A stretch of 64,000 nucleotides of DNA from NCBI GenBank assembly GCA_036172245.1, contig JAYWIR010000001.1:6882001-6946000 (forward strand), written 5' to 3'. The notes under the pieces were generated by a model. That model did not search any database and had not been told where the DNA came from. It saw nothing but the letters and a program-made list of their open reading frames with translations. Every line of letters starts with the position of its first letter. The first letter of the stretch is position 1. The translations under genes and the position numbers were made by a program. This document shows positions 1 through 64,000 of this stretch, piece after piece. Origin of the DNA: Raillietiella orientalis. Lineage: Eukaryota.

Positions 1-499
1 AAGCAGAAAAGCACAGATCCATCATCTTGCAGAGTTGGAAGAAACCTTCCTTGTGCCGACTCCGCGAGCTGTAATGAAGGAACCCTTTGCTTGGTCTCCA
101 GCGGCACGTGCCAAGTGGAGCTGCTGAACATGCTATTCGACCTGCAAATAAAGGCCACCAGCTCGATGAGAGCGAGATCGCTTCCGGGAAGGAGGCTGAC
201 TACCTCCGAAGACCAAGGCCAACTCATGCAGTTCGCTGTCGAAGGGGCTAGGCGTATTCCCTGCGGTGACATGGGCGTTGCCATCTGATCACACTGGGGA
301 TGCTTACTAATTAAAATAAACACAATTGTCCTGATGGAGTACGAAGCACCACCGCAGTCACTTCTACAGTGGACCTGCAGGGTATTTCGCCGGTATGCAG
401 ACTGGAGCGGGGTCGCCTCGACAGCGGAGAAGCAAGTGGGAGAAAAACAAAAGGAAAAATAAAATAAAAGAATAAATAAAGATAAATGAGAACAATCTA

Positions 500-3400
500 G
501 AGGTTCGGGAGGGGATCAATACCTGCTAGAGGGAGCCTGCATCCTTTCCAGGATGCCAGCTAGGCCCGTCCGAATAGGTCCCATCCGCAGAAAGCGAACT
601 GCGAACTTGGCGGCGTTCCTCTCTCGTTTCTTCCTCCATTGGCTTCATTCCAGGCCTCCACGATCCCACGGATGAGCGCTGCTGGGGCTGTGTCTGGCTG
701 CTGGGCATCCCACACAAAGAGGAGATCCCTGGGGGCGCCAGCTGGGATCCGAAGGGTCGTTCCAAAACGTTCCCAGAGGGACCGAAGGGCAACACAGTTC
801 ACGAAGAGGTGTGGGAGGGATTCCCGTTCCCCGCACCTGCGACAGTCCGGGCTCGCCCTCCTCTGCGTCCAGTGGTGTCGGCGTTTCAGGGAAAAGTGCT
901 GCTGTTCTTGAACACCAAGGACCACTCCAGATCTTTAGATGGAATTCCGAGCAGCTCTCTCCAGCGGTGTAGTCCTCGTGAAAGGGCACTCGAGGTCGCA
1001 GCATTCGCCAGCTGCCCCATGGTGTTCATCCACTCATCAGCTTCAACCTGTCTGCGACCTCGGAGACTTGGCATTTGGCTGCTGCCAAGTGCCTTCCTCA
1101 GAAAGGGCGTTGTTGTCGCGAGGGAGGGGGGACATGGGCGAAAGACGCGAGACTACTAGGGGGAGGGAGGTGGTCCCTCTAGGTAGAAGTTCAAGAAAAT
1201 GTAAGTGCAATCCAAGAAGCTGCGGATGGCCGGACAAACCGCGCTCGAGAGGAAGAGCGAAGAGCGATCTTCAGCGAGGGCTCCCGCACGCGGTGAGCGC
1301 TTTGTCACGCGCACGCTGTCGAAACTTCTCCAAGGCCCCGCTGAAATTGCAATTTGGACGGACAGATCTGACCCTCCTCTTGTCGGACCAGCGGTGGATG
1401 CCGAAGGGCTGCTGGCTCATGGGTAACGAGAACAGCAAGGTTTCCATCCTTCGCGGTGACCTCACGGGATGAAGAAGACGCACTCGGATAATTACAGATG
1501 GTCAGGCCAAGTCGGCTTTCCCAAATTTTCGTGTTTTTTAAGCTTCGATAGGCATGGTGTCCAAAATTTCAGATGGTGGCAACTATACCTCTGTTGTGTT
1601 ACCTGCGGATGGTGTTTGCTTGGCACACCATCCATACAGCTGCAGCAGCAGCATTGGAATGGCTTCGGCAGCGGCTGGAGTGGCGATAAGGAAGAAGGTG
1701 AAGAGCGGCAGAAAGAGGAGGTCCCACGATCACCGAGATTCTTACGAGGTGCCGGTCAGAGACAGCACCTATTCGTTCTTCCTGCTCGCGATAAAAGTTC
1801 TGGCTGGTGGTGGCTCCGGCGCGCGTTCTTCCAGTGGAGAGCATCCCTGGTGCGGGGGAGGAGGAGGAGCCGCGGGTTCGAATAAGAACCTCCGGGCTGG
1901 ATCTACCTGACTCGGGATCTGCCGCGGCCATGCGCACCAGGTCGCGGAGCTCTGAGGAGAGTTGAGCCTCCATTCGTCGCCTCATCCTGTTGGCGCCTGG
2001 TTCCCTGCGCTCTTTGCTGACCGTTACGCTGGCACTGGGTCGGCGGAACGGGCTGGTGGTGAAATCTGGGGCCCATACTCCCCTCCCTGCCCGCAGGTGT
2101 CATCTTTCGAATGGTCTTCCAACGCCGCCACACCAGAGCGAAGAAAGCCCTGGAAGGCTTATGTCTACCGCACAAGCGCACCCGCACCACCACAGTTGAT
2201 CATCAGCAACAAGTCTACGTGGAGTCATCAAGCATCCTTCTGTTGCTGGGTTTCTAAAACTCTCGCAAGATTTGTTGCTCGAGGAGAGCGCCGCACCACC
2301 TGAAAAAGGGTCCCGTGCTTTCGAGGACGATCGACCGATCGCTCTTCACGGATTTTGGCGGGAAGGAAGAGGAGGCATCTCGAATGTGAGGATGGATCAT
2401 GGCCGGCCGGTGGCGCCACCGTTCCGGCTGCAGTGGAAGCGCGGACTTATGCCGTCGCCAGCCGCAAGGAGGATGGCCGCCCAAGAAAAAGCTCACGTCC
2501 ATCTCTTATTTAGGATATTCAGCATCAGTTGACCTTCAGACTACAAAGTGGAGTTCACGGGGGAAACTCGAGCGGCCGCAGTGCCCACAGAGGAACCGCA
2601 ACTCCAGTTACCGGTACGGCTGAGAGCAAGCACCGACGAAGGGGATGAGTGTTCCCGAAGAGGCATTCCCCGCTCGTGCCTTCGCACCTGTGCCTTGATG
2701 ACGAAACCCTAACGAGAGACGTCATCAGCGGGCAGTCCATCCCATAGGGTTCCTCCAAAAGATGAGAAAGCGCGCTAGGGAATCCCGAATAAGAATGAAG
2801 ACTCCCAGAAAGCAAAGGTCCAGGGAGACAGCTGTAATGATTTGCCTAGTTTTTCCTATCAGAAGACAGGAGGGATGGTACCAATGATGGTTGTCCGTAG
2901 TTTTCTACTTTCGAATCCAATCAAGGGAATTTTAGGAAAAAATTTAGGAAAAATAGATGAGCAAGTGTACTTTCCCCAAATAAAGGTTTTTTGGGAAGGA
3001 AACTTTGGAAGAAAAGTTCTGCCAAGGACGTGCAGCCATCCTTTTCTTCCTGATTTTTGTCTTGAGCATCGCTGGAAAACCTGTTGTCGCAGTTTCCATC
3101 TTCAGCATCCCCGCAAGCCATGTAGCTGCCAAAATGCGCCGACGTAGCTTCTTCGAAGAGCGCCTGAATCATAGTCTCTTTCGTGTTGAGTGTGCTGCTT
3201 CCCGATGTAAAAGTGACCGCTGCCGTTTAGCGAATTGGCACGGGGGATTTCACCCAGTCCGGTAGGCGGCATGAGGTGATTTCACGAAACACACATGCAC
3301 ACTTTTTGCAAAACACTAAAACAGCTTCACCCTTGTTTTTGCATTTTCACTTATTTTCAGTCGTTTCGGAGTTGCTGCTATCCCTGGATTGTGGTCACTA

Positions 3401-5100
3401 AAATGCTAGGAGCGTTCCGTCCATCCGCGCAGTATCGTCAGTCTTCCCCGAGATGCAATCATACCGCCAAGCTGGGATTCGTCCGCAGTTCCCGATGCCA
3501 TTCTCCTCCTGGTAACTTCCTGAAGGATATTGATGGCAGACGTCAGTTTTCTTGTTTTCCTTATATTTGCCCTGCTTATCATGACGCTCGTGACAAAGAG
3601 GTCCATCTCTGTACGTGACCACAGTGTTGTACCGGAGAATGCCGTTCCCTTCGAACAGTCCCTTCAGAATATTCATCTTCCAGGATGTCTCCAGGACCGA
3701 CATCGCCTTTAACCTTGCCCAGTCATGGCGCGGCGTTGGGCAATTGAGTACGTGGAGCCGTATTTCGTTGGTTCCACATGCCTTGCAGAATTCCTCCTGA
3801 AGATCGCCTGTCGATGTTTAGTTCTGGAACCACTCAGGACTCCTCCGTGGTAGAACATCAGGAGGTCCTCCTGGGTGCCCGGTGGTACGTCCAGACCGTG
3901 TCCCCCTGTCGCTCGCACGTTCACGATTCGGTTCCCGTAGCAGCTGGCACCATGGAGCTACGCCATCTTCGCCTCTAACGAGGATTTCCAGCAGGTTCTT
4001 CTCCGTTATTTCGGACCACGCACAGTTGTAGTTATCCCAAAATTCGCGTGTCCTAATCGTGTAACGTCCCGTTAGTTCTTCCTGGTAGCGACACAAAACC
4101 GTATTTTGTGGCAGGATCCACTGGTAGCGAACTGTTCGCCTTCTCGAATGTCATTCCGGACTTTCGAAATATCCAGAGCCACGTCTCCCGTGGAAGAGGA
4201 TAAAACTAACCACTTCATGGCAACCCAACCCATGTATCTTCTCCTCATTTCTCTATAAAGTTCTGATGCGTTCGCAACCAAGCTTTTGTGTCCCGTGCCG
4301 GGCGCAGTCACAATGACCCGTAAGCAGTGCCCTCAGCAACCGTCTCTTTCAAGCTGCTTCAGAGTGCTTTAGGAACCATGGTTCTTATTAGGGGTTGGGA
4401 AGGCAATGTACGCCTGGGAGTCATAGGGCCAAGAGGAGAAATTTGCAAGGGAAGATTCGACAGTAGGTTGCTGCGCGTTTTGCTCCGTTTTCCAATAAAC
4501 TGGACCTAACAGAGGAAGAGCAGGAAGCAAGAACTTCACCACGCTTGAAGGAATGCTAAAAAAAAAAAAAAAAGCCTTGAAACCCAAAGCCGTGCAGACA
4601 GGAGTTGCAATACACGCGAACAAATCAGACAGGCAGGGTGGAGCTGACAGCCTGCTAGATAGGCGAGCAAGCAAAGCACAGTGCGGTTTTGCCTGCTTGC
4701 TACGCTCCTGGAGTCATGAGTCTGGCAGGAGCAATCCAGCACTTCATGGCATTTCACTCGGTAGAAGACGAGAATGACTTCTCCCTAATCGGATCGCCCC
4801 GCCGGAGAACAAAAGCGTGATGGGATTTTTGAATGCAGTTTTCCCCAGTTCGACTTGAGGTGGGGTGAATTTACTTAACAACTTTGAGTTACAAGAATTA
4901 ACATCACAACAGTCGCCCATCTCGTGGGTCTCTTGCAGACACACGATGTCCTCACGCTCGATGGCGCGCGTGATCCTTGCTTTCTTCTCCTGGTTCAATC
5001 TGCCATTCACGTTCCAGGAAACGATCTTGATACTCCTGGAGGAAAGGCAGGAGGAGGGCCATGGGGAATTATTTGATGATCTTGTCTTTTGCTTGGAAGA
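500..5100 (-). mobile_element. Degenerate non-LTR retrotransposon (LINE) ORF2 remnant: APE endonuclease start to C-terminal zinc finger
   Basis: Minus-strand IKIVSWNVNG...DIVCLQETH (ORF 4744..5205) is the typical N-terminus of a LINE APE endonuclease. CRRCGERESLPHLFVNC..LW (ORF 560..925) is the zf-RVT C-terminal motif. Order and spacing fit one ORF2, but the intervening RT region is broken by stops and frameshifts and no clean YADD is visible. Boundaries approximate. Confidence 0.6.
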
Positions 5101-7515
5101 CTCCGTCGGCCACCTCGCAGTAGAAGCGATCTCCTCCATTTCGCACTCGGACTCCACGTAGTTCAGCTTGGACTTTTGCTGAAATGAGTCTGCAGTTTGA
5201 GCCATTTACGTATCAGCAAATGCTTATTATGCATATCAGCGACTCCGAATTTAGCAAAATACGCGCGACAAACGTAGAAAGAGAAATGCATCCCGAAAAG
5301 AGAGATCCAGGCACAAGCATGGGCACGTGTTTGCCGCCTCTGGAACGACGCAGGCAAAGAAGTTTCGATAAAGAGCGAAGCACTGAGAACAAAACGTGGA
5401 TTCAGCATAAGAGACTCAAGAAAAGCACAGTCCATGAATTGGACACATCCTCGCACAGTGAATATTCGAAATCCAGTGCGACCAGATACGCAGTCACATT
5501 CCTTTATATGATTCCATCTATTCAGCCTCCAGAGATGAAAAGGTACTGGTGTATCCCGTAGACCCCCCCTTCGGAAGTGGGTGCAACAACCATTTGGTTG
5601 AGTAGAGAGTCTCAAACAAATGAGAAAATAGCAAGACAGAAGAATACCGGAACACGTTCATGATCAACAGACTCGCTAACGATTCCTATGGTGATCACGG
5701 AGGGTGCTCTAGAGATACGCACATTCGTCAGCTCAGCAAAAAGCTCTTCCTTTATTCGCACAATCCACTCAACCCAAAACCAGGGAATCAATTTCACGGC
5801 TACGTATCCCCTTCCTTGCAGCAACATGGGTCACTTTATCGTGGACCCTCTCGTGAAGCAACAAAGCTTAGCCCAGAGGGTCATTGAGCGAACTTCTGAA
5901 TCGCTTTCGCGTGAGGCATTCGCCTCATTTGGTGAGGAAACTGCAGCCAAAAGCACCGCCTGCCTGCATGAAAAGCAAACAGGTCGCTCTCCCTGCGATG
6001 TCGATGCCGCCCTACGTCGAAAGGGAAGAACCTGGATGCGCACTCACCGACGACCCTCGAGTCTGATTCCCCACACGCACAAAAGCAGCCTTCTTCCCTG
6101 CATCCGTTTCCCGGGGGTACGCTTCGACCGCGAGCACGACTTCGCCCATCTGCCTCCAGCGACGTGCGGCTGCCGCGCCTCACGGATCGCTACCCAACCT
6201 GCGAACGACTGCCCACCACCACAAGCAAACTCACCGCGACAAGTGGGCAAGTTGCCGGCATTCCACCCATCTCTTCCTTCTCCAGCGCTCGAAGATCCAC
6301 ACTCCAAACGCTCCATCGCCGTGCTCTTCTCCCTGGAAAATGGTTCGGGCCGACGCAACTCGGGAGCACCTCCTCGTGTCCTCCAATTACTCGCAATCCG
6401 CACGTCGAAGCGGGGGGAAACGGCCGGTGCTAGCGGACAGGAAGTTGATGAAACCGGCCGCGATGGAGCAAGGGCCCCTCCAAGACGTTTTGCAAGACCG
6501 CCTTTCTCCTTGCCGCGAATGAAGGAAACGCAACCACCAATCCCACCAGTCGAAACATCAGCTGCAAGGCAGCCCCATCGAGCGAAATCGTGGGGCTCTC
6601 CGCAGCCGAATGCACGCCACCGCGGTACCGCAAGAGCGGGCCGACCCACAATTCGGATCCCACAACACAGTTCCATTCCTCAGCGGCCACCTGCCACATC
6701 CACCCATTCGGCGAATCTCAAACGTGCAGCAGTCCGGCCAGTGACCCGCCAGCACGAACGCACCGCACGATCCACGGCGGCCTCTGCCGATCAGAAGGAA
6801 ACGGGAATTTTCGTCCACCTCTTGGCACGCACGAACCGACAACCCTCCGGTGGTCGTGCGCCGCCACGGTCCACTAGCAAAAACTCTGCCCGCCGACCGG
6901 AAGCAAACGTGCCGAGGGCCACGCTGACCCCCAGCACCGCGCTACACGATGCTCCACCTGAAAAGTGAGGAAGTGCACCAACTCGCGCTTCCCTTACCCA
7001 AGCCGTCACGACCTCGAAAGCCAGGGTACGCAAAAGCATCCACTTCGTAGCCCTGCTCTGGAGGTGTGCATGCCTGTCCGCAAGAGGAAAAAAAACACGA
7101 TTACCGGAAGCATTCCACGCGCGGGAACCACTTGCCGTAAAAACATCTTTTCCACTTTCCTTTCCCGGGAGGCAGGCGCCAGCCACGGAAGAAAATTCAT
7201 GCGGGAACAAAATTCTTTATTCGCCCCATTTTCCCCCCTTCTCCGTCGAGGGCCATTCTTTGGCATGAGGATTCCAACGTTGGAAAACCGAACAGCCAAC
7301 AAACCCCTTCGCATCATAACGTCGCTTCACAACACGGAAGCGAATTCACTGCGCACGAATGCATCCAAACAAACGGTGCAACACTTCAGCGAGACACTCT
7401 CAGCCACGCTTCGTGAATCGTTGCACAGGAAAACCATCCGCGAACATCCGGGGGGCAGGGAGGGGGGAAGGGGGGCAGGGCGAAAATGCCTTCCACACTT
7501 GCAAATTTCCCAGAT

Positions 7516-8992
7516 TCACAAACGATTCGTCACCGTGTCCGAAGAGCTCGTACGAGTGAGGGGATGCAAAAAGTCCCACGCATGATACTGCGGATCACCG
7601 TCCTCAGCTGGCTCCAAACTGCACTTCCGTTTGGCATACACGTGCACTTCCTCCATGCACATTCGCAGGTTCTCGATGGATTCACTTAGGTAACACAGCT
7701 GCTGCAGTAATGCCACGTCCATACGGCGCAGGCTTTCCTTAAAACAAAACACCACACGATCGATCGCCAACATGCCACCGGACACTTTCGAAACGCATCC
7801 ACGCTCCACCGACAACACCGAAGCCTCGAACCACCGCGGGCGAGCAGGTCGTCCCTGCGAACACGTTACGGTCGCACCTCGCACGCCCTGGCTGACGACC
7901 ACCACCATCATCGGCTGCCCCAATCTTCAGCGAACACGCGCAGCCGTCGACAGCACCTCGCCTCGCTCCTTCACCACGCGCCTCGACAAACCACTTCCAC
8001 GTCCACCTTCACTTTACGCAGCGGCCACCGATTGTCACCATCCTCTTCGTGACCCATCCACGCCCGCGCAACCGAAACCGTGCGCAAATCCCAAACAATC
8101 CAAATGCTTACAAACACACACCATCAAAAGGAACATCCGAAAGAACATCCGAACCGTGCCGGGATACAGGCCGTGCACAACCACCACCCCGCATCCAGGA
8201 CCAGTACAAACACCCCACCCTGTCACCGATTGCTTTCTTCGCCCGCGTGCACACATTGCGAGCAACGGCCAAACACCCACCCTCGTCCGACGACTTTACC
8301 AACGGCAAGCGGCATGCATGCGACACTCGCGGAGCAATCCCACCTTCTCCTCCCAGCAGCGCACTTCCCAACACTCCCCCAAAGGTGATGCGAACGCATC
8401 CGAAGCTTTCTTCCTTCGCTCCTCTCCTTCACGTCGCACGCAGCTCACACCTCCATTCCCAAACACCGTCGCCGGAGAACGACACCTTTCTCGGTTCGCT
8501 TATCCTGAAAACGGGATACGGGCGTGCATCCGAAAAGCGCCATGCAAACGTCCAATTCGATCTGACCTTCCATGCTCGGAAACCCGAGCGACAAACTGCA
8601 CCGACAACAACAACACGTGAACTGCAGAAGAAACGAAACACACAATACAGGCGAAGCACAACTGGCAACCAGGAACCAACGGCAACACAAGATGATCCCA
8701 TTCAACCTCCTGGCAAGCAATTCCCACTCGCCCATTTCCCATCACTCTTGTTGTTCTTGTGCGAATTGCGCCCAAGCACCCACACTGCAATCCCACGCCC
8801 ATGTATTGGGGGAAAGGACCTTACCATCTCTTTGCGAAGAACAGCAAGCTTTTCGTTTAAATCCAACGGAACGAAGGGGTTCGGAGCATCGGCAAAGTCC
8901 GTTTCCTCGCAGTCCTCATCAGCCAAATACAATGCGGAAGAAGCGAGAGCTCTCCTCAGACCATCGGGCACGCAAAGGTCGAAGACCGACAT
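7516..8992 (-). CDS. FAM89/LURAP-family leucine-rich adaptor-like protein, copy 1 (exons 8992-8825, 7737-7516; 129 aa)
   Basis: Spliced translation gives ...LNEKLAVLRKEM|ESLRRMDVALLQQLCYLSESIENLR..., resembling the FAM89 core [29 protein letters not shown]. Phase-0 GT-AG intron. Mirror of 38934..40410. Confidence 0.75.
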
Positions 8993-9052
8993 GCTCTGCA
9001 AAGCAGCATTTTTCCAAGCACCCTTCCAACGCACCGTATCCTACATCCTATC

Positions 9053-11726
9053 CTATTCTTTGAATTTCCACTCCTGGCGGCACATGGGGCACGGTTGCTG
9101 CACTTGCTGCGAATTTAACCATTTCATTATGCAGTGGATGTGAAAACAATGAGAGCACTGGCCCCACACTGAAAGCATACAACACTTACTTTCAAGCAAC
9201 CAGTCCCGCACTCCCAATTACGCTTCATCAACACTTTCTTACCATGCAGATTGAGCTCACCTAAACATGCAGGCATGCAACCAAACCACATCCTCCTGCT
9301 TTTCCATCCTTCCCAAGCACACTTCCAGCTTGCAAACAAAACTGCATCTTCAACATGCATTACAGCGCACCTCATCCACATTCACTCCCTTTCTGGGAAG
9401 GAACAGCACAACAACCAAGCCAATGCATTCCACATCCTCTTGGAAGCCACCGGTGCATACTTTTTCCGATCGACTTACAACTGCAAATCCAAAATAAGGC
9501 AAGCAGCAGCCATCCATCTTCCACAAAACTACAAAAACCACCCTCGACCCCACACCACTTGCAAGGGCACGATCCTTGCTGCATACTACTAGCATGAAAA
9601 ACACCTTGCTCCCTGACCACTTGCACCGCACTTGCCTTCCTAACTAGTCCAAATTGAATGCCAAGAACGAAAAAAAGAAAAAAAAGAAAAAAAAAAACCC
9701 TTATATTGTGGAGAAAATCAATCCGGGAACGAGCATCCAACCTGGAAAACAAATGTTCCTACACATTCCAAGTCTTTGTGGGTAGCCAATCCTCAACACC
9801 CTGGTGTCCTCCCTCCACCATCATCTCCACAAAAATCACAAACCTCAAACTGTCGCTTGCTCAAAACATTCTTGGATAAAAGCATTTGGCTGATCCACAG
9901 CAAACACACAGTTTCCAACATCAACCTGAAGCCACCACTGACCAAACGCATACTTTTTGCAGACAACAAACAAAATGCACCCACCTGAACAACTGTGGTG
10001 CAAAGTTGGCACATTCAACACAAACCCACCTCCACCCACATTCGAGTATCCAGGAACCATGCTCAAAAACACACCCTTCAAATCGTTTCTAACCAACCCA
10101 GGCACAGCCACAGCCACTTCACCACCTCCACATTTCAGAGAGCAGGCATCCAATGCTGCATTGCCACAACACAAATACAGCACTAGCTTTCCAATAACTG
10201 AAACTCCATTCACCAGGAGCTTCATTTACCAACAAATTCCACAGAACTACCAGCATGGGATGCTAACTCCCCTTGCAGCTGATGTGGAAACTCCAGTTGC
10301 TTCCAAGAGGCTGCTCCCATGCAGCCATTCAACGCACCTCAACACACTCCCCATGCACTTTACCTGCATTGGCACAATTCCCCTCCAAAGGTGATCGCAC
10401 CACCCACTCCCAAAACAACAAGTACACGTACCTAAAGGGCAGTCATCTCCAGGCATTTTGCAGTCGTTGCAGCAACCATCAAAAGGTGTACGGCATATAC
10501 CACAATTGTCATCGTTAGCAACCCATTTCCACACTGCTACACCAGCATAACCTGCATGCACAGAAATTACATACTTTCTGACGGCACGCCTTTGGGCAAA
10601 CTGACGAGCACACCCCCACTTTCTTTTCACGCAACAAACACACACTCTTTGAGAATGATGCACACAAAAACACACAATCCAAACGCTCTACCCCCCCCCC
10701 CCCCATGTCCCCATCTTGGCATACCATCCTACTTGCCCCGGATTTTCACGACAGGAAGACCGAACGTACAAACACAAACGTGAAACAACAAAGCAAAAAG
10801 AAAAATCAAAGAAAACCACCTGCTTCTTCCGGGGTCTTCAGCCCACAACCAAATGCAACGGACCGCCTCGAAATTCGATGCACGTCAGCAAGCAAGCAGG
10901 CACGAAACCACCACCAGGGATCACCCAGCCTCCTGACCGCTGCCGCAACCACGCACGACCAACTGCGGAATCCATCAAACGCCCAACCCGGCCATACACA
11001 AACACACTCCTCTGCAAAAATGACTTTCTGGCCACCCTAACAACACACTCCTTCTTCGCACGGAGAAAAATCGATCCCAAACCCGGACTCCGACTGTAAC
11101 CCTTCCATGCACACCCAAATTCCACTCGCCCCATCGGCGGGTACCCCCACAACCGACTTGCACCTACCTACCTGCGGGCTCTATCCCTGCCACACGCATC
11201 CCAACCCCTACGCACGTCGGCCACGCTGGACCCTGCATCCCATCCTCGCGTGTCCACGACCGAATCGCTTTCCTTTCCGTTCCCAACATTTCCCACTACC
11301 CCCAATGCATCCCCTCCACCGCAGAAGGAGCACCCCGAATCTGCAGTGCGGCAGCAGCCGTGCGCTTTGCCACCACATCGAGCCGCGAGCAGCATTCGTT
11401 CCGCCGGTGCCACGCCGAACGAATCCAACCGCCGGCCACATCTCGGAAAAACCACACGGGCAACATTAGCAAACTGACCACCCCAAGCTGCTTTCCTTCT
11501 GCTTGGATCCAGCACGCTTCACGACATCCCACCAACTGCCTGCTTGCCACACTGCCCGAAACGAGGGCAAAAACGAAAGAAGAAGGAAAAAAAAAAAAAA
11601 ACACCTTCCGTCGAATGCTGCGACGGACACACGAAAACACCACGCGGCAACACGACGGCCCAAGGTGCCCGCACCACCGATTTGTCCGCAGGAAAAAAAA
11701 GACTTACGTTTGATCTTCACTTTCAT
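9053..11726 (-). CDS. ANAPC11: Anaphase-promoting complex subunit 11 (RING-H2), copy 1 (exons 11726-11708, 10551-10432, 9168-9053; 84 aa)
   Basis: Spliced product [88 protein letters not shown] introns with consistent phase 1. Confidence 0.95.
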
Positions 11727-13940
11727 GCTCGAACCACGGAGCGCACGCAGCGCTCCCACACGTCGCTCGCCGAACAGCCTCGCGCGCGAACCCTTCTCGC
11801 CCAACTGCCGACTTCCTTCCCGCTGGACACGACGCGCCCCCTCCCTCCAGCTTGAAACGCATCGCCCTCTCGCGCCCGCTGCCGACGACACCCCCCGCCC
11901 TTCCTGCGTTTCCCAAACCTGCCGACCACCCTTTCCCCATCGTTCCGACAACTTCTTGCCTCTTGTTACGCACGTTTCCGGACGCGCCTTCTGCCCCACC
12001 TGACGACAGACGCCGACCTACGAGTCCAACAACTTGCATTGACCATTTGCGGTATTGCTGGAAGCGCTCTGCAGAATCTTTCACGAAACACTTTCTGTTT
12101 CCTCCGTGTTCTTCACGGTTCCTCGGTGCTTTCTTCCGCGGTTGCGCTGCATTTTCCCTTCTTACATGTGTTGTTGCATGGATGCCACTTGAGAAGCGGA
12201 TGCAGGGAGGTGGCCTACCATCCGCTGCCGTAGCCTGATCGGCTTCTTCTCCGGAATTCGTACGCATTGTACAACGTTGTCGTTTTCAGGATCCCACGCT
12301 CCCAGTGGGCCGCCGATGATCGCCTGCAATGCCGACTGCAATGCCGCTGCGATGAAAGTTTCGCCGACCCCACTCGGTGCGAGGCAACGCGCCCGGAGCT
12401 GCGGACAGCGACGGATGTCTCGGCGTGGCTCTCCTTTCACCGTACGCCCTAGCCTGCAGGCCGGAGCCGTGCTGACGTCTCCTCCGGAGGAGACGCAACA
12501 AGGGGGAGCGGTTCCGAAGCCCTCAACGGGCCGAAGACGCTCCTGCCTCGACTTTCGCCCGGGGCTGAGAAAGCAGGATCGTCTGGAACGGGTCGGAGGA
12601 GAAGGAAGTGTGCGAGAGCCCGAACTCTGCAGCTGGGAGGGCGCGCGGCTGTCGGTGCGAAGACCGCAGGCGGCGGCGGCGGCGGCCCTTGCGGCTCCTG
12701 CAAAGCGACCGCATCGGAAACGAGGGAAGGCAAAAGAGGTTGGGCGCCGCGCGTGCTGCCCGGGTGGCTGGAGGAGGACTGCTTGTGTGCTTGGAAGCGT
12801 TCTGGGATGTTTGCTGGTTCGGGTGGCGAGGCGACGGGAAGCCGTGGGGCCGATGTCTTGGGAACGGCCTTCTCGACCTGCGTGCATCGGCGGGTGGTTC
12901 TGAGGAAAGGAGGTTTTGGTCCGAGTGAAAAGCTGCAGCGTCTGGGTTTCGATTTCTCTCCGTGCTTCCTTTGATGGCTACATAGGGTTCTGTGTGTGTT
13001 TACGCGTCTTCTCCACGAATAGTTGTGACTTCGGTGATTGGTGTTGACTCTTTCTGAGCTTTCACTTGTGAGCGCGACTTTTGCTCTAATTCATACTCAC
13101 ATCATGCGTTCATGTGGCTCTTGCTGTTTTTTTTAATGGCAATTGACTGTGGAGACGGCAACGTGGTTTTTCTGATTTGTAGTATGGTACTGGTCTTTAT
13201 GTTCTTATTTGGCCGTCTTTGTGATCACAATTGAAGTTCTGTGCTATTCTGTTGTCTTTGGACTACTGTTGCGAACTATACGCTCCTATGCATCCATTTG
13301 GGTTCAGGTTACCATCTGATAATAGGGCAGATGGAGTTGGGCAATCATTATAGAGTGAGGTGAAATATTTTGCACAGCATCAGATGGTATGACACAATGC
13401 ACATTTACGTAAACATGTATATTGTTACACTCACATGTCTTAACACTGTAGTTAATCAAATGTGAATACTCCACAAGGTATACTGTAGAGACTTTCCTTT
13501 TGCAATGAGCAGCGCAGGGTACCGTATTATGTTCAACAAAATCAATAAAAATAAAAGTCACTGGGCACTTGTATTTCATTTTATAGACTACCTTTTTCAC
13601 ATTTTAGATTTTATTTTATCTTACTTTTTCCAATTTTTTCCTGCATTTTTTCAGTATTGGTAAGCACTTTATCATAGTGCGCACCACGCTAGACGGCAAC
13701 TTTTCCAAGTCAGTTGTAGCCCCCCCCCCCCCCCGTTGCTTAGCACTCTTTGTTGATTTCATGGGTGCAGCTTTTCATCGGTGGGACCCGGGCAAAATGA
13801 CCTACTGCATCCCAGGCGAGAGGTTCGAATTAGTGCGAACGTGAGATCTTTTCATAGACCTGCTGAGGAGGTCATTTCTGCAGAACCTCTAGCGTTCGGG
13901 TCGCACGTGGTGGTGGGCTCTAACCCCTGTTGTTTCCGCT

Positions 13941-14475
13941 TCAGAATGGGCGTCTCGCAGCTTCGTATCCGGTCCCCTTTCCACGTGGTGGATGGCGCGC
14001 GATGAAACTGTGAGAGATGTGGAAAGGCGGATGGATAATTCGGCGTGTCGCTGACCACGTCCTCAAACAGGGAGGTTGTTTCGTTCGATAGAGCTGGGTC
14101 ATCATCACTGAATATCGCTGATGGGCGCAGAAAGAGTCATCAAACCTAAGTTTTTTTTCCGTCTCGCTGGGGAGGGTGCCGAGTGAAGACGAGTGGTTCT
14201 TGGCAAGCGGAAAAAGTGACAATCTCTTTATCCTGCTGAGGTTTTCTTGACGCTGTAGATGCAGCCCTAGGTTCCTGGTGACTGCAAAGAATTCTACGCA
14301 AACTTGAGCTAAATCTGGAGCATGGTGAATCAACGGTGCACATAAAGGGCAAGAGTGCCGCGCTCAGGACATACACGAAAGGGAGAATTTTCGTTTCTCC
14401 AGCCTTGATGTCATAGACAGGAGAGAAAAAAGAGGAAGCAAGTGTGGCAGCCCTGTTTTCCAGCTTTAAAAGCAA
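13941..14475 (-). mobile_element. Possible degenerate LINE reverse-transcriptase fragment
   Basis: Overlapping frames give DIKAGETKILPFVYVLSAALL (weakly like the G-x-x-Q-G...SP-x-LF motif) and EFFAVTRNLGLHLQRQ (like F...GL-x-IN). Catalytic YADD not seen. Confidence 0.3.
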
Positions 14476-14859
14476 ACGCTACGATTTGGGCTTTGTCCCC
14501 ATTTCATTTTTTTTTGGGGGGGGAGCATCAAACTGCCAACGGAAAACAGCATTTTGTTCCAACATTCCCAAGACCGAGTCCAGCTCCGTGCAGGCCGGTC
14601 ACGCGTGCCTGACGCATCCCTGCACGCCCTTCTGTGAGGGAGGAGGAGGGAGAAAGAGAGAGAGCGGAAAAAACGCAGTACTCACCAGCAAGCCATCTCT
14701 CAATGAAAGGCAATGCTGCTATGTGGACTGACTCCTTTTCAAAGACACACGCGAAACATTCGAATCCATTCGCGACCGAATGTGCTTTCGAAATGTACGC
14801 ACCTTATCTGGGCTGTGAGCGTGAAAAAAGAAATGTCCTTGGTTGTTCTTCAGAAACGT

Positions 14860-15506
14860 TACCACGTAGGCATGACTTTGATTTCTCCCTGAAACGCATG
14901 GTGCCTGGATGCTTAGTCGCACGCAACTTTTTTGTGTGGATGTGTGAGATGTATGCCAAGGGTTCGTGTCGGGAGCTCGATCCCGACCACACGTCAGTGA
15001 TAACATGCGAGTGCTTCTCCGATAATCTGTTCGAATTGCCTGCTCGGCGCTATAAAAGAAAAAGAAACGACCCGTGGTGCGAACTTGGGGGACGAAGCGT
15101 TTTCGGAAGTATCTCCTCCACGAATGGCATATGTGGTGGTATGATTCCCGTGAAGCGCAACACCGGAGAATCTATCCCGTTTGCCGTTTTGCCGCGGAAT
15201 GACCCCCCCCCCCCTTTTTCTCCTGTTTTTTTTTTTTTGGCAGGAGATTCCTCTAGACTCCCGAAGCCATGTTCTAGTCTCAAATCGCCATGTGATTACA
15301 AGGTAATCGTCAGATTCGCAGCTCCCTTTTTTTGGCACTTTAACCTCGGTTATGGAAGTGCTGATTCCTCCCTGCAGCCCGTAAATCCTGACGATCTTAC
15401 ACTGTTCGATTCCAATCATTTCCAGCAGCTGTTTGCATACTTGCACGGCTTCGTACAGCAATTTTTCTGTAGGGGTCGCACCTTTCTGCCGTTGGCTGAT
15501 GGATGA
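14860..15506 (+). mobile_element. Possible internally deleted LINE ORF2 remnant
   Basis: Within ORF 14634..15506: DPDHTSV (like the APE-terminal SDH) and NPDDLTLFDSNHFQQLFAYLHGF (like RT YADDxxLF...LQ.L...L..F). Confidence 0.3.
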
Positions 15507-15638
15507 GGTACGTTGCGCTGCTAGGAGACTCGCGTCTCTGGGCAATTCCGAGCAGGCCGAGTGCTTCTCGTAAAATCCCGCGCCGTTTGACCCCTTTCGC
15601 TTTCTGGCCAACTCGCTGTCGCGAAATCGATACGTGGA

Positions 15639-15641
<3 letters not shown>

Positions 15642-15674
<33 letters not shown>
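15642..15674. repeat. (TGC)11 microsatellite
   Basis: Eleven perfect TGC units read directly. Confidence 0.95.
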
Positions 15675-15679
<5 letters not shown>

Positions 15680-17216
15680 TCCCCCCTGCATCTGAGGGCA
15701 ATTTCACGAAGCAATAAGGACCTCTTGCGCGTGCCACGGAACTGGCGCTTGTGAAGCGGGGAGGCGAAGTCACCTCGCGAGGGAAAGAGAGCGCCAAACA
15801 TTTGACATCAGGAATGAGCACAACACTGGTGTGCCACTTTCATTGGACGTTTTTCTTGCTCCCTCCACGGTGCAATACGGGTGAACGATCGATCCGTGCG
15901 CTTCCCGGAGCGGTAGAAACAAACAGACAGAGTCCGTGGTAGTCGTGTGGGGAGTCCGGGAAATCCAGGCTACGATAGCGGAGCGAAACTCAAGGCGCAG
16001 TTCGGGCGACGTCTAAAAAAAAAATTCGAGTGTTCGCAGTGTGGCCCACACGAGAAGTGAAACCCGCGTTACGAAGAACATGGTATGTATGCATGTGTAT
16101 TCGTATGTATGTTTGCAGTGCATGTACATGTACAACCATGACGACACACATGGAGATGTACGTATACGTACGTGCTGTCATGAGCTTAAAAGGGAATGTC
16201 GCAAAATGTTGAAAGTAAAAAGCTGCAGGATTCTTCCCGTACACCTGCCTGTTTTCATTCCAGGCTGCAATAATTTGACTGTTGACACCAAACTGGTTAA
16301 CCTGTCATTATGATTTCACCAGTGTTGCAGAGGCACGTTGCTACAACATTAGGAGTGAGAGCTGTAAGTATTCCCTCGCTGTTCCTTTGTCTTTTTTGAG
16401 TGGCTGACTGTACTTGTACTGTGACTGAACGCTGGGAGGCGCGTTGTCGTCCTCTTCACGGCAAATCACGTGCTCCGGTGAAAGTTTGTTTCGAAGGTTG
16501 TTCTTCCCTGCTTGGGGTAGACGATCGAGCTAGGCGGTGTTTTCTGCGCCACGAGAACGAGCGGGTAGCTGGTCCGAATGGTGCACGTAGGTCAGGAGAA
16601 GGACTAGTGGCTCTTCCCGATCTCACGGGGCGAGAGTTGACTGCATCCTCCCCCGCGTTTTCGGTTCGTGGCACTCGGCCCGCACAGGAATAGGACGGGA
16701 TGTATACTTGCGGGTAAGTTGGCGTGGGGCAGGCGGAGCAAGATCGGGGAGCGTGCCCCCTAAGCGGGGTTCCTCCACTCCCCACCGCGGTCGAAACTGC
16801 CAGCCGGAACGGCGCAGCTGGAATGATCGAGGTCGACAGCAGCTCCTCTTCCCCGATCCGCGGAAAGCGAGAAGCATTTTTGCGAACCACGGGATCGCGG
16901 TCCGGGAGACCCAGAGAGCGGTTGGCAGTGTCCCTTGGGTCGTCCGCATCTTTCGGAGCTTCGCTGCCTCCGGATGCTGTGTTTGAGCGCAATCGCCGCG
17001 AGTTGAGCGTCGGGTTCTCTCGGCCTGTGAGCCGAGGGCGCTCGGAGAGAGCGCAGAACTTTTATCGGGACGAAGGTGTTTATAGCTGGCACGTGCTCCC
17101 TCTTGCAGCGAGCGCTCTTAGGTACATTCCCGCGTCTGATAGGAAAGGTCGCTTCGGGAGACGGTGGTTTTCAAGGCACATCATCAGTAGAAATGGGATC
17201 CGTTCCCCTAAGACTT

Positions 17217-17318
17217 AAGAGTCATCACGTGAGGAGCAATGATTAAGGATCATCACGCGAGGAGAAGTGGTCAAGTGTCATCACGTGAGAAGCGTTGGAT
17301 AAGGGTCGTCACATGCTC
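17217..17318 (+). repeat. 28-bp period minisatellite, ~3.6 diverged units, each with a TCACGTGA-like core
   Basis: Units start at 17217, 17245, 17273 and 17301: aagagtcatcacgtgaggag / aaggatcatcacgcgaggag / aagtgtcatcacgtgagaag / aagggtcgtcacatgc. Confidence 0.8.
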
Positions 17319-19467
17319 GCCGGACCCTCATCCAGAGGAGGAGAAGAGCCTTCGCCGCCCGTTCAGCTTTCGAAGATTTCGAAATAGGAGATGCTGCAGC
17401 ATCCCCTTCGAAGATGGGAGCCATGCCGACCTGCGGGCTGGTCGCTCAGCAAACCGATTCGCGCTCTTCTTCTTTCTGGAAAGCCACGGAAGACTTGTGG
17501 GTAAATGCGGTGGCAGATCTCGGAACCATTCGGCCTGCTCTGCAGCTTGGTAGCCCCCCCTCCTTTTCCCGGAAACGCAATTCCGGAGCGCGGGAAGGCA
17601 GGGATCCGAGCCCCGTGAGTTCCGTGGGCGCGGGCAGAGCTGGGAGGCCGGAGGCAAAGGAGCGGTGGGAGCTCCTCCCTTCTTCGTCGCAGTTGTACGA
17701 GTGGCGTTGGGGCAAAGACTCCGGCGCTCCTGCGCTGGGCGCCTGGGGCCGAGAGTGTTTACCTCTTCCATCCAACGCCGGAGGCGGAAGGGTTGCTGAG
17801 GTTGCTGATTTCGGCACGCTCCAAAGGGGAGGACTTCCTCCAGTGCCTTCCGCCACGTTGGAAGCTCCCAAAGTTCTTCTCTCCTCTTTTCCAGATGGGG
17901 GTTCTGGAGTGGGTTGCATCCCCCCACGCCGTACTTTCAGAGAGGAGACCCCACCCCCATCGGGAGTGCGCCTGGAGAGCCCTGAGTCCTCGGCAGACAA
18001 GGGCGCCACGACCTCCGCGCACACTTTGGCGCGTCCGCGGAGGGGCGAGGGAAAAACCTCAAAGCGGGATGGGCGCGGACAACTCCAGCCCGTCCCCTGG
18101 GGCAGGAAGAGGCGGAACGTACGCCCCTGCTTGCCGCTGGGCTCGGGCCCGCTGCGGAAGCTCTCAGGACGATAGGGTCGATCCACGCCCTGGAGATTTT
18201 CGACCTCGCGTGGTGGCTGCTCGGGCTCAGTTCCGCGTGGCCTCCGCCTTGGCCGGATGGACCAGTAGATCCCCTGGCCGTCCTCCTGATGGCAGCATCG
18301 TGAGCTGCCCGCAGCAGCCGGCCTCTTGGCCACTCAGCTGCCCCCACCACCGAACGTGGGGCCTTCCCGCCGGGAGCGAGCGGCGAAGGGAGGGAGATTC
18401 AGCTTCTCTGGACCCCTTTTCGCCTCCCCACTCCAGGAGCGAGAGTTCGATCCGCATAGGGCATGCTTGCAGAATCGCCCCGGACTATGCCGGCTGTTCG
18501 GACCCCTTCCGGGGGTCGCAGAGCCTTCCTCCTACTCCCTTCCTCCCCTCTCCCCGCCACCCGGAAGGCGTGGGCCGCGGTTGTTATCGAGCGAGCCGAT
18601 CGGGAAGACGGAGATTCTAGGGCGCCGCTCCCAGCCCAGCCAGGGGACCACCATGCGGTTTCGCCGGCAGGAAAAGAGGGCATCCCTTCTCCCGCACCCT
18701 TGCGAGCATCGGCCTCACCCGCGACCGGCAAGCGATGACCTGACTGGTGACCTGATCGTTTCGTTACGGCAGGAGGCGGAAGGTCGAAGAAGGGGGGTGG
18801 GAGGGGAAGGGGAAGGTCACCGCGTCTTCACCTGCAAAGAAACCCGTTCTTGCGAGGTGACCTAAAGCCTACCCCGTCGCAACCTTGATTACGGGACCAT
18901 GGGGTCGCGCAGCGACGGGTTGTGTGACCCAGAGGTGGCGGCTTCGTGGCCGGCGCGTGCTCCAGGACGTATGCGGAACTCCAGAAGGCTCGCGCCGACG
19001 CAAGGCTTGCTCCCCCCGAAGTGGTCGCGATGGCGACACGGATGGAGAAGACCCTTCCCTCGGCACCGCCACCACGCAGACAGAGAAAGGCTGGAGGTGC
19101 CTGGAGTCCATCGAGTCTAGGAGAGCAGGTGGTTCCGCGGTGCCTTCGCAAAAATTAGTGTTCGCTCTCTCCTGTCCTCTTCTTCCTTCCCTCCTCCTCC
19201 TCTTTTCCTCTTCCTCCTTCTCGCTGCTTCCGCTGTCACCACCATCCCGGACAGAAGAAGGGTAGGCATGACGATGACCTCTGTCTGAACGTCCATGAGA
19301 GCGCGCACTGCACGGCGAATTTCGCGTCTTGCGCGTTTCCTCTGCATGTTCCTCCGAGAACTCACGGAGAGCCCCCGTTGCGAACAAGCGTATCCAGAAG
19401 TGGAGGGGATCGGTCCATCTCAGAGCTACCCTGCAGAAAAGTTCCAGCACCCCTGGTGTTGTGCGGA

Positions 19468-21296
19468 ATGCTTGAGGGTCTGTGCTTCGCCGCGCGCACT
19501 CAACACCTTTACGCACCTTTACGTGGTGTGAGCTTGCGTGCGGATGCACAGATCCGTCCTGTGCACCGAAAATTCCTGTGGACCCTCTCACTAGGACCGT
19601 GTCCGGTGTTCCAGGGACGCCTTCTGCGATCTTTGCTGCAGCCCCGCGGGATGGCGACGGAGGCGAGCTTCGAAGTCAGGGTCAGTGCGTCCCGGGATGC
19701 CCTCGCGTGCTGATCTCACCCTCCGCTTCAGCCGTTCAAGCTCCACAACCTGGACGAGGGTCCTAACACGACCGTGGTCCTCACCAGGGAGGACGGGCTG
19801 AAGATGTACACGCAGATGCAGACCATGAGGAGGCTGGAGAACACCGCCAACGTACTCTACAAGGAGAGGGTCATCCGCGGATTTTGCCACCTCTACGCCG
19901 GACAGGTTCCAGAGCCCCCTTTCTCGTCCGCCCCTCCTTTGCTGACGGGAGCGCAACGCCTCCCCGCACCCTATTCCGCAGGAAGCGGTCGGCGTGGGCA
20001 TCCGCTTCAACATGCTGAGCCAGGACACGTTCATCACGTCGTACCGGGACCACGCCTGGGCGTGGCTGATGGGAGTGCCGATACCACAGATTCTGGGGGA
20101 GCTGGCCGGGAAGAGGAACGGCTGCGTCAAGGGCAAGGGAGGCTCCATGCACATGTACACAGACCACTTCTTCGGGGGAAATGGCATTGTCGGCGCGCAG
20201 GTGAAAACAGCGAGCGCGAAGGAGGGAGTTGGGAAGGGGGGGTAGGGAAGGGAGAATCCGCTGACCGCTCCGAACCTGTAGATCCCTCTGGGGGCGGGCA
20301 CCGCCTTCGCGCACAAGTACAGGCAGAATGGTGGCCTGTGCGTGGCAATGCACGGGGACGGCGCCCAAAACCAAGGGCAGATCTTCGAGACCTACAACAT
20401 GGCGGCTCTTTGGAAGCTTCCCTGCCTCTTCGTCTGCGAGAACAACTGGTACGGAATGGCCACGGAGATGCACCGAGGGAACGCGTGCACGGATTTCTAC
20501 ACCAGAGGGCACTACATCCCCGGAGTGTGGGTACGCAAAGGGGGAGAGAAGGGCAGGGAGGCGGAGGGAGAGATTGTGAATGCGGTTGCACCTCGTAGGC
20601 AGATGGGATGGACGTGCTGACCATGAGGGAGGTCAGCAGGTTTGCTTTCGAGTACATCCGTTCCGGAAAGGGACCGCTCGTCTTGGAGGCGGAGACGTAC
20701 CGTTACTTCGGGCACAGCATGTCGGACCCGGGAACGGGCTACCGGTGAGTGCGAGATCCGGAGTTCGGCGGGAAAGAACTCCCTGATTCCTCCGTGACCT
20801 CTTGCCTCTGCCCTCCTTTCCTCCTCTTCCTTTCCTCCTCCTCCTCACACGTTACACGCGCGCAGCGATGCATAGACCCTCGTCGCTCTCGTCCTCCTCT
20901 TCCTCAGTCTCCCACTTCCAGCACGCGCGAGGAGGTCCAAGAGATGCGTCACAGTAAAGATCCCATCATGCATCTGAGGGACGAGATGATCAACGCCGAC
21001 CTGGCCGTCCTGGACGAGTTCAAGGTATGCACCAAAAGAGGGGGGGAAGGGGAAAAGAAGAATTGGGACGAGGGACCTCTGCGCGCTTTCCCTCTGTGCT
21101 CTCGCAGGAGATAGACAATGCGTGCAAGAAGCAAGTGGACGAGGCTGCTAAGAAAGCCAAAGAGGAAGTGGAGATCGGAACCGAAGAAGTTTCTTATGAC
21201 ATCTATTCCAAGCCTCTGGAACCCTTCGTTAAGGGAGTGTCTGTTTTCTCCCCCATGGAGCACAAGATCACAGGAAAATGCGTGAACCTTCAATAA
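19468..21296 (+). CDS. PDHA: Pyruvate dehydrogenase E1 alpha subunit, divergent GC-rich paralog (8 exons)
   Basis: Spliced exons give PFKLHNL...[17 protein letters not shown]...[10 protein letters not shown]...[15 protein letters not shown]...[10 protein letters not shown]...ENNWYGM...|...[26 protein letters not shown]..., ending TAA 21294-21296, which overlaps AATAAA. Reading frame intact. Start codon and first intron less certain. Confidence 0.93.
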
Positions 21297-24200
21297 ACCT
21301 TCTTCTTCTTTTGTTCCCTAGTTCTTCGGGACATTCATTGTGTTATTATTTATTTATTCTTTCATCAATTGTCGTATTTTTTTTTTCGGTTTTTCTTTCT
21401 TCCTTTTTTTTCGGATAGAGGAGAAGATGTTCCCCTTCGAACATCTTTCTCGAGTAGTTCCTCGTGGTAAAGATGGAAGGATCAGAAGACCTCCCTCGGA
21501 ATCTCCACAGTGCAAAGAGCGCCATCCTTAGAAGGTCACGCCCTCGCAAAGGGCGACCTTCTTTGCGAGGGCCGAACCCGACTGGGCTTCCCATGCTGCT
21601 ATTTCCAAGAATTAGCGGCATATTAGCCAGAGCCAAGGAAACGAACCTGTCTTTTAGGTTTTCAACGGCAATGAGTAATTCGCCCGGCAGTGGATCGCCA
21701 AGTCAGGGTCCTGCACATCCGGGAATCGAAGTCTTTCCTTATCCCGCAAACACGCAGCAAAGCAACAGTTCCAGCCACCTTTCTCGCCAGCGCTGCCCTG
21801 TTCCCGTTTTCACTTGAAATGAACAGAGACAACTTCACCGACCACACTGTCCTTTTAGGGTACACCTGGATTTGAGCGGTGGGCACCGTCTCTATCCCCA
21901 TTACCCAGATGGCCGCATCGCAAGCGTTTCGTAGATGCTCGGGCAGTTGCTTCGCGAACGGTGACATACGGCTTGCTTGGTTACCTACGAAGCTCACGGT
22001 ACGTCATCATTGCTTTCGAACACATGCTTGAAATTCGCGACATCACTGATTGAGAGGAAACACGCAGGTGCACACGCCCAACATACTTAAGTTGAAATTG
22101 AGAGCTGTGCTTTACAATGGAAAAATTCCGGAAGCCGTGAGATGACTTTAGGTTACTGTAAAGTTTGTTACCAAAGCAATCGTTGGTGGCTGATAATTCG
22201 AACTGAAAACGGAAGTGCTCTTCTTGTCTTCGGAGATAACTCGGCTTGAATTTACCGGGGGCTGTATTTGTGTTTCATAACTGTTCTCTAAACACAGTAA
22301 GAAGCTCTGCGTATCACACAAAGAGCTTTCGAGTTTTGCATCTGCCACTATCAATCTGAATAAGGACGGGTTATGGGTGTTTGCACAAGAACATGTAATC
22401 GCAAAAAAAAAAAAGAAGCTGTTAATGGAACCACTTTTAAATCAGTGCGCTTTTATTCTTAATTCACCTGCTTCGAGTAAGGAAGTGAACCGATTAAATT
22501 ACCTTTCAAGTTATGCTATTATAAACTATTGGTTTCTAAAGCAAACGTGGCCTCGTATCTTTGCGTATGGTCTTCAAAGGAATCCTTAGTGATTCTTGTT
22601 GAAAAGTCAATGACATTTAATGACTTGTGCATTAGTATCGATTGACTTTGAATGAATTTGAAGACAGCATTGTGAATTCAAAATTACGTTGCAAGCATGA
22701 GTTTGTGACCATATATTAATTGCAGCAGGAATTTATTGGATCGCTCTTTCATTAATCTTTTGATTTGTGGAGCATGTGCTTTTCTAATGTATACGTGTTT
22801 AAATATTGTTTTCATTTATCCCATAATGTTTAAACAACAAATGGACATCGTATGTTTTACTAAAGACGAAACGCAGAATAAGATTCCATGCAAGTTTATA
22901 GTAACTAAGATTTTGAGCTTTTTCAAATACAGCAATCGTTACAATCAAGTTTGCTATGGAGCAGAAACATATGACCTTATATGCATATCTTAATCCCTTT
23001 GGGTGCGAGGCTCATTCAGATTGCAACGTTTTGTGTGTCGACGGGTCGCAGCCGCGACCTCTGCGGGCGGAACGCTTTGTCGCGTACCGCCTCGCTCTAT
23101 ATGATTGACTCTTTGAAGCGCTGATTAAAGTCACTATTCTCATCTATTTTTCCCAAACATATATTATTTATTTAAAAATTACAATTCCAATACAATCAGT
23201 AATTCATTTGGGCGCGGTACAATGTAATAAATTGCATACGACACCACCATAATATTATGTAACTCGCGGTTTTTCAGAGAGATGACTGAAAAACCGAGAA
23301 CAGTTTGCCGATATAAATAGAATTTTGTTTGCTGCCGTTGCTAAGGTAATTATGAGAAGGTAAGTGCATGCGACCATCTCAAGCATTGATAGTGTTAACT
23401 CTTGTCGCGCGTACAAAGTAAAAACATTTGCCAGACGCATATACAGAGTGTCTATAGTCCACACCGATCATTTTCTTCGGACGCATCTATGCGTCCAAAG
23501 CACTCAAAGGGTTAAGTCAATAGGTGTGGAGTAACCGTATTCAGCGAGCATCATTTGAAAAGTACCTTGATCTGGGAATAAATTGCAGCCAACAGATTCT
23601 GTATAGTGATTGCATTTTGATATTCGCTTCTTATCTAAAGCTGTGAAACATCTTTCAGAATCAATGCTTCTATTCTCTGTTATGAGTGACGTCAAAATTA
23701 ACCACTTAGCAATGTTTAGTGCTTCTCTGTGTTGTCTAATCTTCGCAATAATTACGCAGTTTGGGAAATTAGGAAAGCTGCAAAGGAGAAACTTGCAAAA
23801 ACCTTGTGATCAGGAGTAGAATCGAACTTTTAGACGGTTTTTTTAAGAATACGATATGAAAATGCATATTTTGTTTGTATTACAAAAATGGATTGGAATT
23901 AAGAAATTCTGGATGGGAAAAAATCCATGGAAGAAAAAGTTCAAAAACCTCACTTTGAAGAGTAAGCCAAATTTCCTTCGAGTTATCAAAAATCGATTCC
24001 TTGAGCTTTGAAGAGTAAGTTGTCGTCTTATGCTCAGATTTTAATTTTCCGACTTCCTCCACATTTGTCGCTTTCTATTTTCTAGTCGTAAGAAGAAAAT
24101 CGAACACCAGATAATAGCCAACAAAAACAGCAGAGACCAAAGATTTGGGCCACTGAAGAATGGTGATTTTGTAAGATGGGTAAAGTAGGAATAAACGAAG

Positions 24201-26035
24201 ATAAAATGGAAAATAGTAGAATAGAGAAAATAAGTAACTTCAGTCTCCTGTGTCCAAATGAACTTGCAAAGTGCTGAAAAGAATGCGATTCGCGTAATTT
24301 GGACAATGGAAAATTTGCCGCATACAAGAATTTAAATCAAATTTCCGTCTTCAATTGCAGTTATAAAAATTAGGAAGAAAATTTCTCCCAATATCTGCAA
24401 GCCAAATTTCACAGACCATTGAATAGCATGTCATTTTTAGAAGGCACTGTAAATCATAATGTTGTTTATACTGTAAAACAGCGGATTGTGTTTGAGGCTT
24501 GGAGTGTTATTGTACTGGAATTTTCACTTCATTCTCGTTTAATTATCATAGACCATGATTGATTTTTACGGAGGAGATTTTGTACCTGTTTTACACATAT
24601 TAAACCCTCCAAAATGACCGAAATGTTATCTCCATCGAGAAGAATTCTTAAATCGGGATATTCCTTCCTTTTTTTAAAGGAAATCACAACATGTAAAAAA
24701 TATATTTTAAAAAAATGCTTTATCATTGATCTAGGCAAATGCAAACTTTGATCAGATGTAGGACACTTCCATATTATTGTTTCAGTTTTCCAGTTTTATA
24801 GAATTGTTTGTTTTTTGCTTTTAAAACCTCATATTGGTGAGATCGATGTACCCTATGAACATTAATTGCCTTACATCTTACATGGAAACCATGTGGACAA
24901 TTCTTTTTCATGAACAAAGTGTCCCATATACAAGACAAAAGTGTATGCACAATGCACACCTGATAGAGTGAGTAGGCTAGGCAACAAATTGCCATGTTCG
25001 GACAAATAACGATCTCCAAATCGTTTCTTTTGCCTGTCAAGTTTCTGTTGATTCTATTTATGTAAAACTCAGATTTTTTTGGTTTTTTTTAAATTTTTAT
25101 CAGCTTTCTTTCTGGAGAAAAGCTATCTTCCAAAGATTTCTAGCAAGAAAAGAGGATATACATTTGCGATTAAAGACCATTTTATAGTCATTATTGTTTT
25201 GATCTCATTTTAGGTATATAATTTCATTGTGTTTAGATGGAATTAAAACTTTCGGTACTATTGGCAGTGTTAGTCTACACCTATATAAAATAAACAGAAT
25301 ACAAATTTAGCATAATGTCTTTGATAAACTGCAAAGTGAGAGTGCGATGATTATCATACTAAAGTACTTAAATGTCGTTAAATATGTGTTTGTTTTTGTA
25401 AAATAGAAAACAAAAATACATTCAAAATACCTGACATTTACTTGGAAATAAGAAGAAATTTACTCAGTTTTGGTAAAACTTATTGAATATAATGAATGAA
25501 TGGGGACTATTTAGAATTTATTGCAAGTTGCAAACAATATATGTGAAACATACCATACAAAACTCCTTCCTCGGCAAATTTGTTCTTGAAATTTAAATTA
25601 AAGTATACAAAAGTGAGAAGCAGAATTATGTGATAATAAAATCTATACAGATAAAATAATCTATACAGTTTACCGCAACTATGTACAACATCAAAAATGG
25701 TGCACTGCAAAAAGAGAACAACTTTTGCTAATTTAGCACAATGTCTTTGATTGTGACTGGCATCGCATGTACAAGTTTCCATGTTTTACACATATGCCGG
25801 CGGAGAGTGCACGTGAGAGTCATATGGAACATGATTTGAATAGCAGTGAATTTAATTGATAATGGTTGTCATGTAACGTGTTGCATAATGTATTTGTGTA
25901 TTATGTAGTATTTAAATATAAGTATAAACTGTAGGATACTTAATGTCGTGTGCATGTATTGTTGTAGTATCCGTAATGCCGGGTCCATTTAGATTTCATA
26001 CGTTTCTTAGCATTTAAAGAAGCAAGACACGTAAT

Positions 26036-27873
26036 ATGATTGCTGCATCACATTGTCTTCTGCGGGGAAGTCTCATAAGATGCGTAAGTTGTTAATGGAA
26101 TTTTATTAATTCTTTATTTATTATTAATTGTGTATTGAAATCATTTGATTAGTAAAGATACTAAAAACCAACATTAATTCTCTTATTCCTAAATGGTAAT
26201 AATAGCATTTTATAAGCTTGTATTATTTTAAACAAATACAATATTTTGTTGTTCAGACATTTGTTTGATGGTTTTGTAGAATGGTACGTTATGTCTTGGT
26301 TTTACAAAGGGGATTGCAACAGAAGCTGTGATCCATTTCAAGGTATTTCGACCAAACATTGCTTTCACAGTTTTCTTTCCGTATTCTTTTCCTTATCCTT
26401 ATTATAGACTTTTGTGATAGTTACTGCAATTTAGTTGTAATAATAAATACTTTGTTTTAAATTGTTTTGACATTCATTTTCAAATGCAGAAACCATTTAA
26501 ATTACATAAATTGGAAAGTGGGCCCCCCATAAGTACAACGCTTACAAGAGAAGATGGCTTAAAAATTTATACACAAATGCAACATATTAGAAGACTTGAA
26601 AATGCAGCAAATACTTTATATAAGGAGAAAGTTATTAGAGGATTTTGTCATCTCTATTCAGGCCAGGTAAACTGCTGACTTTGAAGCAGTTTTTTATGAC
26701 TAATGCAGGAAGCAGTTGCTGTTGGGATCAAATGTGAGATGAGAGATCATGATGATATAATTACTGCATATCGAGATCATGGCTGGGCATATCTCATGCA
26801 ACTTTCTGTGTATGAAATAGTGGCTGAATTATCAGGAAAAAGTACAGGGTGTGCTAAAGGCAAAGGAGGATCTATGCATTTATATGCTAAAAATTTTTAT
26901 GGTGGCAATGGTATAGTTGGAGCACAGGTACAAATGCAATGCAACAGGACAATGTTTAAGACAATTTCAAGGTTCCTTTAGGAGTTGGAATTGCTTTTGG
27001 GCACAAATATAAAAATGATGGTAGTGTTACTGTAACATTGTATGGAGATGGAGCAGCTAATCAGGGACAAGTGGCTGAAGTATTCAATATGTGCAAATTA
27101 TGGAATTTGCCTTGTCTGCTCATTTGTGAGAACAATCAGTATGGTATGGGTACCAGCGTTAGCCGTGCCTCAGCTTGTAATTTATTCTATACTAGAGGGG
27201 ATTACATCCCTGGTATTTGGGTAAGCACAGCTTCTCCCTTTTATGAAGTTGTGTTTTCCCAATTTTCATTTAGGCAGATGGTATGGATGTATTGGCAGTG
27301 AGAGAGGCCACTAGGTTTGGTATAGATTATTGTCGTTCAGGAAAGGGCCCTCTAATTATAGAGACTGAAACATATCGTTATTTTGGCCATAGCATGTCTG
27401 ATCCAGGGACTAGCTACAGGTAGTGTAAAGACTGATTGAAAGTATAACTGAAGTTGTTGGTTTTGGCAGTGTGTGCTTTATTTGAATACTCAATGCATGA
27501 ATCAATTCTATGGCAAATAATTGTTTAAAATTGCAGGACCAGGGAAGAGGTTCAAGAAATCAGATCAAGTCAAGACCCAATCACCAGTTTCAAAGACCTT
27601 TTGCTCACTCATAATTTAGCCACATTGGATGAGCTAAAAGTAAGTTGTATGTATTGTGCTTCTATGTAACTTGTCTATGTTCAGAAAATTGATTCACAAC
27701 TTAAAAAAGAGACTGATTTGGTTGTGAGTCAAGCCAAGGCTGACAAAGAGCCACCTGGTGAGGAAATCGCATATGATATCTATGCTAATCCTTTGGTGGC
27801 TACGGCTCGTAGTGCTAATCCCTTTGTACCCTTTTCCACAAAACCAAAGCAGCAGCCAGTTTGTAACCCTTGA
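26036..27873 (+). CDS. PDHA1: Pyruvate dehydrogenase E1 alpha subunit, conventional AT-rich copy (8 exons)
   Basis: [38 protein letters not shown] (TPP motif), YGMGTS and [12 protein letters not shown] all present. Putative transit-peptide exon 26036-26083, stop TGA 27871-27873. Confidence 0.95.
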
Positions 27874-28210
27874 AGAATACACTCTAGAATCATATCCATA
27901 GATGTAGGAAATTGCTTTGATACTGCAGTATACTGTTTTCAATAGCATGCATGGAACTAGAAAATCAGAACTAGCAAATACTAAACGTAAAGGTACAGCT
28001 GAGGTTCAGATTTGCATATAATCTTAAACTTGCAGAGCTCTGGAGAACCCTCTTATAAGATTTCAGTGATCTGAATGATCTATAAAATTGAAATTGACAT
28101 TTACCCATGAAAAATACAAATTGTCTCCTCATTACCATAATATTTTTTGTACAATCTACTCCGATTTGGCTGCAAACATTTGTAAAAAAAAAAAAAAAAA
28201 AATCCATCAC

Positions 28211-31200
28211 TCAAAGCAAGTGACTCTCATTAACAGTAATGCTATCAGCCAGTCTCACAATATGTTGCTTCACCAGTTTGACTGCTTCACCAGCTTGTGG
28301 AATAATCAGACGATCAACATCCTCTGGTGTTTGAGTAAGCAACTTGCTCCATGGCTCATATCGGAATGTAATTAGTTCTGGAAAGCGTTTGCGAGATGTA
28401 ATCCTCACAATGGAAGTCAGTGATCGTCGGGCCACAATATAAGCCATGCCTTTTTTGTCGGGTACATTTCTCAACAGGAACAGATGAGAACATGTCAAAA
28501 GCAAATGACTGGAGAGAAATGATACACATGCTAGTATAATTGCTTACCCATCTTGAATGGATTTATCCTTGCACACTAATTTGCATTCAAAAGATGCTAC
28601 AACATCTGGTTTTTTAAGCCATGTCTCTAATGATACCAGATCATGCTGTTCATTATCACTGTTTTCGGTGTAATGTCTGTCTGCAGAAAAAAGATAAGAC
28701 AACTAACGGTACAATCATGCAGAAGACTAATCCAAAAGTTAGAATCTCACCATTTTCATCATTGATAGAGAAAACATTAGTGACTCCACGATAGCAATGG
28801 CCTGATCGATCTTTTTTGCTCACATGGTGATCCGTACTCCCAGTAGCTATAGTTGTCAAGCTGCTAGCAGCAATCAGATCTGCAAGTTTGTGACGCATAA
28901 AAGCAGATTTGGATCTCATTGCACTAAAAGCTCATATGGCCTATTTTTACTCCTTTCTGTTGATAGTACCTCAATGTGCCATGCAAAAATGAACTGCTGT
29001 ATGCTGTTGATTCATGTACTTCACAGTCAGTACCCTCAGGTGTGCAGTAAAAGCACTGTGTGACATTATGATCTGCTAGCCCTACCCATTCTTTATCTTT
29101 CAGCAAGTTATGCAAACCTATAATTATCACATTTGTTGCACACCACTAATAAAATTCACATACCTATGTAACCACCAAAAGCAAAGCTAACATACTTGCA
29201 AAATTTTTGCAAGAAGAAAGAGATCACCATATGAACATATTTATCTTCTTGCTCCTGGCCAGATCCCATGAAACACAAGTGTTCACCAGCTGCAGTTGAA
29301 CTCAATGCCAAAGCTTGGTGCTGTGCAGCTAGCAATGCTTGCACTGCAGTTGAAAAGGCAGAAGGCTCTTGTAACATCTATTTATTTGTTCAGAAAAAAA
29401 TTAAAGTTCACAAAATTAAAGACTTAACATACTAAAGTTGCATCCAGATGGAATGCAGTATTGAGGTGACCTGCATTGTACTGATCTGCTGGTCGACAAT
29501 CAACAACAAAGTAATGAACCGAACTTTTATTTTCTAAAAGGTCTTCAATCAACACTGGCAAGCATAACATATTCTTTACTTCATCATAATCTTTCAACAT
29601 AATGGGGGTGTATAAACACCGAAAAACCTATGGCAAAAATTTTCAAGGCAACACAAGCTTATTTGTTGAAAGTACTAAGCAAAAACCTTTGCAAATGATG
29701 CTGGTGTTTCAGAAGAATAGTGTATGGCCAAAGAAATGAAATCCTGCAAGTCATCTAATTCAAGAACTGCTGGTACATACTCAATAGAAGATGCTATCTT
29801 TTGTTGCTCTGCATCCTTTAAAGATAAAATCTGTTCTCTAAAATAAAAATAAAATTTACCACTAAATAAGCTTCTGCAAAGTTCTCACATGGGAGTGACA
29901 TTTTTTCCCACAGAAATAAAACTTCCTTTAAAAATATTTATGATCCGATAAAATCATCAGATGAAAACCAAATTCTTAAACAATTGCTTTGCTAAAAAAA
30001 TGTAGCCGGATTTTTAAAGCAGTGACTTTTGAAATCTAATAAATACATCTGTGTGAAAACCAAAAACATGCACAATTCATTGTCCAAATGGACAAACAAT
30101 CATAACACATGAAACCAGACTAAACAAAAACACATCTTCAAAATAGTCTATGAATCACAAAAACTTATTTTTTATTTATTTCTCTAAAAACTTATTTTTA
30201 CAAAGATAAAAGGATTTTCGAAGCATACGATTAACTGCGGATACAATGCACTGCTAAAATCTGTCTACTTAAACAGTATGGGATGAATATGGAAATGACA
30301 AAAATGAAATTTATACCATAGACAAGAAAGTTTATTTGCACAAGAATTTTAACTCTAACACATGATACTGGTAATTTTGACACACAATTCTGTTGGGAAA
30401 CTGCGTTTGCCTTATGGTCGTGATGTTTTTCAAAAAAAACGAATATTTCCAAACATCTACACTCATCGGATGCAAGAATTCAGAACTGTTTTGCATAAAC
30501 TACAAATACATACGTACAGAAGGAAATTCTATATGCATAACAAGCATTTATAGAAAAATTTCGAAATAGATGGGGTTGAGTCTATCATGATTTACTCAAT
30601 TTAATTTACTTTTGCATTTAAAAATCATCATACTGTATTGTAATCTATGGATGGCTACAGGGGATAATTACAAGTGAAAGCATTCAATAAATGATGGTTG
30701 CATGCCAAGCAATGCATGGAAAAGGCAAACTAAGAATTCTCACGAAGGCACCAGAAGCCATTAACCACCTACATGAACCAAAGATTCGTTTTCTCAATCA
30801 TCTTCAAAGGACTGATTAGATACTTTAAATTTTCATCTGCACTACTGTGCAAAAGCAAAAAAATATGCCTGCATTTGTCTTCAACTTTCCAAGCGTTTTG
30901 TTGTTTTCGGTTTTTTTTTTTCCTCACATCTCTAAAGCATTTAAAGCACCTTTACACACAAAAAAATGAGTAACAGCATTCTACTATCATGTAAGATGTT
31001 TCAATAATATTCAACCTCTTCTTTTTCAACCCTTTGTTTTTTCTAATCTGAATAAACATTAGTTTCCTGCCTTTGAGTCCCACATATTCCCAACCAATGT
31101 AACTCACATAGACATGTACATTTATCTATAAAGTTTTCCTCCTTATAAGTCTCTGTATTTTGATTTTCCTCAAAATTAAATGTGTACCATTCAATATGCT

Positions 31201-33976
31201 GATCTACAAAACAGGAACTCAAAGCTTTCATCTTAATAAATAAGCATAATTAGTTTAAAATGTGCTTTTCATGTAATTAAAATTAAGCTCTGATTAGTAA
31301 CATTAATTTTCTGTGTTGACTGTGCTGGGATTGAGAAAGTTTTCATTGGTTCTTTGCTATTTTCAGCATGTTCTGTTCCCCACAGTATAATCCACATAAT
31401 TTGCTGTGAAATTTTGCAATATAACAAAAAGTCTGATTGCTCTATTACTAGTAGTCTAAAAATTTCCCCACCTCCATTAGATACGGAGTAACAATAAAAA
31501 TCAAAGGCAATTCCCTATGCTCTGTTTGTTCTATCATTCGAAAATATGAGAATATCCACTGACAATTTGAAAAACTCTTTCTAACAAACCTCTGCTCATT
31601 GCTTCTAGAAGTTTTATGATTGCTTCACATGAACATGAAGTACTATCTGAAATTCTACCAGAAGAAATACTGGCCCACAAACTTCAATCCAAATTAATAG
31701 CAGTTTATGCATCAAGATTTTGTCTTATGTCTTATGTCACTCTCTAACTCATAAAACAAACTAATTTACTACATTGTTTGCTGAAAGACAACTGATACAA
31801 CTTTGTTTTCCAGAAAAATAATGAAATGTCAAATCAATATATCAAAAACCTTACCAAGTGAAAAAAATTTATAGCTATTTGTTGAAAGAACATTTTGCAT
31901 TGTATAGCCATTCAATGAAAGATTACTGGTTACCTTAGAGTATGATATTGCAAAACTTGTCAAAGAGCTCATAAAATGAATTTATATTTTCGTGCTATTT
32001 GACAAGAGATACATAGGATATTCAAAAGAAATGGATGATCTCCAACAGGATGACGAGAATTCTTATGCAGACCTATGCATAAGAAAATGAAATCGAAATC
32101 TTCACTATGAAATCCGTGATAAGTCAATGATAAATGAAGATTATCAAAAAGTGGTAAAAAAACTGGTTAGCAAAACACCAAAGATAGAGTCTGTCTTTAA
32201 GAAAACCTACTGGAAAAACAAAACTAAAGTAGGCATTCATTCTTCCGAAAATATCTGCCTTAATTATTTGTAAATATACCATTGGTAAAATTGAAGTTGT
32301 TTGAAATGGAAACATGCATTTTAAAAATTGGACAGAAAATGACAACATGAACAGAAATGCATATGGACAAAACATAAAAGAATGAAAATGACTTTACATA
32401 AGGAAATGTGTTGTAACAACAAATGAGCACATCAAACACAATGGTAATTTCAATTAGTCTTTAAAAAAAAAATCTCAGAGAAACAGTCTGAAGATTTTAC
32501 ATCACTTGTATCACATATACATTTCATTAATATCACATACCTTGCATTGACAACAATCACTAATGCCATAAAAAATATGAGAAACGCATCTTGCAAGCTG
32601 AAATATGCATCCCAAAGAGCCAATGTAATAGGAAAACTGCAGATACCAGCAAACAACGTCTTGAACTGAAGAAATCAAAGAGTACACTGAAAATGTCTTG
32701 AACTAAACACACTGAAAGCAAAAATGCTAAGAAATTAATATAGAATGCGATGTTTCAAAAATAGAACAAAAATATAATATTACCCAGCAGCTGGCATACA
32801 AATCAGGAGTAACCCTTTTTGTATCCAAAAACGAACACAGTTCAGGATCATGGTACATTAAAAGCAGATGAAACACAGAATAAGTACAGTCATTCTTTTT
32901 TTGCATCCAATATCTGCAAAACATAATATCTCTGGGATAGGATCATGTAAAGAACACTAAAAAGTATAGACATTAGGAAATTTACAAACACATGCAGAAA
33001 ACCTCAGTCAAGTTTGTTCTTTTGTATACACATGGAAAATATGGAAATTACAATTTTTTTCGTTTGAAAACTTATAATAATTTCACTTGTCAATTTGAAA
33101 ACCCTACACAAAGTACGTCCTTCACATAAATTTGACTTTATCCTATAACAGTGTGTTACATCTCCCATTTTATGTGTATTGCTTTCCACCCAACATTTTG
33201 CCAAGCTACATTCACACTACAACTACTTGGAGTGCATAAAAAATCAAGAGCTTTCTCAGCAAACTAACCTGGATAGAAAGGTATCACAAATTGTTGAAAA
33301 ATATGTATACAAGACATTCTTTGGTAGTCTAAGGGCAACTAATGTCTGAAGAATTGATATCCATCCATTGTCACCAAGATACTCGTAGCTTCTTACTTTA
33401 CAAAAATGTGTCAAAACTGATTCAACATCTGATAATACCGATACTTTATCTCCTTCCTCATTCCCAAGATTACCTATGTGAAAAGAAAATAAATGTAAAA
33501 CAACTTTACGACTTACAGTGAATAAGACGATTTCTAAAATATCATTTACCAACAAGCTGTTGACAATCTTCCCTTAGTTTTTGCTGATTCGGCAGATCAT
33601 AAATTTCTTTAAAGTTTTCAAGATTATCATCTCCGTTAAACCTAAGATGGTGATCCCAAATTCTTACGTGAAACTGATGAGGCAATTCTTTTCTGTAACT
33701 AAGTTTCAATATTGATGCCGAATCACTTTCTAAAGCTTCTTCCAATTCTTTGAACCTAAAAGAGAATGCATTGTTCAAACACCTCATCCTACTTTAATGA
33801 AACGTTAGTTATACCTAAAGTGACAAATGGGAACTACTAGAATCCCACAATCTAACAACTTAAGTGTAAAACTGAAACTGCAGCACTTACCAACTGGACT
33901 CGTCAAATGCAAAATCATCAGGTGATCTTTCTAATAATGGACTTTCCGTTTCTATGCACAAACCCTCATTTTCCAT
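28211..33976 (-). CDS. TBC1D23: TBC1 domain family member 23 (TBC + rhodanese + C-terminal PH-like domain)
   Basis: Exons encode YDLPNQQKLREDCQQLV, FHLLLMYHDPELCSFLDTK, LWDAYF...FFMALVIVVNAR, rhodanese FVVDCRPADQYNAGHLNTAFHLD, and C-terminal SIVRITSRKRFPELITFRY...LIIPQAGEA, as in animal TBC1D23. ATG at 33976. Confidence 0.92.
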
Positions 33977-36200
33977 TGTGAATTCACATCACACTTAATT
34001 AAATGCAAATTTAATAACTACATTCTAGACGATCACACTGAATATGAACAATTCAATAGTCAACAAACTCTCCACAGTACACACTCGACAACCACATACG
34101 TATTCACACGAAAATTATCGCACGTGATAAATGCATCCGTATTCAGTCAGCAATTCGACTTACAGGAGTTCAATATTAAGTAGCAAATAGGTAAAGATGA
34201 ATATGCTTAGAAAATTCTAAATACCAGAACAAAAAGATATACCTTACATCTTTTATCCTTCAATAAAATCCATTCACCCAATCTTTAAAAATACATATTA
34301 TAATTAGCAAATGCTTTAGGAATATGGAAACAACCCTCGGATAATACAAACAAACTGTCCCCCCCCCCCAAAAAAAAAACATAACTAAAAATACACTTCC
34401 TCAAAACATGTTATCATAGTTTAAAGAAAAAGATTTCCATAACTCACCAAAAAAAAAAACAGAAACTGCAAAAGAAACTTTAGCAATAAACACAAATTCT
34501 CTAATAATCCAAAATAAGCCATGTCTTCTGATTTTCAAGGTCTTTATTAACGACCACGCAAACATAACAAACATTTTGCATACCGAAACCTACATTTTAA
34601 AAACACATCTAATCAATCTGATATATATAAATGATCTCCGCATCAGTAAACCTATAGCACAATCAGGTTAGCCAGCAAATTCTTTTTTAAACTTCCTCTA
34701 TACACTGTCTATATCTAGGTCTACACTGCAGAAAAAATGTTAACCATGATGTTTTCCTAATTAAGACAAGATTCATTATCTTGACAATTCCTACATTACA
34801 CTTCTGCTTTTCGCACGGAACTAAATCACGTCTCCCAAGAACCACCCGCCGATGCACGCAGGTCGAGAAGGCCGTTCCCAAGACATCGGCCCCACGGCTT
34901 CCCGTCGCCTCGCCACCCGAACCAGCAAACATCCCAGAACGCTTCCAAGCACACAAGCAGTCCTCGTCCAGCCACCCGGGCAGCACGCGCGGCGCCCAAC
35001 CTCTTTTGCCTTCCCTCGTTTCCGATGCGGTCGCTTTGCAGGAGCCGCAAGGGCCGCCGCCGCCGCCGCCTGCGGTCTTCGCACCGACAGCCGCGCGCCC
35101 TCCCAGCTGCAGAGTTCGGGCTCTCGCACACTTCCTTCTCCTCCGACCCGTTCCAGACGATCCTGCTTTCTCAGCCCCGGGCGAAAGTCGAGGCAGGAGC
35201 GTCTTCGGCCCGTTGAGGGCTTCGGAACCGCTCCCCCTTGTTGCGTCTCCTCCGGAGGAGACGTCAGCACGGCTCCGGCCTGCAGGCTAGGGCGTACGGT
35301 GAAAGGAGAGCCACGCCGAGACATCCGTCGCTGTCCGCCAAGCATCGGTCAGCAACAGCCCGGGAACGTCCGTCTTCAGCATGACCGGTCGGCCGGCTTG
35401 GGACGCCGCGTCTCCTGCTCGCACGCTGACGCGTCTTTCACGCCGCAGGAAGGCAACTTGGCACTGTGGACCGTTCGCACGTGGCTGAGCGGACGGCAAC
35501 CGTGCGGCAGGCAGCGAACCACCCGCAGCTCCGGGCGCGTTGCCTCGCACCGAGTGGGGTCGGCGAAACTTTCATCGCAGCGGCATTGCAGTCGGCATTG
35601 CAGGCGATCATCGGCGGCCCACTGGGAGCGTGGGATCCTGAAAACGACAACGTTGTACAATGCGTACGAATTCCGGAGAAGAAGCCGATCAGGCTACGGC
35701 AGCGGATGGTAGGCCACCTCCCTGCATCCGCTTCTCAAGTGGCATCCATGCAACAACACATGTAAGAAGGGAAAATGCAGCGCAACCGCGGAAGAAAGCA
35801 CCGAGGAACCGTGAAGAACACGGAGGAAACAGAAAGTGTTTCGTGAAAGATTCTGCAGAGCGCTTCCAGCAATACCGCAAATGGTCAATGCAAGTTGTTG
35901 GACTCGTAGGTCGGCGTCTGTCGTCAGGTGGGGCAGAAGGCGCGTCCGGAAACGTGCGTAACAAGAGGCAAGAAGTTGTCGGAACGATGGGGAAAGGGTG
36001 GTCGGCAGGTTTGGGAAACGCAGGAAGGGCGGGGGGTGTCGTCGGCAGCGGGCGCGAGAGGGCGATGCGTTTCAAGCTGGAGGGAGGGCGCGCGTCGTGT
36101 CCAGCGGGAAGGAAGTCGGCAGTTGGGCGAGAAGGGTTCGCGCGCGAGGCTGTTCGGCGAGCGACGTGTGGGAGCGCTGCGTGCGCTCCGTGGTTCGAGC

Positions 36201-38873
36201 ATGAAAGTGAAGATCAAACGTAAGTCTTTTTTTTCCTGCGGACAAATCGGTGGTGCGGGCACCTTGGGCCGTCGTGTTGCCGCGTGGTGTTTTCGTGTGT
36301 CCGTCGCAGCATTCGACGGAAGGTGTTTTTTTTTTTTTTCCTTCTTCTTTCGTTTTTGCCCTCGTTTCGGGCAGTGTGGCAAGCAGGCAGTTGGTGGGAT
36401 GTCGTGAAGCGTGCTGGATCCAAGCAGAAGGAAAGCAGCTTGGGGTGGTCAGTTTGCTAATGTTGCCCGTGTGGTTTTTCCGAGATGTGGCCGGCGGTTG
36501 GATTCGTTCGGCGTGGCACCGGCGGAACGAATGCTGCTCGCGGCTCGATGTGGTGGCAAAGCGCACGGCTGCTGCCGCACTGCAGATTCGGGGTGCTCCT
36601 TCTGCGGTGGAGGGGATGCATTGGGGGTAGTGGGAAATGTTGGGAACGGAAAGGAAAGCGATTCGGTCGTGGACACGCGAGGATGGGATGCAGGGTCCAG
36701 CGTGGCCGACGTGCGTAGGGGTTGGGATGCGTGTGGCAGGGATAGAGCCCGCAGGTAGGTAGGTGCAAGTCGGTTGTGGGGGTACCCGCCGATGGGGCGA
36801 GTGGAATTTGGGTGTGCATGGAAGGGTTACAGTCGGAGTCCGGGTTTGGGATCGATTTTTCTCCGTGCGAAGAAGGAGTGTGTTGTTAGGGTGGCCAGAA
36901 AGTCATTTTTGCAGAGGAGTGTGTTTGTGTATGGCCGGGTTGGGCGTTTGATGGATTCCGCAGTTGGTCGTGCGTGGTTGCGGCAGCGGTCAGGAGGCTG
37001 GGTGATCCCTGGTGGTGGTTTCGTGCCTGCTTGCTTGCTGACGTGCATCGAATTTCGAGGCGGTCCGTTGCATTTGGTTGTGGGCTGAAGACCCCGGAAG
37101 AAGCAGGTGGTTTTCTTTGATTTTTCTTTTTGCTTTGTTGTTTCACGTTTGTGTTTGTACGTTCGGTCTTCCTGTCGTGAAAATCCGGGGCAAGTAGGAT
37201 GGTATGCCAAGATGGGGACATGGGGGGGGGGGGGGTAGAGCGTTTGGATTGTGTGTTTTTGTGTGCATCATTCTCAAAGAGTGTGTGTTTGTTGCGTGAA
37301 AAGAAAGTGGGGGTGTGCTCGTCAGTTTGCCCAAAGGCGTGCCGTCAGAAAGTATGTAATTTCTGTGCATGCAGGTTATGCTGGTGTAGCAGTGTGGAAA
37401 TGGGTTGCTAACGATGACAATTGTGGTATATGCCGTACACCTTTTGATGGTTGCTGCAACGACTGCAAAATGCCTGGAGATGACTGCCCTTTAGGTACGT
37501 GTACTTGTTGTTTTGGGAGTGGGTGGTGCGATCACCTTTGGAGGGGAATTGTGCCAATGCAGGTAAAGTGCATGGGGAGTGTGTTGAGGTGCGTTGAATG
37601 GCTGCATGGGAGCAGCCTCTTGGAAGCAACTGGAGTTTCCACATCAGCTGCAAGGGGTGCTTGCATCCCATGCTGGTGGTTCTGTGGAATTTGTTGGTAA
37701 ATGAAGCTCCTGGTGAATGGAGTTTCAGTTATTGGAAAGCTAGTGCTGTATTTGTGTTGTGGCAATGCAGCATTGGCATGCTGCTCTCTGAAATGTGGAG
37801 GTGGTGAAGTGGCTGTGGCTGTGCCTGGGTTGAGCGTTGAAACGATTTGAAGGTGTGTTTTTGAGCATGGTTCCTGAATGCTCGAATGTGGGTGGAGGAG
37901 TGGGTTTGTGTTGAATGTGCCAACTTTGCACCAGTTGTTCAGGTGGGTGCATTTTGTTTGTTGTCTGCAAAAAGTATGCGTTTGGTCAGTGGTGGCTTCA
38001 GGTTGATGTTGGAAACTGTGTGTTTGCTGTGGATCAGCCAAATGCTTTTATCCAAGAATGTTTTGAGCAAGCGACAGTTTGAGGTTTGTGATTTTTGTGG
38101 AGATGATGGTGGAGGGAGGACACCAGGGTGTTGAGGATTGGCTACCCACAAAGACTTGGAATGTGTAGGAACATTTGTTTTCCAGGTTGGATGCTCGTTC
38201 CCGGATTGATTTTCTCCACAATATAAGGGTTTTTTTTTTCTTTTTTTTCTTTTTTTCGTTCTTGGCATTCAATTTGGACTAGTTAGGAAGGCAAGTGCGG
38301 TGCAAGTGGTCAGGGAGCAAGGTGTTTTTCATGCTAGTAGTATGCAGCAAGGATCGTGCCCTTGCAAGTGGTGTGGGGTCGAGGGTGGTTTTTGTAGTTT
38401 TGTGGAAGATGGATGGCTGCTGCTTGCCTTATTTTGGATTTGCAGTTGTAAGTCGATCGGAAAAAGTATGCACCGGTGGCTTCCAAGAGGATGTGGAATG
38501 CATTGGCTTGGTTGTTGTGCTGTTCCTTCCCAGAAAGGGAGTGAATGTGGATGAGGTGCGCTGTAATGCATGTTGAAGATGCGGTTTTGTTTGCAAGCTG
38601 GAAGTGTGCTTGGGAAGGATGGAAAAGCAGGAGGATGTGGTTTGGTTGCATGCCTGCATGTTTAGGTGAGCTCAATCTGCATGGTAAGAAAGTGTTGATG
38701 AAGCGTAATTGGGAGTGCGGGACTGGTTGCTTGAAAGTAAGTGTTGTATGCTTTCAGTGTGGGGCCAGTGCTCTCATTGTTTTCACATCCACTGCATAAT
38801 GAAATGGTTAAATTCGCAGCAAGTGCAGCAACCGTGCCCCATGTGCCGCCAGGAGTGGAAATTCAAAGAATAG
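36201..38873 (+). CDS. ANAPC11: Anaphase-promoting complex subunit 11, copy 2 (exons 36201-36219, 37375-37494, 38758-38873; 84 aa)
   Basis: Exons of 19+120+116 = 255 nt encode a complete RING-H2 APC11 with GT-AG introns. No coding difference from copy 1 was seen. Confidence 0.95.
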
Positions 38874-38933
38874 GATAGGATGTAGGATACGGTGCGTTGG
38901 AAGGGTGCTTGGAAAAATGCTGCTTTGCAGAGC

Positions 38934-40410
38934 ATGTCGGTCTTCGACCTTTGCGTGCCCGATGGTCTGAGGAGAGCTCTCGCTTCTTCCGCATTGTATT
39001 TGGCTGATGAGGACTGCGAGGAAACGGACTTTGCCGATGCTCCGAACCCCTTCGTTCCGTTGGATTTAAACGAAAAGCTTGCTGTTCTTCGCAAAGAGAT
39101 GGTAAGGTCCTTTCCCCCAATACATGGGCGTGGGATTGCAGTGTGGGTGCTTGGGCGCAATTCGCACAAGAACAACAAGAGTGATGGGAAATGGGCGAGT
39201 GGGAATTGCTTGCCAGGAGGTTGAATGGGATCATCTTGTGTTGCCGTTGGTTCCTGGTTGCCAGTTGTGCTTCGCCTGTATTGTGTGTTTCGTTTCTTCT
39301 GCAGTTCACGTGTTGTTGTTGTCGGTGCAGTTTGTCGCTCGGGTTTCCGAGCATGGAAGGTCAGATCGAATTGGACGTTTGCATGGCGCTTTTCGGATGC
39401 ACGCCCGTATCCCGTTTTCAGGATAAGCGAACCGAGAAAGGTGTCGTTCTCCGGCGACGGTGTTTGGGAATGGAGGTGTGAGCTGCGTGCGACGTGAAGG
39501 AGAGGAGCGAAGGAAGAAAGCTTCGGATGCGTTCGCATCACCTTTGGGGGAGTGTTGGGAAGTGCGCTGCTGGGAGGAGAAGGTGGGATTGCTCCGCGAG
39601 TGTCGCATGCATGCCGCTTGCCGTTGGTAAAGTCGTCGGACGAGGGTGGGTGTTTGGCCGTTGCTCGCAATGTGTGCACGCGGGCGAAGAAAGCAATCGG
39701 TGACAGGGTGGGGTGTTTGTACTGGTCCTGGATGCGGGGTGGTGGTTGTGCACGGCCTGTATCCCGGCACGGTTCGGATGTTCTTTCGGATGTTCCTTTT
39801 GATGGTGTGTGTTTGTAAGCATTTGGATTGTTTGGGATTTGCGCACGGTTTCGGTTGCGCGGGCGTGGATGGGTCACGAAGAGGATGGTGACAATCGGTG
39901 GCCGCTGCGTAAAGTGAAGGTGGACGTGGAAGTGGTTTGTCGAGGCGCGTGGTGAAGGAGCGAGGCGAGGTGCTGTCGACGGCTGCGCGTGTTCGCTGAA
40001 GATTGGGGCAGCCGATGATGGTGGTGGTCGTCAGCCAGGGCGTGCGAGGTGCGACCGTAACGTGTTCGCAGGGACGACCTGCTCGCCCGCGGTGGTTCGA
40101 GGCTTCGGTGTTGTCGGTGGAGCGTGGATGCGTTTCGAAAGTGTCCGGTGGCATGTTGGCGATCGATCGTGTGGTGTTTTGTTTTAAGGAAAGCCTGCGC
40201 CGTATGGACGTGGCATTACTGCAGCAGCTGTGTTACCTAAGTGAATCCATCGAGAACCTGCGAATGTGCATGGAGGAAGTGCACGTGTATGCCAAACGGA
40301 AGTGCAGTTTGGAGCCAGCTGAGGACGGTGATCCGCAGTATCATGCGTGGGACTTTTTGCATCCCCTCACTCGTACGAGCTCTTCGGACACGGTGACGAA
40401 TCGTTTGTGA
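38934..40410 (+). CDS. FAM89/LURAP-family protein, copy 2 (exons 38934-39101, 40189-40410; 129 aa)
   Basis: ATG 38934 lies 3 nt after a ttgcag acceptor. Donor gtaagg at 39102, acceptor ttttaag at 40188. Core LRKEM|ESLRRMDVALLQQL. AATAAA at 40705. Confidence 0.75.
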
Positions 40411-43400
40411 ATCTGGGAAATTTGCAAGTGTGGAAGGCATTTTCGCCCTGCCCCCCTTCCCCCCTCCCTGCCCCCCGGATGTTCGCGGATGGTTTTCCTG
40501 TGCAACGATTCACGAAGCGTGGCTGAGAGTGTCTCGCTGAAGTGTTGCACCGTTTGTTTGGATGCATTCGTGCGCAGTGAATTCGCTTCCGTGTTGTGAA
40601 GCGACGTTATGATGCGAAGGGGTTTGTTGGCTGTTCGGTTTTCCAACGTTGGAATCCTCATGCCAAAGAATGGCCCTCGACGGAGAAGGGGGGAAAATGG
40701 GGCGAATAAAGAATTTTGTTCCCGCATGAATTTTCTTCCGTGGCTGGCGCCTGCCTCCCGGGAAAGGAAAGTGGAAAAGATGTTTTTACGGCAAGTGGTT
40801 CCCGCGCGTGGAATGCTTCCGGTAATCGTGTTTTTTTTCCTCTTGCGGACAGGCATGCACACCTCCAGAGCAGGGCTACGAAGTGGATGCTTTTGCGTAC
40901 CCTGGCTTTCGAGGTCGTGACGGCTTGGGTAAGGGAAGCGCGAGTTGGTGCACTTCCTCACTTTTCAGGTGGAGCATCGTGTAGCGCGGTGCTGGGGGTC
41001 AGCGTGGCCCTCGGCACGTTTGCTTCCGGTCGGCGGGCAGAGTTTTTGCTAGTGGACCGTGGCGGCGCACGACCACCGGAGGGTTGTCGGTTCGTGCGTG
41101 CCAAGAGGTGGACGAAAATTCCCGTTTCCTTCTGATCGGCAGAGGCCGCCGTGGATCGTGCGGTGCGTTCGTGCTGGCGGGTCACTGGCCGGACTGCTGC
41201 ACGTTTGAGATTCGCCGAATGGGTGGATGTGGCAGGTGGCCGCTGAGGAATGGAACTGTGTTGTGGGATCCGAATTGTGGGTCGGCCCGCTCTTGCGGTA
41301 CCGCGGTGGCGTGCATTCGGCTGCGGAGAGCCCCACGATTTCGCTCGATGGGGCTGCCTTGCAGCTGATGTTTCGACTGGTGGGATTGGTGGTTGCGTTT
41401 CCTTCATTCGCGGCAAGGAGAAAGGCGGTCTTGCAAAACGTCTTGGAGGGGCCCTTGCTCCATCGCGGCCGGTTTCATCAACTTCCTGTCCGCTAGCACC
41501 GGCCGTTTCCCCCCGCTTCGACGTGCGGATTGCGAGTAATTGGAGGACACGAGGAGGTGCTCCCGAGTTGCGTCGGCCCGAACCATTTTCCAGGGAGAAG
41601 AGCACGGCGATGGAGCGTTTGGAGTGTGGATCTTCGAGCGCTGGAGAAGGAAGAGATGGGTGGAATGCCGGCAACTTGCCCACTTGTCGCGGTGAGTTTG
41701 CTTGTGGTGGTGGGCAGTCGTTCGCAGGTTGGGTAGCGATCCGTGAGGCGCGGCAGCCGCACGTCGCTGGAGGCAGATGGGCGAAGTCGTGCTCGCGGTC
41801 GAAGCGTACCCCCGGGAAACGGATGCAGGGAAGAAGGCTGCTTTTGTGCGTGTGGGGAATCAGACTCGAGGGTCGTCGGTGAGTGCGCATCCAGGTTCTT
41901 CCCTTTCGACGTAGGGCGGCATCGACATCGCAGGGAGAGCGACCTGTTTGCTTTTCATGCAGGCAGGCGGTGCTTTTGGCTGCAGTTTCCTCACCAAATG
42001 AGGCGAATGCCTCACGCGAAAGCGATTCACTCAACCATTCTCGGAGCTAATCTGTTTCGCCCTCTCCTATCAATCACTTTTCTTACATCATACTCTTTTT
42101 AATCACTTTACACTGAAGCTGTGGAGTTTCTCTGAATACCTACTTCCTCCAACGAAGCTGCTTTTATGCGGTTCCATTCGAAAAGAAGCAACAGAGTTTA
42201 TACTAGAAACCAATAATAAACAACTTGTAATACCATCCTTTTTCTAATTCAAATGTGTGATGCACCAGTTGATAGAACCTGATCCAATGTCGTTTTTTTT
42301 CTAGCATTCAGTGTGCATTTTGTGTTGACAATCTCACAAGCATATAGTAGTTTCAAGTTTTTGCATTGAGAACATAGCTATATGGGGCTTCATATATATC
42401 TATGGAAAAAGCAATTAATTCTACAAGTTTTCTGAGCTGGTTAGAAAAGGAGAAACTAAAGTTCTGAGAATCATAGTTCTTTAGCAGGGCATCATGCAGT
42501 GGACCTGCATCAAAAAGATTCCACAGAAATTCTAGTTGCACTGCTTAAATTAGATTTATTATAAAATAAAGGTAAAATCCTGTTGGATGTTCTGAAAAGA
42601 ACTTGTACATGGCAAACTTGCATAACAATTTACAACTCAGTGTGGAACTTGTAACTCCAGGCAATATTTTTGAGCAGTGAGATAATGCACAACTATTGCT
42701 TAAGTTATGGAATGTCATAAGTTTCAATGAAAAAATCACTTATGTGGTTACTAAATATTTCTTATAGTATAGTTCCAAAATAGTTCTTTTTTTTTTTTAT
42801 ATATACAGCATTCATGAAAATTCCAATTATATAAATGCCTAATGCTGATAAATGTTGGCAAGAAGCATAGTAGATCCATGTAACCTCAACTTGAATATTT
42901 TTCCCGAAAATAATAATTGCTTTATAGTTTATTTACATTATGGACTGATGCATTATAGGACACATTCCCAAATACTCAAAGAATTGCAACTTTTAACATA
43001 AACTTGGTTGGAAACAAAAAACAGGTTTACATGAAAAAATGAGTTGGTAAGAAAGTAGTGGAAAATCTATGAGAATTACTTTGTGCCCCAATAATGTTTT
43101 GTAAATCACATTTAAAAATTAAGATAACAGAAACACCTGTGTTTCTATTCTAATGTGTTTGTGACCTTAAATTGCATTTTTCTATGTAGAAAATAGCTAG
43201 TTTTCAAAATAATTATTAGCTAGGAACTTTAGTTTCTTTATTTACTTACTACTTTCTCCTCCAATGAAAATAATTAAGCCTTATATTTTGATAAAAATAT
43301 GAAACAAACTATTAGTACAACAAAAGTTTTAATAATAAATCTAAAATCTCTGAATTCTCTCTGAATGCATACAAAATGCATCATAACAGTGCATCTGCAA

Positions 43401-43477
43401 GAACTCCAACACAACTCACAATGAACATTCTTAAATGTGTGTGCTAATGGAAAAGTCGCACATATCTAGTTGGCTAG

Positions 43478-43996
43478 CTATGTTTCACCGTGTTTTTCTA
43501 CAGATTCATATCTTTCTAATTTAGATTTTAGCTGCGCATTTTCTAACTCCAAGGTTTCCACTTTCTTTTTCAGATCTTCTAGTTCAATTTTCATATCAGT
43601 ATTCTCCAGACCGTCTTTCACAAGAACTAAATTATCTCTAACGTACATAAAAAGTTAACGAAAACTCATTCGATTGTTTTACGTTGAATTTGATCAAACA
43701 CAATACGTTCATTCACAAAGGATACTCCAATGCATCAGCAGGTCTTTCAGGCTGTTCATATAATGAAACCAAAACTTTTGTTAACATTTCTAACACCCCA
43801 GTTTTCTCCAGATACTTGCGAAATTCCTCTCGTTTCGCATTACCATACTAAAATGAAAACCACCCAATTGAACAGTATGCAAAACTGCGGTGACGAAAAT
43901 ATATATCTTTAGGAAAACACTGAGAAAACATTTTAAGGTGTCACTTTTGGATGTAATAAATTATCCCGCATTACTTACTCTTGGTGGTATTTCCAT
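43478..43996 (-). CDS. MYCBP: c-Myc-binding protein (AMY-1) homolog, 3 exons
   Basis: MEIPPR|YGNAKREEFRKYLEKTGVLEMLTKVLVSLYEQPERPADALE|...ELEDLKKKVETLELENAQLKSKLERYE...*, matching the MYCBP pattern KREQFRRYLEKSGVLDTLTKVLVALYEEPEKP plus a C-terminal coiled coil. Absent from the ORF track. Confidence 0.9.
43638..43725 (-). other. U12-type (minor spliceosome) intron in MYCBP
   Basis: 5' end reads GTATCCTTT (U12 consensus RTATCCTTT). TTCGTTAAC near the 3' end is one mismatch from the U12 branch consensus TTCCTTAAC. Confidence 0.8.
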
Positions 43997-45825
43997 TTCT
44001 ATTACTAAATCTCCGTGAATTATTAATTACCAGAAATATGCGAAGTCAAGTGAGAACTATGGGCTACGAACTAAAGCAATAGCTTTTGTCATTAAATGAA
44101 TGTACTTTATTAAAGATTTCACATCTAACTGAATAATGACAACTTAAGTATCAGCCTATTAACCACATCGCAGGGTTTACACGGAAATTGGCTAACGACG
44201 GTTCTCTTATTTTTCATGCGCACAACGCATTTCTCACGGTACACAAATCATGGTTACCGTAATCCCAGATGTGGCACCACAATGAGTTTGTTTTGTACTT
44301 TGAAAGAATACTTTCAAATCTCCTTGAATATTCTGAAATGCAACATCTCTGAATAAGGATAAAAATTTCCAGTGTTTCCTTTCCCACCGTGACGAAATGT
44401 AAAACGTAAAACGAAACTAAAGAAATACTTCTAGATGCCAGAATCAAAGACAAAATGCAAGTTGTGATGAAATAAATGATATAAAATCATAGGATTTAAT
44501 TTGCTTTTACTATGCATCACTTGAAATCCCTGGAAGTGAGATCTGATCGAAAAAAGGACCAAATCATTAGAAATATGATGGGATTTTTTTTGCTCATGAA
44601 AAATATGCCTTTCGATTTTCATCACGGAAAGCAATACTTTCTAAAGGAAACCTTCATAATTCGAAATACTGTTTAAAAATGGCAGTTGTTGAACAACTCA
44701 AGTCTCATTCCAGCCTCAGACCATTGCGCATGAAGGAGGTCAATGTTTTCATTAGGTGCTGGTCTGTTCATGGGTAAATAGATGTTTCCACACCAAAAAC
44801 AACTCATAACCACGTTATATGATTGGAGAAATGGAATTCTTCAATGTATCTTCCCGTATTGCTATCTACTATGTTTGCAAACATGATGATCTTAGACAGC
44901 TGTTCAGGAAAATAAAATTTCAAAACGGATGATCATTCCATCTTGGAATCATCAATAAGACAAATTTCTTTAGTAAAGAGTTTATGGATTCATGAATGAA
45001 AAAGGTTTTGTTGACACTTTGATCATTGCCTACCTTACCATTTAGTTATTATTTCCATTATACTTAAGTGTTTCAGCAATCTATTGTAAAAACTGACTTT
45101 AAAACTATTGAGTCTTTTACTATATTAAAGAAAATGAATACCCTATATTTTCGGTACCTTTATTGCAGTAGTTGTTTCTAGCTCTTTCGCCTCGTTTTCT
45201 GTTTTCAGTCATCATTTTTTCGTCAATTCAGACCTCACTTTAAACAAATTTAAAACATGTTTAAAATGAGATTAACATATTTAAAATATGTTTAAAATGA
45301 GATCTGAATCAAAACTCAAAACTGTTTGTGCTTTTTGTCGAATTTTCCTGAACGCTATTCCCTTGTTTCCTTGTTGCTGATTATGCTTTGACTTGCTACT
45401 TTCTGACTTCCGGAAAATGTGATCTTAATGATGGGTACATAATCGAATTAGACGTGTCACTTAAGCTGCCTCATCTGCTTACGTTTCTTTGTGGAGATGA
45501 CGAAGTCGGACTCTTGGTACAGCACTTTAACCGATTGAGAAGATTCAGACTGGTCGCTATCCTTTAAGAATATGTAGATGTGGAAGTCATATTATATTTG
45601 ATCATTAGAATTGCATCTATTGGTTTTGAGCATTAACGTGTGTGATTAGTAGCAACCAACGTAAGTTACAATCAAGTAAATTCCTAAGCGCGAACAAAAA
45701 CAACGCACTTGGCATACAAAGGAAAATGCGGAAGCGGTGCCCCACGATTCGCTGATTTGAATTTTCAAAGGCAGACTTAATTGCATGACGCTGGGATAGA
45801 ATTCTCATGAAACAAAAAGGTGGTC

Positions 45826-48468
45826 ATGGAGAATTCACATAGCAGTAATTATGAAGGAGGTACAAAACATGATGATTCTTGCAAACAACCTTTGCAAGAT
45901 GAAGTTCCAGGTTAAGATATAATCACTTATGATCTAATTATGGCACATGTTTCATAATTTTAACTTGTCATTGGAGCATGCACATGATGTTTGAACTGTA
46001 TGTTGGTTTATATTAATGACTGCAATATCGTAGCATACGGATTCATGTCTTTTTTTTTTTTTATCATTTTATCAGATAGGAACGCAGAATTTCTCAAAGT
46101 TAAGGTGAATTACTGGTTTATGACTATGTGCAATTTAGGCACATTGTGTTTTAGGCACTAACCTTTACGTTAAAGTGATTTATCTAGAGGTTGATTTTGT
46201 GCACTTTCAGGTGCAGTGTTTACTTTCGGAAAGAGTGGCTTTGCCAATGGTGCAGTAGGAAAATTTTGGATCAGAGATGACTCCATTTTAAAGCTATCGT
46301 GTGGAGATACGCATACATTAATTCTAACTGGTATTTTGGTACAACACTGTAAAATCTAGTAATCTATATCCTTATTCACTTCTAGCATTAGGAAAGGTGT
46401 ATGGTTTTGGAAGAAATGACTGGGGTCAGCTAGGTCTGGGACGTGCCTTCCTTCAGCAAAAGCCCATTCGCATTAAAAGTAAATCTCTTGAGCCTAATTG
46501 TTGCATTGTAAAATTGCATAATTAGCTTAATTGTGGTTTACTCACTTGACATGTTAACAATATACATGTACCAGTGGAACTGAATCAAGTTTTAAAGGCC
46601 ACTAACAATTCAAGGAACCAAACGCTTGTTACAAAAAGTTATTTTTGCATTGATTCCTTGCATTTAATTACTTTTCTTGATAAGAGTTTTATTTGAGAAA
46701 AAAGTGCCAAACTGTATAGATCCTTCCAGATAATTAAGTGTTTGTGTGCATGCTTGATTCAATACTTTATCATAATTTTAGCATTGAAAACTTACAAGAT
46801 TGTGCATATTGCATGTGGTCGGCATCACAGCATTGTGTTAACAGGTAATGCTCAGCCAATTGAGTTTTTATCATAAACTGATTGTAGATAAAAATCATGT
46901 TTATACCTTTGGAAGCAATGCTGAAGGCCAACTTGGAAAGGAAGAGCAGAACAGTCAGAATTCTCTGTTCAATCCATTGCCACAAGTGTGGTTTTCAAAT
47001 TACATTTTAACCACTGTAGCTGCAGGAGCAGATTACTGCATGGCTTTGACGGGTAACACTGAACAATTTCATGTAATACACAAATCATTTCATCAGATTC
47101 AGGGCTTGTGTTTGCTTGGGGAAGCAATGCAGAAGGGCAGTTAGGATTAGAAGCAGACAGATATAATCAGCCTACATTAGTCTTACTACCAGACAAGATG
47201 AAAGCTGTTGCATGTGGCTATTATCATACTATTCTTGTTAGCTGTAAGAATGTACTGCTGGCATCACCTTTGCACCAGTGCACCTTTTCTTAAGGCATGA
47301 ATGTTAGTCAAAATTCGAATTTCCTGAATTTGATTTCCAGATTCTGGTCTGGTGTACAGTTTTGGTGATGAAGAGGGTGGTAAGTTAGGAAGAGACACAT
47401 CTGTGATTGCACGAAATGTTCCATCAGTTGTATCTGTGAGAGAGTCGATTGTAGCAGCAGCATGTGGTAGTTGTCATTCCTTGTTGCTGGCAGGTGGTTA
47501 TGGTAGATTGTGTTCTTTTTCTGCATTTCATTGCTTTTAGATAATGGTTCTGTGTATGCATGTGGGAGTGGTGAAGAGGGGCAGTTAGGCTTGGGTATGG
47601 AGTTTCTACACTGTTCAACATTCACATTAATTCAGCACCTAAAATGTGAGCACATTACACAGATCAGCTGTGGACATTCCTATTCTGCAGCTGTGGCTGG
47701 TGAGCAGTAACTTTATGTGCTTCTGTAAAGTAGTTAGATTCTGGAAAGCTATATGTATTTGGTCATGGTCATCATGGTGAGCTAGGTCTCCCTCAAGTAA
47801 AAATGGTGCATGCTCCTACTGCAGTGAATTGCCTTGATGCTTATTTTGTTCAACAGGTAGTGCATCAGTGTGTACAATGCAATGCACAATGTATGTGATT
47901 AAAGGTAGCTTGTGGTGGGTGTCATATGATTGTTCTGGCTGTGCCCCATAAAGAAAAGCAATCTACATACGTGGATTGGGAACCTCGAATACGCCGGAGA
48001 CTGACAAAAGAGGTTGTCAATCAATTCATTACAGTTCTGCGGATCCACAGGTTTATAGGGGTCACAAGAAGAAAGCCACAGAATGCTTGCTATGCTGCCT
48101 CCATTGTACATTAAGGAATCTGTAAATAGTCCTGTTGAACAGCAGTATCAGAACGACTGTTCAGAAATTCCACAAGCAGCTATAGATAGCTTTAGCCATA
48201 ATAGCAGTAATGAGGATATTAGTGAGGAAGTCAGCATTGCTGTTCCCAGCATTACTAGAAGTAAGTTATGAGTGTGTATTTCACAGTCATCAATTAAATA
48301 TAGGGTCAAAATTGAAGCAGATTTGGGCAAAATTCAAAAGAAAAGGAAAACCAACAACTTTGAGCCAGAAGGTATGTTCAAATGGAACACAGCATCCAAG
48401 CAAGGTGAGGCATCATGCAGAGAAAAAGGTTAACCCTTTTATACTTCCAGGCTTGTATAATCCTTTAG
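45826..48468 (+). CDS. RPGR: Retinitis pigmentosa GTPase regulator-like RCC1-repeat protein with C-terminal CAAX
   Basis: GAVFTFGKSGFANGAVGKFWIRDD..LSCGDTH matches the RPGR N-terminus. Multiple RCC1 repeats (FGSNAEGQLG, AWGSNAEGQLG, ACGYYH, ACGGCHM). Spliced end HPSK|ACIIL* resembles the RPGR prenylation end SKSCTIL. Confidence 0.85.
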
Positions 48469-49479
48469 ATGCTCGATGTTGCTAATTTATTATTATAAAT
48501 TATGATGAAGACTTTTTTTCAAGATATTCATAATTAATCAGACGGCAGCCTTGTATTATTTGGGCAACTTCATTTGTAATATGGCAAGAAAAGAGCAACA
48601 AATTTCGTGGTTGAACTTTGATTGCAAAACGCATAAATAATGCAGAATAGATACATAATGCTGAAAGACATTTTCATAATCAGTTACTTTAAAAATTATT
48701 TTTCATCTTACCCAAAGTCATTTTCCCACTTATAATAGAAGGATCTTTATTCAGATCTGAGATAGCTGCTAGTGGGATACCCCAGTTTGCCACAGGGCCC
48801 CAGAAATGGGTGCTATTATGTACAGGAGTGCATCGTAATTTTAATATAAAGAAAAATACCTCATTAAATAACTTCGAAATTCTTTGCTTCGTAGTTGCTT
48901 CACGCCTTGTGTAATTAAATTCATATTGGCAGCTATTTAATTGGAAGGTGAAGAAAATTTACAAAACTTCTGAATCAAAACAGAAAATAAGTAATACTTG
49001 CTCTTAACACAGTTTGCATGGGTAAGTTAAAGTTCAATAATTTACGATAAGTACATACAAATGCGAAACTCAAACACTGATATAAATACAAGTTTAGATT
49101 AATGCCTTCGACTACGGATGCAACGTGAGCTCTGAGGTTGTCTTTCCCGGACATCCACACGTCGTTCACCTTGAAGAGATACGCCTTTAGGAGGGGAGCT
49201 TTTGGCAGCATTTTTTTTTTTTTGCTTTCTTTCATTTTCCAGGTTTCTTCGCTGGAATTACTCTAAGCAACCGCTCTTTTTGAAACAACTTTTTCTAATT
49301 CGATAAGGTGGATTACTACTGAGATGGACAAATAAGAATGTGATCGGGGATTGCCCTTATTAAAATAAAAAACCATGAACATTAATGCAATCATGCACAA
49401 TCCTACACATCTTGATGGGAATTTACACAAGAATTACATAGTGATGGGATTCGTTCGGTAGAAAGTTATAACTTTAAAA

Positions 49480-49757
49480 GTGGATATTTCACGGGCACGC
49501 TTACCGCAGATCCGAAGGACAAGAAAGCTATGCGTACGACCCTTTCATAGCATGCAAGTGCGTTTTATCCTGGGGCATGATCTTGCCCGTGTTGACCACG
49601 GGTACTTCAAGGGTTCGATGGAGACATTCGTAGAACGTGAGTGTGGATTTTGCATGCTGTGCTTCTGTTCGATATGCAGAACGAGCAGTTTTTTGCCTTC
49701 CCCACGACGGGGCACGAATTCCTCTGCAGACGCAGCTTCCCCTCTGCTCCTCGCGTG
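49480..49757 (-). pseudogene. Possible decayed fragment of a UBLCP1-like CTD phosphatase
   Basis: After a tttcag acceptor: RRGEGKKLLVLHIEQ (cf. PREGKKLLVLDVD) then VSIEPLKYPWS (cf. IDVKPLGVIWG). DxD motif lost, in-frame stop, large apparent deletion. Could be chance. Confidence 0.3.
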
Positions 49758-52700
49758 CTGAAAGGAAAAATTGGACGGTGATTGATGATGTGTTATAGAT
49801 TCGTGTTTCCGGGTTTTATATGTTCAAAGTCATCATTTAGAGGGTCGAGGAAAACCATTTTATTCGTGCTCCATTGAAATCTTCACGAAGAACCGTTCTC
49901 AAAACCATTTCAAAAATGCATACTGCTGCTGTTTCCAAGTTTGAATTTTTAAAATGATCAGCATGAGAATATAGGGTAAAAAAAAGAAAAAAGAAAACGT
50001 GCTTCACTTCAAAATTCCTTTGACTGTTTTGATTAAAAACAATTCATATTCCAAATGAGGAAGTATTTTAAGACATATTTCCTCCTCTTACATCTTGTGC
50101 AGTGATTCTGAATGGGTCAATCCCGAGCTGTTTTCTTCTTTGTTGGGTACAAATTGTGAATATATGTACAACTGGATGACTATCGGGAATTCTGATGCCA
50201 TGAGGGACTTGAATCATTCTATGATAGGAAGCCTCACGCTGTTTCGGAATGATTAATAAAACTACTAATTTGGGATAACAGCAATGCACATCAGTTTATC
50301 TTTGACTTTTTGCGTCCCGTACTTCTATTTATTTGGTATTTACCAAGACACAATTCTCTAAAACTGATGGAAATTACAGTAGTGTTTGATTTGAGATGGA
50401 GGAAGGATATCTGTATGAAAGTAAACAAGCAGAGATACTTGAAAGAGTGTTCAAAATAATAATAAAAAAAAAAGTATTCTCTAAATTAGTATAAATTTAG
50501 ATCTTTGATTACACAGACGGGATATTAAAGTTCTGATTAATTTAATGTTGTCTATGGCATTTGGGACTAATATCATTCACGTGAGTCACTGAGTGAATGA
50601 GAAATCTATTCTATGAATCCAAACCAATGGGCACGATTGAATTTATAAGACATTTCTATGCAAGAAAAGGACACTTTCCTCTTCTCTTTCGAATTAATTA
50701 AGAAAAAAAAAATAGACTGCAATTTCTCAGAAAATTGAAATTCCATCTTATAGGATGATTGTTCTGAATACGTGAACAACAAATAATATTTCTACTCCAG
50801 AAGATTCATAATGTGTAACTAATGAAATGCCACAAGCTAACTTTTCAATGACCAATCATCAAAGTGTGCATGTTTAATCCTTATATTCCAAAAGAAAAAA
50901 CGGAAAACCATCAGAAATCATCTTTCGTGATTGAGTTTTCATCGTCTTCATAAAAGTATTTGGAAATCCATCACAATTTGTAGCCGCCTGATGCTGGAAA
51001 GACGTGAATTTTAGTTTCATATCACATCATATGATTTGTATCATAAAACTATGAACGTTAGAATTGTGGAAAACAAAGATTGGCTCAGGTAGCCAAACAT
51101 GCCATTTCAGGATAGGAAGAGAAAAGAGAATACTGCTTTTAAAATAGAAAAGAAATAAATACTGCGTTCAAAATAAATTTTAAAACAGAATACTCTTTTA
51201 AAATAGAAATATTTCTAAAATCTCTTCCATTTTCGTTTGACATTGTTTTCATCATCGCGATCTTCATTGAATTCTTTATAGATGTTTTTGTTGCAAGTAT
51301 ACATCGCCAAATAAACATCAACCCAAACTTCCAAACTAATAAACCATCCCTTACCCAATCACATCCTCCAATAAACATTAAAGTAAAATATATAACTATC
51401 AAACTTACTCTCCAGAAAAATCCAACTTAATCCATCGAGCATGTAAATTAAAAATTCCACGTTCAGGTACATTATAGAAAAATATAAATAATATTCTTTA
51501 ACTTGAAGCACATTTTTGCCTTTATATTTCCTTCTTTTCCTTAACATTCATTAAAAGTTTGAGGAATGACTGATAATTTTCACGCGATAGATGTTTTTTA
51601 TATTAGACCTGCGTTTGCATTGGATCTTCAATCCATTCAGACAGTTGCACACTTAAAACTTCCTGTAATGAAGTTAGAGTTTTTTTTCCGGAACTCGCCG
51701 TTAGTTTTTAAGAATCCTTCCTTTATTCCTAAGCACAGCTCTTTTCATAAAACTCAACTCAACTCCAAGAGAACATACGCCCTTAAAACTGCTATCTCCA
51801 TCTTGGCTTAACATTAATACGTTTCTCTCCAAAACAAGAAAAGAGGAGCTGTAAATAAAAAATTAGGACTGCATTAGGTAATCTGATTTCATTTTTGGTT
51901 TTCAGCTGATTCGATTTCAGAGCAGGCAGAACGGTTCGAATCTGAACATTGATCTGAACAAGTCACTGATTTATTTGGATCCTTCTGAAGAACAACCGAA
52001 ACCATGCAATGGAACATAGATTAAGTCTCAGAAGCTAACTTCATTTCATTCTGCAGTCACAGTGCACCATAGTGGACTTTGGTTTCTTTCCGGTTCTTAC
52101 GAGATGAGCACCCTGGTGCATATACCATCGTCGTTGAAATCTACCGTCAACTGGGAACATGCAAGTTCTCAAAAGCTCCGTCTTGTATTAAGGGAAACGG
52201 CAAAAGACATTTTGAATCTCATTTTTTGATATCTTTCATGTTTCTAAGCTTTGCATTGTCAGCAAAAAATCTCTTTTCGCCCACCCGAGCTCTGTCCCTG
52301 AGCAACACAAAGACCTCGTACACGAAAAGGACAAGAAAGAAACTGCCGTTTGGTATTTATTATAAAGAACCTCGTTGCCAAGAAGAAAAAAGGTGAACTG
52401 AACGTCTGCTGCAAAATAGGAAATGGGTATCGACCACTCTTGTCGCCTGTATTGAAACACTGAAACTCTCTCGGATTGTGCTCAGAGGTTTTCGTTTCGA
52501 GACGTTCGGACTTCTCTGTGGGATTCGTCGAGGATTCGCAAGCTGACTGTACGGAGGCAGCTCCGCCATCACCCAGTCAAGACGGGGCAAGTGATTTAAA
52601 CGCAAGCAATGAGATCGTCGATCTTTACATCAATGTCATAAACAGAATTATAAAAGCACTCTGTGCACTCTGATTTTTTGCGTTTCCTCCTGATTTCCTT

Positions 52701-53328
52701 GATCAACCAACTTGAATGAGGACTCAGCGCCAACCTGGTGATCCCCAGGCATGTTTTTTTCTCGATCAAATGCACTTCGAATTTAGACCTTTCTACCTAA
52801 GATTCCATTATGAAGGCCGTCCACTTATCACCCTCCGCTACTTGTCCCGATAGAAAACTGGCTTGGATGGATCGTTTCGAGTACGTTCCTGGATTACTCT
52901 GAAGGAAGTCTGGAACATCGCTTCTGAGACGAGCATTCCGTCTTGCTACCGGTGCACCAGGAAATGAATCTTTCAGTGACCCTGGCACGACGGAGCATGA
53001 CAGACGCTTATTTCTCTTGCAGATCCTCATGAATGATTTGCTATGTATTGAGTGGATTTGTTGAGCACGTATTTATTTTTTATTTTTTTTCTCCAGCCCT
53101 GCCAGCACCGTGGTTGTATTATTCAGGATGCGTCAGAGGTTCGTGCATCAACTGCGTGCCTCAGCCTTCCGTTAGGAAAATTTTTAGCTCTATAAAACTG
53201 GTGGATGGAGCAAAAGAGTCGCCACTGGACGCCGTGAGAAACTGGCTAAACTGTTCTCTCGGTTTCTGTACGATACATTCTGCAGCTGTGATGGAGATCT
53301 AACCAGCATTGAGGAGGAAGCTCCTGAA

Positions 53329-56300
53329 ATGGCTTCGTCCATTTATGACTTCTCTGCCAAATCAATATCGGGTTCGTTTGTGTTTGAATTCTAATGCCTC
53401 TCTTTAAGAGAAATTCTCTTTTTCGCGATGAAGCACCCAGTACGTATTCTGCGTAGTAATTTCAACAGGCACCTTCGGTCCTTGTTCAATGCATTCAAAA
53501 TACCCTGGTTGCTTAGTGCTCCCTAAGTTAAGAAGAAGGGGAAAAGTTTTTTGGTGATTCGACTCTTTTGATCATGGCAATTCCTGTTTTCTTTCCAGGC
53601 CATTCAATAGCAAAGTGGTGTTCCAGCAGGCGAGCTAAAGACTCAGATGATTCAATTCAGGACTTCATTAGATATTCGTGTGTTTCCATATGAATATCTA
53701 ATGAATTCTATAGGGATTTATGAATCCCATAATGACATCGAAAATATAGCCACGGGAACGTCACAGTTCTTTTTTATACAGTTATACAACTCTTTAAAAG
53801 CCAAAGTAAAAATAGAAAATATTTTCGATGAGAATGTAAAAAAAAACATGCATGTTCATTCAGTTCATTCGCTCATGCCTCTGTGAGATATTCTTTAAGC
53901 AGTGCTTTTAGTTGGTTTGGTCCACGGGTGCCTTCCGCGAAATCTGCTTTTTATTAGGTCAACCCACATTTATTTCTGCATCCTTTCGCTTTCGTTCTAT
54001 CTTCGTGGTTTTCCTAACAGTTTGGTCCTTGGAATCACGAAATGATTCGGTCAAGCTCCTATATCGATTCTGTAAGTTCTCTGTAGGCCCTATTTTTCTG
54101 ATCATCTAGATTCAGCATCTACTAGATTCTAAATCACTTTAATTCTTCCTGAAACCCCAAGATATATGATGAAATTTAAGGAAAGAATCGCAGAATACTG
54201 TAAAACCTCAATTTTTTCAAATTACTTTGGCACTTACCTGTACGTGTGCTCCCTATCCCATTGAATTGCAACTCTCTTTATACATGATTTTTTAGACACT
54301 TTTCATTCGATCAGTTTGTATTTATTTTCTTCAAACCTGTTTGGGTTTTGGAATTTTTATTCCTGTAAACGATCCTCGTTCCCTTTAATTTGGGACCCCA
54401 AGGTATTACTCAAGTTTTATTGCATTCAGTACTGACCTGGGAAAACTGAATGTTATCTGAATTCCCCTGTGATGGATTAGAATCGTTAGTTGATCCTTTG
54501 AACTCGAGTTTGCTCTTTGTGTATCATGATGATAGGATCGTATCTTCCAAGCTTCTGTGGTACGTTTCGTCTTGTCTTGAAATTGTCCGAATGCCTATCG
54601 AAGATGTTGGTATCATATCATTTGAAGATCAAATTTTTGCACCCTGAGTAAAAGAAAGGGGGACTTGAACCTTGTCTTTTTACAGATATTTTTTTCCATT
54701 AAAAAAAAGAAAAACAGGAAATGAGAGAAAAGACAATTGGCGTATTTAAGACGATCTGTAACTTGCACACTTACAGAGTTCCTTTGTAGAACCAAAGAAC
54801 TATTGCTGATGAAATCCGACCCAAAAAATATGCTCGAAAAGCGAGATGTAGTCTCTTAGTAAAGCCATAAACAAAGAATAACTACAGAATTGAGATTTCT
54901 GCAAAATAATATTCTTTAGGATATGGGGCAGCTACTTCTCAATATGAAGCTGCCAAAATGTACTTTACATCAGAGCTCATACAGGTGAGGCTATGAATCT
55001 TTGAAACCGTTGCTTACCCAGAAAAAGTTGGACAGATAATCTATTATCCATTCAGCAAAAATATGTAGATCGAACACTGGTGTACAGGAAACTGTGTTGT
55101 ATGCTGAATTCAGTTTAGCTTGGGGAACATTCGGTTCGAAGGCAGTTTTCTTGTATGTTCACAGGCAGTGGAAGTCTTTGCTAAGGGCAAAGACTTCCAC
55201 TGTACTGGTTGTTGAATCTAATGGTTCTTGTTTCTTTCGTGGGTGCAACTAGTTGCTTTTCTTTGATCAGATCTTTCTCAGATCATTCTGGAAATGTTTT
55301 TTGAAGAAAATCAATGCGGTACGTGGTCGACTTGCAGTTGCACTTCTTGCATGCAATCTACGTGTGCCAAAGTCAACTTGACAGTTTGTAAACCTCTCTG
55401 AAACTTCTTGGACAATGTTGGTTTCCAGGGACCTTGAGCTCGATTGTTTTCATAAGTTCTCAAGAACAGTGCTGTTCTTGATGACGCAGTGCTGTTTTCA
55501 TAAGAAGCGACATGTACTGTTCCTCGGAATTACATCCAAAGAAGCAAAAATCTACTTCCACTGAATATGACACACGCACAAAAAGGTGAGAGCAAGACGC
55601 GTGGCCAAGACTAGAAGGCATTCACAATAACACAACCGGTAGAAGAGATGAGAAATGTGCCGGAAGGCAATTCTTGTTAGCCTGCACCATTTTCATTTTT
55701 CGAAGCCAAGCTTTGGAACCTTTCTTTTGGAACACAAATGATTTGCGTTTCTGAGGGAATTCTCCTTCTTAAGCGAATCTACGAGCAGTGCACGCTCTTT
55801 ACTCGGGAGCAACGGGAAGTTGGTTCTTTGACGGACTCTTCGAATGTCGGGAAGATTTGTCACCCAATCCATGTGTATTGGGAAAAGTTGGCGATTGCGG
55901 AAACTGGCGACGCCCAGCAGCCTGAGAGATTGCCACGGAGATCCTCATTCAGCGAAAGAATTAGTTCCTAAATGGTCGTTTCTAGATTCTTTCGCTCTCT
56001 ATTTGTTCTGTATCAATCTCTCGACTTCAGTTCTGGTTCAGGAATTCACGTTCCTGATGTTCACTTTGTGAATTTTTCCTTCTTCCAGAAGCCAAGGTTC
56101 TTTTACCAGCCTTCCGAGGAACTGTGATTTCCTGTTCGTGAAGCTAGGAAAAAAAGAAAACTTGTGAATGCGATCGACTCGAATTAATGAGAGCGTGACC
56201 TGAAGTGCATAGAACTTCGGAAAAGTTAGTTCTTCAATTTCATGAAACTTTCGAGATTACTTTCGCCATCTTGTGCTTTGGAGATTTCCAGAAGAATGAA

Positions 56301-58353
56301 GCAAATGAGTTACTTTAAAAAAAGCTGTGCACTTGTTTTCTCTCTCTGTTGGAAGTCTTTTGACGTGGAACACATTTCGCAAGCAGTATGCCCTCACTTA
56401 GTGTTCCTCTTTCCTACGGCTGCCAGCTACTTGGGAACAAAGGTCTGTATTTCTTGTTGTGAAAAGTCCTCTGGAGTCTGCTAGAGTCATGTATTCATTT
56501 CCTCAGTAACCAGCCCTTTACCCCACGAACGACATTTCCCGCAGGAGCAAACAGATAGGGATCCGATAGACCGAATCCAGGATTCATGATGAATGGAGAG
56601 CAGTTAGGAAATGACTCCTGTTGTCTGGAAAACTAATGCGCACTGCTGATTTATTGTGCAAGATAGATAATTACATCTTGCGTTCCCCGCTCTGGCCGAG
56701 CTGATTCTGAGATGAAGTAATAACTCACCGCAACTGATACATACTTTTCGGATGATTTCTTCAACAAGTAGCCCTACTGTTGGGTATCTCGCTGGAGTTT
56801 GCTGATCTTGTCCATCGACAGTTCGGTCTCTGTAGAGCATTTTGGGAGGGGGGGGATGTTTATGAAAATTTCCTCCTATTTCCTCCCCCAGCCGTAAGGA
56901 ACCGTAGAGCTTCACGAACAGCTTCTGTTCCGACACGGTTCGCTAATGGATTCGAAAACGGTTGGCGTCCTTAACGTCGGGAGGAGCGTAATGAATCTGT
57001 ATCCTGGAATGAAGGAATGCACGAAAAGAGCATACACTAAGTGTCTTTCTTGCTCAATTTTGGCCTAGAAAGAAAACGGAGCAAACACATGTAAAGCCTG
57101 TCGAGCGACCCTATAAACTTTAAGTGTCCTAAACGCTCTAGAAGTATTTGTTTCACCTTAAAACAACAAGTACAAGATTAAAGATAATCCATTATGCGAA
57201 TCGAAGTAAACAAGAAAAAACACGTTTAGAATTTTGTTGATATTTAATCGATCAAAACACTTTTATAGTCTCAGTTCTATTTTCGTTGTCGAAAAATCAA
57301 CCTTCTTGCACTGATTTATTTACGAACATTTGGATAAAATAGAATCCAGTTGCTTAAATCAAACTGTTCGTATTTTTTTTTCTTTTTTTTAAAAAAAAAA
57401 AAATAGTTCCACTATTACTGCTGTACCGCAATATTAAGTCATCCACAACGCCGTACGGAAGTGATTCGCAGCTGCACGAGGGCTGTCTGCGTTACACGAA
57501 TCCGCGTTGTACGAAGGTCCATTGTAGTTCAGTTGTCATTAAGTCATTAAGGTGAATTAGGTTACTTTCTTCATAGCATCCATGGATATTAATGCAGATG
57601 GGGGCAATTCTAAATTTTTGCACGGCCTCGTACAATGTCAGTCGAAGAAGCAGTTGAACTAAATGTTCCTTAAATGCCAGGGGAAATCATACACTTATCG
57701 GAGTACAAAGGCAGCGTCATTCTCATCGAGAACACCGCTTCCATGTGAGGCACCACGGAGCAAGACTTCCTTCAGATGAACGAACTCAAGGAGCACTTTG
57801 CGGAGGAACTGGAGATTCTGGGATTTCCGTGCAACCAATTCGGATTTCAGGTACATCTCCATGAGATTCCAGATGGTGCCAACCGCACGTAGGAGAACGC
57901 CACAAACGACGAGATACTGAAAAGTTTGATGCACGTACGACCAGGCAACGGTTACGTCCCGAAGTTCGAGATGTTCAGCAAGATCGAAGTAAACGGGGAG
58001 TACGCGCATCCCTTATTCAAAGTAATTAAGAAGCGAACCAGAAGCATTTTGCTTTAATGCATGAGATCGTGCCGTTTGTAACCAATTTCAGTTCTTAAAA
58101 CACAAGTTGCCTCGTCCAGATGATGATCCAGTGAGCTTAGCGGTTCATCCTCAGTTCATCGTCTGGAAACCAGTCCAACGCAACGACATTGCATGGAATT
58201 TCGAAAAATTCTTGATCGACAGAACAGGAGAACCATTTAGAAGGTCTTGGAACGCTTATGTATTCACCAAATCTAACGTGAAAGCATAGGTACAGTAGGA
58301 GCTTTACCACAAAGGATATATATGAGGACATTAAATACCTGTTGCAAATGTAA
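53329..58353 (+). CDS. GPX: Selenocysteine glutathione peroxidase, GPx1/2-type (exons 53329-53371, 57681-57850, 57893-58021, 58092-58242, 58290-58353)
   Basis: MASSIYDFSAKSISG|EIIHLSEYKGSVILIENTASM-U(TGA 57746-57748)-GTT...LGFPCNQFGFQ|EN...VRPGNGY...DIAWNFEKFLI...*. The TGA sits exactly at the catalytic position, and Gln and Trp-Asn of the tetrad are present. Confidence 0.93.
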
Positions 58354-58361
58354 GAAGAATC

Positions 58362-58430
58362 CTTGACACTTAATGATGAAGAGTGCTCGAAACAAGAATT
58401 TGGGAGTTGGCTTTGGATGACGGTGTAAAG
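58362..58430 (+). promoter_or_regulatory. Candidate SECIS element in the GPx 3' UTR
   Basis: CTTGACACT pairs with GGTGTAAAG (helix I). ATGA (58376) opposite GGAT forms the GA core, GAGTGCTC/GAGTTGGCTTT an imperfect helix II, followed by unpaired AAA (58390) and a short CAA/TTG ministem. Folded by eye. Confidence 0.75.
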
Positions 58431-58559
58431 GATTTTTCTTAATGAATTCAATAGAGATTCCGCAGAAATTTCGATTAATGAATGAGAATTTTCGGATTTT
58501 GGGGACAAAAGATATCCCAAATTTTTTGGGGGGCCACCCGATTGCGCCGGGGCGTTTAT

Positions 58560-61500
58560 TCAAAAAAAAAGAAAAAGAAAAAAACATCTAGGAACTAAGT
58601 TCCCAGACAAAGGGAAAAGAAGTTCAAGGAGAGGGCTCCCTACACACACACCGAATGTCCGGAACGGGAGAGACGGGACCACAAATAGATATAAAAAATA
58701 CACACAAAAAAGATATGGGGGTGGGAGGGGAGGTGGGGGATAGGGGTCTTTGGCTTGGGCCGTTCCGCCGTTTCAGAACCGGCGTTCAATGCTGGCGATC
58801 TCCTTCCTCATTTTAAGATGAGTCCACTTAGCAGCTGTCCTCATGTTGGTGGCTGCAATCCTGGTGATCTCTGTTGCAACCGTTCGCGACTCCAACAGAT
58901 GGCGGGCCATGACGATGGCGCGGATGCAACCCATCGCTGAGACCACCGCGCCTCAGCAGGGGGACTGCCCATGGAATGCCCCCGATGACGGGCAGGTTGA
59001 ACACCCTCCCCTCCCTTCCCCCTGCACATGCTGCTGGTATGCGGGAGGCTGCGCCAGGGATGGGAGCGCGTCACTTTAGCTCCGGGGCGACGCCCCAGAA
59101 GACCTGCTTAGGCGAATGTTCGCGCCTACAGGCTGGCCGTCCCTGACGATGACCCGTCGTGTGCAAGCCGCTGTGACTGCCGAGACGGAGGGAGAGGGAG
59201 AAGGACACAGCCGGAGTCCCGGAGAGCTGTTTGCGATCGACATCGCCTGCATGCGAAGGGCGATGGAACAATCTAGTCCTGGACGCGTGGCGCAAGGGAA
59301 TCTTCGAACGCCCGTGGGCGGACAAACCCGAAACCGATGAGAGCAGCCGTCCCTCGCCCCCCCCCCCCCTTCCGTCCCTTCTCTGTCCGATGCAGACCCT
59401 CGGGAATCACGTGAGATATCGCGAAGTCGGTCCATCGCATCCCCTATTCATTCACTGTCCCTCTCCCCTTCTTCTCCCTCCACTCCTCTCTAGTTCTGTC
59501 CCCTGCAAGGGCAGTCCCCTTGGGTTCGGGCCAACCCACGTCGGCCCTTCGCTTTCGATGGCCGTCTAATTTGCATCATTTATTTTGATTGGATGACCCG
59601 GCTATCCAGGATGATGAGGTCACGCCGGGACACTTATCCCATAAAGGAAAATAAAGAGACAAGTGGGGATGCAGTTCCCGGGGGAAATGAGAATTTCTCT
59701 GGGAGGAATCAACCCCACGCAGGAAGTCCGGAGCGGGAAGGAAGGGGACGATAAATAAATAAACAAAAAGAAAAAAAAAAGGGAGGGCAAGGTCAGGGAC
59801 CTTAGGTTGACGACGCTTCCTCCTTCTCAGAACCGGCGCAGAGAGTGCAGGCGACTTCTTCGTTCGAGTGGGGATTACCACACAGCCGGCCCTCACGTGG
59901 GAGGCTGCCGTGCTGGTGACCTTCCGCCGCTGCGCGTGCGCCACTCCAACATACATGGCGGGCAGCCCACCACGGGGAGGAGACAACGGAACGTCGCAGC
60001 CACCGCCCCTAGCGGAAGGTCGGCCGCGCGCGAAGAGCCGCCGCAGCAGGTTACGAGCACCGTCCTCCTGGCTCGGGAGCGCTGAAGGCCGCAGCTCTTG
60101 GAGGACCCACCGTGGTCCTGAAACCGGTGCGCGGGGAGGACCCGACCGTCCGGCGCCTCAGGCAGACAGTTCCGGAGGTGCCAGTCCTTCTCCGGGAACG
60201 GTGTGTCGGGGCTGGTTGCGTTGGAAACCCTCCGTGCAGGAAGAGCGTCACCCCGTCCTTTTGCTGCTGCAGGGAGAACTCCGAAGCGTCCAGGACACAG
60301 AAAAGGGACCACAGGTTCCTTCGGAGATTTCTTCGTGGCGAAATGGTCCCTCCACCCGACCGCTTGGGGCGTCGTCGTCCGCCATCTCGCTCGTCTTCCA
60401 GCAACCCTTGCGCGGCCATCTGCAGGTGAACCTGAGGAAAGCTACTCGATGGACAGTGGGTAATTAAACCGGGAAGAAAGGAAATCCCGAAGTGCAGGAG
60501 CGAGTGCATAGCACGAAATCCTCTTCAGCAGATCTGTTGATCGGTGGGAAGCTACGCCAGATGCTCTTCTGAGGACTAAGAGACACAGCAGCTGCTCCCG
60601 GTCAGAGTTGGTCGCGGCACTTAGGGAGGAGGGGGGGGGGGAATGAAGCGTGGCGCTCGCGAAGGATTCTCGAGCGTCACAGTCAATGGTGGTTGCTCGC
60701 TGGGTATGCCCTCGTGCTGATAGGGACAAGTACCACAGCTTGGGTCTCGTCCGGGACCGGAAACGTAAGCTCGAGCCGACCCATCGAAGGATAAGATGGG
60801 ACTTGTTGCTGCTTGCCGAAGGCGGTGCTTACATGCTGGAGAAAAGAAGGCATCGTGAAAGTTCTTCGTCCGGTCACTCCAGAGTGTTTCTTTTATAAAA
60901 AAATAAACCAGTTGGGAACACGCTGGTCCCCGACCAGAGACAAAAGAAGTTCAAGGGGAGGGTCCGCTGACACGCAGGCTGGAATAACCGAAAGTCCAGA
61001 ACGGGAGAGGGATGTGGGGACAACAACAAAGAAAATAAAGTAAATCCGATGGGATGGGCAGGGAACTTCGAGTTCACTCCGTGTACACCGGGATCAGAAC
61101 GACATACATCAGGGAAGTTGCGCAGCGAACGGGGATGGGGAATGAGAAGAAAAAAATTAAGGAAGGCAGGGGACAAGGGCCACCGGTGTTCGCCGTTCCT
61201 AGCTGTCCTCAAACCAGAGCTGGATACCGGCGATCTCCTCCTTCGCTTCCTGTTCCAGGTGAGGCCACATCGCAGCCGTCCTAACGTAGGCAGCTGCCAT
61301 CCCAACGACCTCCTTTCGCTACTTGGTCGTCACCCGCACGTGGAGAGCCATGATGATGACGCGGATGCAACCCATCGCTGCGACCACCGCGCCTCGTCGA
61401 AAGTCCTTCCGGAGAGAAGAACCGCCTCAGCACATCTCGGACGATGTCCTCCTGGTGTAGGAACGTTGCTGCCAGTCTCCGCCACAGTTCCTGGAGAGTG

Positions 61501-62400
61501 CCGCAGTCGAATAGCAGGTGCGGCGGGATGGACTCCATCGACTCCCACCGAGTCTGGCACAGTTCGGGGATGCCACTCTTGCGGAAGCGAGGTTACCGCC
61601 TCTCGTTGCACTGGAATCCCCACCGGAGGAAGAGCAGCACGGCCTGTTTCCAGGAGAGGGGGAACACTGAAGTGTCCAAGCAATGGGAAGGGACCGGTGC
61701 TGAATGCTGGAGGTGTCTTCTGCTTTAAGATGAGACATGCCACATGCCCATTCCCCATCAGGGGGTTCGGGTCCGGGCATAGCAGGCGGCGGCTGCTCGG
61801 GTAGCAGCGCCCATAAGCTGGGTCAGTGGGGCACCCATCGACATCTCTGGTTTGCGGGAGAACCTCAGGTGTGCGGCTGGTCACCTGAAGAAGAGGTGCT
61901 CTGCAATCAAATGTGGAGCTAGGGTCCTGTGGAGTGTAAGGGGGTACCTGACACGTGTGCAATCCAAGATGCCGCGTCACCTGAGAAGCCCAAGACGAAA
62001 AAGCCGCGCAACCATCCCGGAAAAGAGCGCGCACGCAGTTTGCCTCTGCGGCCGCCAGCACGGCCTCAGCACGTAAGGCGTGCAGGTCCCCAGCCTAGCA
62101 AGGGGAAAGCAGGACTGGGGAGCGATGGACACGGGAGAATGGAGGAAGAAGGTAAAGGAGATGAGGACTACCCTTGCCCTTCGGGAAGCGACGGCTCGTT
62201 ACAGATCGCAGGCAAGATGACGGAAGAGCAGGCGCGGCGCGATCCTCGGCCCACCCGACGCCGACCGAGCAGGACAACGCAAGGGGCGATTCGCTACACG
62301 TGAAGCCGCCCTCGTTTACTATACCCGAGAGCGCGATGGCAACGAAGCGCAAGCCAAGGAGTGCCAGGTGAGCCTCACGAAAAACGGCTGCAGTTGGCGG
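58560..62400 (-). mobile_element. Tandem cluster of diverged, 5'-truncated LINE-like 3' fragments
   Basis: Three alignable segments (~58760-58955, ~59812-59975, ~61193-61395); two share gcggatgcaacccatcgctg.gaccaccgcgcctc. zf-RVT-like HRSLPIAWTL...ESIPPHLLFDCGTLQELW at 61281-61780. The block is GC-rich within AT-rich flanks. Confidence 0.6.
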
Positions 62401-64000
62401 ATTCCAAAGTCGAGTCCAAAAGTAGTGTAATGGAGGGTGCAGTGCCGACCGAAAACCCGAAAGATTATGAAAAATAAACGCATGTATTTGTTTTATATAT
62501 TAATACATATTATAAATGTATATTCAATGAACACACAAATATGGAATTATAAAAAATAAATAATAATGATGACACTTGAACATATTAAAATAAAATGAAA
62601 GAACAAATTAAAAAAGCAAAAAAGATTTTTCGCATTTCATTTTCTTTACATTTCCAACACTCAATAAATAAAAGTTTCTCAGGAGATGATGAATTCTATT
62701 TTCGGGATTTGAATTGTTTCATAAATATATATGTTTATAATTCAATATTTATACACTCATTTAATATATATTTATGTATATATAATGAAAACCTAAAAAC
62801 CTGAGCGCTTGCTGACGCGGCACTCCAAGAAACCTTTCTCTTTTTTCCCTTTTTTATTTTAGGAGATGCCATCATTGGATGGGTGGACGTTTGGGACTGT
62901 ATGAGACGGCACCTGCCCAAGATGGTGCAGGCGTCGTTGGATGGCCATGGTTTCATATCGGTCGTAACAGGATGGCTTGTCGGGAGGATGGTGGGAGGCG
63001 TGTGCCACGAATTGGTGGAGGTCGAAAGCATTCGAGGACGTGTTTTTATTGCTGGGTGAGAGGACCGTCTAAATCAAGTAATCCTTTTGATGCAATTGTG
63101 CAAAGAAAGTCTGTGCAAGTGGCGTATGAAAATATGAATGCATGCTTTGATTCGATGCCCATTGTGGAGTATTTGTAGCGTGAATCAGCCAGGATTGAAG
63201 GCTGACAGGAGATCGTTGTTCGAATCGAGGAATAGTTCGGAGTGTGTGGTCATTTGCAGAAAAAGTGTTCCCACTTGTAGAACGATTTGGAAGATGCATG
63301 TGGAGTGTAATTTTCTGTTGCATATTGGAGTAACTGATATAAGAAGATTAAATTTATTGACATCGCTTTTATTCATCTTAGAATTGGGTATATCACAGAT
63401 TGAAAGGAATGCTATCTTTCATTTGATGGTTGGGAGGTAGAGAATATTTTTTCGATGTAGTCCTAAATCGGGTTTAAGATCTAACATTGGTATGGAAACT
63501 TGTTGGTTTCTTGTTGGTATCTGCGCATAATCTTCCATGCTAAGGCTCCTAGCTTGCAAGGATGAATGGACGTGAAATTTTAAAGAGTTTACACTGTATT
63601 AAATTATTTTTTAGTTCTGATGCTATACAATAGCATAACGAAATAAACTAATGCACACAGCACTCATACATAGCAATACAAAATCCACAGATGTTTCATT
63701 ACTAATTTATAATCATTTAATGATCTAAGAACCCAGCAGTAATAGGTATCACCGGAATCCATGCTTGTTCGCCACTCCATTACTTTTTTTGTAATCAAGA
63801 AAAGGAACGAAAACGCTTCTAGTAGAGAATTGGAAAAGTGAATTAAATTCCATTCAAATAAAAATTTCAACTTGCTTTTCTACTCGAAATTTTAAACTTC
63901 GATACATTGCTTATGTATGAAGAAATACCTCATATTAAGCGAATAGAGGTTTTCCATGATTGATAGAAACTTTACATTTTAAAGTGTAAATACAGCTCCA

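What the first reader, a model, noticed from the sequence alone, without database searches (positions are those of the whole stretch)
5897..42029. Gene-bearing 36-kb palindrome: two near-identical 7-kb arms, each with intact ANAPC11 and a FAM89-like gene
Seen: the arms are reverse complements with only scattered differences, flank a 21.9-kb unique spacer, and duplicate a core cell-cycle E3 subunit that is normally single-copy. No transposase, TIR or TSD was found. Established: large gene-bearing palindromes maintained by arm-to-arm conversion are known from sex-chromosome amplicons, and inverted repeats can flip the spacer. Inference: this is a conversion-maintained palindrome, and the PDHA/TBC1D23 spacer may be an orientation polymorphism.
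Basis: partly seen in the sequence, partly recalled or inferred. Interest (0 to 1): 0.8.

Follow-up and report, generated by a model that had tools for sequence, protein, structure and literature searches.

The report
Inverted duplication of ANAPC11–FAM89 locus
Two nearly identical 7-kb copies of a two-gene unit (cell-cycle gene ANAPC11 plus a FAM89-like gene) face each other across 22 kb of unique DNA in an unidentified animal genome; this is a fairly ordinary young-looking inverted duplication whose reality in the living genome could not be checked with reads.

Summary
Arms 5897-12901 (7005 bp) and 34838-42029 (7192 bp) are reverse complements, 99.7% identical, around a 21,936-bp unique spacer. 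Each arm carries a complete three-exon ANAPC11 gene, followed 60 nt later on the same strand by a two-exon FAM89/LURAP-like gene. The coding sequences are identical in both arms.

The differences are clustered, not scattered. Of 17 events, 11 lie in one 275-bp intron patch. One event is a 188-bp deletion in the left arm, flanked by the microhomology GCGG. A 40-bp stretch of 68% identity extends past the inner arm ends.

I found no transposase, TIR or TSD, and the introns are retained. My best reading is a young inverted segmental duplication of a whole locus, probably touched by arm-to-arm conversion. Long-term conversion maintenance, spacer flipping and sex linkage remain untested. Only one low-coverage public run held this DNA, and no listed contig bridged a junction, so an assembly artefact is not excluded.

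In passing: the ANAPC11→FAM89 pairing is conserved in 13 of 80 metagenome loci and resembles the dicistronic Drosophila lemming locus. The spacer holds two old PDHA paralogues of opposite base composition.

The parts
5897..12901 (.). Left arm (7005 bp)
   Evidence: GC 0.50-0.63. The + strand is C+A-rich (GC skew -0.18 to -0.37) from 5897 to about 11726.
34838..42029 (.). Right arm (7192 bp), reverse complement of the left arm
   Evidence: GC 0.56, set in flanks of GC 0.33 on both sides.
12902..34837 (.). Unique spacer, 21,936 bp: a GC-rich half (to about 21.4 kb) and an AT-rich half
   Evidence: No internal repeat. Composition.
9053..11726 (-). ANAPC11, left copy: exons 11708-11726, 10432-10551 and 9053-9168 (stop included)
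   Evidence: Pfam zf-ANAPC11. Splice sites GTAAGT/ATGCAG and GTACGT/TTTCAG, and a 255-nt open reading frame.
7516..8992 (-). FAM89/LURAP-like gene, left copy: exons 8825-8992 and 7516-7737. Its ATG lies 60 nt after the ANAPC11 stop.
   Evidence: Pfam LURAP E 7.5e-5, below cut-off. hhalign to the FAM89 profile: exon-1 ORF matches columns 78-100, exon-2 ORF matches columns 99-148. 390-nt open reading frame.
36201..38873 (+). ANAPC11, right copy: exons 36201-36219, 37375-37494 and 38758-38873
   Evidence: Coding sequence identical to the left copy.
38934..40410 (+). FAM89/LURAP-like gene, right copy: exons 38934-39101 and 40189-40410
   Evidence: Coding sequence identical to the left copy.
35339..35526 (.). 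188-bp segment present only in the right arm, read as a deletion in the left arm at 12400/12401
   Evidence: Unique sequence, bounded by GCGG on both sides in the right arm.
9994..10268 (.). Divergent patch in ANAPC11 intron 2 (partner 37658-37934): 11 of the 17 arm differences
12902..12941 (.). Inner-edge zone of decayed homology (partner 34798-34837): 27 of 40 bases identical without gaps, then no similarity
   Evidence: 0 of 200,000 random flank pairs reach 25/37. (the motif occurs only at these two places).
19729..21266 (+). GC-rich PDHA paralogue in the spacer
   Evidence: Pfam E1_dh. Six exon blocks collinear with the AT-rich copy.
26490..27843 (+). AT-rich, CpG-poor PDHA paralogue in the spacer
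   Evidence: CpG o/e 0.21.
28214..33793 (-). TBC1D23 in the spacer. Its 5' coding exons end about 1 kb from the right arm's inner end, and it is transcribed divergently from the right ANAPC11 copy.
   Evidence: Pfam TBC1D23_C, Rhodanese and RabGAP-TBC. N-terminal ORF 33545-33793 (its assignment as the N-terminus rests on recall).
4747..5205 (-). Fragment of a non-LTR retrotransposon endonuclease, 0.7 kb outside the left arm
   Evidence: Pfam Exo_endo_phos E 2.3e-5, profile positions 1-40 only.

Best explanation
This is a real, evolutionarily young inverted segmental duplication. One complete locus was copied once by a DNA-level repair or replication process. The locus comprises a promoter region, a three-exon ANAPC11 gene, a FAM89-like gene 60 nt downstream on the same strand, and about 1.6 kb of downstream sequence. 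The copy was not made by transposition or retroposition. It sits in inverted orientation 21.9 kb away.

The left copy is most likely the source, and the right copy is an insertion into AT-rich intergenic DNA about 1 kb upstream of TBC1D23 (inferred from base composition). Since then the arms have acquired 17 small differences. These include a 188-bp microhomology-flanked deletion in the left arm, and none touches coding sequence. Occasional arm-to-arm conversion has probably erased differences over most of the length (inferred).

Shown effect: two identical copies of both genes. Inferred potential: recombination between the arms could invert the spacer. Because the arms are symmetrical, inversion would leave every gene next to the same arm sequence.
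For: Structure.

Introns are retained and the splice sites are canonical, so this is not a retrocopy.

I found no transposase in the arm ORFs. In one search, 145 ORFs from the left flank and left arm were scanned; the arm ORFs matched only ANAPC11 RING families and LURAP/DUF4530. The junctions are sharp, with no TSD and no terminal inverted repeat.

The arms are independent sequences rather than one sequence written twice. They differ by the 188-bp GCGG-bounded indel, 9 simple substitutions and 7 other small indel or complex events.

Low divergence: 9 substitutions in 7005 bp.

Composition: the right arm has GC 0.56 and CpG o/e 1.0, between flanks of GC 0.33. The left arm lies in a 22-kb GC-rich block (GC 0.52-0.58). 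The present spacer orientation keeps the GC-rich half next to the GC-rich flank and the AT-rich half next to the AT-rich flank.

Clustering of differences is what conversion of most of the arm would leave.

Short contigs of run X1 match both the arm and its AT-rich flanks with no differences: 7 of the 8 listed pieces have 0 other letters. This shows both compositional classes are present in the one run that holds this DNA.
Against: No read or contig shown bridges any of the four junctions, so the assembly itself is unverified.

A young, unconverted duplication does not explain the 40-bp zone of 68% identity directly beyond the inner ends, nor why 11 of 17 differences sit in 275 bp.

The direction of copying rests on composition alone. 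One metagenome contig (L048) has PDHA upstream of ANAPC11 on the same strand, which matches the right copy and not the left. That is 1 of 80 loci, so it is weak.

The organism is unknown. The best PDHA hit is 76% identical, and the top hits span several phyla. No mutation rate or age can therefore be given.
Confidence: 0.55

Rival explanations
1. This is an old palindrome kept nearly identical by frequent arm-to-arm gene conversion. The duplication is far older than 0.3% divergence suggests. The 40-bp inner edge and the 275-bp intron patch are stretches that conversion has not reached, or not reached recently.
For: An abrupt step from identity to 27/40 identity and then to no homology at the inner edge, far above chance.

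Strong clustering of differences, plus a 3446-bp run with no difference.

The right arm keeps a GC-rich, CpG-rich composition inside AT-rich DNA.

Conversion-maintained palindromes with >99% arm identity and GC-biased conversion are documented on primate sex chromosomes (PMC8327919, passages read; PMC8981503 and PMC3723533, listing and start of abstract only).
Against: No comparable eroded zone at the outer edge.

No gradient of divergence toward the inner edge: only 1 difference in the last 500 bp.

The 188-bp indel has not been homogenised, although its flanks are identical.

GC-richness is not specific to the arms, because the left flanks are GC-rich too.

The right-hand 40-bp zone is still about 48% GC in a 33% GC context (counted by eye).

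No remnant of a TBC1D23 paralogue lies in the left inner flank (best E-values no better than in three control regions).

No orthologous locus could be examined.
Confidence: 0.2
2. This is an assembly artefact. Only one copy exists per haplotype. Either the second arm is a misplaced haplotype copy, or the two positions are alternative alleles (a heterozygous inverted transposition) that the assembler merged into one sequence.
For: Arm differences of about 0.3% plus an indel are also what two haplotypes would show.

No independent read evidence for any junction could be obtained.

The right arm is compositionally foreign to its surroundings.
Against: The window has no N or gap.

Both arms are embedded in unique sequence on both sides within one contiguous sequence, which would need two false joins per arm.

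The 40-bp decayed homology at the inner junction and the GCGG-bounded deletion look like biological junction features, not assembler products.
Confidence: 0.15
3. The right copy was made by repair synthesis primed at a pre-existing short diverged inverted repeat. A broken end at about 34838 paired with the 40-bp look-alike at 12902-12941, copied about 7 kb of the left locus, and was then rejoined at 42030. This is a variant of the best explanation that accounts for the inner edge.
For: The step from 68% to 100% identity falls exactly at the junction.

Template switching between highly diverged repeats during break-induced replication, and microhomology-mediated break-induced replication, are described (PMC4215184 and PMC2621351, listing and start of abstract only).

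The arm start and the right inner flank start share 'TG'.
Against: The two bases next to the junction do not match between the two 40-bp stretches.

The longest exact run in the zone is 7 bases.

The origin of the look-alike itself is unexplained: it occurs nowhere else in the window.
Confidence: 0.1

Closest known systems
Large conversion-maintained palindromes of primate X and Y chromosomes (P1-P8; the 26 human X palindromes)
   Same: Inverted arms with >99% identity around a unique spacer. The genes are duplicated intact, and there is potential for spacer inversion by recombination between arms (PMC8327919, passages; PMC3723533 and PMC8600007, listing and abstract start).
   Different: The arms are 7.0-7.2 kb, below the >8 kb used there. 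The cargo is a housekeeping E3 subunit, not a testis gene family. Sex linkage, conversion and conservation across species are all untested here.
Ordinary intrachromosomal inverted segmental duplications formed by replication- or repair-based mechanisms (MMBIR, template switching, fold-back)
   Same: Sharp breakpoints without TSD or TIR, introns retained, a short microhomology-flanked deletion, and an inverted copy a few tens of kb from the source (PMC2621351, PMC4215184 and PMC3907307: listing and abstract start).
   Different: The 40-bp zone of 68% identity at one junction is longer and more diverged than typical microhomology. Fold-back duplications usually have short spacers and arise at chromosome ends (recalled).
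Drosophila lemming locus (dicistronic lmgA = Apc11 plus lmgB)
   Same: An Apc11 ORF is followed on the same strand by a second ORF after a short intercistronic sequence: 92-165 bp in Drosophila species (PMC3372440, passages), 60 nt here.
   Different: That paper reports no domains in LmgB and no homologues outside Drosophilidae. Here the second gene is FAM89/LURAP-like. That LmgB belongs to FAM89 is my recollection and was not tested. A single transcript was not shown here (no RNA run was listed).

Membership tests
Inverted segmental duplication | Two copies of 1 kb or more, at 90% identity or more, in opposite orientation on one sequence | tested here: met
   7005 and 7192 bp, 99.7% identical, reverse-complementary.
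Conversion-maintained ampliconic palindrome (sex-chromosome type) | Arms >8 kb with >99% identity (criterion in PMC8327919) | tested here: not met
   The identity criterion is met (99.7%). The arm length (7.0-7.2 kb) falls short of 8 kb.
Conversion-maintained ampliconic palindrome (sex-chromosome type) | Concerted evolution: arms more alike within a species than orthologous arms between species | not testable with these tools
   No genome is held for the window. No same-species or sister-species locus was found among the 80 metagenome loci; the best ANAPC11 exon identity was 92%.
Conversion-maintained ampliconic palindrome (sex-chromosome type) | Non-uniform arm divergence left by conversion tracts | tested here: inconclusive
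   11 of 17 differences fall in 275 bp, and one run of 3446 bp has none. This is compatible with conversion, but also with one mutation cluster or ancestral polymorphism.
Conversion-maintained ampliconic palindrome (sex-chromosome type) | Sex-linked location and testis-biased multi-copy cargo | not testable with these tools
   There is no chromosome context and no RNA holder was listed. The cargo is ANAPC11 plus a FAM89-like gene.
Transposon-borne duplication (DNA transposon, Helitron, LINE transduction) | Transposase or other element genes, terminal repeats, target-site duplication or a poly-A tail at the copy ends | tested here: not met
   The arm ORFs have no such Pfam hits. The ends TGAATCGC... 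and ...GGTGGTTCT have no TIR. The flanks of the right copy show no direct repeat and no poly-A. The only element fragment lies 0.7 kb outside the left arm.
Retrocopy | Loss of introns | tested here: not met
   Both copies keep introns of 1156, 1263 and 1087 bp.
Assembly false duplication | Copy adjoins a gap or contig end, is identical to the source, and has halved read depth | tested here: inconclusive
   There are no N characters and the copies differ by 17 events. Depth and junction-spanning reads could not be obtained.
ANAPC11 (APC/C RING-H2 subunit) | zf-ANAPC11 domain over the whole small protein | tested here: met
   The exon ORFs cover profile positions 1-38 (E 3.5e-9) and 26-65 (E 3.6e-17), both above the 25-bit cut-off. 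The reading frame is 84 codons.
FAM89 / LURAP family (PF14854) | Match to the family profile above Pfam's cut-off | tested here: inconclusive
   23.1 bits against a cut-off of 25 for the exon-2 ORF alone. The spliced protein could not be submitted. phmmer against 1.84 billion representatives gave only 2 hits, both to the intron-derived N-terminal part.
FAM89 / LURAP family (PF14854) | Conserved core motifs of the family (LRKEM, then LR..D..LL.QLW.LNE.I) and the N-terminal LPPLPKSLSG motif | tested here: inconclusive
   The core matches a 24-sequence arthropod FAM89 profile across the exon junction (E 2.8e-5 and 3.6e-5). The invariant W and N of the core are C and S here, and no LPPLP motif is seen in exon 1.
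lemming-type dicistronic Apc11 locus | Second ORF on the same strand within about 100-170 nt or less of the Apc11 stop | tested here: met
   60 nt, with no AATAAA in between.
lemming-type dicistronic Apc11 locus | One mRNA carrying both ORFs | not testable with these tools
   No RNA run was listed for this DNA.

The most novel reading that the evidence does not exclude
This is an old autosomal palindrome in an invertebrate-type genome, and it has kept two identical copies of an essential, conserved dicistronic APC11-FAM89 locus through arm-to-arm conversion. The 40-bp decayed inner edge and the 275-bp intron patch are the only remnants of its true age. Conversion holds the right arm at GC 0.56 inside DNA of GC 0.33.
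Probability: 0.2. Interest if true: 0.55.

Novelty: new member of a known kind. Interest (0 to 1): 0.3.

Why it matters
If real, the organism carries two identical, independently promoted copies of the catalytic RING subunit of the anaphase-promoting complex, which is a simple dosage change. It also carries a 7-kb inverted repeat that can invert or destabilise a 22-kb segment holding PDHA and TBC1D23. That is a useful marker locus for structural polymorphism, but not a new kind of system.

The side observation may be of wider use. ANAPC11 and a FAM89-family gene sit as a tightly packed same-strand pair in many organisms. This gives the unexplained second cistron of the Drosophila lemming locus a candidate family and a testable conservation.

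Tried and rejected
- Whole genome: none is held for this window.
- Earlier scan notes on this genome and on look-alike stretches: none.
- Public runs: 1 run listed (X1), a small share of 0.07, and no RNA holder listed.
- Laying X1 on 30001-50000: 56 short contigs, of which 8 pieces were listed. None of the listed pieces bridges 34837/34838 or 42029/42030. No joint 34837>42030 was listed. 78 pieces and 58 loose ends were not shown. This gives no verdict on the junctions, copy number or empty sites.
- Rfam (0 matches) and tRNA scan (0 genes) over the window.
- Search for extended old homology beyond the arms: nothing beyond 40 bp at the inner edge and nothing at the outer edge.
- tblastn of 77 TBC1D23-side ORFs against the left inner flank: no better than three control regions.
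- Relaxed Pfam scan of 65 minus-strand ORFs in the left flank: only a 40-residue endonuclease fragment and a weak zf-RVT hit, so there is no intact LINE abutting the arm.
- The search for homologous proteins with the FAM89-like ORF: no hit.
- phmmer against representatives: 2 spurious hits.
- PDHA exon search: best identity 76%, hits from mixed phyla, organism not identified.
- Helitron, LINE-transduction and retrocopy origins were considered and rejected on end sequences and retained introns.
- GC-biased conversion as the cause of the arms' GC-richness (idea from earlier finding e1-618328): rejected as sufficient, because the left flanks are equally GC-rich.
Full report
**Observation**

The window contains exactly one long repeat, and it is inverted. 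In the blastn self-comparison, 5897-12404 matches 42029-35523 at 99.68% over 6514 columns (8 mismatches, 9 gap openings). Segment 12401-12933 matches 35338-34806 at 97.9%.

A MAFFT alignment of the two arms with their flanks places near-identity from 5897/42029 (outer ends) to 12901/34838 (inner ends). This gives arms of 7005 and 7192 bp and a spacer of 21,936 bp. The window has no N and no soft-masking.

**Gene content of the arms**

Each arm carries a complete ANAPC11 gene. On the left arm it lies on the minus strand, with exons 11708-11726, 10432-10551 and 9053-9168. Its introns of 1156 and 1263 bp have canonical GT-AG ends, and the reading frame is 84 codons. Pfam zf-ANAPC11 matches the exon-2 ORF (E 3.5e-9) and the exon-3 ORF (E 3.6e-17).

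A second gene starts on the same strand 60 nt after the ANAPC11 stop. There is no AATAAA in between, and the sequence TTTGCAG lies just before its ATG. It has exons 8825-8992 and 7516-7737, a 1087-bp intron and 129 codons.

Evidence that this second gene belongs to the FAM89/LURAP family:
- Its exon-2 ORF hits Pfam LURAP at E 7.5e-5. At 23.1 bits it is just under the 25-bit cut-off.
- Against a profile of 24 arthropod FAM89/LRAP25 proteins, the exon-1 ORF aligns to columns 78-100 (E 2.8e-5). The exon-2 ORF aligns to columns 99-148 (E 3.6e-5).
- The two ORFs therefore meet where the window has its intron.

It is a divergent member. Two residues invariant in the profile's core are replaced, and the N-terminal LPPLP motif is not seen. 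The spliced coding sequences of both genes are identical in the two arms. "Intact ANAPC11 and a FAM89-like gene in each arm" is confirmed.

**How the arms differ**

There are 17 events: 9 simple substitutions, 5 small indels (1-2 bp), 2 complex changes and one 188-bp indel. They are not scattered.
- Eleven events lie between 9994 and 10268 in ANAPC11 intron 2. No 275-bp window reached that count in 100,000 permutations.
- The stretch 5897-9342 has no difference at all. A run that long arose in 19 of 100,000 permutations.

The 188-bp segment (35339-35526) is unique sequence present only in the right arm. It is bounded by GCGG on both sides, so it is best read as a microhomology-mediated deletion in the left arm. 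None of the events touches coding sequence.

**The junctions**

The outer junction is sharp. Nothing beyond 5896 and 42030 is similar.

The inner junction is unusual. Directly beyond the identical sequence, 12902-12941 and 34837-34798 still agree at 27 of 40 positions without gaps. After that, similarity drops to background, at 4-7 matches per 20. None of 200,000 random pairs of 37-mers from the same flanks reached the observed 25 of 37. The motif occurs nowhere else in the window.

I saw no target-site duplication, terminal inverted repeat or poly-A at the right copy. No arm ORF matches a transposase, integrase or reverse transcriptase. A 40-residue fragment of a non-LTR endonuclease lies 0.7 kb outside the left arm. 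No intact element abuts it.

**Context**

The window is a compositional mosaic.
- Positions 1-22 kb are GC-rich (0.49-0.67) with CpG o/e near 1.
- Positions 22-34.8 kb and 42-58 kb are AT-rich (0.30-0.44).
- Gene bodies in the AT-rich parts are strongly CpG-depleted, with o/e 0.13-0.40.

The left arm lies inside the GC-rich block. The right arm is a GC 0.56 island between flanks of GC 0.33.

The spacer contains:
- a GC-rich PDHA paralogue (19.7-21.3 kb, + strand);
- an AT-rich PDHA paralogue (26.5-27.8 kb, + strand), with six collinear exon blocks at 37-74% amino-acid identity;
- TBC1D23 on the minus strand (28.2-33.8 kb).

The 5' coding exons of TBC1D23 end about 1 kb from the right arm, so it is transcribed divergently from the right ANAPC11 copy. 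The right flank holds an RCC1-repeat gene and a mitochondrial pyruvate carrier gene.

In the assembled orientation the GC-rich half of the spacer adjoins the GC-rich outer flank, and the AT-rich half adjoins the AT-rich flank. I read this as the ancestral order, with the right arm as the inserted copy. This is an inference from composition only.

**Independent evidence for the assembly**

No genome is held for the window. One public run was listed, with 7% of the sampled words and kept as short contigs. No RNA holder was listed. Laid on 30001-50000, its contigs of 150-230 bases match the arm, the TBC1D23 side and the outer flank without differences (7 of the 8 listed pieces). No listed piece bridges a junction, and most pieces and loose ends were not shown.

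Internal features argue for a real structure:
- there are no gaps;
- each arm has unique sequence on both sides;
- the arms are independently mutated;
- the junction features look biological.

A merged heterozygous rearrangement or a misplaced haplotype copy is not excluded.

**Mechanism**

Retained introns exclude retroposition. The ends and the cargo exclude the transposon classes I considered. What remains is a DNA-level inverted segmental duplication of a whole locus.

Two readings of its age compete.
- Young duplication. It has 9 substitutions in 7 kb, with conversion or a single mutation cluster shaping the pattern of differences. This is the commoner kind of event, so I give it 0.55.
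- Old palindrome homogenised by conversion. It explains the 40-bp eroded edge and the patch well. Against it: there is no eroded outer edge and no gradient of divergence, the 188-bp indel is not homogenised, and no further relic homology exists in the inner flanks. I give it 0.2.

A variant of the young model would also give the abrupt step from 68% to 100% identity. In it, repair synthesis was primed from a pre-existing diverged 40-bp inverted look-alike. Template switching between diverged repeats is described (PMC4215184, listing and abstract start only).

Spacer inversion by recombination between the arms is mechanistically expected. In primate X palindromes about half of the comparable spacers differ in orientation between species (PMC8327919, passages). 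It was not observable here.

**Comparison with what is known**

The structure works like the conversion-prone palindromes of primate sex chromosomes. Membership is unproven:
- arm length is below the 8-kb criterion of PMC8327919;
- concerted evolution, sex linkage and testis expression could not be tested.

It is a member of the broad class of inverted segmental duplications. I rate it a new member of a known kind, with interest 0.3.

**Side finding**

The ANAPC11→FAM89 arrangement is not peculiar to this window. I fetched 80 metagenome loci with the ANAPC11 exon-3 peptide. Thirteen have a FAM89-profile ORF downstream on the same strand. All 13 are in that orientation, and 57 of the 80 loci have at least 1 kb downstream.
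- Six FAM89-profile ORFs came from the seven loci where the second ORF is unsplit; one locus, L054, was not sent. Five of the six sent pass Pfam's LURAP cut-off, out of 12 such ORFs submitted.
- In ten loci where a start codon could be placed, the second start lies from 70 nt inside the ANAPC11 ORF to 89 nt after its stop.
- One intronless contig (L045) carries ANAPC11, FAM89 and a PI4-kinase ORF on one strand. Its FAM89 ORF is 92% identical to a protein named FAM89A-like of a leafhopper.
- Two NCBI gene models combine zf-ANAPC11 and LURAP domains in one protein.

The Drosophila lemming locus is a proven dicistronic Apc11 gene. Its second cistron, lmgB, was reported to have no domains and no homologues outside Drosophilidae (PMC3372440, passages). 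I recall, but did not test, that lmgB is a FAM89 relative.

On whether this is in print: a full-text search for FAM89 together with ANAPC11 found one unrelated expression-data paper. The word FAM89 does not occur in the lemming paper. A broader search listed only 12 of 1,541 papers, so it does not show absence from print.

Noticed in passing
window 7516-11726 (and 36201-40410); loci L005, L010, L034, L045, L046, L049, L050, L054, L055, L068, L069, L072, L073: ANAPC11 is followed on the same strand by a FAM89/LURAP-family gene, 60 nt later in the window. The same pairing occurs in 13 of 80 metagenome loci. In ten of them a start codon could be placed, with gaps from -70 to +89 nt. This looks like a widely conserved dicistronic locus of the Drosophila lemming (lmgA/lmgB) type. 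It suggests the unexplained lmgB cistron is a FAM89 relative; that last step is recalled, not tested.
   Followed up: partly
window 19729-21266 and 26490-27843: Two tandem, same-strand PDHA paralogues have six collinear exon blocks (37-74% amino-acid identity) but opposite composition. One has GC 0.58 and CpG o/e 0.86, with substitutions in otherwise conserved motifs. The other has GC 0.36 and CpG o/e 0.21. Both are about equally similar to human PDHA1.
   Followed up: partly
window, whole: There is a sharp compositional mosaic. GC-rich blocks (1-22 kb, the right arm, 58-62.3 kb) have CpG o/e near 1. AT-rich DNA has gene bodies with CpG o/e 0.13-0.40, the pattern expected of germline gene-body methylation. 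Introns in the AT-rich genes appear very short: adjacent exon ORFs overlap or nearly abut.
   Followed up: partly
window 7738-11707 (introns of the arm genes): The three roughly 1.1-1.3-kb introns of ANAPC11 and the FAM89-like gene are 66-67% G+T on the sense strand (C only 13-18%). This gives the arms a GC skew up to 0.39 that stops near the ANAPC11 start. The cause is unknown.
   Followed up: no
window 12890-12900, 34839-34849, 35516-35526: The 11-mer GCGGGTGGTTC ends both arms at the inner junction. It also starts the 188-bp segment that the left arm has lost. Allowing one mismatch there are 5 matches, against 0.81 expected by chance. This may point to a recurrent breakpoint motif, or it may be coincidence.
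   Followed up: no
L048 6349-13013: A 38.7-kb metagenome contig carries PDHA (+), a KRR1-like ORF (-), an intronless ANAPC11 RING region (+) and MBTPS1 (+) within 7 kb. PDHA lies upstream of ANAPC11 on the same strand, as for the right arm and the AT-rich PDHA in the window. This may be old microsynteny or chance (1 of 80 loci).
   Followed up: partly
window 4747-5205 and 563-934, minus strand: Remnants of a non-LTR retrotransposon: the first 40 profile positions of an endonuclease domain (E 2.3e-5) and a weak zf-RVT match (E 0.0018). No reverse-transcriptase domain was detected between them.
   Followed up: partly
window 58812-58970 and 61253-61411: A diverged direct repeat (about 51-55% identity at the translated level) lies 2.4 kb apart inside the right-hand GC-rich island, which has no Pfam match. 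It may be the ends of a decayed element.
   Followed up: no
window 14613-15503, + strand: A 297-codon stop-free frame in the GC-rich half of the spacer has no Pfam match. I did not determine whether it is a gene.
   Followed up: no

Follow-up and report, generated by a model that had tools for sequence, protein, structure and literature searches.

The window (the whole stretch of 64,000 nucleotides that was analyzed) carries on its plus strand two neighboring ORFs. The first, at 36201-36219, 37375-37494, and 38758-38873, is joined across GT-AG introns into an 84-aa product. Its first coding exon contains only 19 nt and is followed by a phase-1 intron, the position of which is common to locus L041 of the relatives. 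The two larger exons both exceeded the Pfam cut-off for zf-ANAPC11, with 43.1 bits for exon 2 and 60.7 bits for exon 3, which closes with the TAG at 38871-38873. Forty homologues with 84-95% identity were found, those with names being annotated either as Apc11 or as hypothetical proteins, and on its predicted protein we assign the first ORF of the unit to Apc11.

The second, LmgB/FAM89-like ORF (ORF2, 129 aa) is encoded at 38934-39101 and 40189-40410, the latter exon including the stop; the first exon ends within a coil motif, after its first half. The spliced protein scored 51.9 bits on a profile built from nine relatives versus 10.7 bits for the best of 2000 shuffles, indicating that ORF2 is not a chance ORF. 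With the motif split by the intron, exon 2 alone reached 24.4 bits (E 2.9e-5) against Pfam LURAP (PF14854; cut-off 25), and this exon and its inverted copy were the sole LURAP matches in the genome. Five of the six relatives' ORF2s tested passed the LURAP profile, L020 among them. In the Atlas ranking of ORF2, which was flagged as uncertain, a LURAP cluster (0.89) stood third behind FAM167 clusters (0.90 and 0.89). When exon 2 by itself was compared with the Daphnia protein P0194 by BLASTP, no alignment resulted, and none of 34 candidates scored in a protein search with this exon. The phmmer matches of exon 2 to two proteins (996 and 2249 aa), each with five matched stretches, were taken as noise. 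Two weak RING matches were seen in the viral collection.

Within the coil motif, 18 of 37 residues were identical between ORF2 and the printed fly LmgB, and 31 of 37 between the L020 ORF2 and fly LmgB (both counted by eye). A phase-0 intron after the coil EM occupied the same codon position in ORF2, L023, L041, L056, and L075. Judged by these comparisons, ORF2 is homologous to LmgB. The N-terminal GLPPLPKSL-type motif, found in 9/9 aligned relatives, was unrecognizable in ORF2, and the proline-rich stretch of the relatives had also been lost. Because the N-terminal motif is missing, ORF2 was filed as a divergent positional orthologue and not as a typical member.

The intercistronic spacer comprises the 60 nt at 38874-38933 and leaves ORF2 in the Apc11 frame, behind two TAG stops. 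An earlier note on this DNA had placed the end of the Apc11 TAG at 38873 and the ORF2 ATG at 38934, and had marked within the gap an ATG-TAG (38880-38885), a GT at position 38892, and an AG whose last base is 38930; all of these were recovered. AATAAA is missing from the gap, as that note had reported, and the earliest one from 36000 onward lies past ORF2 at 40705-40710, where it is likely the poly(A) signal of the unit. The GT and AG delimit a candidate 39-nt intron (38892-38930), the acceptor of which might instead accept a leader or an upstream donor. Measured against 40 real donors from this genome, the donor fell at the 8th percentile. The acceptor (AG 38929-38930) ranked at the 40th percentile of real acceptors and is not distinctive alone; 13 of 205 AGs within the three introns of the unit scored at least as high. 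The splice signals of the spacer are no better than chance expectation. Most measured introns (31/40) were 38-53 nt long and one of the 40 was at most 39 nt; one of 38 nt is at 47700-47737. The 39-nt intron put forward in the earlier note is therefore possible in length but weakly signaled at its donor.

Two AUGs occur in this spacer, whereas 9/9 relatives' spacers held none (0 observed vs 3.4 expected). The ATG-TAG mini-ORF, missing from all nine, is probably incidental, and a special role for it found no support. The second AUG, at 38917, opens an out-of-frame 17-codon ORF (38917-38970) that overlaps the ORF2 start and would lose its AUG upon any splice to 38930. This AUG and a variant hexamer, AATACA at 39119, had both been missed by the earlier note. 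In L041, the spacer contained a donor-acceptor pair with the acceptor 4 nt upstream of the ATG.

Upstream of Apc11 lies a GC-rich island (34800-36200), presumably a bidirectional promoter in common with a minus-strand gene whose exons matched Pfam RabGAP-TBC and Rhodanese. The GC skew turned from negative to positive near 35300-35500 and then stayed positive without a break from 36 to 42 kb; transcription presumably starts within the island. Two strong donor-like sites on the plus strand (35928 and 36009; 35928-36014) scored 7.5 and 8.1 compared with a real-donor median of 6.4, and no acceptor scoring >3 was present between them and the Apc11 ATG. The whole unit and its upstream island recur on the minus strand as an inverted second copy at 5897-12941, which the earlier note had also missed (99.68% across 6514 nt, and a further block of 541 nt). 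In this copy, the Apc11 ATG is at 11726, the ORF2 ATG at 8992, and the AATAAA at 7221; the spacer and coding exons are identical to those of the first copy, and approximately 185 nt of the island are absent. A repeat scan around the second copy revealed nothing that accounts for the duplication.

The earlier note had proposed to look for synteny of the pair in other invertebrates. Of 80 metagenome Apc11 loci, 14 had a FAM89-like ORF downstream of Apc11. Gaps could be defined in 10 of these 14 and measured 2-89 nt; five distinct relatives had gaps of only 2-15 nt, and Daphnia-type spliced contigs in which just 2-6 nt part the ORFs were among the 14. In the Daphnia-type L056, Apc11 is followed after 15 nt by a member of the cluster named from P0194 and P0273. 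Nine of the paired loci were unbroken at junctions that hold introns in genomic relatives, which is what would be expected of spliced RNA with both ORFs, although assembly may fuse overlapping transcripts and some unbroken contigs may represent genes that lack introns, like the Drosophila locus. The adjacency of the two ORFs and the positions of their introns are conserved. By COX1, this genome lies nearest to pentastomids. The unit appears much older than published and, if this placement holds, would by these comparisons be as old as Pancrustacea.

The earlier note knew of no described APC11-FAM89 unit, which was incorrect, as Drosophila lmgA-lmgB is that unit. The lemming locus produces a dicistronic mRNA of lmgA (Apc11) and lmgB with a 92-nt gap (Nagy et al. 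2012, PMC3372440), the gaps in drosophilids range from 83 to 165 nt (PMC3372440), and the pair was reported on single ESTs with a range up to Bombyx (Hayden and Bosco 2008, PMC2276209). In flies, lemming yields chiefly the dicistronic form (PMC3372440). Alternative ends were described as well, with a 3' end 56 nt past lmgA and a 5' end 107 nt upstream of lmgB (PMC3372440), and FlyBase lists a monocistronic lmgB driven by an alternative promoter (PMC4528330). LmgB-Flag was undetected in S2 cells as a product of the dicistronic mRNA, and a fly two-hybrid screen returned zero LmgB partners (PMC3372440). In 2012, lmgB was described as domainless, restricted to Drosophilidae, and apparently untranslated, and the arrangement was termed obscure (PMC3372440). 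In the literature, mostly papers outside subscription, we found no link between lmgB and FAM89/LURAP and no range past Bombyx; databases may hold the family label. The Apc11-FAM89 pairing is thus already known, and its range beyond insects is the new part.

Taken together, the locus is very probably the counterpart of lemming, that is, one transcription unit running from the island at 35.3-36.2 kb to approximately 40705 and encoding Apc11 and then an adaptor of the FAM89/LURAP family. The shared transcription unit suggested in the earlier note is well supported by homology to lemming and by the relatives' spliced two-ORF contigs. Among the possible products, a dicistronic mRNA is the most likely, since flies have one and the relatives' contigs suggest one. 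We give about an even chance to the fuller proposal that the main mature RNA is dicistronic and that ORF2 is translated by resumption after the Apc11 stop, aided by splicing of the spacer. Transcription would begin at the island and end near 40705, and Apc11 would be translated via ordinary cap-dependent initiation. Cis-splicing of the 39-nt spacer intron would shorten the gap to 21 nt and remove the competing AUG at 38917, and ribosomes resuming past the Apc11 stop would give a low ORF2 output. We infer co-transcription, the micro-intron, reinitiation, and the low output for this genome; reinitiation is unproven even in the fly, because LmgB-Flag was undetected and a monocistronic lmgB is listed. 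The AUG-free spacers of the relatives are what scanning over the gap would require, and the presence of AUGs here, unlike in those nine spacers, suggests that scanning of this spacer may have ceased. The weak donor and the intron length of 39 nt, at the short tail of the distribution (1/40), count against a dicistron with a micro-intron, and the loss from ORF2 of the relatives' N-terminal motif and proline-rich stretch counts against the dicistronic reading in general.

Leaky scanning along the full mRNA was rejected as unlikely, given the 11-12 AUGs that lie between the Apc11 and ORF2 starts here (4-10 in five relatives). Readthrough or an in-frame fusion was likewise rejected, as two in-frame TAGs outlast the 39-nt splice; the relatives' gaps are also distributed over all three frames, and joins that skip exons do not keep the frame.

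Other routes to an ORF2 product were weighed against the dicistronic mRNA. As a tentative possibility, the same promoter and pre-mRNA could serve a spliced-leader operon into which the ancestral dicistron was converted, with a leader joined at 38930 to give a capped monocistronic ORF2 mRNA. This would fit an acceptor that stands 3 nt upstream of the ORF2 ATG and is partnered by a weak donor alone, and it would fit the accumulation of AUGs in this spacer and their absence from those of the relatives. Leader trans-splicing is known from copepods and amphipods, but operons were unreported in these groups as of the same source (PMC7986045). Trans-splicing is, moreover, unneeded, because insects carry the pairing on a dicistronic mRNA; the spacer also offers Apc11 no AATAAA. 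Rfam SL1 gave no matches (50 of 32641 candidates scored), a weak negative; a divergent leader would escape. No leader RNA gene lay beside the five 5S loci scanned out of 43 matches, also a weak negative. The historical version, in which a pancrustacean-old Apc11-FAM89 dicistron turned into a spliced-leader operon in a pentastomid-like lineage and the leader at 38930 freed the spacer for AUGs, seems rather unlikely. On that view, Apc11 might more generally serve as a lead cistron with changing partners (site-1 protease, PIG-L, ECSIT, and others in other animals). It is improbable that a shared promoter and alternative splicing yield the ORF2 mRNA, with a donor at 35928, 36009, or 36220 joined to 38930 so that Apc11 is skipped. 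Such splicing has been noted by FlyBase for some dicistronic loci, and L041 and the termite-like L076, L077, and L079 have a strong acceptor followed immediately by a donor 29-30 nt past the Apc11 stop. The two strong upstream donors, left with no good acceptor ahead of the Apc11 ATG, would also be explained; however, transcription may start downstream of 35928 and 36009, and both could be chance sites. If Apc11 exon 1, or exons 1 and 2, were joined to 38931, the frame would not be kept, and an ORF of 31 or 71 codons would run from the Apc11 AUG across the ORF2 start.

Two overlapping independent genes, with an ORF2 promoter that lies in intron 2 or exon 3 of Apc11 and an Apc11 poly(A) site in the spacer or at 39119, are very improbable. 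The earlier note had seen no room for a promoter between the genes, which holds for the gap itself, but it had overlooked that this says nothing against a promoter within Apc11 intron 2. Flies have both monocistronic forms as alternatives (PMC3372440, PMC4528330), and the L020 spacer contains an AATAAA; against this, the dicistronic form predominates in flies (PMC3372440), the spliced two-ORF contigs and the five distinct relatives in which just 2-15 nt part the ORFs favor one transcript, and the positive GC skew is unbroken from 36 to 42 kb.

The surprise is limited because the basic arrangement has already been published. The comparison gives lmgB a family, FAM89/LURAP-like, and extends the pairing to Daphnia-type cladocerans and to this genome, which is nearest to pentastomids. 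If the placement holds, the unit would join a small number of two-protein mRNAs that have been long-lived in animals. The spacers of 2-6 nt in the cladoceran transcripts may provide a natural test system for reinitiation past a full-length ORF. Should leader splicing be true here, a dicistron and an operon could be compared directly on one gene pair, and should the operon reading be true, the origin of an operon could be traced to an older two-protein mRNA.

Among known proteins, the FAM89/LRAP25 and LURAP1 adaptors (Pfam LURAP, PF14854) have a leucine-repeat coil in common with ORF2, and vertebrate LURAP1 binds MRCK, MYO18A, or Dishevelled (PMC5677176). ORF2 is divergent from members such as P0194 and P0273, named in Daphnia as leucine repeat adapter protein 25-like/FAM89A-like. 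Ciona and Oikopleura have spliced-leader operons with very short spacers (PMC7986045), which resemble the present unit in that unrelated housekeeping genes stand head to tail within <100 nt, with an acceptor shortly upstream of the second ATG; in contrast to them, the scans with Rfam SL1 and beside five 5S loci gave no leader RNA for this unit, and its pair forms a dicistronic mRNA in insects. Fly lemming differs from it in having no introns, compared with three here, to which the spacer may add a fourth, in an LmgB of 365 aa with an N-terminal GLPPLPKSL, compared with an ORF2 of 129 aa that lacks it, and in a co-transcription that has been demonstrated, whereas here it is inferred. The two loci are alike in placing Apc11 first and an ORF with the coil motif second on one strand, in a gap that stays <100 nt (fly, 89-92 nt; here, 60 nt), and in the many AUGs of the first ORF.

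Apc11 was encoded on the plus strand of the window by three exons (36201-36219, 37375-37494, and 38758-38873), giving an 84-aa product, and the two larger exons scored above the Pfam zf-ANAPC11 cut-off. A second, 129-aa ORF (ORF2; 38934-39101 and 40189-40410, plus strand) started 60 bases 3' of the Apc11 TAG. None of the 11 poly(A) hexamers scanned was present in the spacer (38874-38933), an AATACA hexamer occurred at 39119, and the first AATAAA, scanned from 36000 on, was located at 40705. The ORF ends, 60-base gap, and AATAAA described in the earlier note agreed with the sequence. In addition, an AUG at 38917 in the spacer opened a 17-codon ORF running across the ORF2 start.

To characterize the ORF2 protein, profile searches were performed. 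The second exon scored 24.4 bits against Pfam LURAP (cut-off 25) and 19.6 bits against DUF4530, and spliced ORF2 reached 51.9 bits on a profile of nine relatives, compared with 10.7 bits for the best of 2000 shuffles. ORF2 lacked the N-terminal motif and the proline-rich stretch, and BLASTP of exon 2 alone against the Daphnia protein gave no alignments. The Atlas ranking placed FAM167 clusters slightly above LURAP, with the family flagged as uncertain; in the whole genome, LURAP matched ORF2 and its copy and nothing else. We regard ORF2 as a positional orthologue that has diverged. LURAP1 of vertebrates is described as an adaptor protein for MRCK, MYO18A, and Dishevelled (PMC5677176).

The unit and its upstream island occurred twice in the window (35523-42029 = 12404-5897, 99.68% identity), and sequence comparison delimited an inverted 7-kb duplicate (5897-12941 versus 34798-42029), which either arose by recent duplication or is an artefact of the assembly. 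The two copies of the unit differed solely outside the coding exons and spacer; the differences were concentrated in intron 2, and ~185 nt of the island was absent from the inverted copy. The plus-strand copy is probably the parent, because next to it lies a TBC + rhodanese gene, transcribed divergently, which we take to be TBC1D23-like. A LINE-type endonuclease fragment lay at 4747-5205. Among other genes of the window, an RCC1-repeat gene (Pfam; 46000-48400, plus strand) was divergent to a small gene (43500-43850, minus strand), presumably MYCBP-like by eye. Two tandem paralogues at 19700-21300 and 26300-27900, assumed to be pyruvate dehydrogenase E1-alpha-like, differed in that one was GC-rich with introns of 68-177 nt and the other AT-rich with introns of 42-117 nt.

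The synteny of the pair, which the earlier note had proposed to examine in other invertebrates, was found in metagenome contigs: 171 stretches with an Apc11 alignment were confirmed, and among the best 80 of these, 14 (11 distinct sequences) carried a FAM89-like ORF behind Apc11. The profile was built from nine of the 14, so that loci L023, L041, L048, L056, and L075 and the window were independent of it. With the window ORF2 as the tblastn query, 13 of the 14 were matched (E ≤0.051), and L048 was matched by the N-terminal motif only, ~700 nt downstream. Pfam LURAP was passed by five of the six relatives' ORF2s tested, the L056 ORF2 belonged to a cluster that in Daphnia bears the name 'leucine repeat adapter protein 25-like', and the FAM89A-like and Apc11 records of D. 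magna carry adjacent accession numbers. In the genomic loci, the coil was split by an intron following the same codon as in the window, and nine contigs were uninterrupted across this position. The Daphnia-type contigs L007-L009, with Apc11-ORF2 gaps of 2-6 nt, represent spliced RNA, because D. magna DNA has the intron (protein P0199; genomic L056 and L075).

Several arrangements around the pair were also observed. On L011 (104-6353), Apc11, the FAM89-like ORF, and a PI4-kinase alpha ORF, starting 103 nt past the second stop, were all uninterrupted on one contig and form a candidate three-ORF transcript. In L030, L031, and L036, the FAM89-like ORF had no AUG of its own past the Apc11 stop; its frame was open from an AUG within Apc11, and a 3-nt indel right after the stop preserved it, pointing to an overlapping start, a non-AUG start, or a spliced isoform. 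Two database fusion models, the Daphnia-type Apc11-LURAP P0196 (227 aa) and the Romanomermis MOZART1-Apc11 P0173 (193 aa), may be gene predictions that merge closely linked neighbours.

The remaining 66 of the 80 loci gave no convincing FAM89-like match, and a second look at 22 of them with loose motifs, covering 1.1-6 kb, was blank throughout, although long spacer introns could hide an ORF. Many of the 66 were non-arthropod, and several had a different gene close behind Apc11. Site-1 protease (MBTPS1) lay 4-106 nt behind in L013, L015, L021, L022, and L064, forming in L015, L022, and L064 one uninterrupted ORF of >1000 aa on the Apc11 contig. Elsewhere (L010, L018, L016/L019, and L014, in this order), PIG-L was 84 nt behind, ECSIT about 89-143 nt, an ankyrin + G-patch protein 59 nt (L016/L019; Pfam run on L016 alone), and peptidase S26 204 nt with an AATAAA between. 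Apc11 may often serve as the first cistron.

The genome contained 14 arthropod-type cuticle-domain matches. Among 8000 candidates scored, the best three for its COX1 were pentastomids (74, 73, and 73%), with insects at 68-71%, and COX1 grouped with pentastomids at 100/100 in an 18-row tree. Because this tree held pentastomids and insects alone and the query was on a long branch, the pentastomid placement by COX1 is likely, not proven. Pentastomida fall within Oligostraca, which split off at the base of Pancrustacea; from the window, Daphnia, and insects, with several positive loci unplaced, the pair would date to the pancrustacean ancestor. On the mitochondrial contig (L092), the ~550 nt between cox1 and cox2 (1745-2300) repeated the stretch that precedes cox2, and ARAGORN found no tRNA; assembly-wide, COX1 gave 54 matches, most of which were fragments outside this contig. 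The 5S rRNA genes formed inverted pairs ~1.2-1.7 kb apart (contigs C23, C24, and C40), some with a decayed copy ~440 nt upstream.

To evaluate the candidate 39-nt intron in the spacer (38892-38930), 40 introns of the genome were measured: 10 of 12 from site-1 protease (two with uncertain ends left out), 15 of 24 PI4-kinase junctions, 10 from the two pyruvate dehydrogenase genes, and five of six from the RCC1-repeat gene. Since 31 of the 40 were 38-53 nt and the shortest was 38 nt, an intron as short as 39 nt is possible, though it would fall in the tail. The donor at 38892 ranked at the 8th percentile of this set and the acceptor at 38930 at the 40th, a score equalled by 13 of 205 intronic AGs. 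Very short introns with diverse, weak donors were seen at 47700-47737 and in stretches of contigs C4 and C41 (L097-L099). The L041 spacer held a donor and an acceptor, the latter 4 nt 5' of the ATG, and three termite-like loci had a donor 30 nt past the Apc11 stop. In L041 and in L076, L077, and L079 (two different lineages), the spacer had, at +29/+30 past this stop, a strong acceptor with a strong donor immediately after it.

Between the Apc11 and ORF2 starts the window has 12 AUGs, which disfavours leaky scanning to ORF2. The spacers of nine relatives contained no AUG against 3.4 expected (P about 0.03, from related and hence not independent species; L009, L030, L031, L036, and L048 were excluded, being duplicates or having no defined gap), so these gaps look scanned by ribosomes; the window spacer had two against 1.5 expected. 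To avoid the AUG at 38917, splicing to acceptor 38930, whether cis or trans, would be needed. The most likely reading, at about even chances, is that the unit works as in flies: one promoter would drive Apc11 and ORF2, the micro-intron would be removed from the spacer, and the mainly dicistronic mature mRNA would yield abundant Apc11 and, via reinitiation, a small amount of ORF2. The serious rival, tentative and less probable, is that leader trans-splicing makes the ORF2 mRNA; copepods and amphipods are known to use leader splicing, without operons having been reported in them (PMC7986045; PMC4664967), and a leader gene was looked for in this genome by weak tests and not found. Splicing of a shared leader from donors 35928 or 36009 seems improbable, and an internal promoter for ORF2 somewhat more so. 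These routes are compatible with one another and can coexist.

The dicistronic reading has a published counterpart. The earlier note knew of no described Apc11-FAM89 unit, but Drosophila lemming is one: it produces a dicistronic mRNA with lmgA (Apc11) and lmgB separated by 92 nt, along with minor monocistronic ends, and LmgB-Flag was undetectable from a two-ORF construct (Nagy et al. 2012, PMC3372440). LmgB is reported there without a domain or a homologue beyond Drosophilidae. In FlyBase, lmgA-lmgB is one of the polycistronic loci, which include 159 dicistronic pairs, and both genes also have alternative monocistronic forms (PMC4528330); the consulted text of PMC7260771 does not mention lmg. 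Hayden and Bosco 2008 (PMC2276209) list individual ESTs carrying both genes, with a range that extends to Bombyx; in the proteins printed there, the second ORFs of fly and moth share a leucine coil and, at the N terminus, the motif GLPPLPKSL. By eye, the fly LmgB coil was identical to the window ORF2 coil at 18/37 positions and to that of L020, whose ORF2 is above the Pfam LURAP cut-off, at 31/37. Taken together, these coil identities and the L020 match indicate that LmgB is a LURAP/FAM89-like protein and that the window pair represents the same pairing as lmgA-lmgB. No literature linking LmgB to its family or widening the range of the pair was found in a search with subscription journals mostly outside it. 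The Apc11-FAM89 feature is real and conserved, and to the basic arrangement already known from flies the present analysis adds a family assignment for LmgB, a considerably broader range of the pair, and a sharp RNA-level test of dicistron versus operon.
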